From NCBI GenBank assembly GCA_964019335.1, contig OZ025660.1, forward strand, positions 434,001-498,000: DNA of 64,000 nt. The letters are read 5' to 3'. Source of the DNA: Diplonema japonicum (lineage: Eukaryota > Protista > Euglenozoa: Diplonemea). The position numbers and the translations under genes are program-made. The number at the start of each line of letters is the position of its first letter. The first letter of the stretch is position 1. The notes beneath the pieces are model-generated. The model saw only the letters and a program-made list of their open reading frames with translations. It ran no database searches and was not told where the DNA came from. Shown here piece after piece: positions 1-64,000 of this stretch.

Positions 1-297
1 AAGTGGAGCAGCAGCTGAGGGACCACAATGACAACGAGACGAGAAAGTGAACGGACATGATTGACAATGAGAGGAGAGAGGGAAAATGGGGAGGGGGGAG
101 TTCTCACTCTCATTTCGGTTTGTAAAAACCAGGCATTGTGACGTCTTCGCTTTTCCCGCCCTGTTGGTGTATTTCCCCCCTTTTTTTTTCTTTGGTACCG
201 CGAAGAGCCTCGCGCTGCTGAGTTTGAGCTTCTCTTTCGATATTTTGACCGGCGGGCTGTGTTCGGCATTGACTCGCGCATCGGCCTTCTTAACCTT

Positions 298-3200
298 TTA
301 GATTTTTCGAGGGGGGGGTGTAAAACAAACCGCTTCCGCATTCGTAACCAGCGCCTTGGTGAAGAGCCGTTCGGTGAGAACCTGCATCTCGTCGGGGTTC
401 ATAAAGAGCTTTTTCCCAGCAACATCTCGTTTGACCTTTGCAAGGGCAGCCATCCTGCGTTTGTTGTAAGTCTGGACGGCTACTTCAGAGTTCCGGGAAG
501 AGGCTTCTTGCTTCTCTGCTTCGCTTAAGGTCTTCGTGGGTATCCGTTTGAACTCGTACTTCCTCATGAGAGCGTCGTGCTTCTTCTCCCTGCTGTCGAG
601 TGTCAAAGTATACAACTTCGCGATGATGTTGTCTGCCGACCTCTGCTCTGCTGCAGACAGATCCGGTGGAGGGAACGTCTTCTTCTCCTCTGTTGCTGGA
701 CGGGGCTTCGGCTGCTTATCAGGGTTGTAGAACTTCACAGCACACCCTTCCGCCCTTGTCACCCCGTCGTGCAGCGTCACAATCTTGTTTTTCTCCAACA
801 TTGCCTCTGCCTCCATCGTTCTTCGAACAGAAGGATGGTATAAGTGCGGTGACACTTTCGCCACTTTTTTCTTTGTCTGTCCTACGCCTTCAAGTTTCGC
901 CAGCTTCTTCACATATTCCTTTATAGTTTCATTTTCCACGTTGCTTTCTATCAGATCCACGCAAGGTGCAGTGTGCAGATTTGAAGGTTGCACAACAGGT
1001 ACCAGCGACCTGGGGCGTATCCCGCTTGCAGTTTTGAATTTATCGCCAGCCGTGCGTTGCTGTTCCGAAAGCTTGAAAGGAAGCGGGTACGTGGCGTTCA
1101 TCATCTGAGCTGGCGAGAGACGCTTTGACTTTGTGAAATGGGTGTTTGGTTTGCGTGACCGCTCGCACGAGCACCGCACAGTGTGCAGAATACCGTCATC
1201 AGCGAGTTTCGCCCCCGTGCTGAAGCCCAGTGCCGTGAGCCTCCGCCACATGTCCACCTCGCTTGTTTTGCAGATGTATTCTATAAACAGTGAGAACTCC
1301 TTTGCGCTCGCTTTGTCATGCATCCCATGTGCCGCCCATAACTCTTTCCCACTGATCTCCCAACACCCTTCCCGCCCCGCGTTCCACAGAGTGCTCCAAC
1401 AACAACATGTCACAATAGACGGCAGACCAGGGGCGGGCACATGCGATATCTTGCTGAAGATCGCCGTTGCCGCTTGCAAGCACTCCTGGGTCGCTTTGAG
1501 GTTCCCCTCTTGCAGTTCTACGAGCGGTACACACGGCCACGACAAATCATACAACGGGTCCTCGTGCGAACTGGCCGAGAGCAGGGCTCCCTGATGGTAC
1601 TCGTTGAGCACATACGAACAGTCGTTGTCGAGGAGGTATCCTAAGTTACCGAGAGCAGTCTCTACCACCCACGGGGTGTCCCACACTAAGTCGCGCATGT
1701 AGCACTGCCAGTCTGACTGGGAAATGCTAAAGACTGAACCGAAGCGCTGCCGCAGGATGTAGTCTGGCTGCAGACCATCAGTATAAAAATGGAATATCTG
1801 CAGGGCATGGAAGTCCATTGTTAACTCGTAACTCTGGAACCTCCTAAAGATTGCGCTGAAGACATGCTTTGTGTTGTCTGTCAACTCACCCGTTTCGTCA
1901 AGCAGCAGATTGTACAACGGTCGAGCGACAGGTGTCTTCTGTTGCATGCATGGCCATGTCACCCTGCAGCAAGGGTCCTCGCTCAGTTGCACAGCCATCT
2001 CCATCAAGACATTAAAATACACTTCCTCAGCACGCTGCGAGTTCACAGCATAACACACGGCCGCAGGGTTCGCTCTCTCTCCTGGAAGCATTCGCGTTGC
2101 CACTAAAGGCATTTCACATTTATTTCGAATACCCAAACGCTTCAGTATCCTGTCAGCACTCTCGCTGGGCAGTGCCATCAGCAGCACAGTGTAGTCGCTG
2201 TCTGTCACAACAACAGCTGGACTCATGTCAGCAGGACAGTTGAGCAAGGGTGACGGCGCACCAAAGATTGTTGTCTCGAGTGCCTGGCATGGTATGGGGG
2301 TTTGCAGGGAAGCTAGCATCATAGCAAGCACAGCACCTACCATGCCTCCGAAGTTCACGCCAACAACTGTTACCTTTGGGTCACTGCCGGATGCTTCTGT
2401 GAGCTGCAACACCAATGACCTCAAGGCGGGCGCTATCTTTGGAAATACAGCAGCTGCTGCTTCAACACTGCCCCTGTGGCCCATTGCACCATCATATTTA
2501 CAATAGGGAATAGGGATTGTGTCCTGCTCTTCACAGATGAGGGAGGCCTGGCTACCAGCGGCATGCAAAGCTACTACTATATGGCAAGGGCTGGAGTCAT
2601 TTGCAGGCATCCATGCCACCACCCACTGTACGGGGGAAGTCGGTTGTGAGGAGCTAGCATGGAGAAGCTGCTGCCTACCTGTTGTCATCTTGCTCAAGAA
2701 GTGCAGTGCGTCCAGACATCGGAGCTTTGAGACACGCGCACGTTGTGTTAGTGCTGCCGACGAAATGCAAGTGCAGATCAATGCTATTAGATGCCGCACT
2801 TCTTGGAGCTCGCCCCCTAGCATTTGCGTCCGCTTGCGTACAAAGCGTGCCCAGCTGAGCAGCGCGTCGTGGTCGGCGGGGCTCCATGTGGGCTCGGCAC
2901 ATTTCCAACGATTTAAAAGTTGCGCCTTGATGAACTCCTGCTGAGAGTAGGCCTTCTCGTAGGAAGTGCCAAGGGCTGCGTACGAAGGAACACAAGGCGG
3001 CGCCATCTCCCACGTGCGAGGAACAAGCTCAGGCGTGTCATCCCCCTCGCTGCTGTCGTACTGGTCGAGCTCGTCGGGAATCGGCTTCCGAGACTTTAGC
3101 TTCACAGTGGCAGCGACCGAACTCTTGCAAACACCCATTTTGTCGGTAAATGCCGTCTTCTTCTTGAACTGCTCGATGTACTGCTCATTGCTCTGCAGCT

Positions 3201-6055
3201 GCGCATCTGTTGTCTCCTCCTTCCACACTCTTCTGCATAGCTCAGAGTCTGCTTTGATTTGTGCAGCGTTTTGCCTTTTTCGATGCTCTTCGCTTTGCCT
3301 GAGCTCTTTCCTCCTGAGCTGCTTTTCCTCCTGCCGCAGGCATGCCTCCGCTCTGCTTTTTTCCTCCCTTGCAGCAAGGATTTCCAGCTCCATCTCTTTG
3401 CGTTCCTGCCGCTCTTCTCGCCGCAGGACAGTGAGATGTGCTTGCTCCTCACGGCGTTGCTTCTCGGATTCTCGCTTGTTGCTGAGCTGCTTTGAGCATG
3501 TGTTTTTGAGAAGATTCCTGTACGCAGACCATTCGCATTGTTCGTGCTTCCGCCAGAATTTCTCATCACGGATCTCGTCTACCCTGTCTCTGATGAGCTT
3601 CTCGCGGAATACCATGGCCATGTTTTCTTGCTCGTGCCTCTGCTCGGCTTTAGCCTTCATCTGTGCTTGGGTGGTCAATACGCCCTTCCAAAAAGTTGCT
3701 TCTCCCTCCCGCTTTTTCTTTACATTTTCTTCAAATCTTGAGCGATTCGTCGCGTTTTCGTCCAACCTTGTCTTCTCTGCCTCAGTTCTCTCCTCCGCTG
3801 CCGCTTTAATCTCCTCCTTGCGGCGTGCCTGCTCCTCAGCCTTACGCATGTCGGCTTCATACCTCTCTTGCTGCAGCCGTTCCACTTCTTCCCGCTTTTT
3901 TTGCAGCACGGCCATCGTTCGTTTTTGTTCATTCTGGATCGCTTTTGCTTTTTCTTTTTCTTGTTCCATCTTTTTCTCTTTGCATTTTTGCCGTGCTTCC
4001 TGCCTTTTCTGCCTCGACATCTGTGCTTCGTTTTTAGCCGCGTCTCGCATATCTTTGGTTTTCTGTTCCAATTGCTCGGCTATTTTTCTTTCCTTTTCTT
4101 GCTGCTGCTGAAGTTTCGATTGGTGAAGTTGCTCGAGTTCTTTCGCCCGCTCGGCTTTCCACTCTGTCACGTGCTTTAGCTTCGCCTCTTTGGCACCTTC
4201 AGCGGATTCCCGTTCGTAATCCATGCGTCCCCGTCGCTCCTGGTAGAATTGCACCATTGCCTTGTCTACTTTATCTTTTCTCTTCTTTTGAGATGTGCTG
4301 TAGCCTTCGATGCGAGATTTCATGAGGCCCCGCTCTGTCTCTGAGACATGCTTGTCGTGTGCAAGCTGCGCGATGATCTTATCTTTCATGTCTTTGTGCT
4401 GTGCCTGCATAGTGGCACGTCGCTTGTCGATCTCCTTTTGTACTTTTTTTGTTTCCTGTTCCACCTGCAGCGCATGCTCTTCGATTAGCCGTATGCGTTG
4501 CTCTTCATAAAGTTTCAGCGTCTCGCGAGTCGCAGCTCTTCGTTCTGACTTTGCCTCCTCAGTAGACCTGTGTCGGATGTCTCGCTCCGTTTCGAGCATG
4601 CCCTCGATCTGCTCCGTTAAACATCCCTGCCGTTCCTTGTAAAGCTTTCTCTTCGCACGGGCCTCCTTCTGCCTGCGGTGTTCCCTCCTCTTGATGATCT
4701 CAAGCTTCGCATCCAACCCATAGTCGTCGTCGTGCGTGATTTCCTCCGTCTCTTTAATGAAGCAGACCTGCTTCTCGGACCTCACGGAAGCTGCAGGGGA
4801 TACAGGTTCGGGGTAATCCAGATCACTACTCTCGAACATCTCATCGTCCTGAAAATCATACCTAAAAGGAGAAAAGAAAAAAAAAATGTTACTTCCGAGG
4901 GACAAGATCTATCATATTGGTTACAATCGACTCTGCGGGGAGCTTTTTCCACATAGTGTACTGCTCGTTGACGGCGGGGTCGTCGAGGTGGTTCTTGATG
5001 TGGTCTTCGTAGCAGTGCTGGTGGAAGGAGTCGAGGGTGTACCGTGCACGGGAGCAATTAGAAGCGATGGTAGCAGCCTCCAGCGGAGAGATATGGTGGA
5101 AGAGAGAGTACCCGGCTGCAACAATGTTTTGGTACACCTTGGGATGGATAGGTAGGTCTACGATGCATCTGCTCAGAACCAACAAATCGTCCACGTTGAG
5201 AGTGGGCCCCGTCACACGGCCTTTGATAAAAGACGCCTCGACACCGCGGCAAAAACGACGTAGGTCACTTGAGGGGGCAGCGTCCCGCCCGCCCATTAAG
5301 ACCAGGCCTTCTAGCATTTTAGCGAGTTGTGCTCCGTTCATAGTCAAACCCATTTTCTTTGTGTAGTAATGGTGGATGAGGTAACTGTCTCGGCAAGATG
5401 CACGTCCCAAACTTAACATGATCGTGGCCACCTCTGATGACTTCAGAGCACCCCGTATGTCATGCCTGTGCAAGAACAAGGAGAGGGTTTTCATGAGATG
5501 GGAATATCTGTCACCGTACCGTGCAAGGGAGACAGCTAGGGAAGCAAGCTGCCGCGGGGTGTGATGACGAGACGACGCGAACTGCGCAGCGAGTTGTGCA
5601 GCAAGTTCCGCGTGTGTAACTTCCGACTTGCTGAATGTCGAAAACAGGTCTACTAAGGCCGCTCTCTCCAGGACAGGTTTTTCCTCAGAAAGCCTCTTTG
5701 AAATCGAAGCAAGGAGTTTACTATCACTCGTTTTCCACGTATCTCCGGTGATGGAAGCTACATGGGCTACTTCGCCGATAGGCATCTTTCCTTCCTCACA
5801 CCACATCCTTGCTATATTTGCCATGTCTGCTATCACAAAGGGCTTCACTTTTATCCGTCTCCCTCCTGAAGCAATGCTGTCGAGTACTTCCAACCCCGTC
5901 TTGCTGTACTCCTGATCCCTCAGCACCAGCACCGCTTCTCGAGACGCTTGTATATATGGCTTTAAAGTCCGCCTTTCTGCTTTCCCCTTTCTCAACACCA
6001 GCTCAACACCCTCCAACACCTTTCGCTTCAACTCGGCATGGGAGCTTCTCTTCAT
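298..6055 (-). CDS. Large protein: N-terminal helical domain, long coiled-coil, lipase class-3-like alpha/beta segment; probably spliced across a 31-nt intron (4862-4892)
   Basis: ORFs 4889-6055 and 298-4905 join in frame on removing GTAAC...TTTTAG (4862-4892), giving ...VPRK-YDFQDD...; E/K/R/Q-rich coiled coil; HRG..VTVVGVNFGG resembles a lipase motif lacking the catalytic Ser. Could be two genes if the AG is a trans-splice site. Confidence 0.65.
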
Positions 6056-6440
6056 TGCGTTGTATTAGTCATCCCTGCGTGCAAATTTAAGCAAAAGGAG
6101 ACAATGAAGGGTAGGGTGCATATAAAACAAAAGAACCAATCAAACGAAGAAGATGGAGGAAAGAAAGTACAGACACCCCTTTTTATTTTCTATTGTGTAG
6201 TAGAAGGTGCTTTGAAGCCAGCAGTATTATGAATAGTATCATCATCCTTACAGGCATCGGGCACTGGGAGCAATAAAGAAAACAAGAGGTGGCTGAACGG
6301 GAAAACAAAGAAACGGGCTAAATGGCATCCCTCTCAACATCCTTGCAGAGAACTAGCGATAGAAAGCTATGCACTCCAAGGGACAATGGTCAATCATACA
6401 CGGTGGAGACGCCTAAAGGGGTGGGATTGGTGTAAGCAGT

Positions 6441-6779
6441 TTACTGCCTAACGGTGAGGTGCTTGATGATCTTGCCATCGGCGTTGAAGGTGTAGGTCTG
6501 CTTCAAGGTGGCGGTGACCATCATCTTGGAGACGACCATGGTACGGGTGGCGGTGAGCTCGCCCTCAGCCACGAAATCCGTCTTCGACTTGATGGTGGGG
6601 AGGCTCTGGCCAGCCCAGAACTTCATCACCTTCGCCTTCCCGTTGTGCGTCTCGGTCGACATCATGGTCGGCACGGTCCACTCAACTGCGTCAGCAAGGA
6701 ACTCAGCAGCCTCGTCGTTCTTCTTCGCCATGCGAAGCTCAACGAACTTGTTCACAAGTGCAACGGCGTCAACGCTCAT
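6441..6779 (-). CDS. NTF2/SnoaL-like small protein, copy 1
   Basis: 112 aa; FLADAVEW..P....NGKAKV..FW and terminal YTFNADGKIIK typical of the NTF2/SnoaL fold; identical protein at 8679-9017 and 24644-24982. Confidence 0.8.
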   Translation of the reverse strand: MSVDAVALVNKFVELRMAKKNDEAAEFLADAVEWTVPTMMSTETHNGKAKVMKFWAGQSLPTIKSKTDFVAEGELTATRTMVVSKMMVTATLKQTYTFNADGKIIKHLTVRQ

Positions 6780-6876
6780 TTTATTTATGTGGGTTTTGAA
6801 AACTTGTAGGAAACACTGTGGTGTGGTGTTGCTTCAAAGGGTTTTGTGCCCTTCTCTCTCCCTCTTTCTTTCTCTC

Positions 6877-6944
6877 CAATCTCGCATCAGGACTGGAGGA
6901 TGGTATCTTTATTTGATAAAGGCCTTCAGTGGCACCCGTGCTGC
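6877..6944 (-). ncRNA. AGA-box H/ACA-like snoRNA family A1
   Basis: Single hairpin ending TGC-(G/A)AGA; pocket predicts target ACUGGA-PsiN-GUGGCA, similar to LSU ACUGGCUUGUGGCA; apical stem varies while pocket is invariant; copies 9223, 9651, 12150, 32173, 34649, 51342. Confidence 0.8.
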
Positions 6945-6970
6945 CCTTCTCCCTCCCTCCTACCCCTTAC

Positions 6971-7037
6971 ATGTCTCGCACCCCTCCAACGCCTCTTTCA
7001 TGTATGAAGAACGCGAAGTGGTGTTAATTAAGGGTGC
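6971..7037 (-). ncRNA. AGA-box H/ACA-like snoRNA family A2
   Basis: GCACCC...GGGTGC-GAGA hairpin; copies 9745, 23710, 32267, 39229, 52451. Confidence 0.75.
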
Positions 7038-7083
7038 TCTCCAGGCCTGTCCGGGTACGTTGGGAAGACAATTGTTTTTTTTT

Positions 7084-7178
7084 TCAGAAAGGGTTTGTGC
7101 AGAGCACCTATCCATCAAACACCTATCATCTGTGATGACAAGGTCAGAGACTCTAGTCTTTTGTGCTTTGATCATCAT
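7084..7178 (-). ncRNA. Box C/D snoRNA family CD1
   Basis: C ATGATGA, D' CTGA, internal hairpin, D CTGA; D' guide AGACTAGAGTC complementary to conserved LSU GACUCUAGUCU; copies 9868-9962, 32390-32484, 59913-60007, 63551-63645. Confidence 0.9.
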
Positions 7179-7233
7179 TCACAGCGTTGGTGTGTCCCCT
7201 TCGACACGGGTCATAAAAGCAAAAAGAACAAAG

Positions 7234-7298
7234 TAGTCTCACGCTGATAAAGCTCCCATTCCAAGCATGAAGTGCCCAACGGGTGGTATGTACAGCGT
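7234..7298 (-). ncRNA. AGA-box H/ACA-like snoRNA family A3
   Basis: ACGCTG...CAGCGT-GAGA hairpin with internal pocket; copies 10049, 21047, 23426, 32571, 38932, 52152, 60058. Confidence 0.8.
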
Positions 7299-7315
7299 TA
7301 GAAGAGTCGGAGACA

Positions 7316-7401
7316 TCAGAAGAGGTGTAGTTTGTTGATAATGTTCCATTTCACGCCCCCCCAGGGGGAGGTCATCTAACCGCAATATCGTGTCTCATCA
7401 T
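7316..7401 (-). ncRNA. Box C/D snoRNA family CD2
   Basis: C ATGATGA, D' ATGA, D CTGA; D guide CTACACCTCT complementary to LSU AGAGGUGUAG; copies 24001-24086, 52742-52827, 60166-60251. Confidence 0.85.
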
Positions 7402-7458
7402 CTGTCTGTTTAAGCCAATTACAAAACAGCAAAAAAACACGCGGAAAAAAAAAAGAAG

Positions 7459-7522
7459 AGTTCTCACCAGCACATCGAACCACATGCACCATGATGAGCT
7501 GCTGCGGTATTGCAATGCGGGT
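7459..7522 (-). ncRNA. AGA-box H/ACA-like snoRNA family A4
   Basis: Hairpin ending GGT-GAGA, upper stem ACCGCA/TGTGGT; copy 60300-60363. Confidence 0.7.
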
Positions 7523-7547
7523 TTCCTTCTGACACTCTCCAACGCTC

Positions 7548-7616
7548 TCATCTCCCGCCCACTTTCACCCTGCAGCACAAACAGAGTGTGAATGCTGCAA
7601 CGACAGCGGAGGGCGG
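7548..7616 (-). ncRNA. AGA-box H/ACA-like snoRNA family A5
   Basis: CCGCCC...GGGCGG-GAGA, upper stem TGCAGCA/TGCTGCA; copies 9332, 12276, 16546, 23067, 31949, 51468, 60391. Confidence 0.8.
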
Positions 7617-7651
7617 TTTCTCCAAGAGATAAAAAAAGTTATTGCATATCG

Positions 7652-8377
7652 GTACAATTCAGTCAAAATTAAAAAAAGAAAAATACTCGAAGAACAACGA
7701 AGAGTCACCATTGGTGAGCAATGGTGGGAAAGATGCACAAATCACTGAAGGATTGAAGCCTATTAAGCTGTTGTGGCAGTCTTGTTGCTGCTTCAGCCAA
7801 TCTTGTGGTTGTATGAGTAAGGGCGTAAAGGCAGCTTCCCCACTTCAGGAGACCAGAGGAAGGAGGGGGGACTGGAAGAGGGACAAGAGGATATTCCTCA
7901 GAAACACTTTCGATAACAACCCTTCTGGTGAAACTGGATAGAGACACCCCTGCGGCCTTCGTCTTTTGCATTTGCTGTTAAAGACTACAGGGGAGCGGGG
8001 CCCACTCATGTAGAAGCTTGCGGCGGTGTCACCGACATCCCAGATGGCGAGGACAACGTGGTAGCCCGACTTGGAGGGGAGGGTGCAGGAGTGGGTCGTC
8101 ACCATCGGGGGCTTCACCATCCCGCCCGCCGCGATGCAGAAGGGAGCATCCTCGAAGCTGCCTCATAAAGGTCGAACCACTACCTGCTCTCATCAGCGCA
8201 TTGTGACTGCACCCCAAGGGTTATTGAGCCAGTAGGAGTAGGGCCAACGTCTACCCTGCCGTTGTGCATGGATGATATGAACTATATAAACAAAGACACC
8301 ACAGGCATTGCCTCACCATAGTCCAACATTGTTTTCAGTATTTACATGTGTAAGGGGGGCGAGAGCAGGGGTGGGGG
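7652..8377 (-). pseudogene. Mosaic remnant of the LPMO gene and of the 30839-31804 gene
   Basis: 7652-7870 patches of LPMO 3' flank and C-terminus; 8009-8163 near-exact LPMO coding piece ([12 protein letters not shown]...ASFY); 8253-8283 matches 31593-31623; 8306-8377 matches about 31781-31851 but the ATG is destroyed. Confidence 0.8.
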
Positions 8378-8678
8378 TACTCTAAATATATTTTGTCCTA
8401 CTCTTTACTACAAGAAAAACAATTACTCACGAAGTCAATTTTGACTCTTTTATAATAAAAAGGGGGGGGGGGAGGAAACAGAAATTTAGCATATTTCGGT
8501 TACATGCCTAAAAAAGCGTTTTCCTTCCAATCACAACAGCACACGTAGCAGTAAAGGGGAAAAGAGAAAAAAAAAGGAAAGAAGCTGACATGAAAGGTCG
8601 TGCTTTATGCCGCAAAAATCGGGCTGGGGAAACTAAATGAGCAGGTATGGAGAAAACGGGGATGAACACAAAGGCAGT

Positions 8679-9017
8679 TTACTGCCTAACGGTGAGGTGC
8701 TTGATGATCTTGCCATCGGCGTTGAAGGTGTAGGTCTGCTTCAAGGTGGCGGTGACCATCATCTTGGAGACGACCATGGTACGGGTGGCGGTGAGCTCGC
8801 CCTCAGCCACGAAATCCGTCTTCGACTTGATGGTGGGGAGGCTCTGGCCAGCCCAGAACTTCATCACCTTCGCCTTCCCGTTGTGCGTCTCGGTCGACAT
8901 CATGGTCGGCACGGTCCACTCAACTGCGTCAGCAAGGAACTCAGCAGCCTCGTCGTTCTTCTTCGCCATGCGAAGCTCAACGAACTTGTTCACAAGTGCA
9001 ACGGCGTCAACGCTCAT
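8679..9017 (-). CDS. NTF2/SnoaL-like small protein, copy 2
   Basis: Protein identical to 6441-6779. Confidence 0.8.
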   Translation of the reverse strand: MSVDAVALVNKFVELRMAKKNDEAAEFLADAVEWTVPTMMSTETHNGKAKVMKFWAGQSLPTIKSKTDFVAEGELTATRTMVVSKMMVTATLKQTYTFNADGKIIKHLTVRQ

Positions 9018-9443
9018 TTTATTTATGCGGGTTTTGAAAACTTGTAGGAAACACTGTATTGTGGTGTTGCTTCTTCTTATTTCCAGTTCCCCAAGAGAGG
9101 GAATAGGCTGCAGCCTTGTACAGCTTGCCAGTTTTAAAAACTACCTCTCTCCAATCTCGTTGCCCTCTCGTTCTTCCCTCTCCTTCCTTAACAGCTGTTC
9201 TCTCTCCCTCTTTCTTTCACTCCAATCTCGCATTAGGACTGGAGGATGGGATCTTTACAAGATAAAGGCCTTCCGTGGCACCCGTGCTGTTGTCGTCCTA
9301 CCCTCCTACCCCATCATTCAATTGAAGACATTGCTCTCCCGCCCACTTTCACCCTGCAGCACAAACAGAGTGTGACTGCTGCAACGACAGCGGAGGGCGG
9401 TGGCCATAAGGAACAGACACCGGGAAGGGAGATAAAAGGTTGG

Positions 9444-9510
9444 AGATCTTGTACCAGATAAAGGGAACCTGTGCAAGGTACGAGGCACCTCACAGGAGGG
9501 TTGCCGGTAC
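9444..9510 (-). ncRNA. AGA-box snoRNA family A6 (SNORA61-site-like)
   Basis: GTACCGG...CTGGTAC-AAGA; pocket predicts AAAGGGAA-PsiN-GGGUU, the conserved LSU motif around human 28S Psi2495; copies 23189-23255, 51927-51993. Confidence 0.85.
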
Positions 9511-9534
9511 TCCATCTCCCTCTCCTCTCTTTCT

Positions 9535-9601
9535 CTCTCTCGCATAGCTTCACAACCAGCACCCTATTCAGAGAGGGAACAGGCTGTTACAAGCTTGCTG
9601 C
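9535..9601 (-). ncRNA. AGA-box H/ACA-like snoRNA family A7
   Basis: GCA.AGCTT...AAGCT.TGC-GAGA hairpin; copies 23525, 39034, 52251. Confidence 0.7.
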
Positions 9602-10154
9602 AAGTTTTCAAAACAGCTGTTCTCTCTCTCTCTCCCTCTTTCTTTCACTCCAATCTCGCATCAGGACTGGAGGATGGTATCTTTATTTGATAAAGGCCTT
9701 CCGTGGCACCCGTGCTGCCCTTCTCCTTCCCTCCTACCCCTTACATGTCTCGCACCCCTCCAACGCCTCTTTCATGTATGAAGAACGCGAAGTGGTGTTA
9801 ATTAAGGGTGCTCTCCAGGCCTGTCCTGGTACGTTGGGAAAACAACTGTTTTTTTTTTTTTTTTTTTTCAGAAAGGGTTTGTGCAGAGCACCTATCCATC
9901 AAACACCTATCATCTGTGATGACAAGGTCAGAGACTCTAGTCTTTTGTGCTTTGATCATCATTCACAGCGTTGGTGTGTCCCCTTCGACACGGGTCATCA
10001 CTTCAAGAGACGAAAAAGGTAGCTCTTTTAAAAGCAAAAAGAACAAAGTAGTCTCACGCTGATAAAGCTCCCATTCCAAGCATGAGGTGCCCAACGGGTG
10101 GTATGTACAGCGTTGCGTTGCCTTGTCCCTCCACTCCAAGGAGAAGGGTGTGCA

Positions 10155-10243
10155 TCAGACGATGCCGTCTCACTGGTGTCTGCTCAGCACCAACAGAAGC
10201 CTGCCGGTTCATAAAATATAGGATCTAAGTGGTGAATCATCAT
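10155..10243 (-). ncRNA. Box C/D snoRNA family CD3
   Basis: C ATGATGA, C' GTGCTGA, D CTGA; D guide CGGCATCGT complementary to SSU-like ACGAUGCCG; copies 32677-32765, 51735-51823, 63962-end. Confidence 0.8.
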
Positions 10244-10763
10244 CTGCTCATTCCTTGGAAACTCTCTTGTTGGTTTCTCGATCCTTCCGTGTCTTTGTGT
10301 GTCCCCTCTTGGTTATCGTTGTATTTCGCGATCCCAGCCCACGACGGTACCCACCCAGCGTGTACAATTCAGTAAAAATAAAAAATACTCAAAAAAACAA
10401 CGGGAGTCACCATTTGGTGAGCGCAATGCACGTATCACCAGCTGTCCATTGGGAAGTTAAAACGAAAAGAAAGGTAAAAGAGAGTGAAAGAAAGGAGGGA
10501 GGGAAAAGTGTAACCGGACATGTGTCATGGTTACAAGGTATAATAATAGGGGAGGAGGGAGGGAAGCTCTCGGCCCACCACAGGTGGGCGAAGGGAATCA
10601 TTTTAATCAAATGTTTTTTTTTTTCCTTTTTTAAATTCTTTTTTCGAACAAAAAAGACACGATGCACAAGTCACAGAAGAAGAAGAATAAGAAGAGGAAG
10701 CCTAATAAGTTGGTATTGTTGCTGTCTTGTCCCAATTAAGAGAGTATGGCGTTGGTCCTCTTC

Positions 10764-10803
<40 letters not shown>
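10764..10803. repeat. (TTG)n microsatellite just downstream of the LPMO stop
   Basis: Length differs among the three LPMO copies (10764, 33286, 49888). Confidence 0.9.
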
Positions 10804-10804
<1 letters not shown>

Positions 10805-10810
10805 GCTGCT

Positions 10811-11875
10811 TCAGCCAATCTTGTAACCCAGGTGGTTGCCAGTGAGGCACTGGGCGTACCACCTGCTCTGCTTGTAGCAAGAGGCCCCGCCGGAGCAGCA
10901 GGTGGGGGCGTGAAGGCAGCTTCCCCACTTCGGGATCGCCGTGCGGCAACCAGAGGAAGGAGGGGGAACAGGAACGGGGACAGGTGGAACAGGAACAGGA
11001 GGAGTGGGAGGGGTGGGGACAGGTGGTGTGTTCCCGTTCCCCGCTGCAGGGATGCACTGGGCATACCACTGGCTCTGCCTGTCGCACACCGCCCCTTGCG
11101 TGCAGCAGTGCATCGCGCTCGTGCAAGCCCCCCACATGGGAATCGTCCTCGAGCACCCTGTGGTGGGGGGAACAGGGACAGGGGGAACGGGAACGGGGGG
11201 AACAGGAACAGGAGGGACAGGAACAGGAGGAGTGGGAGGGGTGGGAACAGGGGGAACCGGAACAGGAGGAACAGGGTTCCCGCCGCCACCACCACCACCA
11301 CCACCACCTCCACTGAAGTCCAAGTCAACAGCGTTGTAGAAGCTTGCGGCGGTGTCACCGACATCCCAGATGGCGAGGACAACGTGGTAGCCCGACTTGG
11401 AGGGGAGGGTGCAGGAGTGGGTCGTCACCATCGGGGGCTTCACCATCCCGCCCGCCGCGGAGCAGAAGGGAGCATCCTCGAAGCTGCCCCTCCCGAGGGG
11501 AGCGTTCTGGTTCCACCCATCCTTCGTGATGTAGTACCTCCAGTCCAGGGTCACGTGGTTCGCCGTGAACTGCCAGGTGAAGTCGGTCCTGCCCCCGCTC
11601 GCCGCCGTCTTCGCCCACCTGCTCGAAGACTGCTCGTTCAGAGGGGCCCAGGTCGCGCTCCCCGCCGCCGCCAGCTGCCCGTCCGGAGGACCGCTCGCAG
11701 GGTACCGGTCCGGTCCCTCCACACTCTGCGGCTCGTACTGCACCCCTCCGCACCCGCTGTTTGTCTTCAGCTTGCACGCGTAGTTCCGAGAAGGCGGGCT
11801 CATCACGTAGCCGTGTCCCTCAACCCGCACCACTGCTGCCGCTGCCAGCAGCATCGGAAGTCCCAGGCGCTTCAT
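10811..11875 (-). CDS. Secreted AA10 lytic polysaccharide monooxygenase with Gly/Pro linker and two CBM1-like modules, copy 1
   Basis: Signal peptide then His-1 (HGYVMSPPSR), [30 protein letters not shown] (CBP21/GbpA-type AA10); two WG.C....CC....C..QS.WYAQC modules; ATG at 11875. Confidence 0.9.
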   Translation of the reverse strand: MKRLGLPMLLAAAAVVRVEGHGYVMSPPSRNYACKLKTNSGCGGVQYEPQSVEGPDRYPASGPPDGQLAAAGSATWAPLNEQSSSRWAKTAASGGRTDFTWQFTANHVTLDWRYYITKDGWNQNAPLGRGSFEDAPFCSAAGGMVKPPMVTTHSCTLPSKSGYHVVLAIWDVGDTAASFYNAVDLDFSGGGGGGGGGGGNPVPPVPVPPVPTPPTPPVPVPPVPVPPVPVPPVPVPPTTGCSRTIPMWGACTSAMHCCTQGAVCDRQSQWYAQCIPAAGNGNTPPVPTPPTPPVPVPPVPVPVPPPSSGCRTAIPKWGSCLHAPTCCSGGASCYKQSRWYAQCLTGNHLGYKIG

Positions 11876-11991
11876 TTCTCTTCTTTTTTTTTTTTTTTTT
11901 TTTTTTTTTTTGTTGTGTGGAAACTGTGGAGTGAAATAAATAGATACAGAGCACCCCTCCATTGGTCCTCGTGATGGGAAAAATGAATGGA

Positions 11992-12084
11992 TCAGTTTCC
12001 TTCTGTCATTTATGTGTTAAAGGGGAATCAGGAGACTGTGTCTTCATAGAATGGACCAATGTTCTTTAACTACGGTGTCATCAT
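11992..12084 (-). ncRNA. Box C/D snoRNA family CD4
   Basis: C ATGATGA, D' ATGA, hairpin AGAC-ACA-GTCT, D CTGA; D guide GACAGAAGGAA resembles the complement of the LSU AUUCCCACUGUC region; copies 20536-20628, 34491-34583, 38493-38585, 51184-51276, 59733-59825. Confidence 0.8.
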
Positions 12085-12376
12085 GTGTTTGCCCCTTCTC
12101 TCCCTTCATTGAAATTAAAGCTACTCAGGCCGCCTCTCTTTCTCTGCTCTTTTCTTGCATCAGGACTGGAGGATGGTATCTCTACTGCGAAAGGCCTTCC
12201 GTGGCACCCGTGCTGCTTCTTCTCGATTCCTATTACTTCATTCTACTCTTGTCATGCATTCTTCCCCCATTATTGTCATCTCCCGCCCACTTTCACCCTG
12301 CAGCACAAACAGAGTGTGACTGCTGCAACGACAGCGGAGGGCGGTGAGTAGAAAAGGTGCGCAAAAGCCTTAATGG

Positions 12377-12455
12377 TCAGAAGTCCTTGTTGTAAATCAT
12401 GAATTGAAAGATCAGAAGCAAGACTGGCATGTCGTGAAAGGGTCGTTGTCATCAT
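12377..12455 (-). ncRNA. Box C/D snoRNA family CD5 (snR61/SNORD38-like)
   Basis: C ATGATGA, D' CTGA, C' ATGATTT, D CTGA; D' guide GCCAGTCTTGCTT; D+5 rule points to the A of LSU AAGCA (yeast Am1133 equivalent); copies 16647-16725, 20910-20989, 38795-38874, 51565-51643. Confidence 0.85.
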
Positions 12456-12529
12456 CTTGGTGTTTGTGCGGGCAAAACATAGGGTAAGAGAACAAGTATC
12501 TTGTAGTCTCTCTTGGTCAGGGCAAACAC
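12452..12529 (-). ncRNA. Possible AGA-box hairpin RNA A8
   Basis: GTGTTTG...CAAACAC-CAAGA with AAGAGA/TCTCTT upper stem; AGA abuts the CD5 C box and pocket spacing is long; copy 16722-16799. Confidence 0.4.
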
Positions 12530-13309
12530 AAAGCACGGGACTGTTTGGGAACACCGTCACACCACCAGTAAGCAAGAGAAAGAATAAAAAAAAGGGAGTA
12601 GGAGGGAGGGGAACAAGTAAAGAAAGGAAAAAGGTAGAGCAAAAAATGCAAGTAAAATAAAAGAAACGAGAATAAATACGAGAGGAAGATGTGGGGGAAT
12701 AAATAACCTTGTAATGAATGAAAAGATCTCCATTCTTGTTGCTCATGCCAAAGGCTCTGAGATTTGTTGAACAAACAGCAGAACTAATATAATATTTTGA
12801 ATCGCAAAAAGCTCTCAAAACCAGGACAGTATATCAATTTCTTTCGTCCTTTGTCTTTGCGGTTTATCAAAACCCAGTTGAAAAGTTCTTCTTCTTCTCC
12901 TTCTGCTGAGTTTACCACAAAAAAGAAAAAGAAACAAGGTAAGGGAGGGGAAGGGGAGAAGAAAAGTGTAATTTGTTCCCTATTCTTTTCTTTGAGACTA
13001 GTGGAAAAGAAAGAGAAAAAGCCAAATAAAATAGGTGGGGTTGGGTGAGACACAGCTCACGCCTTGTTCTTGGTGAATGAACAATAAAATAAACATATAA
13101 GGGAGAAAAAAGATTCACTAAAGAAAATTTTTTAAGTAACAAAAAAGAAACAAAAAAAGAATCTTACGAACATACCCATAAAAAGGGAACAGCGGTGGGG
13201 GTAAGAGTAAAGGATTCTTCTTCTTATTCTTTTCTTGTGTTTTTTTGGTTTTGTTTTTTTGTGTGTATTTTTTTGTTTAATAAGGTCAGCACTACAACTA
13301 CTGCTAAAG

Positions 13310-15910
13310 CTAAATGTCAAAGTACACGGTGGAACTGGGCGGTGTCATCTTAACCTCCTGAGAAGGCACAGGAGCTTTCTCCAAGTCACTCAACAGCATT
13401 TCCCGAGGAGCGGTCGTGGTCATGGTAGAGGTTCTCTTCTTGTTGTACACTGTGAGGGCGATGGCGGAACCAATGCACAGGGCACCCAAACCACCTGCGA
13501 GATACAGCCACGGCATCGAGAAGGAGGAAGAGGAAGAGGAGGAGGAGCCAGACTCGTCATCAGGTTGCGGGGCAGGAACGCTGACCTTTGTGACAGGCTT
13601 CACAACAAGGGAACCCTCGTCCCCGTCCACCAAAGGTCCCTTCCCCTCAGCTGCCTCCTTCACCGCCTCTTCCACTTCCGCCTCGATCTTGTCCGCATCT
13701 TTCCCCTCAATACGGTACTCCACGAACACACCAGTGTCGCTGTCATCCTCCACCTGCTGGACTCCGGCACCTCTGTAACGACGCCTCTCCTCGTTCAGGT
13801 AGTCCATGTTCCATGAACGGTCCACTTCTACCGCATAGTTCCTCCTCTCCCTCGGTGTCGGACGCCTGTTCCCCGCCTTCAACACACCAACAGCAGTCAC
13901 CACCAACCAGTCGGGCCTCGACCTCAGCCACCTTGAAGCCTTCATCATAGACATCCTGAACTTCCTCAGGAAGTCCCTCGGCCTCTGCATCACATAGTTC
14001 CTGTTACCTCTGAACCTCAAGCACTTCTCCATCTCAGGAGAAGGTGTGGGGTTTGGTGTCGACATTCTTGGAGCTGCGGTGTTCGGGGCTGAGGTCTCTC
14101 TCTGCTCGCTGCCAGGGGACGAAGTCACTTTCTGTTCACCACCAGGGGATGAGGTTTCTTTCTGCTCGCCACCAGGGGATGAAGTCACTTTCTGCTCGCT
14201 GCCAGGGGATGAAGTCTCCTTCTGTTCGCCATTAGGGCTTGGAGTCTCACCGTTGCCCATTTCACCACCAGGGGATGGAGTCTTACCGTTGCCCATCTCA
14301 CCACCAGGGGATGGAGTCTCGCCGTTGCCTTCTTCACCACCAGGAGATGGAGTCCTGCCGTTGCCTTCTTCACCACCAGGGGATGGAGTCCTACCGCCGT
14401 TGCCTTCCTCACCGCCAGGGGATGGAGTCTCGCCGTTGCCTTCCTCACCACCAGGGGACGGACCTTCTTCACCACCAGGAGATGGACCCTCTTCGGTACC
14501 CTCTTCGGTTCCCTCTTCTGTTCCCTCCCCGGTGCCCTCTTCACGGTCTTTTGCGGCTCCCTGTTCACCCTTGTTGCCATTGTTGCCTTGTTCACCTTTG
14601 TTGCCGTTGTTGCCCTCAGGGTTGTTGTTGCCCCCTTCTTCACCGTTGCCGGTGCCCCCTTCCTCACCGCCAGTTGGTGGAGGCATACCGTTACCACCTT
14701 CTTCACCGCCAGTGGGTGGAGGCATACCATTGCCACCCTCCTCACCACCAGGGGATGGAGTCCTGCCGTTGCCACCCTCTTCACCACCAGGGGATGGAGT
14801 CCTGCCGTTGCCACCTTCTTCACCACCAGGGGATGGAGTCCTACCGTTGCCACCTTCCTCACCGCCAGGGGATGGAGTCCTGCCGTTGCCACCTTCTTCA
14901 CCACCAGGGGATGGAGTCCTTCCGTTACCACCCTCCTCACCACCAGGAGATGGAGTCCTACCGTTACCACCCTCTTCACCACCAGGGGATGGAGTTCTAC
15001 CGTTACCACCTTCCTCACCACCGGGAGATGGAGTCCTACCATTGCCACCCTCTTCACCACCAGGGGATGGAGTCCTGCCGTTGCCTTCCTCACCACCAGG
15101 GGATGGAGTCTTACCGTTGCCCTCTTCACCACCAGGGGAATCCGTGTTCTGCTCACCGTTCGGACTGGGGGTGTTCTGTTGACCGTTAGGACTCGGGGTG
15201 TTCTGCTGACCGTTAGGACTGGGAGTGTTCTGTTGGCCGTTAGGACTGGGGGTGTTCTGTTGACCGTTAGGACTCGGGGTGTTCTGCTGACCGTTAGGAC
15301 TGGGGGTGTTTTGTTGACCATTAGGACTGGGGGTGTTCTGTTGGCCGTTAGGACTGGGAGTGTTCTGTTGACCGTTAGGACTGGGGGTGTTCTGTTGACC
15401 ATTAGGACTGGGAGTGTTCTGTTGACCGTTAGGACTGGGGGTGTTCTGTTGACCATTAGGGCTTGGAGTAGCAGGGGCCCGAGTAGCAGGGGCCCGGGTA
15501 GCGGGGGCTGAAGTAGCGGGAGCAGAAGTGTCAGGGGCTCGAGTAGCAGGGGCCCGAGTAGCGGGAGCAGAAGTGTCAGGGGCCCGAGTATCAGGAGGCG
15601 AAGTAGCAGGGGCCCGAGTATCAGGGATTGCTGTGTCAGGGGACAAACTCTCACCCGGTTTACACTTCCTCGGGGGGTAGGTCTTCTTCCCGTAGCTCTT
15701 CTTCCCGTAGTAGGTCTTCTTCCCGTAGTACGTCTTCTTCCCGTAACTCTTCTTCCCATAATAGCTCTTTCCGTAGTACTTGCTACTGTAGTGGTTCCCG
15801 TTGCCGTAGCCATAGTTGTATCCCCCCACTTGGCTGCCATAGTAGTGTGCGCTGGCTGGTGCCACCATCGAGGCGGCACACAGCACTAGAAGCAAGCTCC
15901 TCGACCTCAT
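13310..15910 (-). CDS. Type I membrane mucin-like repeat protein with YGKK-rich N-terminus, copy 1
   Basis: Signal peptide, YYGKKSYGKKT repeats, ATRAP/DTSAP, TPSPNGQQN and TPSPGGEEGGNGR repeats, globular segment, TM helix WLYLAGGLGALCIGSAIALTVY, short tail. Confidence 0.85.
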   Translation of the reverse strand: MRSRSLLLVLCAASMVAPASAHYYGSQVGGYNYGYGNGNHYSSKYYGKSYYGKKSYGKKTYYGKKTYYGKKSYGKKTYPPRKCKPGESLSPDTAIPDTRAPATSPPDTRAPDTSAPATRAPATRAPDTSAPATSAPATRAPATRAPATPSPNGQQNTPSPNGQQNTPSPNGQQNTPSPNGQQNTPSPNGQQNTPSPNGQQNTPSPNGQQNTPSPNGQQNTPSPNGQQNTPSPNGQQNTPSPNGQQNTPSPNGEQNTDSPGGEEGNGKTPSPGGEEGNGRTPSPGGEEGGNGRTPSPGGEEGGNGRTPSPGGEEGGNGRTPSPGGEEGGNGRTPSPGGEEGGNGRTPSPGGEEGGNGRTPSPGGEEGGNGRTPSPGGEEGGNGRTPSPGGEEGGNGMPPPTGGEEGGNGMPPPTGGEEGGTGNGEEGGNNNPEGNNGNKGEQGNNGNKGEQGAAKDREEGTGEGTEEGTEEGTEEGPSPGGEEGPSPGGEEGNGETPSPGGEEGNGGRTPSPGGEEGNGRTPSPGGEEGNGETPSPGGEMGNGKTPSPGGEMGNGETPSPNGEQKETSSPGSEQKVTSSPGGEQKETSSPGGEQKVTSSPGSEQRETSAPNTAAPRMSTPNPTPSPEMEKCLRFRGNRNYVMQRPRDFLRKFRMSMMKASRWLRSRPDWLVVTAVGVLKAGNRRPTPRERRNYAVEVDRSWNMDYLNEERRRYRGAGVQQVEDDSDTGVFVEYRIEGKDADKIEAEVEEAVKEAAEGKGPLVDGDEGSLVVKPVTKVSVPAPQPDDESGSSSSSSSSFSMPWLYLAGGLGALCIGSAIALTVYNKKRTSTMTTTAPREMLLSDLEKAPVPSQEVKMTPPSSTVYFDI

Positions 15911-16109
15911 ATTTATGTTCAGTAAACCTGTGTGGTTGTGTCGTTACAAATTTGTGAAACGAAGAATTGGAATCGCCTTTTTGTCCTCACCCATGTGTCC
16001 TTGCTGCCGGAAATAAGCTCAAGAAAATATCGGTGGGCACTCTCCTTCATGCCCTTGCTGCCGAAGTCCCATCCTCCAGGAGCCTGGTTCCCTTTCCAGA
16101 GAATGGACA

Positions 16110-16197
16110 TCAGAACAGATCTTGGTTTGCGAATGGAATGGTTGTACACACTTGCACCCAAAGGTGCTTCATACGCCAGGTAAAGTGGTGTCATCAT
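16110..16197 (-). ncRNA. Box C/D snoRNA family CD6
   Basis: C ATGATGA, D' ATGA, D CTGA; D guide ACCAAGATCTG complementary to LSU CAGAUCUUGGU; D' guide CTTTACCTG complementary to LSU CAGGUAAAG; copies 20385-20472, 38343-38430, 59582-59669. Confidence 0.9.
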
Positions 16198-16799
16198 CTT
16201 GCCCCTTTGCCTACCTCCCCACCCCTCCATTGGTCCTCGTGATGGGAAAAACTCAAATTAACATGCAAACCCCTAAAGCGCTACTGTGGTTCTAGTGTCC
16301 AGGCGATATGGGGTTTAAATATGCATCCTTAAGAGGGGGTACTTGTGTTCACTGTGTGCCCCTACTATTCGAATACAGGAAATATCCTTCCTTGCTCTTG
16401 TTTGGAGTCTTTAGCACAATGAGTTTGTTCCATGACTGGAGGATGGTATCTCTACTGCGAAAGGCCTTCCGTGGCACCCGTGCTGCTTCTTCTCGATTCC
16501 TATTACTTCATTCTACTCTTGTCATGCATTCTTCCCCCATTATTGTCATCTCCCGCCCACTTTCACCCTGCAGCACAAACAGAGTGTGACTGCTGCAACG
16601 ACAGCGGAGGGCGGTGAGTAGAAAAGGTGCGCAAAAGCCTTAATGGTCAGAAGTCCTTGTTGTAAATCATGAATTGAAAGATCAGAAGCAAGACTGGCAT
16701 GTCGTGAAAGGGTCGTTGTCATCATCTTGGTGTTTGTGCGGGCAAAACATAGGGTAAGAGAACAAGTATCTTGTAGTCTCTCTTGGTCAGGGCAAACAC
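16110..16799 (-). ncRNA. snoRNA cluster D (CD6, partial A1, A5, CD5, A8?)
   Basis: Recurrent modules. Confidence 0.8.
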
Positions 16800-17554
16800 A
16801 AAGCACGGGACTGTTTGGGAACACCGTCACACCACCAGTAAGCAAGAGAAAGAATAAAAAAAAGGGAGTAGGAGGGAGGGGGGAACAAGTGAAAAAGGTA
16901 GAGCAAAAAATGCGAAAAAATAAGAGAGGAAGATGTGGGGGAAAAAAATAACCTTGTAATGAATGAAAAGATCTCCATTCTTGTTGCTCATGCCAAAGGC
17001 TCTGAGATTTGTTGAACAAAATAGTAGTAATATTTTGAATCGCAAAAAGTACTCAAAACCAGGACAGTATATCAATTTCTTTCTTCCGTTCTCTTCTTTG
17101 CGGTTTATCAAAACCCAGTTGAAAAGTTCTTCTTCTGCTGAGTTTACCACAAAAAAGAAAAAGAAACAAGGTAAGGGAGGGGAAAATGGGGAAGAAAAGT
17201 GTAAGTGCGTATTCCCCTTTTCTTTTCTTTTCTTTGAGACTAGTGGAAAAGAAAGAGAGAAAAACCAAATAAAATAGGTGGGGTTGGGTGAGACACAGCT
17301 CACGCCTTGTTCTTGGTGAATGAACAATAAACTAAACATATAAGTGAGAAAAAAGATTCACTAAAGAAAATTTTTTAAGTAACAAAAAAGAAGAAAAAAA
17401 AAAGAATCTTACGAACATACCCATAAAAAGGGAACAGCGGTGGGGGTAAGAGTAAAGGATTCTTCTTCTTATTCTTTTCTTGTGTTTTTTTGGTTTTGTT
17501 TTTTTGTGTGTATTTTTTTGTTTAATAAGGTCAGCACTACAACTACTGCTAAAG

Positions 17555-20185
17555 CTAAATGTCAAAGTACACGGTGGAACTGGGCGGTGTCATCTTAACC
17601 TCCTGAGAAGGCACAGGAGCTTTCTCCAAGTCACTCAACAGCATTTCCCGAGGAGCGGTCGTGGTCATGGTAGAGGTTCTCTTCTTGTTGTACACTGTGA
17701 GGGCGATGGCGGAACCAATGCACAGGGCACCCAAACCACCTGCGAGATACAGCCACGGCATCGAGAAGGAGGAAGAGGAAGAGGAGGAGGAGGAGCCAGA
17801 CTCGTCATCAGGTTGCGGGGCAGGAACGCTGACCTTTGTGACAGGCTTCACAACAAGGGAACCCTCGTCCCCGTCCACCAAAGGTCCCTTCCCCTCAGCT
17901 GCCTCCTTCACCGCCTCTTCCACTTCCGCCTCGATCTTGTCCGCATCTTTCCCCTCAATACGGTACTCCACGAACACACCAGTGTCGCTGTCATCCTCCA
18001 CCTGCTGGACTCCGGCACCTCTGTAACGACGCCTCTCCTCGTTCAGGTAGTCCATGTTCCATGAACGGTCCACTTCTACCGCATAGTTCCTCCTCTCCCT
18101 CGGTGTCGGACGCCTGTTCCCCGCCTTCAACACACCAACAGCAGTCACCACCAACCAGTCGGGCCTCGACCTCAGCCACCTTGAAGCCTTCATCATAGAC
18201 ATCCTGAACTTCCTCAGGAAGTCCCTCGGCCTCTGCATCACATAGTTCCTGTTACCTCTGAACCTCAAGCACTTCTCCATCTCAGGAGAAGGTGTGGGGT
18301 TTGGTGTCGACATTCTTGGAGCTGCGGTGTTCGGGGCTGAGGTCTCTCTCTGCTCGCTGCCAGGGGATGAAGTCACTTTCTGTTCACCACCAGGGGATGA
18401 GGTTTCTTTCTGCTCGCCACCAGGGGATGAAGTCACTTTCTGCTCGCTGCCAGGGGATGAAGTCTCCTTCTGTTCGCCATTAGGGCTTGGAGTCTCACCG
18501 TTGCCCATTTCACCACCAGGGGATGGAGTCTTACCGTTGCCCATCTCACCACCAGGGGACGGAGTCTCGCCGTTGCCTTCTTCACCACCAGGGGATGGAG
18601 TCCTGCCGTTGCCTTCTTCACCACCAGGGGATGGAGTCCTACCGCCGTTGCCTTCCTCACCGCCAGGGGATGGAGTCTCGCCGTTGCCTTCCTCACCACC
18701 AGGGGACGGACCTTCTTCACCACCAGGAGATGGACCCTCTTCGGTACCTTCTTCAGTTCCCTCTTCGGTACCCTCTTCTGTTCCCTCCTCGGTGCCCTCT
18801 TCTTTTCCCTCTTCACGGTCTTTTGCGGCTCCCTGTTCACCTTTGTTGCCATTGTTGCCCTCAGGGTTGTTGTTGCCCCCTTCTTCACCGTTGCCGGTGC
18901 CCCCTTCTTCACCGCCAGTTGGTGGAGGCATACCGTTACCACCTTCTTCACCACCAGTGGGTGGAGGCATACCGTTACCACCTTCTTCACCACCAGTGGG
19001 TGGAGGCATACCGTTGCCACCTTCCTCACCACCAGGGGATGGAGTCCTTCCGTTACCACCCTCCTCACCACCAGGGGATGGAGTCCTGCCGTTGCCACCT
19101 TCCTCACCACCAGGGGATGGAGTCCTTCCGTTACCACCCTCTTCACCACCAGGGGATGGAGTCCTACCGTTACCACCTTCTTCACCACCAGGGGATGGAG
19201 TCCTACCGTTGCCACCTTCCTCACCACCAGGGGATGGAGTCCTTCCGTTGCCACCTTCCTCACCACCAGGGGATGGAGTCCTACCGTTGCCACCTTCCTC
19301 ACCACCAGGGGATGGAGTCCTACCATTGCCACCCTCTTCACCACCAGGAGATGGAGTCCTGCCGTTGCCACCCTCCTCACCGCCGGGAGATGGAGTCCTA
19401 CCGTTCCCTTCTTCACCACCAGGGGATGGAGTCCTACCGTTCCCTTCCTCACCACCAGGGGATGGAGTCTTACCGTTGCCCTCTTCACCACCAGGGGAAT
19501 CCGTGTTCTGCTCACCGTTAGGACTGGGGGTGTTCTGCTGACCGTTCGGACTGGGGGTGTTTTGTTGGCCATTAGGACTGGGGGTGTTCTGCTGACCGTT
19601 AGGACTGGGAGTGTTCTGTTGGCCGTTAGGACTCGGGGTGTTTTGTTGACCATTTGGACTGGGGGTGTTTTGTTGACCATTAGGACTGGGGGTGTTCTGT
19701 TGGCCGTTAGGACTGGGAGTGTTCTGTTGACCGTTAGGACTGGGGGTGTTCTGTTGACCATTAGGGCTTGGAGTAGCAGGGGCCCGAGTAGCAGGGGCCC
19801 GGGTAGCAGGGGCTGAAGTAGCGGGAGCAGAAGTGTCAGGGGCTCGAGTAGCAGGGGCCCGAGTATCAGGAGGCGAAGTAGCAGGGGCCCGAGTATCAGG
19901 GATTGCTGTGTCAGGGGACAAACTCTCACCCGGTTTACACTTCCTCGGGGGGTAGGTCTTCTTCCCGTAGCTCTTCTTCCCGTAGTAGGTCTTCTTCCCG
20001 TAGTACGTCTTCTTCCCGTAACTCTTCTTCCCATAATAGCTCTTTCCGTAGTACTTGCTACTGTAGTGGTTCCCGTTGCCGTAGCCATAGTTGTATCCCC
20101 CCACTTGGCTGCCATAGTAGTGTGCGCTGGCTGGTGCCACCATCGAGGCGGCACACAGCACTAGAAGCAAGCTCCTCGACCTCAT
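17555..20185 (-). CDS. Mucin-like repeat membrane protein, copy 2
   Basis: Same architecture, different repeat counts (876 aa). Confidence 0.85.
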   Translation of the reverse strand: MRSRSLLLVLCAASMVAPASAHYYGSQVGGYNYGYGNGNHYSSKYYGKSYYGKKSYGKKTYYGKKTYYGKKSYGKKTYPPRKCKPGESLSPDTAIPDTRAPATSPPDTRAPATRAPDTSAPATSAPATRAPATRAPATPSPNGQQNTPSPNGQQNTPSPNGQQNTPSPNGQQNTPSPNGQQNTPSPNGQQNTPSPNGQQNTPSPNGQQNTPSPNGQQNTPSPNGEQNTDSPGGEEGNGKTPSPGGEEGNGRTPSPGGEEGNGRTPSPGGEEGGNGRTPSPGGEEGGNGRTPSPGGEEGGNGRTPSPGGEEGGNGRTPSPGGEEGGNGRTPSPGGEEGGNGRTPSPGGEEGGNGRTPSPGGEEGGNGRTPSPGGEEGGNGRTPSPGGEEGGNGMPPPTGGEEGGNGMPPPTGGEEGGNGMPPPTGGEEGGTGNGEEGGNNNPEGNNGNKGEQGAAKDREEGKEEGTEEGTEEGTEEGTEEGTEEGPSPGGEEGPSPGGEEGNGETPSPGGEEGNGGRTPSPGGEEGNGRTPSPGGEEGNGETPSPGGEMGNGKTPSPGGEMGNGETPSPNGEQKETSSPGSEQKVTSSPGGEQKETSSPGGEQKVTSSPGSEQRETSAPNTAAPRMSTPNPTPSPEMEKCLRFRGNRNYVMQRPRDFLRKFRMSMMKASRWLRSRPDWLVVTAVGVLKAGNRRPTPRERRNYAVEVDRSWNMDYLNEERRRYRGAGVQQVEDDSDTGVFVEYRIEGKDADKIEAEVEEAVKEAAEGKGPLVDGDEGSLVVKPVTKVSVPAPQPDDESGSSSSSSSSSFSMPWLYLAGGLGALCIGSAIALTVYNKKRTSTMTTTAPREMLLSDLEKAPVPSQEVKMTPPSSTVYFDI

Positions 20186-20384
20186 ATTTATGTTCAGTAA
20201 ACCTGTGTGGTTGTGTCGTTACAAATTTGTGAAACGAAGAATTGGAATCGCCTTTTTGTCCTCACCCATGTGTCCTTGCTGCCGGAAATAAGCTCAAGAA
20301 AATATCGGTGGGCACTCTCCTTCATGCCCTTGCTGCCGAAGTCCCATCCTCCAGGAGCCTGGTTCCCTTTCCAGAGAATGGACA

Positions 20385-21254
20385 TCAGAACAGATCTTGG
20401 TTTGCGAATGGAATGGTTGTACACACTTGCACCCAAAGGTGCTTCATACGCCAGGTAAAGTGGTGTCATCATCTTGCCCCTTTGCCTACCTCCCCACCCC
20501 TCCATTGGTCCTCGTGATGGGAAAAAATGAATGGATCAGTTTCCTTCTGTCATTTATGTGTTAAAGGGGAATCAGGAGACTGTGTCTTCATAGAATGGAC
20601 CAATGTTCTTTAACTACGGTGTCATCATGTTTGCTCCCTCCTCGGAATTGGTTGGGTTCACCTGTTTCCGACCAATGTTCTTTAACTACAGTGTCATCAT
20701 GCTTCGGTGTTGCTGCTGTCGGACGGTGCTTTGATCATCATTCACAGCGTTGGTGTCCCCTCTTCGGGAATTCGGGAGAAAGAAACATTATTTTAAAAGA
20801 CGAAAAAATCAGTTCCCTTCAAAGCAAAGAAAAGTGGAACAGTGTGACTGCTGCAACGACACGGAGGGCGAGAGTAGCCGGAAGAACGCGTGGGCAAAAG
20901 CCTTAATGGTCAGAAGTCCTTGTTTGTAAATCATGAATTGAAAGATCAGAAGCAAGACTGGCATGTCGTGAAAGGGTCGTTGTCATCATCCTGATGTTTA
21001 ATACATTTCTCCAGTTGGCAAAGAGAACAACGTAGTCAGAAAACAGTAGTCTCACGCTGATAAAGCTCCCATTCCAAGCATGAGGTGCCCAACGGGTGGT
21101 ATGTACAGCGTTGCTGCTCTTCACTTTTCTTACTTCTCTAAGTTTCTCAGTTTATTTTTCAAAAAAACACAGTTCTATCGCAGACCAGCCAACCCTGAAG
21201 GGCCGACCGACTAGGATCGGAGGTGACAGAATGGGTGTGTTGAGTTCTCATCAT
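20385..21254 (-). ncRNA. snoRNA cluster E (CD6, CD4, fragments of CD4/CD1/A5, CD5, A3, CD7)
   Basis: Recurrent modules plus fragments. Confidence 0.8.
21147..21254 (-). ncRNA. Box C/D snoRNA family CD7 (snR48/SNORD60-like)
   Basis: C RTGATGA, guide TTCTGTCACCT then D' CCGA (D+5 gives the G of LSU AGGUG, yeast Gm2793 equivalent), long internal hairpin, D CTGA; copies 59416-59523 and 5'-truncated 60495-60582. Confidence 0.75.
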
Positions 21255-21922
21255 GCAAAACAGGTCCCTCTTCTTTTTTCCCTTTTTACACGCGAAATTG
21301 GTGAGACATCAAAGGAAAAGGAAATGAAAATGAAAATGAAAATGAAAATGAAACTAAAAATAAAACAGATCCATCTGTGAGTGTAAATAGAAAGAAATAG
21401 GTAGAGGAGGGCAAGACCAGAGAGGGTGCTTTCGCTTGTGAGCTGAAGCCTCCCCTCTTGCTCTGATTGGGGTGCTAGCCTTCAAAGAGAAGAATAACAC
21501 AGCAAGCAACAAGGGAAGAAATCGAAGAATAAAATGGAATATCCTTTGAGGCGAAGGGAAAAAAAGAAAGACCAACTTGGCGATTCAAGTTTTTTATGAG
21601 CGTTTCGTTGCGTTCTATTCTTTTTGAAAAGTTAGCTGTTTTAAGAAGAAGATAGAAGCTATAACAAAAAGAGACAACATTCCATTAGAATGACACAAGT
21701 GGATGCAGGAAACCACACTGGCTACCCTTCCGTTGGCAGAGGACCCTTTTGGTTGATCCTGCATCTCCAAGCTATTTACCTTTTCCGGCACTTTGCATCT
21801 TTCCTTTTTCTCTATGTCCAAATGGACAGCAGGTGAATCACTTTTTGAAACAAACAATAAAAGAAGAGAGTGTTCCTTCTTTTCCGATGATGAAAAGACA
21901 AGGAAGAAAATAAAAAGAAAAC

Positions 21923-22937
21923 TCAAAGGCACACACAAGGCCTGTGGGGTCCCGAAGACCCTGGGGCTGTGCTCCTGGGGCACCAGTCCCCGACCTCCCC
22001 TGTGGTGAAGACTGCAACGTGCGGGGCGTTGGAGGAGACGGGGATAGTAGCGGTCTCGCCGGGAGAGAGGGTCTTGTGGAACACCGTCATGGTCTGGGGA
22101 TGGGAGGACCCAGCAGTGAAGAAGATGGGGGCGCACGAGGCTCCCCGCCAGTAGCGGGAGGCGAGGAAGGCTGGGATCCCTCCGTCCTTCCCCTGCGAGC
22201 AAGGGGGGCAGTGGTACACCGCCAGGAAGAAGTTGCAGGGGGTCCGCTTCTCCGCACAGCACTCCAGCCTGATAGCGTCCCCGTGCACCAAGGGCGGGAG
22301 GCTGTGCACCGCAGAGCCTGTCAGCGCGCTCGGTGGGTATGCGAGAGTCCTCTCCGCCGTCACCACCTTCCCCTTCACGAACTCCATCGGGCTCTGCGGC
22401 ATCGCGATGTCGTCCAGCACCGCCGTCACTCCCGCGCACGTCGTGCAGCAGTCCGCCTTGTGGTGGATCAGTGTGGGGTCCGTGCTCGCGTGCATCGCCC
22501 GGCAGTTGTTCTCCCCGCACACCAGCCCCGCTTTGCACTCCGAGTCCTTGTCGCAGTCCCATCCCGAACCCGCAGCTCTTCCCGTTGCAGTAGTCTAGGT
22601 GCAGGGACTGCATCTCCTCGCAGCAGTCCGAGAGCCGGTGGTACAGACCCGCCTCCTTCGGGTGCATCGTCTTACAATTGTTGTGCCCACACACCAGACC
22701 GGCCTTGCACTCCGCATCCACGTCGCAGTCCCCCTCCCCGAGCTTGCACTCTTTGTTCCTGCACAGGTCCCAGCCCCACGGCGTCACCAGAGTCAACCCC
22801 CCGCCCGCCCCTTGCTGCAACAGCTCCTCTGCCGCAGTGTTGTCCGCGTTCGTCTCCCCTGCGTTGTCCACCGCCATCGCTACTTCCGCTGCAACTACAA
22901 CTGCAACAACGACGAACACAGCAGATAGGTAGTTCAT
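21923..22937 (-). pseudogene. Secreted Cys-rich protein with two C..GEGDCD.D.EC..GLVCG.NNC repeats; frameshift near 22558
   Basis: ATG 22937 (MNYLSAVFVVV signal peptide); second repeat CGFGM-(G)DCDKDSECKAGLVCGENNC changes frame in a short G run and continues in ORF 21923-22522; pseudogene or assembly indel. Confidence 0.65.
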
Positions 22938-23320
22938 CTTTTTATTTTTGTGTATTGAAGATATCTGTATGGTAGTTGCGCTGTTCCTTCGGAAAGGCGT
23001 CGTTTGTTTTTCTTTTTTTAAAATCCGTGGCACCCGTGCTGCTTCCCTCTTTTCATTTTTGTCATTAGTTCTCCCGCCCACTTTCACCCTGCAGCACAAA
23101 CAGAGTGTGACTGCTGCAACGACAGCGGAGGGCGGTGACTACGAAGGAATAAACCACAGACACCGGGAAAGGAGACAAAAAAGGTTGGAGATCTTGTACC
23201 AGATAAAGGGAACCTGTGCAAGGTACGAGGCACCTCACAGGAGGGTTGCCGGTACTCTGTGTTCCTGTTTTCTTCTTGATGAGACTTTGCTTTTTCTTCT
23301 TTTTTTTTTTACTTCCTTCT

Positions 23321-23382
23321 TTCTCTCGCACCAGTATTATCCCGCAACCCTTACCACAAAGGGCACTGGTCCTTGATGGCTC
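23321..23382 (-). ncRNA. AGA-box H/ACA-like snoRNA family A9
   Basis: Hairpin ending TGGTGC-GAGA, CCCTT/AAGGG apical stem; copy 52047-52108. Confidence 0.6.
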
Positions 23383-23832
23383 TTCTTCCTTTCTGTTCTT
23401 TGCTTCAAAAGGCAGAGAAAAACAGTAGTCTCACGCTGATAAAGCTCCCATTCCAAGCATGAGGTGCCCAACGGGTGGTATGTACAGCGTTGCTGTTCTT
23501 CACTCTTCTTTTTCTTCATCTTCTCTCTCTCGCATAGCTTCACAACCAGCACCCTATTCAGAGAGGGAACAGGCTGTTACAAGCTTGCTGCAAGTTTTCA
23601 AACCAAACTGTGTTTTGTGTTTTCAGGTTTCAGTCTCGCAGGTTTTTGACCCTCACTTGAACCAGCAAACATGGGTTCGCAAGGAACACGAAACAGTGTG
23701 TGTGCCCACATGTCTCGCACCCCTCCAACGCCTCTTTCATGTATGAAGAACGCGAAGTGGTGTTAATTAAGGGTGCTCTCCTTCTTTTCGAGTATTCCCC
23801 TCCCCCAACCCCCTTCTTTTTTACCCCGCAAC

Positions 23833-23899
23833 GTATCTCACGCTGATAAAGCGCCCATTCCAAGCATCAACAGTGCCCAACGGGTGCCGATTACAGCGT
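23833..23899 (-). ncRNA. AGA-box snoRNA A3b (guide-altered paralogue of A3)
   Basis: Same stems as A3, different pocket; copies 39352-39418, 52574-52640. Confidence 0.7.
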
Positions 23900-24110
23900 T
23901 GCCGTTCTTTCTTTGCGGGGTATCGTGTTCTGCATTTTGTGAAGGTGCTGGCTTTCCCATTGTGGTGGTGCTTCTTCCCCCCCTTTCTTCATGGAAGACA
24001 TCAGAAGAGGTGTAGTTTGTTGATAATGTTCCATTTCACGCCCCCCCAGGGGGAGGTCATCTAACCGCAATATCGTGTCTCATCATCTGTCTCCGTGGGT
24101 CGTTCTTTTC

Positions 24111-24175
24111 TTCTCTCGCAAGAAAGCGTAGCTGGGCAGCGGATGCAGTCCTGCAGCCAGTTTAATAAATCTTGC
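24111..24175 (-). ncRNA. AGA-box snoRNA family A11 (SSU, SNORA20-site-like)
   Basis: GCAAGA...TCTTGC-GAGA; pocket predicts AAAGCGUA-PsiA-UUAAU, matching euglenozoan-type SSU CCAAAAGCGUAUAUUAAU, with Psi 15 nt from AGA; copy 52852-52916. Confidence 0.88.
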
Positions 24176-24643
24176 AAAAAAAAGGGGGGGATTGGGTATG
24201 CGTGAGATAGGCATATAAAATAAATAAATGCAAAACACACAGGGTAGGTCCAAAAGTGAGTCAATGTGGAAAGAAACGGGTGGCAAAGGTGGCATACCGT
24301 TAAAAAAGAGTCGGTTTTTTTTGGTATTTTATTCGCGCACACAGTATAACCTTGTGGGGTAAATACTGCATGCTACCTACCACTACTCTTTTTTTGCTCT
24401 ACAAGAAGCAGGGCAAATAAACTCAAAGAAAAAAAAAAGATGGAAAAAAAAAAAAAAAAAAAATGGGGCTTTGATTGCAACACTAGGTGGCGTTAAGCGT
24501 GCAATGTTAAAAAAAGAAGCTAACAGCTCCCGGAAGAGGAAAAAAAAAAAAAAAAAAAAAAAAAAAAGAAGAAGAACAGACGAAGGGAAAGAAAAGGTTT
24601 CGTCATTGTTGCCCTGATTGAGTCGGAATCAGATTAAAGCAGT

Positions 24644-24982
24644 TTACTGCCTAACGGTGAGGTGCTTGATGATCTTGCCATCGGCGTTGAAGGTGTAGGT
24701 CTGCTTCAAGGTGGCGGTGACCATCATCTTGGAGACGACCATGGTACGGGTGGCGGTGAGCTCGCCCTCAGCCACGAAATCCGTCTTCGACTTGATGGTG
24801 GGGAGGCTCTGGCCAGCCCAGAACTTCATCACCTTCGCCTTCCCGTTGTGCGTCTCGGTCGACATCATGGTCGGCACGGTCCACTCAACTGCGTCAGCAA
24901 GGAACTCAGCAGCCTCGTCGTTCTTCTTCGCCATGCGAAGCTCAACGAACTTGTTCACAAGTGCAACGGCGTCAACGCTCAT
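24644..24982 (-). CDS. NTF2/SnoaL-like small protein, copy 3
   Basis: Protein identical to 6441-6779; ATG at 24982. Confidence 0.8.
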   Translation of the reverse strand: MSVDAVALVNKFVELRMAKKNDEAAEFLADAVEWTVPTMMSTETHNGKAKVMKFWAGQSLPTIKSKTDFVAEGELTATRTMVVSKMMVTATLKQTYTFNADGKIIKHLTVRQ

Positions 24983-25108
24983 TTTATTTATGTGGGTTTT
25001 GAAAACTTGTAGGAAACACTGTGGTGTGGTGTCGGTGGGATAGAAACAACTGAACAAACTGAATTTAAAATAAAAATAAAAAAAGAAAAGGTAGCTTCTG
25101 AAAAAAGC

Positions 25109-26686
25109 CTACTTGTTGCGCATGTCCGGGGGGACGTACCCATCAGGGACCCTGTGGCTCTTGCGGGTGAGCTCGTGCTCTGCTGCACGGGCTCGCTTTG
25201 CTGCGGCCTTACTAGACTGGTCAAGCCCTCCAAGGGTGAGCGGGTCCACTACATCATAGGTATCGTCCACAAGCGACCCATCAAGCTTGGCGTTGGGGTT
25301 CGCGAAGACAAGACTCCCTTTCATCCAACCGTCTTTTTCCTCAGCTTCTTCCTTAAGGTACGCTTCTTCCTTCTGAAGCGGAGTCTGTAAAATTTTTACA
25401 TTTTTTTTTCCCCCGTTTCTTTTTTTTTTTTTTTTTAAATCTCATACCAAGTCTGCCAGCCCCTCGTTTTCATCCTTCACCGGTTGGGTTTCTTTGACGG
25501 TTTTCTTGAGCTTCTTCCCAAACGCGTTCAGCTTTAATATCATTTCCTTCTCTCTGTTCAGACCGGCTTTTTGTCTTTTAAACTTGGCGCGCATCTCTTC
25601 GAGGATCATGAAGCCTTTTGTTTTTGGTTTGCCGTCGTCTTCTGTTCCATCTTGTCCGGAGTTCCCTCTCTGGCGGAGGAGGGATTTCTGCATGGATTCT
25701 TTTTCTTTCTTCAGGCGCTCCATTTCGGCGGTCTCGGCATCGGTTCGCTCCGGCTGTTCGTTGGGGAGATCGGGCACATCATCGTCGTAGTTGTTGTCAA
25801 ACTCAGCATCGGCTTCGAGGTTTCGCTTACCAGATATTTTAGCTTTTAAACGTTGAGTCCTGGCATCGTCTTGCTGCCCGTGAGTTTGCTCGAACTGGCG
25901 TTGTTGTTTTTGAATTTCTTTTCGTCGGGCGTCTGTAACCTTCGACTCCTTCTCCAAACCATTACCCTCGATCATGTCGTGAGCTGATATCACTCTCGAA
26001 CCTTTCCCGAAAACAGAAACTACTCCATCCGCTTTGTCAAAACCAGCGTCGAGTTCGTCCATTTCATCAGCGCACGACATAAGTGCTTTGTTCTTAGTTG
26101 CTTCCCTTTTTCTTTTCTTTTTCGGTGCTTTTGCCGTATCCGATTTGGATTTTTCTTCTAAACCGTACAACGCACGCGCGTTCATGTCGTGAAACGGGTT
26201 TTCATCAATAATGATGTGTTTTATAACGGGTGGTTCATACGGTTTGAAATCGGTGTCAACTTGTGTTTCACCGATGTTGAGGATGGGATAGAATGTTTGT
26301 GCGACGATTTGTCCTATGATGGTGTGCTGTTTGTCGTAAAAAGTGGTTTCTCCAAGCGTGATTATCAGTTCGGAGGTGCAGTGTCCGGTGGCGTCTCCTT
26401 TTAAGGCGACTATGCCGCGGGTTTTGTACCCTATTTTGTCGTTTTTGGTTTCTCGTGCGATTTTGAAGTTGGATTCGCCATTGCGGAGCCCTGTGGAGAC
26501 GGACTCACCCTTCACAATTTTGTGAAACGGAGAGTCGTCGTAGAACTGATCCATACAATTTTGTACAAAATTTCTGCAACCCTCCGGTGCCCCTGCACTC
26601 CATAACCTTACCTCCACGTGGCCTAGGTTCGTCACCAGTGTCACTTTCCCTGAATGTGGGTGCAGAACCGATTGCGGTGCTGCCAT
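25109..26686 (-). CDS. CWC27: Spliceosome-associated cyclophilin-like protein (CWC27-like), intron 25385-25447
   Basis: SGKVTLVTNLG, PEGCRNFVQNC, FHKIVKG, HTIIG, IIIDENPFHD cyclophilin-like N-terminus; charged tail; phase-0 63-nt GT-AG intron links to DGWMKGSLVF...YDVVDP exon typical of the CWC27 C-terminus. Confidence 0.8.
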
Positions 26687-26689
26687 TTT

Positions 26690-26791
26690 TTTTTTTTTTT
26701 TTTTTGCCTTGTTTTTGTTTTTTTTTTTTTTTTTTTGAGGGAAATCTAGTGTTTAAAAAAATATAAATCAAAAAAAAAAAAATCCTCTCCA

Positions 26792-26823
<32 letters not shown>

Positions 26824-27089
26824 CTTCTTCTTTTTTTTTCACTATTATATTTGGTGGGCATTTTTTCCCCTTTAAGGGGGGGGTTTTTTTCTCCCCTGTC
26901 CCATAAAAAAAAATTGTATTTCATACACCCGATGTGGGGAGTAGAGGTGGCTCTGGAGATTTGAGCAGCAAAGAAGAAAAAAACAGAAGAAAAAAAAATG
27001 ACGGAGGACAAGATGGAAAAGAATTAGATTCTTTCCTTGTTTTTTTTTTTTTTTTCCATTCTTTCATGAGATGCTAGGGTAAACGATAT

Positions 27090-27121
<32 letters not shown>

Positions 27122-29706
27122 CGAAGCCGACAGAAGTCAGAAGGAAGGGAGGAAGGAGGGGAATATGACAGGAAAGATAAAAAAAGAAATAAAAGAGGAG
27201 GGTTAAAACAATTCTTCCTCCCTCCATTCCTTTATTTTCTTTCTTTGGGCCTGCATGACCCTGTGCCCGTGAGCACATTCTCAATTCTTCCTTTTTTTTG
27301 AAATAAAAAAAGGATTGGTGTCTCCTGTGGCATCTAATTTCTCTCTCTTTTTTTTTTCCTCTTTCTTTTCCCCTGAGGGGTTTAAGAAACAAAGAAAATT
27401 TAAATATAGACACCAAGGGATTCTTTTTTTTTTTTGTAAAGGTTTGTAGAAAAAAAATAATAGAAAAAAAAAATTACAAAGAGAAGAGGAAACAGTAAGG
27501 GGGGGAGTTAGTATATGCAATGAAGACTTTTTTCGCCCATTTTCTTTTTTTTTTTCCCCAGATTTTTTTTTTTTTTTTTTGTTTCTTCTTTTTTTTTCCG
27601 TCCCTGTTTTTCTTTCCATCTTTCCTTCCCTCCCTTTCGGAGGTCTTAGTGACGAAGGGAGAAAAAGAAAAGAGAGGCAAAGAAAAAATTCAGGGAAAAA
27701 AAAAAATAAAAAAAAAACAGAAAAGAAATGGCGGTAACGCTTCACTAGCGTAAAGATTTTTTTTTTTTGGGCTTCTAAAGTATTGAGTAAATAACAAGAG
27801 CGGAAAGAGGAAGAGGGAGGGTGAAGTGTCAAATTCAACGTCTCCCCCAAGTGTTCCCCATTTCAATTTTTTTTTTTCCCTTCTTCTTTCTGTGTTATCG
27901 CTCTTTTTCTTTCAAAAAAAAAAAATAAAATGTAAACCTTCTCATTAATCCACCGGAAAGGGGCTTTGTATTCCATTTAAAAAATGAATACCCCCCCACT
28001 GCTGTCTTTTTTTTTTCTTCTTCCGGGACGAAAAAATAAGTGAGATGTACATTATTATTTTTTTTTTTTTACTAAAAATATGCTCGTCCGAAAAAAAGGG
28101 GGGGGGGGGGGGATTTGTTTTTTTTGAAAAATCTGATTGCAATCGGCCTTTTTCACGGGTTATAAGGAAAAACCATTTTTTTTTTGGTTAGATTGCCTTC
28201 AAGACCACTCTTCTCTCACTTTAAAAAAATAAAATATTTTTGGGTTCTGATGTATGGACATTCTTACCCCCCCCCCCCCGGACGAGCGTATGAAAAAAAA
28301 AAAAAAGAAAAAGAAGGCAAGCGGTGGCAGTTAGGGAAAATAAACTAGTATTTTTTTTTTCGTTCTCTTTTCTTTTTTCGTTCCCCCGTTGTGCTCCAGG
28401 ATGAAATTAAAAAGAAAAAAAAAAACACCCCCGTTGGGCATTGTGGAACTGGGAGTAAACAAAAGAGAAAATACAGGGAGAAAAAAAGAGTGGAAAGAAA
28501 AACACAAGCTAAAAAAAAGGGGGGAGGGGTGTGGGAAAAGAGTACTTTTCATCATGGTTTCCTTGAGAAGTTTCTCAAAGAATAGTTTTCTCTCCTTCTG
28601 ACCCGAGACCCTCTCCTTTCCCCTTCTCTTACCCCCCCTCCTCTTTTTTTTATTGATATTTCCCCCAAGGCCTTTTTTTCCTTTGCGTGTTTTTTTTTCC
28701 CCCATTGTCTGTAAATTCCCCTTTCGTTTTCCTCACACAGAGGGGGTTTTTTTTTTTTTGAAATTTCGGTTTGCACTAATAATAAAAAAAAGGGAGGATA
28801 AACATATGTTTTTTTTTTTTTCTTTTTTTTCTTTCAAGAGAAAGTCCACTTCCTTGCCCAATTTTAGATCCCCCTCGTTCCTTAATAATAAATGGGTAGA
28901 TCTACAGAACAGAGGTGGGGAGGGCGAGGTTTTTGAGGTTTTTTTTTCTTCTTTTTTCTTTTTTTTTCTGTGCAATCCCACAACCTATGTATTCATTTTT
29001 TTAATTTTTTCGTAATTAAAAAAAAGGAGGTAGCAGGGCAAGGTCTTTAAAAAAAAAAAAAAAGAAAGTAAAGGGGGGAAATTCTTTTTGCTAAGAGGAC
29101 ACTTTTTTTTTTTTAGGCAACAGCTTCTTTTTTTTTTTTACCAGTTTTCGTCAAGGTGAAACCTAAAAAAGAATAAATGCAGCAAGAGGGAAAGAGGGAG
29201 AGAGACAGTTTTAGTATTTATTTAATATTTTTTTTTGTTCGCTTTACAACACACTGAGAGCATACTTTTTTTTATTTTTTTCTTTTTTTTTTTTGTTTCT
29301 TTTCGTTCAAAAGGAAGGAGAGGGTACATTCAAAAAATTTCTCGTCAAGAACTATAGTACCCACTTTTATTCTCTTTTTTTTCTTTCGGATTTTCTTTTG
29401 TTTTTCTTTGTTTTTTTTTTTTTGGAAGAAAAAGGGAGGGAAAGAAGAAAAAGAAAAAAAAAAGGAGGAAAAAAAAAAAGAAACAAGGCAGAGGAATGGG
29501 ATAAAAAATACAGCCAACGCCTCGGATAGCAACAGCATGGTCAGCACTCTTCATCCCAATCTTACTTCTCTTTTTTTTCTTTTTTTTTTCCCCCTTCGGT
29601 TTTTTTTTGCCGGTGTTTACTTCCAAAAAAAAAAAAAGTATAAAAGAATATTTTAAAAAAAAAAGAAGTGATGCCACGCATTACAATATACATGTTTTTA
29701 AGTAAG

Positions 29707-29738
<32 letters not shown>

Positions 29739-29854
29739 GAAAAAAATAATGTAAATAAGGAAAAGATAATTTTGGTAACAAAACACTTGAGTTGTAAATT
29801 GTAGAAGCACTGCTACGCAATAGGAGGGGGGAAATAGAGATAGAGAGAGAGAGC

Positions 29855-29890
<36 letters not shown>

Positions 29891-30075
29891 AATGATAACA
29901 AAAACACGTTCCCAAAGTTTGTGGGTGATGCTAGTGCTTTACCAAAACTGGGCCCGTATTTATGTGCGCTGGCAACGCGAAGTCTGATGCAAAACGGGTT
30001 TTCTTTGGGTTAGTTTTGAGTTAGTTAAATGGAAGCTAGAGAAACAAAAAAAAATTGGCAAGCACAGTTAAGGGG

Positions 30076-30113
<38 letters not shown>

Positions 30114-30838
30114 AACATAGCCTGCACGTTATACCGATACCAATCGGGTATTTTAATCGGTTCGGGTATTTAAATAGTGCAAAATTGGCCTGGGCACGCC
30201 GAGGTCCTCTATACCCCCGCAGATGTCGAGATGGGGTCCAGAAACACGAAATATGATTTTTGGAGACCCATGAACATGGGTAACTTAACATCCGAAGCCC
30301 ACCCCAATTTTTGGCGAATTTTGGGTGCGTTATTTTTATGTTATTTTACGTTATTTTAATCGGTGAAAATTTGGAGAATGAGAAGACTGCTGCAACAGGG
30401 ATTTTAATATTTCACCGATTAAAATAACGTTATTTAATTCGATATCGTTAAAATAATGGGTACGTAACAAGAGTATGGGCCCTTTTTTGCGTTATGGTAT
30501 TTGATACCGGGTATTTTTAAAATATCAATTTGATAACGTTATGCTTGCGTTATAACGTGCAGGCTATGAATAAAAAAAAAAAAAAAAAAAAAACACCACC
30601 ACTTTTCGTTCGCCAATCTTTTTGAGAGAAATAATTAAAAAAACAATAATAATAATAAAAAAAAAACCCCCTGCCGATTGTATCGTCAGTGATTTTTTTT
30701 TCTTTTTTTTTTTTTTAATTATCCCCCCATCTAAAAAAAAAAATGGAACGTGGAGAAAGAAAAAAAAAGAAAAAAAAAATGAAGGCGGATTTTTTTTTTT
30801 TTATACCTCCCTCTCTCTCTCTTTTTTTTTTCCCCTCT
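26690..30838. repeat. 4-kb non-coding homopolymer-rich (A/T/G/C runs) region
   Basis: Dense poly-A/poly-T runs up to about 30 nt; ORFs here are only poly-K/poly-F artefacts. Confidence 0.85.
30116..30568. mobile_element. MITE / non-autonomous DNA transposon, 453 bp
   Basis: Perfect 18-bp TIRs CATAGCCTGCACGTTATA (30116-30133 / 30551-30568), flanking AATAAA direct repeat, internal inverted repeat about 30348-30430, no ORF, composition unlike the surrounding homopolymer DNA. Confidence 0.85.
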
Positions 30839-31804
30839 CTAATTGTTCACAGGCAACTTAAGCCCGGTCCGTTCCTCATAAGTTTGCTTACGTGTGTTGA
30901 CATGGAGTGTTGAGCACAGCGTTCCAAGATTGCACCCTGTCGGTGCGAGATACTTAGGGCAACGAGTAACCTGCGCCGCAGGCAGCTTCCACTGCGAGGC
31001 ACACGTACGGCACCTAAGCAAAGCATAACCCCTCTTCACCCTTACAGAGTCCCAGTTGTTGTGCAAACAAGGACGGTCGCAACAAGGAGGCTGCAGTGCT
31101 GGAGCGGAACCAGACTCAGATGATGTTGTGGTAAGGCCTTCAGACGAAGAAAACGAGTTATTATCACACTTCTTAAACTTCCCATCATGTGCCGCAACTT
31201 GCTCTGCGTTCACAACAACAGGCGAGATGCAAGCATCAGGGTTAGCACCGATCGACATCTTGTAGTTCTCAGGAGGCGATACCACTACCCGTGAAATCTT
31301 CATTTCCCTGTTAAACTTCATGGAAAACCTCTTAGACTCCACAAATGGTGTGATGCACCCACTTCTTTTTACCGATGTTGTGAAGTCCATCCTGACCACG
31401 TCCTGCTGTGGGATGTACTTGATCTCATCTGCGTGCATTGTGACGGTGGACTGCGGGCCTCCCATCACCTTTTCCAGGACTATGTTGTATAGCTTGCAAG
31501 CCTCGACCTTCCCCCTCGCACGTAGAGGGAGCGGGAGCCTCTCCGAGTACCACTCCACGTCGTCTGCCATCCATGCTTCGATGCACTCTGCCACCCTGCC
31601 GTTGTGCATGGATGATATGAACTCTTTGAAGTACTGCTTCCCGACTTCGATCAAAGCCTCTCCCCTTGCGTTCATGCACACGCCTTGTCTAAACATAGAC
31701 ACCACAGGCGGCTGCAATGCCTGCTGCATCTGCGGCTGTGCATAACCCCTCGGGTTGAACGGCTGACCGTACTGGTACTGCATTGCCTGACCATACTCTA
31801 ACAT
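30839..31804 (-). CDS. Protein with NTF2/SnoaL-like domain and C-terminal Cys/His zinc-finger-like region
   Basis: 321 aa; WMADDVEW...RGKVE NTF2-like core; C.H..WD.VR.KRG...LRCRTC..QW and C-x7-C-x5-C-x3-H. Confidence 0.75.
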   Translation of the reverse strand: MLEYGQAMQYQYGQPFNPRGYAQPQMQQALQPPVVSMFRQGVCMNARGEALIEVGKQYFKEFISSMHNGRVAECIEAWMADDVEWYSERLPLPLRARGKVEACKLYNIVLEKVMGGPQSTVTMHADEIKYIPQQDVVRMDFTTSVKRSGCITPFVESKRFSMKFNREMKISRVVVSPPENYKMSIGANPDACISPVVVNAEQVAAHDGKFKKCDNNSFSSSEGLTTTSSESGSAPALQPPCCDRPCLHNNWDSVRVKRGYALLRCRTCASQWKLPAAQVTRCPKYLAPTGCNLGTLCSTLHVNTRKQTYEERTGLKLPVNN

Positions 31805-31874
31805 TGTCTTTAGTATTTATATGTGTAAGGGGGGCGAGAGCAGGGGTGGGGGATGAAGGGGTGCGGGAACCTGA

Positions 31875-32765
31875 TTTTGTGCTTTGATCATCATTCACAG
31901 CGTTGGTAAAGATGCAGGGGAATCCGGGAGAATGGCTCATCAAGAGATTGCTCTCCCGCCCACTTTCACCCTGCAGCACAAACAGAGTGTGACTGCTGCA
32001 ACGACAGCGGAGGGCGGTGGCCAAAAGGAAGGCAAAAACCACAGACACCGGGAAGGGTGACAAAGGTTGGAGATCTTGTACCAGATAAAAGGAACCTGTG
32101 TAACAGGCTGTTACAAGCTTGCTGCAAGTTTTCAAAACAGCTGTTCTCTCTCTCTCCCTCTTTCTTTCACTCCAATCTCGCATCAGGACTGGAGGATGGT
32201 ATCTTTATTTGATAAAGGCCTTCCGTGGCACCCGTGCTGCCCTTCTCCTTCCCTCCTACCCCTTACATGTCTCGCACCCCTCCAACGCCTCTTTCATGTA
32301 TGAAGAACGCGAAGTGGTGTTAATTAAGGGTGCTCTCCAGGCCTGTCCTGGTACGTTGGGAAAACAACTGTTTTTTTTTTTTTTTTTTTTCAGAAAGGGT
32401 TTGTGCAGAGCACCTATCCATCAAACACCTATCATCTGTGATGACAAGGTCAGAGACTCTAGTCTTTTGTGCTTTGATCATCATTCACAGCGTTGGTGTG
32501 TCCCCTTCGACACGGGTCATCACTTCAAGAGACGAAAAAGGTAGCTCTTTTAAAAGCAAAAAGAACAAAGTAGTCTCACGCTGATAAAGCTCCCATTCCA
32601 AGCATGAGGTGCCCAACGGGTGGTATGTACAGCGTTGCGTTGCCTTGTCCCTCCACTCCAAGGAGAAGGGTGTGCATCAGACGATGCCGTCTCACTGGTG
32701 TCTGCTCAGCACCAACAGAAGCCTGCCGGTTCATAAAATATAGGATCTAAGTGGTGAATCATCAT
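31875..32765 (-). ncRNA. snoRNA cluster G (CD1 fragment, A5, A6/A7 chimera, A1,A2,CD1,A3,CD3)
   Basis: Recurrent modules. Confidence 0.85.
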
Positions 32766-33323
32766 CTGCTCATTCCTTGGAAACTCTCTTGTTGGTTTCT
32801 CGATCCTTCCGTGTCTTTGTGTGTCCCCTCTTGGTTATCGTTGTATTTCGCGATCCCAGCCCACGACGGTACCCACCCAGCGTGTACAATTCAGTAAAAA
32901 TAAAAAATACTCAAAAAAACAACGGGAGTCACCATTTGGTGAGCGCAATGCACGTATCACCAGCTGTCCATTGGGAAGTTAAAACGAAAAGAAAGGTAAA
33001 AGAGAGTGAAAGAAAGGAGGGAGGGAAAAGTGTAACCGGACATGTGTCATGGTTACAAGGTATAATAATAGGGGAGGAGGGAGGGAAGCTCTCGGCCCAC
33101 CACAGGTGGGCGAAGGGAATCATTTTAATCAAATGTTTTTTTTTTTCCTTTTTTAAATTCTTTTTTCGAACAAAAAAGACACGATGCACAAGTCACAGAA
33201 GAAGAAGAATAAGAAGAGGAAGCCTAATAAGTTGGTATTGTTGCTGTCTTGTCCCAATTAAGAGAGTATGGCGTTGGTCCTCTTCTTGTTGTTGTTGTTG
33301 TTGTTGCTGTTCTTGTTGCTGCT

Positions 33324-34376
33324 TCAGCCAATCTTGTAACCCAGGTGGTTGCTGGTGAGGCACTGGGCGTACCACCTGCTCTGCTTGTAGCAAGAGGCCC
33401 CGCCGGAGCAGCAGGTGGGGGCGTGAAGGCAGCTTCCCCACTTCGGGATCGCCGTGCGGCAACCAGAGGAAGGAGGGGGAACAGGAACGGGGACAGGTGG
33501 AACAGGAACAGGAGGAGTGGGAGGGGTGGGGACAGGTGGTGTGTTCCCGTTCCCCGCTGCAGGGATGCACTGGGCATACCACTGGCTCTGCCTGTCGCAC
33601 ACCGCCCCTTGCGTGCAGCAGTGCATCGCGCTCGTGCAAGCCCCCCACATGGGAATCGTCCTCGAGCACCCTGTGGTGGGGGGAACAGGGACAGGGGGAA
33701 CGGGAACGGGGGGAACAGGAACAGGAGGGACAGGAACAGGAGGAGTGGGAGGGGTGGGAACAGGGGGAACCGGAACAGGAGGAACAGGGTTCCCGCCACC
33801 ACCACCACCTCCACTGAAGTCCAAGTCAACAGCGTTGTAGAAGCTTGCGGCGGTGTCACCGACATCCCAGATGGCGAGGACAACGTGGTAGCCCGACTTG
33901 GAGGGGAGGGTGCAGGAGTGGGTCGTCACCATCGGGGGCTTCACCATCCCGCCCGCCGCGGAGCAGAAGGGAGCATCCTCGAAGCTGCCCCTCCCGAGGG
34001 GAGCGTTCTGGTTCCACCCATCCTTCGTGATGTAGTACCTCCAGTCCAGGGTCACGTGGTTCGCCGTGAACTGCCAGGTGAAGTCGGTCCTGCCCCCGCT
34101 CGCCGCCGTCTTCGCCCACCTGCTCGAAGACTGCTCGTTCAGAGGGGCCCAGGTCGCGCTCCCCGCCGCCGCCAGCTGCCCGTCCGGAGGACCGCTCGCA
34201 GGGTACCGGTCCGGTCCCTCCACACTCTGCGGCTCGTACTGCACCCCTCCGCACCCGCTGTTTGTCTTCAGCTTGCACGCGTAGTTCCGAGAAGGCGGGC
34301 TCATCACGTAGCCGTGTCCCTCAACCCGCACCACTGCTGCCGCTGCCAGCAGCATCGGAAGTCCCAGGCGCTTCAT
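33324..34376 (-). CDS. AA10 LPMO-CBM1-CBM1, copy 2
   Basis: Near-identical to copy 1; shorter poly-Gly linker. Confidence 0.9.
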   Translation of the reverse strand: MKRLGLPMLLAAAAVVRVEGHGYVMSPPSRNYACKLKTNSGCGGVQYEPQSVEGPDRYPASGPPDGQLAAAGSATWAPLNEQSSSRWAKTAASGGRTDFTWQFTANHVTLDWRYYITKDGWNQNAPLGRGSFEDAPFCSAAGGMVKPPMVTTHSCTLPSKSGYHVVLAIWDVGDTAASFYNAVDLDFSGGGGGGGNPVPPVPVPPVPTPPTPPVPVPPVPVPPVPVPPVPVPPTTGCSRTIPMWGACTSAMHCCTQGAVCDRQSQWYAQCIPAAGNGNTPPVPTPPTPPVPVPPVPVPVPPPSSGCRTAIPKWGSCLHAPTCCSGGASCYKQSRWYAQCLTSNHLGYKIG

Positions 34377-34490
34377 TTCTCTTCTTTTTTTTTTTTTTTT
34401 TTTTTTTGTTGTTGTGTGGAAACTGTGGAGTGAAATAAATAGATACAGAGCACCCTTCCATTGGTCCTCGTGATGGGAAAAATGAATGGA

Positions 34491-34715
34491 TCAGTTTCCT
34501 TCTGTCATTTATGTGTTAAAGGGGAATCAGGAGACTGTGTCTTCATAGAATGGACCAATGTTCTTTAACTACGGTGTCATCATGTGTTTGCCCCTTCTCT
34601 CCCTTCATTGAAATTAAAGCTACTCAGGCCGCCTCTCTTTCTCTGCTCTTTTCTTGCATCAGGACTGGAGGATGGTATCTCTACTGCGAAAGGCCTTCCG
34701 TGGCACCCGTGCTGC
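34491..34715 (-). ncRNA. snoRNA cluster H (CD4,A1)
   Basis: Cluster C with A5-CD5-A8 deleted. Confidence 0.8.
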
Positions 34716-35512
34716 TTCTTCTCGATTCCTATTACTTCATTCTACTCTTGTCATTCATTCTTCCCCCATTATTGTCATCACCAGTAAGCAAGAGAAAAGA
34801 ATAAAAAAAGGGAGTAGGAGGGAGGGGGGAACAAGTAAAGCAAGAATAAAGGTAGAGCAAAAAATGCGAAAAAATAAGAGAGGAAGATGTGGGGGAAAAG
34901 AAATAACCTTGTAACGAATGAAAACATCTCCATTCTTGTTGCTCATGCCAAAGGCTCTGAGATTTGTTAAACAGTAGAACTCATATAATATTTATTTAAT
35001 ATTTTGAATCACAAAAAAAGCGCTCAAAACCAGGACAGTATATCAATTTCTTTCGTCCTTTGTCATTTTTGCGGTTTATCAAAACCCAGTTGATTCTTCT
35101 TCTTCTCCTTCTGCTGAGTTTACCACAAAAAAGAAAAAGAAACAAGGTGAGGGAGGGGAAAACAGGGAAGAAAAGTGTAATTGTGTGTTACCCTATTCTT
35201 TTCTGTGAGACTAGTGGAAAAGAAAGAGAGAAAAACCAAATAAAATAGGTGGGGTTGGGTGAGGCACAGCTCACGCCTTGTTCTTGATGAATGAACAATA
35301 AAATAAACATATAAGTGGGAAAAAAGATTCACTAAAGAAAATTTTTTAAGTAACAAAAAAGAATCTTACGAACATACCCATAAAGGGAACAGCGGTGGGG
35401 TAAGAGTAAAGGATTCTTCTTCTTATTCTTTTCTTGTGTGTGTGTGTGTGTTTTTTTTTTTTTTCGTGTATTTTTTTGTTTAATAAGGTCAGCACTACAA
35501 CTACTGCTAAAG

Positions 35513-38134
35513 CTAAATGTCAAAGTACACGGTGGAACTGGGCGGTGTCATCTTAACCTCCTGAGAAGGCACAGGAGCTTTCTCCAAGTCACTCAACAGC
35601 ATTTCCCGAGGAGCGGTCGTGGTCATGGTAGAGGTTCTCTTCTTGTTGTACACTGTGAGGGCGATGGCGGAACCAATGCACAGGGCACCCAAACCACCTG
35701 CGAGATACAGCCACGGCATCGAGAAGGAGGAGGAGGAAGAGGAGGAGGAGGAGCCAGACTCGTCATCAGGTTGCGGGGCAGGAACGCTGACCTTTGTGAC
35801 AGGCTTCACAACAAGGGAACCCTCGTCCCCGTCCACCAAAGGTCCCTTCCCCTCAGCTGCCTCCTTCACCGCCTCTTCCACTTCCGCCTCGATCTTGTCC
35901 GCATCTTTCCCCTCAATACGGTACTCCACGAACACACCAGTGTCGCTGTCATCCTCCACCTGCTGGACTCCGGCACCTCTGTAACGACGCCTCTCCTCGT
36001 TCAGGTAGTCCATGTTCCATGAACGGTCCACTTCTACCGCATAGTTCCTCCTCTCCCTCGGTGTCGGACGCCTGTTCCCCGCCTTCAACACACCAACAGC
36101 AGTCACCACCAACCAGTCGGGCCTCGACCTCAGCCACCTTGAAGCCTTCATCATAGACATCCTGAACTTCCTCAGGAAGTCCCTCGGCCTCTGCATCACA
36201 TAGTTCCTGTTACCTCTGAACCTCAAGCACTTCTCCATCTCAGGAGAAGGTGTGGGGTTTGGTGTCGACATTCTTGGAGCTGCGGTGTTCGGGGCTGAGG
36301 TCTCTCTCTGCTCGCTGCCAGGGGATGAAGTCACTTTCTGTTCACCACCAGGGGATGAGGTTTCTTTCTGCTCGCCACCAGGGGATGAAGTCACTTTCTG
36401 CTCGCTGCCAGGGGATGAAGTCTCCTTCTGTTCGCCATTAGGGCTTGGAGTCTCACCGTTGCCCATCTCACCACCAGGGGACGGAGTCTCGCCGTTGCCT
36501 TCTTCACCACCAGGAGATGGAGTCCTGCCGTTGCCTTCTTCACCACCAGGGGACGGAGTCTCGCCGTTGCCTTCTTCACCACCAGGGGATGGGGTCCTAC
36601 CGCCGTTGCCTTCCTCACCACCAGGGGATGGAGTCTCGCCGTTGCCTTCCTCACCACCAGGGGATGGGGTCCTACCGCCGTTGCCTTCCTCACCACCAGG
36701 GGACGGACCTTCTTCACCACCAGGAGATGGACCCTCTTCGGTACCTTCTTCAGTTCCCTCTTCGGTGCCCTCTTCTGTTCCCTCCTCGGTGCCCTCTTCT
36801 TTTCCCTCTTCACGGTCTTTTGCGGCTCCCTGTTCACCTTTGTTGCCATTGTTGCCCTCAGGGTTGTTGTTGCCCCCTTCTTCACCGCCAGTTGGTGGAG
36901 GCATACCGTTACCACCTTCTTCACCGCCAGTGGGTGGAGGCATACCGTTGCCACCTTCCTCACCACCAGGGGATGGAGTCCTTCCGTTACCACCCTCCTC
37001 ACCGCCGGGAGATGGAGTCCTTCCGTTACCACCCTCCTCACCGCCGGGAGATGGAGTCCTACCGTTACCACCCTCTTCACCACCAGGGGATGGAGTCCTA
37101 CCGTTGCCACCTTCCTCACCACCAGGGGATGGAGTCCTTCCGTTACCACCCTCTTCACCACCAGGGGATGGAGTCCTGCCGTTACCACCCTCTTCACCAC
37201 CAGGGGATGGAGTCCTACCGTTGCCACCCTCTTCACCACCAGGAGATGGAGTCCTGCCGTTGCCACCCTCTTCACCGCCAGGGGATGGAGTCCTACCGTT
37301 CCCTTCTTCACCACCAGGGGATGGAGTCCTGCCGTTGCCTTCCTCACCACCAGGGGATGGAGTCTTACCGTTGCCCTCTTCACCACCAGGGGAATCCGTG
37401 TTCTGCTCACCGTTAGGACTGGGGGTGTTCTGCTGACCGTTCGGACTGGGGGTGTTTTGTTGGCCATTAGGACTGGGGGTGTTCTGCTGACCGTTCGGAC
37501 TGGGGGTGTTTTGTTGACCATTAGGACTGGGGGTGTTCTGCTGACCGTTAGGACTGGGAGTGTTCTGTTGACCATTAGGACTGGGGGTGTTCTGTTGGCC
37601 GTTAGGACTGGGGGTGTTTTGTTGACCATTAGGACTGGGGGTGTTCTGTTGGCCGTTAGGACTGGGAGTGTTCTGTTGACCGTTAGGACTGGGGGTGTTC
37701 TGTTGACCATTAGGGCTTGGAGTAGCAGGGGCCCGAGTAGCAGGGGCCCGGGTAGCAGGGGCTGAAGTAGCGGGAGCAGAAGTGTCAGGGGCTCGAGTAG
37801 CAGGGGCCCGAGTATCAGGAGGCGAAGTAGCAGGGGCCCGAGTATCAGGGATTGCTGTGTCAGGGGACAAACTCTCACCCGGTTTACACTTCCTCGGGGG
37901 GTAGGTCTTCTTCCCGTAGCTCTTCTTCCCGTAGTAGGTCTTCTTCCCGTAGTACGTCTTCTTCCCGTAACTCTTCTTCCCATAATAGCTCTTTCCGTAG
38001 TACTTGCTACTGTAGTGGTTCCCGTTGCCGTAGCCATAGTTGTATCCCCCCACTTGGCTGCCATAGTAGTGTGCGCTGGCTGGTGCCACCATCGAGGCGG
38101 CACACAGCACTAGAAGCAAGCTCCTCGACCTCAT
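35513..38134 (-). CDS. Mucin-like repeat membrane protein, copy 3
   Basis: Same architecture (873 aa). Confidence 0.85.
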   Translation of the reverse strand: MRSRSLLLVLCAASMVAPASAHYYGSQVGGYNYGYGNGNHYSSKYYGKSYYGKKSYGKKTYYGKKTYYGKKSYGKKTYPPRKCKPGESLSPDTAIPDTRAPATSPPDTRAPATRAPDTSAPATSAPATRAPATRAPATPSPNGQQNTPSPNGQQNTPSPNGQQNTPSPNGQQNTPSPNGQQNTPSPNGQQNTPSPNGQQNTPSPNGQQNTPSPNGQQNTPSPNGQQNTPSPNGQQNTPSPNGEQNTDSPGGEEGNGKTPSPGGEEGNGRTPSPGGEEGNGRTPSPGGEEGGNGRTPSPGGEEGGNGRTPSPGGEEGGNGRTPSPGGEEGGNGRTPSPGGEEGGNGRTPSPGGEEGGNGRTPSPGGEEGGNGRTPSPGGEEGGNGRTPSPGGEEGGNGMPPPTGGEEGGNGMPPPTGGEEGGNNNPEGNNGNKGEQGAAKDREEGKEEGTEEGTEEGTEEGTEEGTEEGPSPGGEEGPSPGGEEGNGGRTPSPGGEEGNGETPSPGGEEGNGGRTPSPGGEEGNGETPSPGGEEGNGRTPSPGGEEGNGETPSPGGEMGNGETPSPNGEQKETSSPGSEQKVTSSPGGEQKETSSPGGEQKVTSSPGSEQRETSAPNTAAPRMSTPNPTPSPEMEKCLRFRGNRNYVMQRPRDFLRKFRMSMMKASRWLRSRPDWLVVTAVGVLKAGNRRPTPRERRNYAVEVDRSWNMDYLNEERRRYRGAGVQQVEDDSDTGVFVEYRIEGKDADKIEAEVEEAVKEAAEGKGPLVDGDEGSLVVKPVTKVSVPAPQPDDESGSSSSSSSSSFSMPWLYLAGGLGALCIGSAIALTVYNKKRTSTMTTTAPREMLLSDLEKAPVPSQEVKMTPPSSTVYFDI

Positions 38135-38342
38135 ATTTATGTTCAGTAAACCTGTGTGGTTGTGTCGTTACAAATTTGCGAAAAGAAGAATTGGAATCTC
38201 CTTTTTGTCCTCACCCATATGTCCTTGCTGCCGAAAGTAAGCTCAAGAAAATATCGGTGGCACTCTCCTTCCGCCACCCATATGCCCTTGCTGCCGAGGT
38301 CCCATCCTCCAGGAGCCTGGTTCCCTTTCCAGAGAATGGACA

Positions 38343-39548
38343 TCAGAACAGATCTTGGTTTGCGAATGGAATGGTTGTACACACTTGCACCCAAAGGTGC
38401 TTCATACGCCAGGTAAAATGGTGTCATCATCTTGCCCCTTTGCCTACCCCCCCACCCCTCCATTGGCCCTCGTGATGGGAAAAATGAATGGATCAGTTTC
38501 CTTCTGTCATTTATGTGTTAAAGGGGAATCAGGAGACTGTGTCTTCATAGAATGGACCAATGTTCTTTAACTACAGTGTCATCATGCTTCGGTGTTGCTG
38601 CTGTCGGACGGTGCTTTGATCATCATTCACAGCGTTGGTGTCCCCTCTTCGGGAATTCGGGAGAAAGAAACATTATTTTAAAAGACGAAAAAATCAGTTC
38701 CCTTCAAAGCAAAGAAAAGTGGAACAGTGTGACTGCTGCAACGACACGGAGGGCGAGAGTAGCCGGAAGAACGCGTGGGCAAAAGCCTTAATGGTCAGAA
38801 GTCCTTGTTTGTAAATCATGAATTGAAAGATCAGAAGCAAGACTGGCATGTCGTGAAAGGGTCGTTGTCATCATCCTGATGTTTAATACATTTCTCCAGT
38901 TGGCAAAGAGAACAACGTAGTCAGAAAACAGTAGTCTCACGCTGATAAAGCTCCCATTCCAAGCATGAGGTGCCCAACGGGTGGTATGTACAGCGTTGCT
39001 GCTCTTCACTTTTCTTCTTCTTATTCTTCTTCCTTCTCTCGCATAGCTTCACAACCAGCACCCTATTCAGAGAGGGAACAAGCTGTTACAAGCTTGCTGC
39101 AAGTTTTCAAACTGTGTTTTGTGTTTTCAGGTTTCAGTCTCGCAGGTTTTTGACCCTCACTTGAACCAGCAACATGGGTTCGCAAGGAACACGAAACACT
39201 GCTGCGCTCGTGTGTTGTGTGTGCCCACATGTCTCGCACCCCTCCAACGCCTCTTTCATGTATGAAGAACGCGAAGTGGTGTTAATTAAGGGTGCTCTCC
39301 TTCTTTTCGAGTATTCCCCTCCCCCAACCCCCTTCTTTTTTACCCCGCAACGTATCTCACGCTGATAAAGCGCCCATTCCAAGCATCAACAGTGCCCAAC
39401 GGGTGCCGATTACAGCGTTGCCGTTCTTTCTTTGCGGGGTATCGTGTTCTGCATTTTGTGAAGGTGCTGCTTGCTTTCATTGTCGTGGCCCTCCAGACGA
39501 CCTCAGTTTGTTTCCTTCCTCTTCATGGAAGGCATCAGAAGAGGTATA
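38343..39548 (-). ncRNA. snoRNA cluster I (CD6, CD4, fragments, CD5,A3,A7,A10,A2,A3b, CD2 stub)
   Basis: Left part equals cluster E, right part equals cluster F, joined at A3. Confidence 0.85.
39135..39202 (-). ncRNA. AGA-box H/ACA-like snoRNA family A10
   Basis: GCAG.GTTT...AAAC.CTGC-GAGA, GAACC/GGTTC upper stem; copies 52357-52424 and 5'-damaged 23631-23697. Confidence 0.7.
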
Positions 39549-40090
39549 GAGAACGTATTTCACGGGCCCTGTAGGAGTCTGGCAAAAAGGGCGACGAGAA
39601 CGGCGTCTGGGTTGGGTGAGGGGTGGAGGATGGTGGAACTACGTTCCATGCCGGTTACGCTTAGGCAATGCAATGCTGTTCGACGCAAACGAAACGACCG
39701 AGAAGTGGCAGAAAGCACTCCTGACGGGGCTGGTGGAGAGAACTCCCTTGAGCCATCGGCTGATTACGCAGTCATGGCAACGCTATAGCAGGTTCTAAAA
39801 AAAAGAAAAAAAAAAGAGAAAGAGAGAGAAAAAAGAAGAAGAAAAAAACGATTGAACGAAAGGGAGAATGGATGAGAGAACGAGAGGCTACACCTGGAAA
39901 AATAGCGGGAACCAAGTTTTGTATGTTTTCTTTTTTTTTCTTTCTTTCTTTTACGCATTTCTTCTTGCCATGACGCAGCACATCGGAATATCGAGTTAGG
40001 GGGGCATCCCTCGTGATCATTTGAATGACAAGTTTCACTCTTTACTGTCTTTGAGGGTTTCTTCTTTTTTCTCATCTTCAGTTTTGGGCT

Positions 40091-42382
40091 TCAGGATCTC
40101 TGCAACTGCCTCATGGTTTCCATTGCGCGCGAGCCCATAGGGGGTGCTCCCTGTGTTGTGGGTGGGTGAACGCAAAAAGGGGAGAAATAAATACCTTTTG
40201 AAGTCTTAGTGTATGCATTCGCGTCGTAGACGCTCAGCAGGTACTGGACAACGTCAAGACGGCCGTTAGAGGCAGCACAGTGAATCGCCATCCATCCGTC
40301 AACTCTCTTCGCAGCGGGGTCCTGGTGGTAGTCTTCGATTAGAAGTTTCACTATGTCGAGCTTGCCGCTTAAGCATGCAGAGTGTAGAGGGGTAGATTCG
40401 TTTTGGCCCTTTATCCACGGCTGTACCTTGAACTCTTCAATAAGAAGCTTCATCATCTCGACTTGGTCGTAGTGGGCGGCAGCGTGCAACAGGGTGCCTC
40501 CGTCGTGCTTCCTCACCAAGGGGTTCTGCTTGTACTTGTTGATCAACAGTCGCACAGCTTCGCAATTACCTTGAATCGCCGCGGCGTGCAAAATCGTCCA
40601 GCCGCCTTGTGAGGTGATTGCAGGGTCCTGTTTGTACTCGTCGATCAACAGCTGCATGACGTTGACTCCAGCGGACATCGCAGTGTGCAGCACTGTCTTG
40701 CCGTCGTCTTTTACCTTCCCAAGGTCTTGCTTGTATACATCAACCAGCAGCATCAGCGCCTCAGTGTGGCCGCCGTACGCGGCACAGTGCAGAAGCGAGA
40801 AACCAGCATACACTGCCTGGGAAGGGTCCTGCTTGTATTTATCAATAAGCAGTTTCATGGTCTCCACCTTGCCGCAGCGTGTGGCAATGCACAAGGGCGA
40901 GGTGTTGTTGAATCCCCTCAGGTCGGGATCCAAGCCGCACTCATCGACGAGGTATCGCACCAACTCGAGGTTGTCATACGCGGCTGCGGCATGTAAGAGA
41001 GTTGAATTGTTGTGCTTTTTGACCTTCGGACACTGCTTTAGTTCATCGATAAGGATCTTGAGAGCCGTCGTTTGGCCACCGTACACAGCGCAGTGGAGCG
41101 CAGATGTGCCATCTTTGTCCCTTGCATCAGGGTCGACGTTGCACTTCAGAATTAGGTGCCGCATCTCGTCAATGTTGCCTTCGCGGGCAGCATTGCGGAG
41201 AGCAACTTCTCCTGCACACACCCACGCCTCGGTGCCCTTTTCTGTGCCGTACGAGGCAAGGAATTCCTTCTTTGTATAGAAGGACCTGAGCTCATCCTCT
41301 GATTTATTAGGGTCGCAACGCTTCTCGTCGTTGTTCTCTTCGCGAGTGGCTGCGGCCTCGAAGACTGCCCTGACCCGTCCCTTGTCCATGAACTTCGTTG
41401 TATCGTTCGCCTCGATGTACTCGCCGAAGTCCTCGTCGTACACCTCCACCCAGCGTGTCTGCCCGACTTCACCTTTGAATGCTTCCGCAGCAGCAGCCCC
41501 CACCTCGCTTAGTGTGGCACCTTGGGAGACAACAATCTTTTTCGTTCTCTCTATACCGCCCACCTCGGCACGAAGTAAGAGGTGCACAGACTGTGTCTTC
41601 CATATCTGCAATAATTCTTCAGCTGTGGGGCGGTCGCAGGGGTCCCAAGAGAGGAGGCGCGGCAGCACCTCGTCAAGCGGTGCTCCGACCGCTCTCTGCA
41701 AGGCGGGGCCTAGGTTCTCTATGACAAGTGCGTGGTTCACACGCAGGTATTTCAGGAGGAGTTCTCTATCCTCGCCTTCAAGGATGCTGCAGCAAGCAGT
41801 CACACCGAGAGCCCAAATGTCGACCTTGTCAGTGTAGGGCAGGTCACCGTAGTCTGGAGCCATGAAGACGGGTGTGCCTGCAATGGTGTACGCATCGGAG
41901 GTGGCAACGTCCTTGGACAACCCAAAGTCAGCTAGGACGAAGGTTGTGGCATCGTGGGATACCATGATGTTGGCAGGCTTCACGTCTCTGTGGATGTAGC
42001 CCTTTTCTTTGTGGAGGTAGCGGAGTGCTTCGCTCACGTCCGTTAGGAGGTTTCTTGCTTTCTCCGATCCGAGTAATCCAGTCTCTCTGATGTACTTTTC
42101 TAAGTCGCCATGGTAGAGGGGCATCACAATGTGCAGCTTCCACATTTTCTCCTTCCTCGCGACAAAGTAGTCCAGACAGGGCACAACGTTGCTGTGGTTC
42201 AGTTTCAACATATGCAGAACCTCTTTCTCTTGTCTGTCGTGTTCTTCCTTCGTGATGGCTGTCTGCACTTTCATTGCGAGCTGTGTCCCGTCCACCTTTC
42301 TCGTGACTTTGTACACAGTCCCAAAGCTACCTTTGCCCAAGCTGCACCCCTGCTTGTACTTCTCTGATTCAGGGAGTGTCAT
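40091..42382 (-). CDS. Ser/Thr protein kinase with ankyrin repeats; probable 44-nt intron 40151-40194 extends the true 3' end beyond 40091
   Basis: GKGSFG, AMK, HRDVKPAN, DFG, GTPVFMAP, DIWALG; about 10 ankyrin repeats; removing GTATT...CACAG gives the better ankyrin ending GSTPYGLARNGNHEAVAEIL, open to about 39772. Confidence 0.9.
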   Translation of the reverse strand: MTLPESEKYKQGCSLGKGSFGTVYKVTRKVDGTQLAMKVQTAITKEEHDRQEKEVLHMLKLNHSNVVPCLDYFVARKEKMWKLHIVMPLYHGDLEKYIRETGLLGSEKARNLLTDVSEALRYLHKEKGYIHRDVKPANIMVSHDATTFVLADFGLSKDVATSDAYTIAGTPVFMAPDYGDLPYTDKVDIWALGVTACCSILEGEDRELLLKYLRVNHALVIENLGPALQRAVGAPLDEVLPRLLSWDPCDRPTAEELLQIWKTQSVHLLLRAEVGGIERTKKIVVSQGATLSEVGAAAAEAFKGEVGQTRWVEVYDEDFGEYIEANDTTKFMDKGRVRAVFEAAATREENNDEKRCDPNKSEDELRSFYTKKEFLASYGTEKGTEAWVCAGEVALRNAAREGNIDEMRHLILKCNVDPDARDKDGTSALHCAVYGGQTTALKILIDELKQCPKVKKHNNSTLLHAAAAYDNLELVRYLVDECGLDPDLRGFNNTSPLCIATRCGKVETMKLLIDKYKQDPSQAVYAGFSLLHCAAYGGHTEALMLLVDVYKQDLGKVKDDGKTVLHTAMSAGVNVMQLLIDEYKQDPAITSQGGWTILHAAAIQGNCEAVRLLINKYKQNPLVRKHDGGTLLHAAAHYDQVEMMKLLIEEFKVQPWIKGQNESTPLHSACLSGKLDIVKLLIEDYHQDPAAKRVDGWMAIHCAASNGRLDVVQYLLSVYDANAYTKTSKGIYFSPFCVHPPTTQGAPPMGSRAMETMRQLQRS

Positions 42383-42744
42383 TTTTTTTTTTCTTCTTTT
42401 TCTTCTGTAAACGAGTAAAAAAAAAATAATGAAAAAAATAAAATTAAAAAAAGAAAAGAAAAAAAAAACACAGTTTACCCAATTGTATGCGTTCTAATTA
42501 AGGGCAAGGGGGGGATAAGAAAAAGAAGAACCGTGTTAAAAAAACTATATTTTGATTGTTATCTCTAAAAACCCGTTCAGTTCAGCAAAGTCCTAAATGG
42601 CTCTGGAGGGAATCCTTTTGAACAAGAAATCTTGTGCAACATTAATCACATGATGACTTTTCACGGAGAGGTCCCATCCGACGAGATGAAGGTTTCTTTT
42701 TTTTTCCCCCCCCTGAATTTTCTTCGACCGAGGTGCCACGCCAT

Positions 42745-42791
<47 letters not shown>

Positions 42792-43708
42792 ATAAAAAAA
42801 AAAACGAGTGTTGGATACGTTAAAAAAAAAGAGAAAAAAAAAAACAAAGAATAAAAAATTGTTGCTTTTTTGTTGTTACCCCCCCCCCCCCCCCCCCCCC
42901 CCGAGCGGTCAATTTAATATTAAAAAAAAAGATCGCGTCTCAGGATATTTCGTAGTTCTAGCATCATATCTTGTGAAAGACCTGTAAATATCTGAGCAAA
43001 ACCTGTCCCTGAAAAAGTCTGGAAGGGGAGGGGGTAAAAGCTTGCATTACAAACACCTGCAAATCATGCCGTTGTTGCTCTCTGTGTGTCATCACATTAA
43101 GTACTAAATTTACCAAAAAAAAAAAAAAAAAAAAAATCAGGGTCATGTTACCATAAAAGTGCCACAAGAATAAAGATTAGAAAATTGGAGGTTTTCCCGC
43201 TCATTTTATTGATGGATGAAAAATAAAACGGAACCAGGAGAGAGATGAGCGACACGCATGAGGGGGAGGGGGGGGGGGGGGGGGGGGGGGGGTCGAATGA
43301 AAAGCTTCAATGTGAAGCTTATTGTGTGGCCCCGAATAAGAGACAAAAAATACCGCCGCCCAAAATAAAAGAAATGGAGGCTCCAGGTTGCGGATTTCGG
43401 CGTCTTGCAGTAGACGGGTGGAGGACAAAAAGGGAGGATTCAAAGAAAACCCCCTTTTTCCTTTCATTCAAACACGCCTTAAGATATGAATTTTCAAAAG
43501 TTTTTTTTTTTTCTTTTCTTTTCTTTTTTTTCTTTACCATGACCAGACCATTGTGAGGTTAACAGGGGGGTCCAGCCAAAGAGCCTGACCAAAACAAAAC
43601 AATTTGTTTGTACGTGCCGGGTAAACCTGGAGAAGTTTGTCAACCCGAAACACGTTGCCAACGTTCCCCTTTTGTTTAGACAAGTCAAAGACTCGTTCTT
43701 GCAAAAAG

Positions 43709-43741
<33 letters not shown>

Positions 43742-43827
43742 ACATTTAAGGGTACCTGCGGTATGTGGCAGGACGCCTGAAAAAAAAAAACAGCACGTTG
43801 TTTATTTTTGCGTTTTACGCGCTTGCC

Positions 43828-46176
43828 TCACGGGCTGCCCACTGTGACGGTGACGGATCCGTCAGCCTGAATTTCAGCAGTGCGCAGGACAACCTTGCCC
43901 AGGTAGAGGAATGCGAGATGCAGCACCTCGTTGGGAGTGCCTTCAGCAGTTACCCTGACCCCTCCAGCTGTGTGGGTGATCTGTGTGAACCTGTCCGGGC
44001 TCACCATGACGTACTTCCCCACCTCACCGAAGAACGCGCAACCATTCTTCACCTCGGCTACAGTCACAAGGAGATACGTAACAGCGTCCTGTCCGCCATG
44101 CGCGGGTTTAGAAGAGGACACAGGGGATGACAGGGGCTTCACGCACTCACCGAGAGCAGACCCGTTCGCACACCTGCTGTTCCATTCGTACATCACGTAC
44201 TGCACATCTGGTGAAGGGCGCGGGTAGAAGTCGTCGGGCTTCAGTACATAGTTGTCATGGCTCCACGAGAGGATCACCGAATACCAGTTCTGTGTCCCGA
44301 TTAAGCTGTTTGTGTGGTAGCAGTACTCTCCAGGTGAGAACTTAAAGAAGGTCGACTCCAAGGGGGTCAGAGGCCTCGACCCGTGCAGCAGTGTCCCGTC
44401 TGTGGCGAAGGTGGGTCTGATCACAGAGTAGTTCGTCATCCCCAGCATATCAGCAACGCCGACCGGTCCCCCTGACATGGCGGAGACGATTGCAATGAGC
44501 TCTGCGTTCGGCTCGGAGCCTGTGCGCTGCTTGCTAGGGTCGCTCTCGTTACCTGATGTCCAGAAGTTGTCCTTGCTGGCGCTCAGCCCGACTGACGAGA
44601 GGAGCAGGGCGGTCCCTCCGATCTGGTAATTCCCCTGCCACCCTGGCGAGTAGTCCTGCGAAGCACGTGCATCCGTCACAGCGTCGAAGTTCACCGACAC
44701 AAGGAAGTCGCTCGGAAGCGCCATGCAGTACTGGATCGAGAAGTCATGCTCCGCTGCTGCGGTCGCCATCCCGCGCAGCCAGTCCTCGCTTGCTGTGAGG
44801 TTCGTCAGGAACATCGGGAACAACAGATAGTTGAAGTCCAGGAAGTCAATCTCGAAATTCTGCATCCCCTGCGTTGCCACCCCTACATCAAAGCGCTGCT
44901 TGTAGAAGGCATAGCTGCTGTCGGGGTGCACGTTCCCAAGCTTCCCGAGCGCCCATCCCCGGTTGTAGTACAGGCTGTAGATTGCTTCCCACTCCCCACC
45001 GTTCTCTTTCCAATAGGTGCTGACATCACATGTCGGCCCGCTGTACAACAACAAGGGCCCGATTGTCTCTGATAGGCTCTGTAGCCCACTGGGGAAGAAC
45101 TTCGTCACTGCGGTGTCGTTGATTTTGCAGTTCGCGTTCGACTGAACAAGGGGGTACCAATAGGCGTCCAGCTGGTAGTATGCCATTGGCACGTCGTTTG
45201 CCACGTACTGCGCGTGCAACTCCTTCAGCACTTGCTCAGGCGTCCCGTCAGCCGAGACGTTCCCCCAGTGGTACCAGTCGTAGAAGGCGCCGTTGTCCGT
45301 CCAGTAGGAGATCTTCGATGAGGTCAGCCCGCGCTTCTTCGGTGCCGTCCTCCCGACAGACAGTTGTAGCAACTTCCCGAACTCGTGCATTGCAATTGTG
45401 ATCCCGTAGTCGAAGTACATGCAGCTCAGCGATCTTGTCCCAGCAGGGATCTCCGTGATGAACCCTTGCAGCCCTGCGACCGCCGCGTTCCCCTTTACTC
45501 CGAGGATGTTCGACTTCAGGTTGTTAAAGGGCGACCACACTGCCGCTGTTCCGTTCAGTGCACCCGCATCTACATCGTGCATCACGACAGGGCCCCCCAC
45601 GCTCCCTTCAGGGGCGAGTACTGTCGTCGCATTGTACACAGCGAACCTCCCCCCCCACGTCTTCACTCCAATGGGGAAGCCGTCGCACACAGTAAAGGCA
45701 GGGAATGTTGCCACCGGTGTTGTGGATGAGTTGAACTCTTCAGGGAAGCCAAGGCGGCCTGCTGTCATTGATTCCACGTTTGTGATGTTTGTCTGCGTTG
45801 CGCCTTCAGGGAAGTACTGCTCGAACACCAGCAGCTGGTGCGCTGTGTAGCGCATGAAAGTGGTCTCGAACCTCTGGCTCTGCCCGAATGTGTACTTCAC
45901 ACTATACCCCTCCCAGTCCCCGAGATTCTTGTCCGTTCCATTTACGAGGGAGCCCGACACGCGTGTAAGACCAGACCCATCCTGCAGCCACGCCCCGCCT
46001 GCGTGCAGCATCGTCGGTTGAGAATTAAGAAGACACTTCCCGTCAATCGATACGGTATAGGTGTCGTCACTGTGCACTGCGATCACCCCTCCGTTCAGAG
46101 GGCGCTGCCACACCACAGATACCCCAGTACATGCAGGGCACAGCAGCAACAACAAGCTTAAGCCGGTTCGTAACAT
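43828..46176 (-). CDS. Secreted glycoside-hydrolase-like (clan GH-D type TIM barrel) protein
   Basis: Signal peptide; YWTDNGAFY, YYQLDAYWY, FP.GL, FEIDFL, QYCMALP, RASQDY motifs; family assignment is inference. Confidence 0.7.
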   Translation of the reverse strand: MLRTGLSLLLLLCPACTGVSVVWQRPLNGGVIAVHSDDTYTVSIDGKCLLNSQPTMLHAGGAWLQDGSGLTRVSGSLVNGTDKNLGDWEGYSVKYTFGQSQRFETTFMRYTAHQLLVFEQYFPEGATQTNITNVESMTAGRLGFPEEFNSSTTPVATFPAFTVCDGFPIGVKTWGGRFAVYNATTVLAPEGSVGGPVVMHDVDAGALNGTAAVWSPFNNLKSNILGVKGNAAVAGLQGFITEIPAGTRSLSCMYFDYGITIAMHEFGKLLQLSVGRTAPKKRGLTSSKISYWTDNGAFYDWYHWGNVSADGTPEQVLKELHAQYVANDVPMAYYQLDAYWYPLVQSNANCKINDTAVTKFFPSGLQSLSETIGPLLLYSGPTCDVSTYWKENGGEWEAIYSLYYNRGWALGKLGNVHPDSSYAFYKQRFDVGVATQGMQNFEIDFLDFNYLLFPMFLTNLTASEDWLRGMATAAAEHDFSIQYCMALPSDFLVSVNFDAVTDARASQDYSPGWQGNYQIGGTALLLSSVGLSASKDNFWTSGNESDPSKQRTGSEPNAELIAIVSAMSGGPVGVADMLGMTNYSVIRPTFATDGTLLHGSRPLTPLESTFFKFSPGEYCYHTNSLIGTQNWYSVILSWSHDNYVLKPDDFYPRPSPDVQYVMYEWNSRCANGSALGECVKPLSSPVSSSKPAHGGQDAVTYLLVTVAEVKNGCAFFGEVGKYVMVSPDRFTQITHTAGGVRVTAEGTPNEVLHLAFLYLGKVVLRTAEIQADGSVTVTVGSP

Positions 46177-46717
46177 ATTACTATACTACCCTGGATACTA
46201 CCCTGGTGGAGGAAGGTGACCGATACGAACCCACTAGAGACACCGTGGAAGGCGAACGCTTGGTCGTGATCCTAGGTACTACAGGGCCGAGAGGCTGACG
46301 TCGAAGCAGTTGGATAATAGTACTAATAATAAAACACAAGGACTAGAAGGAACAATGAAAAACAGAAATGAGAGTAAGAGGTGAGCCCCCCACACAAGAA
46401 GTAGAATCAATCCACACTTGTGTGTAGCGAGGACCCAAGTTTAGCCCAGCTGTCGCAGGCTAGCTAGAATGTTGGGAAGAAAGTGTTGGTGACTCTTCGG
46501 AGGGATGGGAACAGAGGCAATGGAGTTGCGCTGGACATTCCGCACTTTCCGTTTCTTCTTTTTCTCTCCGTCCCTCCTCATCCGGAAGATCTTTTTGTTT
46601 TTTTTTTTTTCCTCGTTTCCTTACGCTCCGAACCTGTTAAGTGACCTATCAGAAAAAGCAACCTGACGGGCTAAAAAAAACTGATCCGGAGCGTCCATAA
46701 AACTACGGACTACTGTC

Positions 46718-47032
46718 TCACAGCTTCTTGGCAACCATGGATGTCACCTTCCCGTCGGAAACAGTGAAGGTCTGCCTCACCTTCAGGGTCACAAGGCCCA
46801 GGGCCACCTTTGCCTTCAGGGTGCGTGTGAAGGTGCCCTCGGGGGTCTCCACCAGCTCCGTCTCCCCGTAGAAGTCAGGTGCATCATCGCTTGCCATCTG
46901 CTTCCTCAAAGCCCCCTTCCCCTTCACCTCCCACCGGGGGGTCTTGAAGTGCGCATCCTCCGCAACAAGGGCCAGCATCCCATCACGGTCCTTTGCCTTC
47001 ATGCACTTTACGTACTGCTGCACAACGTCCAT
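46718..47032 (-). CDS. NTF2/SnoaL-like small protein, divergent paralogue
   Basis: 104 aa; LVAEDAHF.TP...KGK, FTRTLK...VTLKVRQTFTVSDGKV aligns with the 112-aa triplicated gene. Confidence 0.75.
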   Translation of the reverse strand: MDVVQQYVKCMKAKDRDGMLALVAEDAHFKTPRWEVKGKGALRKQMASDDAPDFYGETELVETPEGTFTRTLKAKVALGLVTLKVRQTFTVSDGKVTSMVAKKL

Positions 47033-47073
47033 TATTTTGTGTGTTTTGGTGGTTTGTTTTTACCTGCTGTTCA

Positions 47074-47104
<31 letters not shown>

Positions 47105-47652
47105 AGAGAAACAAAAAAAGAAGAACAAAGAAGAAGAAAAAAAAAGGGAACCAAGATAAGAAGAGGAAGACAAGAAGAAGAAGAAGAAAAACGATCGATA
47201 TGTCGCCAAGAGCGCCAGCTCCACCTAAGTGGGCTGCCAAACGGAGTGTAATAAAAACATGCAGCAACTATCAAGAAAACAGCTTTCAAAGGAGAAACCA
47301 CCACTGCGAGTGCCTGCAATGGATGCAGTGGTAGGGCTGCTGCTGCTGACAAAAGGAGAGAGAAAAAAAGAGCAAGGAAAAAAAAAAAAAAAAAAAAAAA
47401 AGAAAATAAAAAAATGAAGGTTGCAAAAACGTAGCAAGCCTGCAAAATTGAACAAAAGAAGGGGAAGGGAGGGATAACATGTTTGTATATTGGTGGGAGC
47501 AAGAATGATCTTTGTGCATGACACCAGGAGCTATGAAAACGTGTGAGCTGTTTCCTTCTATTCCTTTTTAAGGGGTGCGGTAAGAATAGGTACCGCCGGG
47601 TCAAGTAAGGTGCTCTATCTCTTTGTTGTTCGTTTCAACTTTCCGGCAACCG

Positions 47653-47776
47653 TGCTTGGCTGCTTTCCAAGTTAAAAAACAAACCTTATAAATCGTCGCG
47701 ATGGCAAAGGGCTTGCTCGGCTGTTTTTCTAAAGTTTCAAACAAACCTTCTTAAAAATCGTCGCGATTGCAAAGGG
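47653..47776. repeat. Imperfect tandem duplication of about 60 bp
   Basis: ...aaacaaacctt..aaatcgtcgcgat(g/t)gcaaaggg occurs twice. Confidence 0.7.
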
Positions 47777-47912
47777 AACGAAAAGAGAAAGAACAAGAAG
47801 AAGAATAAGGGAATAAAAAAAAGGGGGGGAATGGCTTTATTAAAAAAAAGTCGTTGGTGGTGATTGTTTCATCCCTCGCCCTCTCGTGGCTGGCTGGTGT
47901 GGCTTTCCCTTC

Positions 47913-49373
47913 TCAGTTCATGAAAGGAGCCCAGTAGCCTCCATTATTGTTGGGGCTCGCTTCAGGGTGGAAGTTGTTGGCCTGCGGGGGGACGTAGTTG
48001 GTGTCCACCAAGGTCTGGATGCGGTCCTTGATCTCCCTGACCTTATCGGGGTACTGGCCCACAAGGTTCACCCTCTCATTGGGGTCGTCGATGAGGTTGA
48101 AGAGGTACTCGTCTGCGACGGAGTCGGGTGCTTCCCAGGTGTACGGGTTGATGGTCCAGTAGCCGTCGTAGTAGGTGGACTGGTTGAGGTTCGGGTTCAC
48201 GATGAGCTTCCAGTCCCCGCTGATGAAGGCTGTGTAGTTCTTCCCGTTGTCGAAGATGTTGATGGGGACCTCCGTGCGCAGCAGCGGGCCTTCCTCCATG
48301 ATCGCCCTCCACTGCGACACCCCGTCGGAGGTCTGCTCGGGGAGGGACGCTGCTTCCAACAGGGTGGGGAGCCAGTCCACAGCGTGGATGAGCCCCTTGA
48401 AGCCGGTGCCCCTCTTGGTCGAGGGGATCACCCTGTCCCCGCCCTGCAGGAACCCCACCGCCCGCACCCCGCCGTCGAAGAGCGTGAACTTCCCCGCACG
48501 CAGGGGCCAGTTCGACCCTGCAGACCCCACCTCCCCCGACGAGGTTCCCGTCATCGACACGTCCACCTCCCCCCCGTTGTCCGAGGTGAAGATCATGAGC
48601 GTGTTCTCCCAGAGCCCGAGGTCCCTGTAGAGGGCGACGAGCTCCCCGATCGCCCTGTCCACCTCGTACATCATGTTGCAGTAGACCTTCCTCTTTGCGG
48701 GCTGCACCCCGTCGCACTCTGTCGTCGGGGTAGGAGGGTTTTCCAGCGGGATGTGCATGTTCTGGTGCGAGAAGTACAGGAAGCTCGGGCTGTTCTTCTC
48801 CGCGATCTGGTGCAGGTATGTGTTCGCCTCCCTCATGAAGGCCGTCATCGAGTACTCCCCGACCGTGGCGTTCCTCTCCTTGTTCAGCCAGAAGTCGAAC
48901 CCGCTCAACCCTCCCATCTCCACCGTGTGGTTGTAGTAGTCCCCCATCGCCTGCATGTAGCCCAAGTATTGCTGGAAGCCACGCTCCGTCGGGGTCTGCG
49001 CCCATTTCGCGTAGCCGCAGTGCCACTTCCCGATCATGTAGGTGTCGTACCCGGACGACACAAGGTACTCCGGGAGCGTCTTGTCCGTTGCCGGGATCCC
49101 GGCCGAGCTCCCGGGCAGGACCGTTTCCAGGTGCTGCATCCCCGTGTGGAAGGGATACCTCCCCGTCATGAAGGCTGACCTCGTCGGGCTGCACACAGGT
49201 TGCATGTAGTACCTCTCAAGCTTGATTCCATTGTTGGCCAACTCGTTGATGTTGGGAGACGGCAGGTTGCCCCCTTGGTACCCCACGTCTGCCCACCCCA
49301 GGTCGTCCACCACCAGCATCAGGATGTGCGGTTGTGCACTCAAGGCTGCAGCGAAGCAGAGAACGGACAGCAT
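47913..49373 (-). CDS. Secreted arylsulfatase (ARSB-like, sulfatase family S1)
   Basis: PHILMLVVDDLGW, formylglycine motif CSPTR, TGRYP, GKWH, SDNGG, FDGGVR, DWLPT. Confidence 0.95.
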   Translation of the reverse strand: MLSVLCFAAALSAQPHILMLVVDDLGWADVGYQGGNLPSPNINELANNGIKLERYYMQPVCSPTRSAFMTGRYPFHTGMQHLETVLPGSSAGIPATDKTLPEYLVSSGYDTYMIGKWHCGYAKWAQTPTERGFQQYLGYMQAMGDYYNHTVEMGGLSGFDFWLNKERNATVGEYSMTAFMREANTYLHQIAEKNSPSFLYFSHQNMHIPLENPPTPTTECDGVQPAKRKVYCNMMYEVDRAIGELVALYRDLGLWENTLMIFTSDNGGEVDVSMTGTSSGEVGSAGSNWPLRAGKFTLFDGGVRAVGFLQGGDRVIPSTKRGTGFKGLIHAVDWLPTLLEAASLPEQTSDGVSQWRAIMEEGPLLRTEVPINIFDNGKNYTAFISGDWKLIVNPNLNQSTYYDGYWTINPYTWEAPDSVADEYLFNLIDDPNERVNLVGQYPDKVREIKDRIQTLVDTNYVPPQANNFHPEASPNNNGGYWAPFMN

Positions 49374-49384
49374 TGTGTGTGGTT

Positions 49385-49419
<35 letters not shown>

Positions 49420-49931
49420 CCACTTCCTAAACCTGTGTGACTGATTGGGGGCTATAACTTATTTTCAACAATATTAAAAAACAAGAATTGAAAGGAAAAT
49501 ATTTTTTTTATTTTTATTCCTCAACGAAACAGCGGGAGCCACCATTTGGTGAGCGTCAAATACGCAATATCACCAGCTGTCCATTGGGAAAATAAAAAAA
49601 AAGTTTTAAAGAAAAGGAACAACCGAGAGGGAATGGAGGGAGGGAAAAGTGTAACCAGACATGTGTCATGGTTACAAGGTATAATAATAGGGGAGGAGGG
49701 AGGGAAGCTCTCGGCCCACCACAGGTGGGCGAGGGGAATCATGTTAACTAAATGCTTTTTTTTTTCTTCGGACAAAAAAGACACGATGCACAAGTCACAG
49801 AAGAAGAAGAATAAGAAGAGGAAGCCTAATAAGTTGGTATTGTTGCTGTCTTGTCCCAATTAAGAGAGTATGGCGTTGGTCCTCTTCTTGTTGTTGTTGT
49901 TGTTGTTGTTGTTGCTGTTCTTGTTGCTGCT

Positions 49932-50981
49932 TCAGCCAATCTTGTAACCCAGGTGGTTGCTGGTGAGGCACTGGGCGTACCACCTGCTCTGCTTGTAGCA
50001 AGAGGCCCCGCCGGAGCAGCAGGTGGGGGCGTGAAGGCAGCTTCCCCACTTCGGGATCGCCGTGCGGCAACCAGAGGAAGGAGGGGGAACAGGAACGGGG
50101 ACAGGTGGAACAGGAACAGGAGGAGTGGGAGGGGTGGGGACAGGTGGTGTGTTCCCGTTCCCCGCTGCAGGGATGCACTGGGCATACCACTGGCTCTGCC
50201 TGTCGCACACCGCCCCTTGCGTGCAGCAGTGCATCGCGCTCGTGCAAGCCCCCCACATGGGAATCGTCCTCGAGCACCCTGTGGTGGGGGGAACAGGGAC
50301 AGGGGGAACGGGAACGGGGGGAACAGGAACAGGAGGGACAGGAACAGGAGGAGTGGGAGGGGTGGGAACAGGAGGAACAGGGTTCCCGCCGCCACCACCA
50401 CCACCACCACCACCTCCACTGAAGTCCAAGTCAACAGCGTTGTAGAAGCTTGCGGCGGTGTCACCGACATCCCAGATGGCGAGGACAACGTGGTAGCCCG
50501 ACTTGGAGGGGAGGGTGCAGGAGTGGGTCGTCACCATCGGGGGCTTCACCATCCCGCCCGCCGCGGAGCAGAAGGGAGCATCCTCGAAGCTGCCCCTCCC
50601 GAGGGGAGCGTTCTGGTTCCACCCATCCTTCGTGATGTAGTACCTCCAGTCCAGGGTCACGTGGTTCGCCGTGAACTGCCAGGTGAAGTCGGTCCTGCCC
50701 CCGCTCGCTGCCGTCTTCGCCCACCTGCTCGAAGACTGCTCGTTCAGAGGGGCCCAGGTCGCGCTCCCCGCCGCCGCCAGCTGCCCGTCCGGAGGACCGC
50801 TCGCTGGGTACCGGTCCGGTCCCTCCACACTCTGCGGCTCGTACTGCACCCCTCCGCACCCGCTGTTTGTCTTCAGCTTGCACGCGTAGTTCCGAGAAGG
50901 CGGGCTCATCACGTAGCCGTGTCCCTCAACCCGCACCACTGCTGCCGCTGCCAGCAGCATCGGAAGTCCCAGGCGCTTCAT
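49932..50981 (-). CDS. AA10 LPMO-CBM1-CBM1, copy 3
   Basis: Near-identical to copy 1; lacks one PVPPV linker unit. Confidence 0.9.
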   Translation of the reverse strand: MKRLGLPMLLAAAAVVRVEGHGYVMSPPSRNYACKLKTNSGCGGVQYEPQSVEGPDRYPASGPPDGQLAAAGSATWAPLNEQSSSRWAKTAASGGRTDFTWQFTANHVTLDWRYYITKDGWNQNAPLGRGSFEDAPFCSAAGGMVKPPMVTTHSCTLPSKSGYHVVLAIWDVGDTAASFYNAVDLDFSGGGGGGGGGGGNPVPPVPTPPTPPVPVPPVPVPPVPVPPVPVPPTTGCSRTIPMWGACTSAMHCCTQGAVCDRQSQWYAQCIPAAGNGNTPPVPTPPTPPVPVPPVPVPVPPPSSGCRTAIPKWGSCLHAPTCCSGGASCYKQSRWYAQCLTSNHLGYKIG

Positions 50982-51094
50982 TTCTCTTCTTCTTTTTTTT
51001 TTTTTTTTTTTTTTTTTTTGTTGTGTGGAAACTGTGGAGTGAAAATAGAGACAGAGTAGCGAGCCCCCTCTTCCAACAAGAGGATGAATGGATC

Positions 51095-52916
51095 AAAGGT
51101 GCTTCATACACCAGGTAAAGTGGTGTCATCATCTTGCCCCTTTGCCTACCCCATTGGTCCCCGTGATGGGAAAAATGAATGGATCAGTTTCCTTCTGTCA
51201 TTTATGTGTTAAAGGGGAATCAGGAGACTGTGTCTTCATAGAATGGACCAATGTTCTTTAACTACAGTGTCATCATGTGTTTGCCCCTTCTCTCCCTTCA
51301 TTGAAATTAAAACTACTCAGGCCGCCTCTCTTTCTCTGCTCTTTTCTTGCATCAGGACTGGAGGATGGTATCTCTACTGCGAAAGGCCTTCCGTGGCACC
51401 CGTGCTGCTTCTTCTCGATTCCTATTACTTCATTCTACTCTTGTCATTCATTCTACCCTCATTATTGTCATCTCCCGCCCACTTTCACCCTGCAACACAA
51501 ACAGAGTGTGACTGCTGCAACGACAGCGGAGGGCGGTGAGTCGACTGCGCAAAAGCCTTAATGGTCAGAAGTCCTTGTTGTAAATCATGAATTGAAAGAT
51601 CAGAAGCAAGACTGGCATGTCGTGAAAGGGTCGTTGTCATCATCTTGGGGGGGGGGCAAGTAAACAGAGTAGTCGGAGGCGGCGTTTACAGCGTTTCGTT
51701 GCCTGTCCCTCCACTCCAAGGAGAAGGGTGTGCATCAGACGATGCCGTCTCACTGGTGTCTGCTCAGCACCAACAGAAGCCTGCCGGTTCATCAAAAATA
51801 GGATCTAAGTGGTGAATCATCATCTGCTCATTCCTTGGAGGGTTGCTTGCTGGTTGTCTAATTCCCTTTTCTTTCGAAGGGCATAAACCATAAACCACAG
51901 ACACCGGGAAGGAGACAAAAGGTTGGAGATCTTGTACCAGATAAAGGGAACCTGTGCAAGGTACGAGACACCTCACAGGAGGGTTGCCGGTACTCTGTGT
52001 TCCTGTTTTCTTCTTGCTTTTTCTTCTTTTTTTTTTACTTCCTTCTTTCTCTCGCACCAGTATTATCCCGCAACCCTTACCACAAAGGGCACTGGTCCTT
52101 GATGGCTCTTCTTCCTTTCTGTTCTTTGCTTCAAAAGGCAGAGAAAAACAGTAGTCTCACGCTGATAAAGCTCCCATTCCAAGCATGAGGTGCCCAACGG
52201 GTGGTATGTACAGCGTTGCTGTTCTTCACTCTTCTTTTTCTTCATCTTCTCTCTCTCGCATAGCTTCACAACCAGCACCCTATTCAGAGAGGGAACAGGC
52301 TGTTACAAGCTTGCTGCAAGTTTTCAAACCAAACTGTGTTTTGTGTTTTCAGGTTTCAGTCTCGCAGGTTTTTGACCCTCACTTGAACCAGCAACATGGG
52401 TTCGCAAGGAACACGAAACACTGCTGCGCTCGTGTGTTGTGTGTGCCCACATGTCTCGCACCCCTCCAACGCCTCTTTCATGTATGAAGAACGCGAAGTG
52501 GTGTTAATTAAGGGTGCTCTCCTTCTTTTCGAGTATTCCCCTCCCCCAACCCCCTTCTTTTTTACCCCGCAACGTATCTCACGCTGATAAAGCGCCCATT
52601 CCAAGCATCAACAGTGCCCAACGGGTGCCGATTACAGCGTTGCCGTTCTTTCTTTGCGGGGTATCGTGTTCTGCATTTTGTGAAGGTGCTGGCTTTCCCA
52701 TTGTGGTGGTGCTTCTTCCCTCCCTTTCTTCATGGAAGACATCAGAAGAGGTGTAGTTTGTTGATAATGTTCCATTTCACGCCCCCCCAGGGGGAGGTCA
52801 TCTAACCGCAATATCGTGTCTCATCATCTGTCTCCGTGGGTCGTTCTTTTCTTCTCTCGCAAGAAAGCGTAGCTGGGCAGCGGATGCAGTCCTGCAGCCA
52901 GTTTAATAAATCTTGC
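51095..52916 (-). ncRNA. snoRNA cluster J (half CD6, CD4,A1,A5,CD5,CD3,A6,A9,A3,A7,A10,A2,A3b,CD2,A11)
   Basis: Longest cluster, 14 intact modules. Confidence 0.85.
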
Positions 52917-53181
52917 TGCAACAGCTTGGATCTACTTGGTTTTGACAAGATATACAGTTAAAAAAGAAAAATAAAAAACTTTTTTAAAATAACGGAAGAA
53001 AGGGGAAAAGTGGGGGGGGGGGGGGGACATCTTTGCCTTCGTGGCTATATGTTTGCCAAAGAGAAAGATAAGGGAGCCTGCATATGTGACAGGATCGCCT
53101 AACAACAATCAGCTCATCTTGTGGATGAAAAAAAAAAAAAAAAAAAAAAAAAACGTATCTCCCTTACTCCATTAAATGACA

Positions 53182-53694
53182 TCACACAAGGTTGAAGTTA
53201 AAGCCAACCTCAAGACGGGACGGTGGGGCAGCTAAAGTCAGCGTGCCTGTAATAGCACCTGAGAAGGGGGTATTGGGGGGGAGGGTAAATTTTATCGGGC
53301 TTGAAAGATTCCCACCCGGAATGAGAGGACAGGGGGGTAGGGGGAAATTGTACGGAACTCCACCTGGAACAGGCACTGAACAGGTAGCACCACAGAAGGG
53401 GCAACTGAACCTATAAGGCAAAACACTGTCCACTGTACCAGCAAAAGTGAAGGTACTGCCCACCCCCAACGAGGACTGAGAAGAAACGCTTAACTCACCA
53501 CCAAAAGTAGCACCCCAAGGGAGCCTGCAATCATTCGACCCATAAGCATCTATCGAAGAGCACCCCGGTAAGATCAACAGCTTGAAATCAAACCCTTGAG
53601 CCTGCTGCACTGTCCTGTTAAACACCAGATCCCCTTCAACTTGCGCCACGAGGTATAAAAAGGCGACTACAAATTGCACAGAGAACAATGCCAT
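53182..53694 (-). CDS. Small secreted Cys/Pro-rich beta protein (possibly ML/NPC2-like)
   Basis: ATG 53694, signal peptide MALFSVQFVVAFLYLVAQVEG; C..DAYGSNDC...WG, CPFCG..C, PPCP. Confidence 0.65.
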   Translation of the reverse strand: MALFSVQFVVAFLYLVAQVEGDLVFNRTVQQAQGFDFKLLILPGCSSIDAYGSNDCRLPWGATFGGELSVSSQSSLGVGSTFTFAGTVDSVLPYRFSCPFCGATCSVPVPGGVPYNFPLPPCPLIPGGNLSSPIKFTLPPNTPFSGAITGTLTLAAPPSRLEVGFNFNLV

Positions 53695-53921
53695 TTTTTC
53701 TTTATACGCCTTGCCCGTGTGTTCTGTTGTGCAGTGTTGGTAGTGGATCTGTCTTTGAGGGGGGAAAAAAGAAGAACAAACGACCAGGTACAATAAGAGA
53801 AAAAGAAATGGAAAATACAGTTTTTTATCAACACAATAAGGAGGGGGGGGGGGGGGGGGGGGGGATATATATAAAAAGGAGGGTAACTCCCACCATCAGT
53901 GGTATAGTCCCATTCCCTACC

Positions 53922-56900
53922 TCACACCTCGAACTTAGCATCTTTCGGCAAAATGGGAAGCCGGACAAGCGTATGCCCAGCTCCGTATGGGGTGATTGTC
54001 ATTTCAGATGGCATGATGGGCTGGGTCAGGGGGAGGGTTCTTGTGGATGAAGGCAGATACCGTGGTTGCGGTGTCTTTGACAGCATGGGTGAGAGGAGCT
54101 CATGGGCGGCTGCTGGGAGGCGGGAAGTGGGTGTGTACGGCTTAGAGAGCTCGTCCAACAGGAGGATAGTAGAAGGGTCCGTGAAGGGAGGGAGGAGGCA
54201 CCCCTGCTGCATGATTACAAGGGACATGACGTCAGGCACATACGACATACACTCAGTGCCGCCCCGAATGTACAGCATGAGGGAGTCTTCCCCCTCCACG
54301 ATGCGAAGGTTTGGTGCTGGGCGTCTTGGGGACATCATCCCTCCTTCGGTTGATTCTTCTTCCATCCCCATCCTGGTGGTCCGACCACCCTCTACCACCT
54401 TCACCACGCTCACAACAGTGTACCCATTGTACTCTTCCTTTTGCAGACTTCCCACCATAATCTTATCAGGTAACTCTAATGTGCGGGTTGCTTCCGACAT
54501 CATCAACTCCCCCCCGGACACCGTGCACACTTCGTCGGCAAGCACTCTCTCGGTGACCCCCAACCCTGGCACGGGGTCTCCCACCGTTGTCACTATCAAC
54601 CCTGACCCGATCGGCTTCACTTTCGTCACTGCAATACGGCTTTTAATAATTACCCGAAAGGATCGTGTGTCCTCCTCGATACGCACAGCGGGCAATGCGC
54701 CCCCACGTGACATAAAGCTTGAATCCTCTACAGGTCGGGCCACTGCTGCAAGCCATTGCAACATGGCATCTTCGACTGTGCCTTCCTGAGTTTGCACTGG
54801 CATTTCATGCTGCCTGTGGTGCATGGGTGTCAGCACTCCTGCAGTTTCTGGTGTTGGAACAGGCTTCACAGACAGCTTCAATCGCGGCGGTGCAACAGGC
54901 GACGACTGTACATTGCCCAGTCCCTTCAACAACGGCACCTGTGACGACAAGTTTGTGACCCTCCAAGGCGGGTTCAAGTTCGAGGACAGAAGGTTCAGCA
55001 GTTCCGGGGTGCTGGCCATGTATGTGTTCAGCACCGATACCCATTTTACACAAGCTTCCTTGCATCCCATCAGGTGGTTCGGCGGCTCTGTCGCAGCATT
55101 CACAAAAAATGCCACCATGCTGTGAGCAAGGTTTCTGTAGTTGAACACGCACAGTGCATGGATCATCTTGGTCACAACCTTTCTGAGAGGGGCTCCTTCT
55201 TTTGTGCCGAGTACCCTGAATCTGTCAGAGGTGGCGGGTCTTGACCACCCTGCGTCGTGATGCTGTCTTGGCCGCCAGAATTCGCCAGTTTTTAAGTCGA
55301 CCTCAAGCCCGATGGCACGCAAGGCAAGGCCGAACGAGACAAGGAAAGTTTTTCGTACATTGGGATCCATGCCAAGCATAATGGCCTCCTCCTCGCCAAG
55401 CCCTGTCGGGGTGCCCATCTCGGGGAACAGTGCTGCTGCAACTCTTTGCGTGTCACCCCCGAGAAGGGTCATGCCGAGTGCTGTAACGTTGAAGGCGGTG
55501 CTGACCTCGCGCTCCAGTCTTAAGTGTACCTCGTGAATGAACCCGATGCCCCTCAGGGCTATGTCGCCTCGGTAGAACTGTAGGTGCCAGCCCCTGTTGA
55601 AGAGTTTGTGGTTTGTGACAGGGCGTGGGGGCTTCTTTTGCTGCCTCTTAATAGGCGCCGGAGAGATGTCTGGCACAGGTCCTTGCAGAGCACTGATGGC
55701 TGCGCTCACGTCATGGTTATGGTGCGCGAGATAGACCTTGGCACGACGCTCAGGTGAGCCGGTATATTTCATGACCTCGAAGACCTTCTCGTCCTTGAGC
55801 TCCCGGTCCCTCTCCGATGTGATCATAGCCAGCGCAATACCTGCAGCCACGACAGCGTGCATCCCCGAGATCTTGGGTGGATTAGGCAGATCGTGCTTCA
55901 CCTTCAGACCATCTAGCAGTTCCCATATTTCCCACACCTCTCTCATCCCTGGAACATCAACCGCCTTCTTGTATTCAGGAAAGTATAGCCCCACACCTAC
56001 GTCCGACTCGACAAGCTTGATAACACTCACCCGTACTCCACTCTGCTTTCCCACTTCCAGCACACAGGCAGGTGCTCGTGTCTTCCCCGGGCTCATTGGC
56101 GAACCAGGTACTTCAGAGTAATCATGCTTCAGGGTTACCACATCGGCGTCATCCATGAATCGCACCTTCGGCACTTCCTCGTTGTTGAAGGAGGTTTTCG
56201 CTGTCCTGGGGCTGCTTGGAGCTTCGATTGGTAAGTTGTGTTCTACTCCGGTGTTCGAAAATAGCTTGGAGAGCTGCGGCATGATGCTGCGTGGTGCCAT
56301 CACAGCGGTCTTCAGTGCAGGGATGGTCAGGAGAAACTCTGCTGGTCCGCCTTTGGACATCCGCACACAGCGCACCGGCTGCGGTGTCTGTCGGTTGATC
56401 TGAAGCGCAACTGATCCGTCGACCAACTGGACAAACTTGATGAGGTCACCATCCGGGTCAGTGAACGGGATCTCAATGCTGGGGGGTAGCCGCAACGGGC
56501 TCATCGGGGGAGGTGCTTCTTTCGCAGGTTGAGGCGTGGGCTTTGGCTTTGGCTTTGGCTTAGGTCGTAACTTCGGAGACTGCACGGTGACAGTTTTCGG
56601 TGGGTCCAAAGTAAGAGGCGCCAAGCGCTTTTTGCCCCCAGGTCTTTTGGACTCGGCTTTCGTGTTGTTGTCATTTTCAGTACTATCGCTGTTCTTGTGT
56701 TCTTCTTGCGAAGTTTCTGGTTGTTTTAACTCCGGTAATTTCAGGTTGATTCTGAAAGGAGTCGGATCTAGGTCGTACTCGCCTTTCCCGGAGGGGCCGT
56801 AGTTCACTACTACACAGGCAAGCCCACCTTTCACGCAGACTCCTACTCCCATTTGTTTCACAGCGCGCCAGAGCATCTGACCACAGTGTGCTGCTTTGTG

Positions 56901-59342
56901 CGGCTCTGCTACGAGCAGTGCGTATTCCTTGTGCCACTCCTCAAGAGCACGTGCAAGAATCGTTTCCTCCGTCTCGCCAAGCGCCTGGTCCATCCAGATG
57001 TTCTGCCCACCAACCCTGCTCCCGTCCCTGCTCACGTTGCCGTTGCTTATGCACGAGGCAGCATGCCGTATGGCATCCCCCGCGCACTTCACGTCGAACT
57101 TCAAAGGATCCGCATCATACATCCCCCTCAGCCGTGTGTGCACTTCTAGCCCTACCTGCTGTATCCCGTCACTCTCCCCTGGTTCCCTGTAGTTGACAAT
57201 GCCCGTGTCTTTGTACTTTTTTACAAGCAGATCGAACAGCGCCTCTTCCCTCCCGTCGTACCTCTGGAGCAGTACTTTCATTGTGTCCTTCTTCTTGGGC
57301 ATGTGCTTACTGTACACAGCATCAAGGCGCCTCACCCACGTGTCATTGGGATCCACCTCTGGGGTGAGAGACAGAGTGTTGGGGGTGAGCTGCCCCAGAT
57401 TCATGGATGGCGTGATGGAGAGTGATTTGTTAAGTGTGTTGCTCCTGCTGCGCGATTGTGGCTCGGTGGAGAGGGAGGGCTCTGATGGCGTGTGGTGAGC
57501 AGAAGCTGCAGGAGTGGTCCGTGTTGAGGCAGCCGGAGTCTGCTCTTTAGGAAACGGCTCAGCAATGATCTGCGGTGGTGGCAACGCTTGACCAGCGGGG
57601 GTCACAGACACCCCTGGTGCCTGCTTGGGAACTGTTTCGGGCGTAGTCTTGGGCGAGTGGTTCACAGACTGTGTGGTGGGAATGTTCACCAATGATCCGA
57701 TGCCCACACGCGTAATCCTCGACGAGATGGTTTCCTGCCCTGCATCCTTTTCTAGTTGTTCTTTGAGCTGCTGTTTCAGTTGTTGCTCTTTTTCGTCAAG
57801 CTCTTGGATGCGCTTCTCCCGCTCTGCCTTTGCTTCCGCAGCCAGTCGCTCCCGTTCAGCCTCAGCCTCCTCCTCTTTCTTTCTTTGTGCTTCTTTCTCC
57901 TTTTCAGCTTCTGCTTTCTTTCGTTCCACTTCTTGAGCATCTTCAGCTGCTTTTTTCTGTGCAGTTTCTTCTTCCACTTTCTGCTTGGCTGCTTCTTCTG
58001 CAGCTTTCTGCTCAGCAATTCTGCGCTGTGTTTCAGCATCTTCTGCAGCTTTCCGTTGAGCTTCAACCTCCTCTGCTATTTTACGTTGTGCCTCAGCCTC
58101 GTCAGTTGCTTTTCGTTGAGTTTCAGCCTCTTCAGCCGCTTTCCGTTGTGCTTCAGCTTCAGCTGCAGCCTTCTGCTGTGCTTCAGCCTCTTCAGCTGCT
58201 TTCCGTTGAGCTTCGGCCTCTTCAGCCGCTTTCCGTTGTGCTTCAGCTTCAGCTGCAGCCTTCTGCTGTGCTTCAGCCTCTTCAGCTGCTTTCCGTTGAG
58301 ATACAGTTTCAGCTTCAGCCTTCCGTTGAGCTTCCTCTTCAGCCGCTTTCCGTGCCTCCTCTTCTGCTTTCTTTTGCGCAACCTCTTGTTCTGCCTTTCG
58401 CTGTGCTTCAGCCTCATTTGCTATTCGCTGTGTTTCGGCCTCTGCTGCTCTCTGTGCTTCAGCCTCCTGTGTCTTTCGTTGTGCTTCCAATTCTGCTGCT
58501 TTGCGCTCTTCTTCAGCTTTCCGTTCAGTTTCCTTCGCCTCCGCGCCAGCATCAACAGCACCAGGTATTTTAACGTTTTTCGGTTTCAGCACCTGTTAAG
58601 GTGTTTAAAAGGTAAATTTGCATACCTGCGACTCTCCTGTGGCCAGCTTGACGCGGTAGCACATAATATCTGCAGCACTCCGGAAGCCAACTACCTTGCA
58701 CATGGTTCCATTCAGAGTTGCGAGCCGTTCAAGTCCCTGTATCTCAAGCTCCGTGCCGACAGGGCTGAGGCCCTCTGGAGTGGGTTCTCTGAGATTTGCA
58801 GGTTTGACGGGCTGCTTCTTGTTTTCAGGCAGCATCACGATGATGGTGTTAGGGGCACCCTTCGAGGCATTGATGCCCACCACGCTGACCTTTAGACCGT
58901 TGAGATCGGAGCGGGACTTCAGACCGAATATTTCGACCTCGCAATTTGCTGGAAAACGTTCTTTCACATTTTTAGGTTTCAGTGCAACCGAGCCGCCGTC
59001 CGCAGTAACGACATCCATGCAGATGATGTTCCCGCCGTCTGGGTTCTTGGCGACCTTGTAACTGCGAACGTTCGCATGGGTGTCGTTGAACTTCTTGAAA
59101 TTGGCGCTCTCAAGCCCTTGAATCACTACGTCCATGTCCAGAGCCACGCACCCCGTAGGGAGAATTTGTGTGGGGGGCACAGGGTACTTCTTCCCGTCTA
59201 TCTTTACAATGACGTTGCTACCCCCTTTATCGTTGTCCATGAACCCCAGCACCTCGCACTCCCTGTTCTCGAACTTGAATCCATACCCCACCAACGTTAC
59301 TTGCGTTCCTATTGGCACACATCTTGGGGGGACCTTTGCCAT
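53922..59342 (-). CDS. Large protein: N-terminal SH3-like beta repeats, AEAQRKAAEE coiled-coil repeats, C-terminal globular domains; 33-nt intron 58593-58625
   Basis: Phase-0 GTATG...AACAG intron joins ORF 58605-59342 to 53922-58592 and completes a repeat (...GESQ-VLKPKNVK, compare VALKPKNVK, PVKPANLR). Confidence 0.8.
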
Positions 59343-59415
59343 CCCCCTTTTCCTGTGGCTTATTAAATAAGTTTGCCCCCCCCCCCCCCCCCCCTTTTTT
59401 TTTCCAGATTTGTGT

Positions 59416-60582
59416 TCATAGTTCTTTTCAAAAAAACACAGTTCTATCGCAGACCAGCCAACCTTGAAGGGCCGACCGACTAGGATCGGAGGTGACAGAA
59501 TGGGTGTGTTGAGTTCTCATCACAGAGTTCCCATTCGTAGGAAAGTCCCCGCTTCTCCCAAAAACAGAAAAAAAGGAGACATCAGAACAGATCTTGGTTT
59601 GCGAATGGAATGGTTGTACACACTTGCACCCAAAGGTGCTTCATACGCCAGGTAAAGTGGTGTCATCATCTTGCCCCTTTGCCTACCTCCCCACCCCTCC
59701 ATTGGTCCTCGTGATGGGAAAAAATGAATGGATCAGTTTCCTTCTGTCATTTATGTGTTAAAGGGGAATCAGGAGACTGTGTCTTCATAGAATGGACCAA
59801 TGTTCTTTAACTACGGTGTCATCATGCTTCGGTGTTGCTGCTGTCGGGCACAACACAGATCCTTGAGACAGCAAAAAGAAAAGCAACTGTGCTTGGGTGT
59901 TGTTGCTGCTTCTCAGAAAGGGTTTGTGCAGAGCACCTATCCATCAAACACCTATCATCTGTGATGACAAGGTCAGAGACTCTAGTCTTTTGTGCTTTGA
60001 TCATCATTCACAGCGTTGGTGTGTCCCCTTCGACGCAAACCTTGCGCTCAAAGCAAGTAGTCTCACGCTGATAAAGCTCCCATTCCAAGCATGAGGTGCC
60101 CAACGGGTGGTATGTACAGCGTTGCGTTGCCTGTCCCTCCACTCCAAGGAGAAGGGTCGGAGACATCAGAAGAGGTGTAGTTTGTTGATAATGTTCCATT
60201 TCACGCCCCCCCAGGGGGAGGTCATCTAACCGCAATATCGTGTCTCATCATCTGTCTGCTGAAACCAAACAAATCAAAAAGAAACAAAAAGAAAAGCAGC
60301 GTTCTCACCAGCACATCGAACCACATGCACCATGATGAGCTGCTGCGGTATTGCAATGCGGGTTTCCTACTGCAACGCTCCTTGGCACTCTCATCTCCCG
60401 CCCACTTTCACCCTGCAGCACAAACAGAGTGTGACTGCTGCAACGACAGCGGAGGGCGGTGGAATATCTGGATGAAAATGTTCATTCCTTCTTGTCAGTC
60501 TCTTTTCAAAAAAACACAGTTCTATCGCAGACCAGCCAACCCTGAAGGGCTGACCGACTAGGATCGGAGGTGACAGAATGGG
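59416..60582 (-). ncRNA. snoRNA cluster K (CD7,CD6,CD4,CD1,A3,CD2,A4,A5, truncated CD7)
   Basis: Recurrent modules. Confidence 0.85.
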
Positions 60583-61032
60583 CTCTCAAAACCAGGACAG
60601 TATATCTATCAATTTCTTCAAAAAAGAAAAGAAACAAGGTACAGGAGGGGAGGGGAGAAAAGTGAGTTCTCCTTTCGTTTCTTTGAGACAAAAAAAAAGA
60701 ACAAGCTTAAATATTATAGGTGGGGTTGGGTGAGACACAGCTCACGCCTTGTTCTTGGTGAATGAACAATAAAAAACATATAAGGGGGGGAAAAGATTCA
60801 CTAAAGAAAATTTTTAAAATAACAAAAAAGAATCTTACGAACATACCCATAAAGGGAATAGCGGTGGGGGTAAGAGTAAAGGATTCTTCTTCTTATTCTT
60901 TTCTTGTTTTTTTTTTTTTTTTTTGTGTGTATTCTTTTTTTTTTTTGTGGGGTTTTTTTTTTTTGTGGGTTTTTTTTTTTTTGTGGGTGTGTTTTTTGTT
61001 TAATAAGGTCAGCACTACAACTACTGCTAAAG

Positions 61033-63408
61033 CTAAATGTCAAAGTACACGGTGGAACTGGGCGGTGTCATCTTAACCTCCTGAGAAGGCACAGGAGCTT
61101 TCTCCAAGTCACTCAACAGCATTTCCCGAGGAGCGGTCGTGGTCATGGTAGAGGTTCTCTTCTTGTTGTACACTGTGAGGGCGATGGCGGAACCAATGCA
61201 CAGGGCACCCAAACCACCTGCGAGATACAGCCACGGCATCGAGAAGGAGGAAGAGGAAGAGGAGGAGGAGGAGCCAGACTCGTCATCAGGTTGCGGGGCA
61301 GGAACGCTGACCTTTGTGACAGGCTTCACAACAAGGGAACCCTCGTCCCCGTCCACCAAAGGTCCCTTCCCCTCAGCTGCCTCCTTCACCGCCTCTTCCA
61401 CTTCCGCCTCGATCTTGTCCGCATCTTTCCCCTCAATACGGTACTCCACGAACACACCAGTGTCGCTGTCATCCTCCACCTGCTGGACTCCGGCACCTCT
61501 GTAACGACGCCTCTCCTCGTTCAGGTAGTCCATGTTCCATGAACGGTCCACTTCTACCGCATAGTTCCTCCTCTCCCTCGGTGTCGGACGCCTGTTCCCC
61601 GCCTTCAACACACCAACAGCAGTCACCACCAACCAGTCGGGCCTCGACCTCAGCCACCTTGAAGCCTTCATCATAGACATCCTGAACTTCCTCAGGAAGT
61701 CCCTCGGCCTCTGCATCACATAGTTCCTGTTACCTCTGAACCTCAAGCACTTCTCCATCTCAGGAGAAGGTGTGGGGTTTGGTGTCGACATTCTTGGAGC
61801 TGCGGTGTTCGGGGCTGAGGTCTCTCTCTGCTCGCTGCCAGGGGATGAAGTCACTTTCTGTTCACCACCAGGGGATGAGGTTTCTTTCTGCTCGCCACCA
61901 GGGGATGAAGTCACTTTCTGCTCGCTGCCAGGGGATGAAGTCTCCTTCTGTTCGCCATTAGGGCTTGGAGTCTCACCGTTGCCCATTTCACCACCAGGGG
62001 ATGGAGTCTTACCGTTGCCCATCTCACCACCAGGGGACGGAGTCTCGCCGTTGCCTTCTTCACTACCAGGAGATGGAGTCCTGCCGTTGCCTTCTTCACC
62101 ACCAGGGGATGGAGTCCTACCGCCGTTGCCTTCCTCACCGCCAGGGGATGGAGTCTCGCCGTTGCCTTCCTCACCACCAGGGGACGGACCTTCTTCACCA
62201 CCAGGAGATGGACCCTCTTCGGTACCTTCTTCAGTTCCCTCTTCGGTGCCCTCTTCTGTTCCCTCCTCGGTGCCCTCTTCTTTTCCCTCTTCACGGTCTT
62301 TTGCGGCTCCCTGTTCACCTTTGTTGCCATTGTTGCCCTCAGGGTTGTTGTTGCCCCCTTCTTCACCGTTGCCGGTGCCCCCTTCTTCACCGCCAGTTGG
62401 TGGAGGCATACCGTTACCACCTTCTTCACCACCAGTGGGTGGAGGCATACCGTTACCACCTTCCTCACCACCAGGGGATGGAGTCCTTCCGTTACCACCC
62501 TCTTCACCACCAGGGGATGGAGTCCTGCCGTTGCCACCTTCCTCACCACCAGGGGATGGAGTCCTTCCGTTACCACCCTCTTCACCACCAGGGGATGGAG
62601 TCCTGCCGTTACCACCCTCTTCACCACCAGGAGATGGAGTCCTACCGTTGCCACCTTCTTCACCGCCGGGAGATGGAGTCCTACCGTTGCCACCCTCCTC
62701 ACCACCAGGAGATGGAGTCCTACCGTTGCCACCCTCTTCACCGCCAGGGGATGGAGTCCTACCGTTGCCCTCTTCACCACCAGGGGATGGAGTCCTGCCG
62801 TTGCCTTCCTCACCACCAGGGGATGGAGTCTTACCGTTGCCCTCTTCACCACCAGGGGAATCCGTGTTCTGCTCACCGTTCGGACTCGGGGTGTTCTGCT
62901 GACCGTTCGGACTAGGAGTGTTCTGTTGACCATTAGGACTCGGGGTGTTCTGCTGGCCGTTAGGACTGGGAGTGTTCTGTTGGCCATTAGGACTAGGAGT
63001 GTTCTGCTGACCATTAGGGCTTGGAGTAGCAGGGGCTCGGGTATCAGGAGTTGAAGTAAAAGGAGCAGAAGTGTCAGGGGCCCGAGTATCAGGAGGCGAA
63101 GTAGCAGGGGCCCGAGTATCAGGGATTGCTGTGTCAGGGGACAAACTCTCACCCGGTTTACACTTCCTCGGGGGGTAGGTCTTCTTCCCGTAGCTCTTCT
63201 TCCCGTAGTAGGTCTTCTTCCCGTAGTACGTCTTCTTCCCGTAACTCTTCTTCCCATAATAGCTCTTCCCGTAGTACTTGCTACTGTAGTGGTTCCCGTT
63301 GCCGTAGCCATAGTTGTATCCCCCCACTTGGCTGCCATAGTAGTGTGCGCTGGCTGGTGCCACCATCGAGGCGGCACACAGCACTAGAAGCAAGCTCCTC
63401 GACCTCAT
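61033..63408 (-). CDS. Mucin-like repeat membrane protein, copy 4
   Basis: Same architecture, fewer repeats (791 aa). Confidence 0.85.
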   Translation of the reverse strand: MRSRSLLLVLCAASMVAPASAHYYGSQVGGYNYGYGNGNHYSSKYYGKSYYGKKSYGKKTYYGKKTYYGKKSYGKKTYPPRKCKPGESLSPDTAIPDTRAPATSPPDTRAPDTSAPFTSTPDTRAPATPSPNGQQNTPSPNGQQNTPSPNGQQNTPSPNGQQNTPSPNGQQNTPSPNGEQNTDSPGGEEGNGKTPSPGGEEGNGRTPSPGGEEGNGRTPSPGGEEGGNGRTPSPGGEEGGNGRTPSPGGEEGGNGRTPSPGGEEGGNGRTPSPGGEEGGNGRTPSPGGEEGGNGRTPSPGGEEGGNGRTPSPGGEEGGNGMPPPTGGEEGGNGMPPPTGGEEGGTGNGEEGGNNNPEGNNGNKGEQGAAKDREEGKEEGTEEGTEEGTEEGTEEGTEEGPSPGGEEGPSPGGEEGNGETPSPGGEEGNGGRTPSPGGEEGNGRTPSPGSEEGNGETPSPGGEMGNGKTPSPGGEMGNGETPSPNGEQKETSSPGSEQKVTSSPGGEQKETSSPGGEQKVTSSPGSEQRETSAPNTAAPRMSTPNPTPSPEMEKCLRFRGNRNYVMQRPRDFLRKFRMSMMKASRWLRSRPDWLVVTAVGVLKAGNRRPTPRERRNYAVEVDRSWNMDYLNEERRRYRGAGVQQVEDDSDTGVFVEYRIEGKDADKIEAEVEEAVKEAAEGKGPLVDGDEGSLVVKPVTKVSVPAPQPDDESGSSSSSSSSSFSMPWLYLAGGLGALCIGSAIALTVYNKKRTSTMTTTAPREMLLSDLEKAPVPSQEVKMTPPSSTVYFDI

Positions 63409-63550
63409 ATTTATGTTCAGTAAACCTGTGTGGTGTCATCACTTTTATGAGATTGGGAACAAAATAATTGGATCATGTCCTTTGTGTTGCAAGGCACAGA
63501 GGAGGGTCTACTTCACAAGACAGGTGTGCTTCGGGTGGTGTTGCTGCTTC

Positions 63551-64000
63551 TCAGAAAGGGTTTGTGCAGAGCACCTATCCATCAAACACCTATCATCTGT
63601 GATGACAAGGTCAGAGACTCTAGTCTTTTGTGCTTTGATCATCATTCACAGCGTTGGTGTGTCCCCTTCGACACGGGTCATCACTTCAAGGAATTTCCTT
63701 GAAGGCAACGAGATTTTCTGGACGAACTGAAAGATCACAGGGGAAGTAGAAGCAAGACAGGCATGTCGTGAAAGGGTCGTTGTCACCATCTTGTCAAAAA
63801 AGAAAAGGAAACCTTTTCCTCAAAAAAGCAAAAGAGAACCACTGGAGTCTCACGCTGATAAAGCTCCCATTCCAAGCATGAGGTAAGTAAACAGAGTAGT
63901 CGGAGGCGGCGTTTACAGCGTTTCGTTGCCTGTCCCTCCACTCCAAGGAGAAGGGTGTGCATCAGACGATGCCGTCTCACTGGTGTCTGCTCAGCACCAA
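63551..64000 (-). ncRNA. snoRNA cluster L (CD1, degenerate CD5, A3 variant, CD3 cut by window end)
   Basis: Recurrent modules. Confidence 0.75.

What the first reader, a model, noticed from the sequence alone, without database searches (positions are those of the whole stretch)
6877..64000. Combinatorially shuffled snoRNA cassette arrays woven through a polycistronic gene cluster
Seen: about 18 distinct 60-110 nt modules recur in 12 clusters, always in the same orientation. On the minus strand 7 carry RUGAUGA...CUGA boxes and about 11 are single hairpins ending in an AGA box. Spacers are low-complexity and variable while module cores are nearly invariant. No two clusters have the same composition: A3 is followed by CD2, CD3, CD7 or A7, and A5 by A6, CD5, CD7 or gene debris. 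Known: trypanosomatids and Euglena have clustered C/D and single-hairpin AGA snoRNAs, usually as repeats of a fixed unit. Inference: here the cluster behaves as a modular, recombining library interleaved with mRNA genes and processed from the same polycistron. I know of no description of this in diplonemid-like genomes.
Basis: partly seen in the sequence, partly recalled or inferred. Interest (0 to 1): 0.9.

Follow-up and report, generated by a model that had tools for sequence, protein, structure and literature searches.

The report
Mosaic snoRNA gene clusters in a diplonemid
The repeated 60-120-nt modules are real genes for small guide RNAs that direct chemical modification of the cell's own ribosomal RNA; they sit between protein genes in differently composed clusters because the region has been repeatedly duplicated, deleted and recombined, which is a variant of a layout already known from trypanosomes and Euglena.

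Summary
Observation confirmed. The window holds 100 module instances (83 full, 17 truncated), all on the minus strand, in 12 clusters of 12 different compositions. They comprise 7 box C/D types, 12 single-hairpin AGA-box types and 2 other conserved elements.

The snoRNA reading is well supported for C/D. Nine perfect matches of 11 nt or more to the organism's own rRNA were found, against none on three control strands, and eight abut a D or D' box. For the AGA hairpins the shape is uniform, but only H8 and H2 have rRNA targets above shuffled-rRNA controls.

"Combinatorial shuffling" is overstated. Across 258 kb, 22 clusters are all different, but the orders are mosaics of shared sub-blocks. Only one module (H3) shows all four neighbour combinations, and junctions often cut through modules. 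This points to segmental duplication, deletion and some unequal exchange. Modules differ by 1.0%, against 8.7% for neighbouring non-coding DNA.

All detected copies but one lie in one unidirectional stretch of one contig, about 358 kb long. One public run that behaves like RNA has contigs running through modules and spacers.

I found no paper on diplonemid snoRNAs. This scan has already noted similar arrays on other DNA of this genome (s1-867402, s1-856392, s1-862126). Verdict: a new variant of the euglenozoan snoRNA-cluster layout, of moderate interest.

The parts
6877..7616 (-). Cluster A. Order 5'->3' on the minus strand: H1 H2 CD1 H3 CD2 H4 H5. Lies upstream of the SnoaL-like gene 6441-6779.
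   Evidence: Pfam SnoaL_2 hit
9223..10247 (-). Cluster B: CD6 X2 H3 CD2 H4 H5 H6 H7 H1 H5-variant. Lies upstream of the second SnoaL-like gene 8679-9017.
11990..12458 (-). Cluster C: CD3 H1 H5b CD4. Lies upstream of the LPMO gene 10811-11962.
   Evidence: LPMO_10 hit
15975..16728 (-). Cluster D: CD3 H1 H5b(truncated), then a 180-nt unique insert, then CD5 X1. Lies upstream of the repeat-protein gene 13310-15910.
20250..21256 (-). Cluster E: CD7 H3 CD3 H1(trunc) CD2(trunc) CD4(trunc) CD4 CD5 X1. Lies upstream of the repeat-protein gene 17555-20185.
   Evidence: The truncated junction 20733-20947 is covered by single contigs in runs X2 and X12.
23024..24175 (-). Cluster F: H10 CD1 H3b H4 H8 H6 H3 H9 H7 H1 H5b(trunc). 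It ends 58 nt upstream of the inferred 5' end (about 22965) of the downstream mRNA.
31875..32769 (-). Cluster G: CD6 X2 H3 CD2 H4 H5 H6(trunc)|H7(trunc) H1 CD2(trunc). H6 and H7 are fused at 32100/32102.
34489..34713 (-). Cluster H: H5b CD4. CD3 and H1 were lost by a deletion of about 285 nt with 1 nt of microhomology.
   Evidence: The deletion was read directly by comparing the sequence with cluster C.
38200..39549 (-). Cluster I: CD1(3' fragment) H3b H4 H8 H6 H3 CD3 H1(trunc) CD2(trunc) CD4 CD5 X1.
51094..52916 (-). Cluster J, the largest: H10 CD1 H3b H4 H8 H6 H3 H9 H7 CD6 X2 CD3 H1 H5b CD4 CD5(trunc). Lies upstream of the LPMO gene 49932-50981.
   Evidence: Its specific CD3-H1 spacer appears in a contig of run X1 (table 5c).
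59440..60581 (-). Cluster K: CD7(5'-truncated) H1 H2 CD1 X2 H3 CD2 CD4 CD5 CD7(D box degenerate).
   Evidence: Its H3-CD2 spacer appears in a contig of run X2 (table 5c).
63551..64000 (-). Cluster L, cut by the window end: ...CD6 X2 H3(trunc) CD3(trunc) CD2. It continues upstream to C13:499143 with H10 CD1 H3b H4 H8 H6 H3 H9 H7.
7312..7405 (-). CD1, reference copy. A box C/D RNA with two guides, aimed at LSU C1934 (D') and LSU G2524 (D).
7083..7182 (-). CD2, reference copy. The D' guide AGACTAGAGTC pairs with LSU GACUCUAGUCU and points to U2494. It gives a weak match to SNORD52.
   Evidence: (E=0.003, 26.9 bits, below the gathering score)
12376..12458 (-). CD3, reference copy. The D' guide makes 12 Watson-Crick and 2 G-U pairs with LSU 3945-3958 (rDNA numbering) and points to A1200.
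11990..12086 (-). CD4, reference copy. Its two guides target sites 16 nt apart, LSU U2387 and C2403.
59577..59672 (-). CD5, reference copy. Guides point to LSU C1060 (14-nt match) and G1503 (12-nt match).
10151..10247 (-). CD6, reference copy. The D guide makes a 14-nt perfect match to SSU and points to U1237.
21143..21256 (-). CD7, reference copy. A long C/D RNA of about 114 nt with an internal hairpin. It has a 14-nt perfect match to LSU (rDNA 5660-5673) that is not followed by a canonical D' box.
7548..7616 (-). H1, AGA-box single hairpin, the most abundant type (19 full copies in 258 kb). No significant rRNA target was found.
7459..7523 (-). H2, AGA-box hairpin. It shows 13 bp of bipartite pairing around SSU U1821 (rDNA 2011), 14 nt from AGA.
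7234..7299 (-). H3, AGA-box hairpin, 17 near-identical copies. It is the only module found with all four neighbour combinations.
23833..23900 (-). H3b, a paralogue of H3. It differs in the 5' pocket strand and the apical loop.
6971..7040 (-). H4, AGA-box hairpin. All 12 copies are identical.
6877..6942 (-). H5, AGA-box hairpin. The paralogue H5b (reference 12150-12214) differs in the apical part.
9535..9604 (-). H6, AGA-box hairpin. The candidate target LSU CACA-U-CUGUUACA did not exceed the shuffled-rRNA null.
9444..9510 (-). H7, AGA-box hairpin, fold z-score -3.4.
23631..23694 (-). H8, AGA-box hairpin. It pairs on both sides of the U in SSU UUUGAC-U-CAACACGGGG (rDNA 1595 = SSU 1405), 14 nt from AGA.
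   Evidence: score 13.5; null 95th percentile 12, maximum 13
23321..23376 (-). H9, AGA-box hairpin.
24111..24175 (-). H10, AGA-box hairpin.
10120..10150 (-). X2, a conserved 27-31-nt mini-hairpin ending in ACA. It sits between CD6 or CD1 and H3. Role unknown.
15975..16105 (-). X1, a conserved 131-nt element between CD5 and the repeat-protein genes. It is probably the 5' UTR or splice-acceptor region rather than a snoRNA.
7769..8162 (-). Gene debris between clusters A and B: LPMO gene fragments, 98.7% identical to the internal LPMO coding sequence.

Best explanation
The modules are multi-copy genes for rRNA-modification guide RNAs. Seven are box C/D types (2'-O-methylation guides). Twelve are single-hairpin AGA-box H/ACA-like types (pseudouridylation guides).

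They fill the intergenic gaps of one long unidirectional gene array. They are most likely transcribed with the neighbouring mRNA genes as part of a polycistronic Pol II precursor and then cut and trimmed to their protein-protected cores.

The differing cluster compositions are a historical mosaic. A stretch of contig C13 about 358 kb long has repeatedly undergone three kinds of event:
- duplication of 'gene plus flanking snoRNA block' segments;
- imprecise deletions that cut through modules;
- occasional unequal exchange inside an identical module, with H3 the clear case.

The mature-RNA cores stay almost identical through purifying selection and probably gene conversion, while the spacers drift or are replaced.

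**Shown here:** boxes, folds, rRNA complementarity, orientation, mosaic structure, truncations, the conservation contrast, and confinement to one region.

**Inferred:** co-transcription and processing, gene conversion, and the order of events.
For: **C/D modules.**
- Nine perfect complementarities of 11 nt or more to the organism's own rDNA, against 0, 0 and 0 on the reverse, complement and reverse-complement control strands.
- Eight of the nine end 0-2 nt upstream of a CTGA or ATGA box.
- CD3 adds a box-anchored duplex of 12 Watson-Crick and 2 G-U pairs.
- CD2 gives a weak SNORD52 match.

**AGA hairpins.**
- All 12 fold as stem / internal loop / stem / apical loop, followed by AGA. All fold z-scores are negative, from -0.8 to -3.4.
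- Sequence conservation among copies stops exactly at AGA; the 3 nt after it vary.
- H8 and H2 have bipartite rRNA targets 14 nt from AGA that exceed the 95th percentile of shuffled-rRNA controls.

**Orientation.** 234 of 234 instances in 258 kb are on the minus strand. So are 80 long ORFs, against 2 independent plus-strand ORFs.

**Expression.**
- Run X1 has uneven depth: 0-400 overall, 245 on the unique gene, and 54-160 on the multi-copy modules. It therefore behaves like RNA, not DNA.
- Its contigs tile cluster F through the spacers and include the spacer specific to cluster J.
- One mRNA-like contig covers 21370-22965, which leaves clusters E and F outside that mRNA.

**Mosaic structure.**
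- 22 clusters with 22 different compositions, and 83 distinct adjacencies among 212.
- Only H3 shows all four neighbour combinations.
- H3 flanks fall into discrete, unrelated classes that break at the module edges.
- 17 truncated instances.
- 44 of 99 long-duplication endpoints lie within 60 nt of a module, while such positions make up 11% of the region.

**Conservation.** Differences are 1.0% in modules, 6.9% in coding sequence and 8.7% in other non-coding sequence.

**Confinement.** All but one of 255 matches (157 + 98) lie on C13:329-687 kb, minus strand.
Against: - No small-RNA data were available. Mature 60-120-nt species, their ends and their abundance are not shown.
- The kind of every run is unrecorded. 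I inferred that X1 is RNA from its depth pattern.
- Only 2 of 12 AGA hairpins have rRNA targets above the null. A looser search did not separate real rRNA from controls (12 hits against 5-10).
- The lower stem of H8 is not clean in the register its target needs.
- The 14-nt rRNA match of CD7 is not followed by a recognisable D' box.
- Rfam gave no hit at gathering score.
- Gene conversion cannot be separated from recent duplication plus selection with these data.
Confidence: 0.8

Rival explanations
1. True cassette shuffling. A dedicated or ongoing recombination process joins intact snoRNA cassettes at their ends and so generates new cluster orders as a 'library'.
For: - No two clusters are alike.
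- Homology between H3 copies with different neighbours stops at the module edges.
- The same adjacency (H3->CD3, H3->CD2) occurs with unrelated spacers.
- H3 shows all four neighbour combinations.
Against: - 20 of 21 modules show only tree-like neighbour patterns.
- Long sub-blocks are shared intact between clusters.
- 17% of instances are cut inside the module.
- The truncated junction of cluster E is identical in run X2 and also present in a diverged relative, X12. The arrangement is therefore inherited and stable.
Confidence: 0.08
2. Assembly artefact. The differing orders come from mis-joining of repeats in the assembly.
For: Modules of 66-100 nt that are 98-100% identical are the kind of repeat that can confuse assemblers.
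Against: - The contig is 807 kb long in a 132-contig assembly.
- Cluster-specific junctions and spacers recur in independent runs from different studies: the E truncated junction in X2 and X12, the K H3-CD2 spacer in X2, and the J CD3-H1 spacer in X1.
- Unique spacers separate modules, so most adjacencies are anchored by unique sequence.
Confidence: 0.03
3. Dispersal by retroposition. Mature snoRNAs were reverse-transcribed and inserted, as with snoRNA retrogenes in mammals. This would explain homology that ends at the RNA termini.
For: - Homology stops at module edges.
- Earlier notes of this scan describe active LINE elements in this genome.
Against: - All but one of 255 matches lie in one 358-kb stretch, all in one orientation. 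Retroposition would scatter copies in both orientations.
- No poly(A) tails or target-site duplications are seen at the module ends.
Confidence: 0.04
4. The modules are not snoRNAs. They are some other repeat, such as SINE or MITE pieces or regulatory elements, that happen to carry box-like motifs.
For: Rfam gave no gathering-level hit. Most AGA hairpins have no significant target.
Against: - rRNA complementarity placed next to the boxes, with zero matches on the control strands.
- A uniform hairpin-plus-AGA architecture in 12 of 12.
- Conservation limited to the predicted RNA bodies.
- No inverted-orientation copies.
Confidence: 0.03

Closest known systems
Trypanosomatid snoRNA gene clusters (Trypanosoma brucei, Leishmania major)
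   Same: - Clusters mix C/D and single-hairpin AGA-box H/ACA-like genes.
- They lie in Pol II polycistronic units and are processed from long precursors.
- Clusters are repeated and may recur elsewhere on the same chromosome (PMC2613932).
- T. brucei snoRNA precursors are polyadenylated (PMC11613528). This fits the presence of cluster sequence in an mRNA-type library.
   Different: - Here the repeats are not copies of a fixed unit. All 22 clusters read differ, many hold truncated genes, and they are interleaved with duplicated protein genes over about 358 kb of one contig.
- AGA hairpins outnumber C/D types, 12 to 7.
- The organism is a diplonemid according to earlier notes of this scan. I did not verify that.
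Euglena gracilis tandem snoRNA clusters (Moore and Russell 2012; cited from my own knowledge, paper not held in the library)
   Same: Dense clusters of C/D and single-hairpin AGA-type guides, polycistronic expression, and extensive local duplication giving rise to isoforms.
   Different: The Euglena clusters are described as tandem repeats of a unit. Here the clusters are dispersed between mRNA genes and each is a different mosaic.
SNORD52 / yeast snR78 family (for CD2)
   Same: A C box followed by a guide against the conserved LSU sequence GACUCUAGU, next to a D' box. There is a weak Rfam match. The same C-box-guide-D' pattern occurs in 94 metagenome stretches.
   Different: The score of 26.9 bits is below the family's gathering score of 45. 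That the target is equivalent to yeast Um2421 rests on my memory of the yeast sequence.
snR35 / SNORA13 (for H8)
   Same: Predicted to guide pseudouridylation of the U in the SSU sequence UUUGAC-U-CAACACGGG. SNORA13/snR35 performs the first step of the m1acp3-pseudouridine at human 18S U1248 (PMC12976135). That this U is the same position rests on my own knowledge of the sequence context.
   Different: H8 is a single hairpin with AGA rather than a double hairpin with H and ACA boxes. No sequence-level family match was found, and its lower stem is unclear.
Intronic snoRNA arrays elsewhere in this genome
   Same: The same organism, repeated mixed arrays, and the earlier agent also judged them not to be a spreading cassette.
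   Different: Those arrays sit in giant introns. Here clusters E and F lie outside the one mRNA-like contig I could place, so they look intergenic.

Membership tests
Box C/D snoRNA | C box (RUGAUGA) near the 5' end and D box (CUGA) near the 3' end | tested here: met
   Present in all 7 types. For CD7 both boxes are conserved in 9 of 11 copies.
Box C/D snoRNA | An antisense element of 10 nt or more to rRNA, ending 1-2 nt upstream of D or D' (fifth-nucleotide rule) | tested here: met
   Met by CD1-CD6, with 0 matches of 11 nt or more on three control strands. The 14-nt match of CD7 is not next to a canonical D' box.
Box C/D snoRNA | Short terminal stem joining the 5' and 3' ends | tested here: inconclusive
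   Read directly from the sequence: 3-4 bp are visible for CD1 (GACA/TGTC), CD5 and CD6 (GCA/TGC). None is obvious for CD3.
Box C/D snoRNA | Discrete stable RNA of 60-120 nt bound by fibrillarin, Nop56/58 and Snu13 | not testable with these tools
   Only contigs of public runs were available.
Euglenozoan single-hairpin H/ACA-like (AGA-box) snoRNA | Single hairpin made of stem I, pocket loop, stem II and apical loop (PMC2613932) | tested here: met
   Minimum-free-energy folds show this in 12 of 12.
Euglenozoan single-hairpin H/ACA-like (AGA-box) snoRNA | AGA box directly after the hairpin, 3 nt from the 3' end | tested here: met
   AGA is present 1-2 nt after stem I in 12 of 12. Conservation among copies ends at AGA and the next 3 nt vary. 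The actual RNA 3' end was not measured.
Euglenozoan single-hairpin H/ACA-like (AGA-box) snoRNA | Bipartite pocket complementarity flanking a target U about 14-15 nt from the box | tested here: inconclusive
   H8 (score 13.5) and H2 (score 13) exceed the null 95th percentile at distance 14. The other ten do not.
Euglenozoan single-hairpin H/ACA-like (AGA-box) snoRNA | Dependence on and binding by CBF5/dyskerin | not testable with these tools
   Needs immunoprecipitation or knock-down.
Trypanosomatid-type snoRNA gene cluster | Mixed C/D and H/ACA-like genes in one cluster, in the same orientation as the surrounding polycistron | tested here: met
Trypanosomatid-type snoRNA gene cluster | Transcribed as a polycistronic precursor | tested here: inconclusive
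   Contigs of the RNA-like run X1 span modules plus spacers. The run's kind is not on record, and contigs cannot prove a single transcript.
Trypanosomatid-type snoRNA gene cluster | Repeats of a fixed cluster unit | tested here: not met
   22 clusters with 22 different compositions, and 83 distinct adjacencies.

The most novel reading that the evidence does not exclude
A unidirectional chromosomal domain of about 358 kb acts as one concerted-evolution unit for about 19 snoRNA species. Gene conversion keeps the dispersed copies identical. The same directly repeated modules serve as substrates for unequal crossing-over. That crossing-over drives copy-number expansion and decay of the interleaved secreted-protein genes (AA10 LPMO, repeat proteins, SnoaL-like). 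On this reading the snoRNA genes shape a carbohydrate-enzyme gene family and are not merely passengers.
Probability: 0.25. Interest if true: 0.65.

Novelty: new variant of a known kind. Interest (0 to 1): 0.45.

Why it matters
- It gives a first concrete catalogue of diplonemid rRNA-modification guides: 19 types, with 9 predicted methylation sites and 2 candidate pseudouridine sites that can be tested directly.
- It extends the single-hairpin AGA-box design and the polycistronic cluster layout from kinetoplastids and euglenids to the third large euglenozoan group. This supports an origin in their common ancestor.
- The mosaic, truncated and region-confined arrangement is a clear natural example of how multi-copy small-RNA genes evolve by duplication, deletion and homogenisation.
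- It raises a testable idea: such repeats may promote the amplification of neighbouring protein genes.

Tried and rejected
- **Rfam at gathering score:** no hit in the window. At E<=1 on clusters J and K the only meaningful lead was SNORD52 for CD2; the others were noise.
- **Loose H/ACA target search:** it did not separate real rRNA from control strands, 12 hits against 5-10. After tightening the search and adding shuffled controls, only H8 and H2 stand. The H6 target (score 11) is below the null and uses bases that pair with each other in the fold, so I dropped it to a lead.
- **My first 'H12' AGA hairpin:** alignment of 11 copies showed it to be the inner hairpin of a long C/D RNA, CD7.
- **Four-combination test for free shuffling:** positive for H3 only.
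- **Metagenome scan with the CD2 C-box-guide-D' pattern:** 94 stretches, none carrying any other module. No relatives were obtained, so no cross-species covariation could be done.
- **Run X2:** depth over intact modules is 30-125 times that of the unique gene, against roughly 16-25 assembled copies. It could be total RNA, or DNA with summed variant contigs. I could not decide, so I did not use it as expression evidence.
- **Using truncated fragments to test for gene conversion:** rejected, because short fragments are only detected when they are near-identical.
- The reads call used 4201 letters.

Full report
**Setting.** The window is G000:C13:434001-498000, in a 62.5-Mb assembly of 132 contigs. 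Earlier notes of this scan call the organism a diplonemid, probably Diplonema japonicum. I did not verify the name. All credible genes in the window are on the minus strand. They include three AA10 LPMO genes, four repeat-rich protein genes of about 790-876 aa, two SnoaL-like genes, a cyclophilin gene and a kinase-ankyrin gene. Self-comparison shows segmental duplications of 0.4-4.2 kb at 83-99.8% identity.

**Check of the observation.** I read every repeated intergenic stretch on the minus strand, with its copy depth printed underneath. From this I defined 21 reference modules. Mapping them back gave 100 instances, 83 full and 17 truncated, all on the minus strand, in 12 clusters with 12 different compositions. 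Seven modules carry C and D boxes. Twelve are hairpins of 56-70 nt followed by AGA. So is the claim of 'invariant cores, variable spacers'. Inside long duplicated segments the modules differ at 1.0% of columns, coding sequence at 6.9% and other non-coding DNA at 8.7%.

**The C/D modules.** I fetched the organism's own rDNA unit as L005 (SSU 191-2260, LSU 2750-6229).
- The seven C/D modules contain nine perfect complementarities of 11-14 nt to it. The reverse, complement and reverse-complement strands give none.
- Eight of the nine end 0-2 nt upstream of a CTGA or ATGA box, which is the position the fifth-nucleotide rule requires.
- A box-anchored search adds a duplex for CD3 with 12 Watson-Crick and 2 G-U pairs, and yields nine predicted methylation sites.
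- CD4 targets two sites 16 nt apart. CD1, CD2 and CD4 all aim at one LSU stretch of about 150 nt (rDNA 5133-5281).
- CD2 gives a sub-threshold match to SNORD52 (E=0.003).
- CD7 is an unusually long C/D RNA with an internal hairpin. Its 14-nt LSU match is not followed by a canonical D' box.

**The AGA hairpins.**
- All twelve fold as stem I, internal loop, stem II and apical loop, followed 1-2 nt later by AGA. Fold z-scores run from -0.8 to -3.4. This is the consensus described for trypanosomatid H/ACA-like RNAs (PMC2613932).
- Among up to 19 copies of a type, sequence identity ends exactly at AGA. The three nucleotides after it vary freely. Differences inside the module fall mostly in apical loops. 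This places the 3' functional boundary where the family definition puts it.
- Target prediction is weaker. A loose search was uninformative. With a required stem-II closure and shuffled-rRNA controls, only two exceed the null 95th percentile. H8 scores 13.5 around the U of SSU UUUGAC-U-CAACACGGGG. H2 scores 13 around SSU U1821. Both targets lie 14 nt from AGA.
- From my own knowledge, the H8 site is the helix-31 uridine that SNORA13/snR35 converts as the first step of m1acp3-pseudouridine. The snoRNA-site link is documented in PMC12976135. The sequence equivalence is my recollection.
- The lower stem of H8 is not clean in the register its target needs.

**Expression.** The run search found ten runs of one organism that hold half or more of cluster J's sampled words, plus several small-share holders. 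None has a recorded kind. I laid four runs on 20200-24400, which covers clusters E and F.
- Run X1 cannot be genomic DNA. Depth is 245 on the unique gene, 54-160 on modules that exist in 5-19 or more genomic copies, and 0 on 20200-20340.
- One 1664-nt contig covers 21370-22965 with short non-genomic ends. This looks like the mRNA of gene 21615-23099. Cluster F then lies 58 nt upstream of that mRNA's 5' end, and cluster E about 115 nt downstream of its 3' end.
- X1 contigs of 237-517 nt tile cluster F through modules and spacers. One contig carries the cluster-J-specific CD3-H1 spacer.
- This fits precursor transcripts. T. brucei snoRNA precursors are known to be polyadenylated (PMC11613528).
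- It is not proof of mature small RNAs. The RNA nature of X1 is my inference.

**Arrangement beyond the window.**
- Clusters J and A, used as queries against the whole assembly, gave 157 and 98 matches. All but one lie on C13 between 329 and 687 kb, on the minus strand.
- I read C13:320-578 kb, 258 kb in total. It contains 234 instances, all on the minus strand, in 22 clusters with 22 different compositions.
- It also contains 80 long minus-strand ORFs against two independent plus-strand ORFs.

**How the mosaic arose.**
- The orders share long sub-blocks. Among 212 adjacencies there are 83 kinds.
- For 20 of 21 modules the predecessor/successor pairs are tree-like. Only H3 shows all four combinations of two predecessors and two successors.
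- The 17 H3 copies are virtually identical. Their flanks fall into discrete, mutually unrelated classes that break at the module edges. The spacer class leading to CD3 occurs behind different left flanks. That requires at least one exchange within or at H3.
- Many junctions cut through modules: H1, CD2 and CD4 in E and I; the H6|H7 fusion in G; H3 and CD3 in L; H5b in D and F. Cluster H lost CD3-H1 by a deletion with 1 nt of microhomology.
- LPMO gene fragments lie between clusters A and B.
- Endpoints of long duplications are four-fold enriched next to modules, 44 of 99 against 11% of the region.
- The truncated junction of cluster E is present unchanged in run X2. It is also present, with 7 differences, in a related organism whose orthologous gene differs by about 2-4% (X12). 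It is therefore old and stable.

Together these results indicate segmental duplication, imprecise deletion and occasional unequal exchange. They do not indicate cassette-precise or ongoing shuffling.

**Why the cores stay uniform.** Module cores are near-identical next to genes that are 5-9% diverged. Diverged paralogues also exist: H3b, H5b, and an H6 form at 84%. So not every position is rigidly constrained. This suggests that gene conversion acts in addition to selection, but I cannot separate the two.

**Comparison with what is known.** Mixed C/D plus AGA-hairpin clusters inside polycistrons, repeated and sometimes present at a second site on the same chromosome, are textbook for trypanosomatids (PMC2613932). 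From my own knowledge they are also known in Euglena. What differs here is the lineage. Full-text searches for snoRNA with diplonemid or Diplonema found no description. The lack of a fixed repeat unit also differs, with every cluster a different and often damaged mosaic. So does the confinement of the whole family to one unidirectional domain of about 358 kb, interleaved with amplified protein genes. Other readers of this scan noted similar arrays on other pieces of this genome, and one follow-up reached a similar verdict for intronic arrays. The layout therefore seems to be a general feature of this genome.

**Limits.**
- No small-RNA or modification data were available.
- Run kinds are unrecorded.
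- Ten AGA hairpins are orphans.
- The 578-687 kb part was not read.
- The metagenome scan gave no relatives usable for covariation.

Noticed in passing
window 10811-11962, 33324-34376, 49932-50981 (minus strand); fragments at 7769-8162: Three copies of a gene with a bacterial-type AA10 LPMO domain (Pfam LPMO_10, E=6e-45), plus a broken fourth copy. Each intact copy is preceded by a snoRNA sub-block ending in CD4 or CD5. More copies lie elsewhere in C13:389-559 kb.
   Followed up: partly
window 13310-15910, 17555-20185, 35513-38134, 61033-63408 (minus strand): Four paralogous ORFs of 790-876 aa, built largely of 27-, 36- and 39-nt tandem repeats, with no Pfam hit. Each is preceded by the conserved 131-nt element X1 and CD5.
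   Followed up: no
window 10120-10150 and 9 further copies in C13:391-556 kb: X2, a conserved mini-hairpin of 27-31 nt (CCCTTCTCC / GGAGTGGAGGG) ending in ACA. It always sits between a C/D gene (CD6 or CD1) and H3. It is too short for a normal H/ACA guide. It might be a processing signal or a remnant.
   Followed up: partly
window 21143-21256 (CD7) against rDNA L005:5660-5673: A 14-nt perfect complementarity to LSU rRNA lies inside a long C/D RNA but is not followed by a recognisable D' box. An internal 45-nt hairpin follows instead.
   Followed up: partly
window 20200-24400, run X2: Summed contig depth over intact modules is 30-125 times that of the neighbouring unique gene. The assembly holds roughly 16-25 copies of each. 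Either this run is total RNA with abundant snoRNAs, or the real genome holds more copies than were assembled.
   Followed up: no
window 26000-31000: An AT-rich stretch (GC 0.33-0.44) with low-complexity A/T runs that match on both strands. It separates the cyclophilin gene from gene 30839-31804 and holds no snoRNA modules.
   Followed up: no
window 23815-23915, 39335-39435, 52555-52655: H3b is enclosed by an extra outer pairing, CCCCGCAA ... TTGCGGGG, that H3 lacks. This may be an extended precursor stem.
   Followed up: no
C13:530.6-556.4 kb (loci L021-L023): Three clusters about 11.9 kb apart, starting at 532282, 544050 and 556339, have very similar composition. This indicates a recent tandem triplication of a unit of about 12 kb.
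   Followed up: partly
rDNA L005:5133-5281: Four guides from three different C/D genes of this locus (CD4 twice, CD2, CD1) aim at one LSU rRNA stretch of about 150 nt.
   Followed up: no
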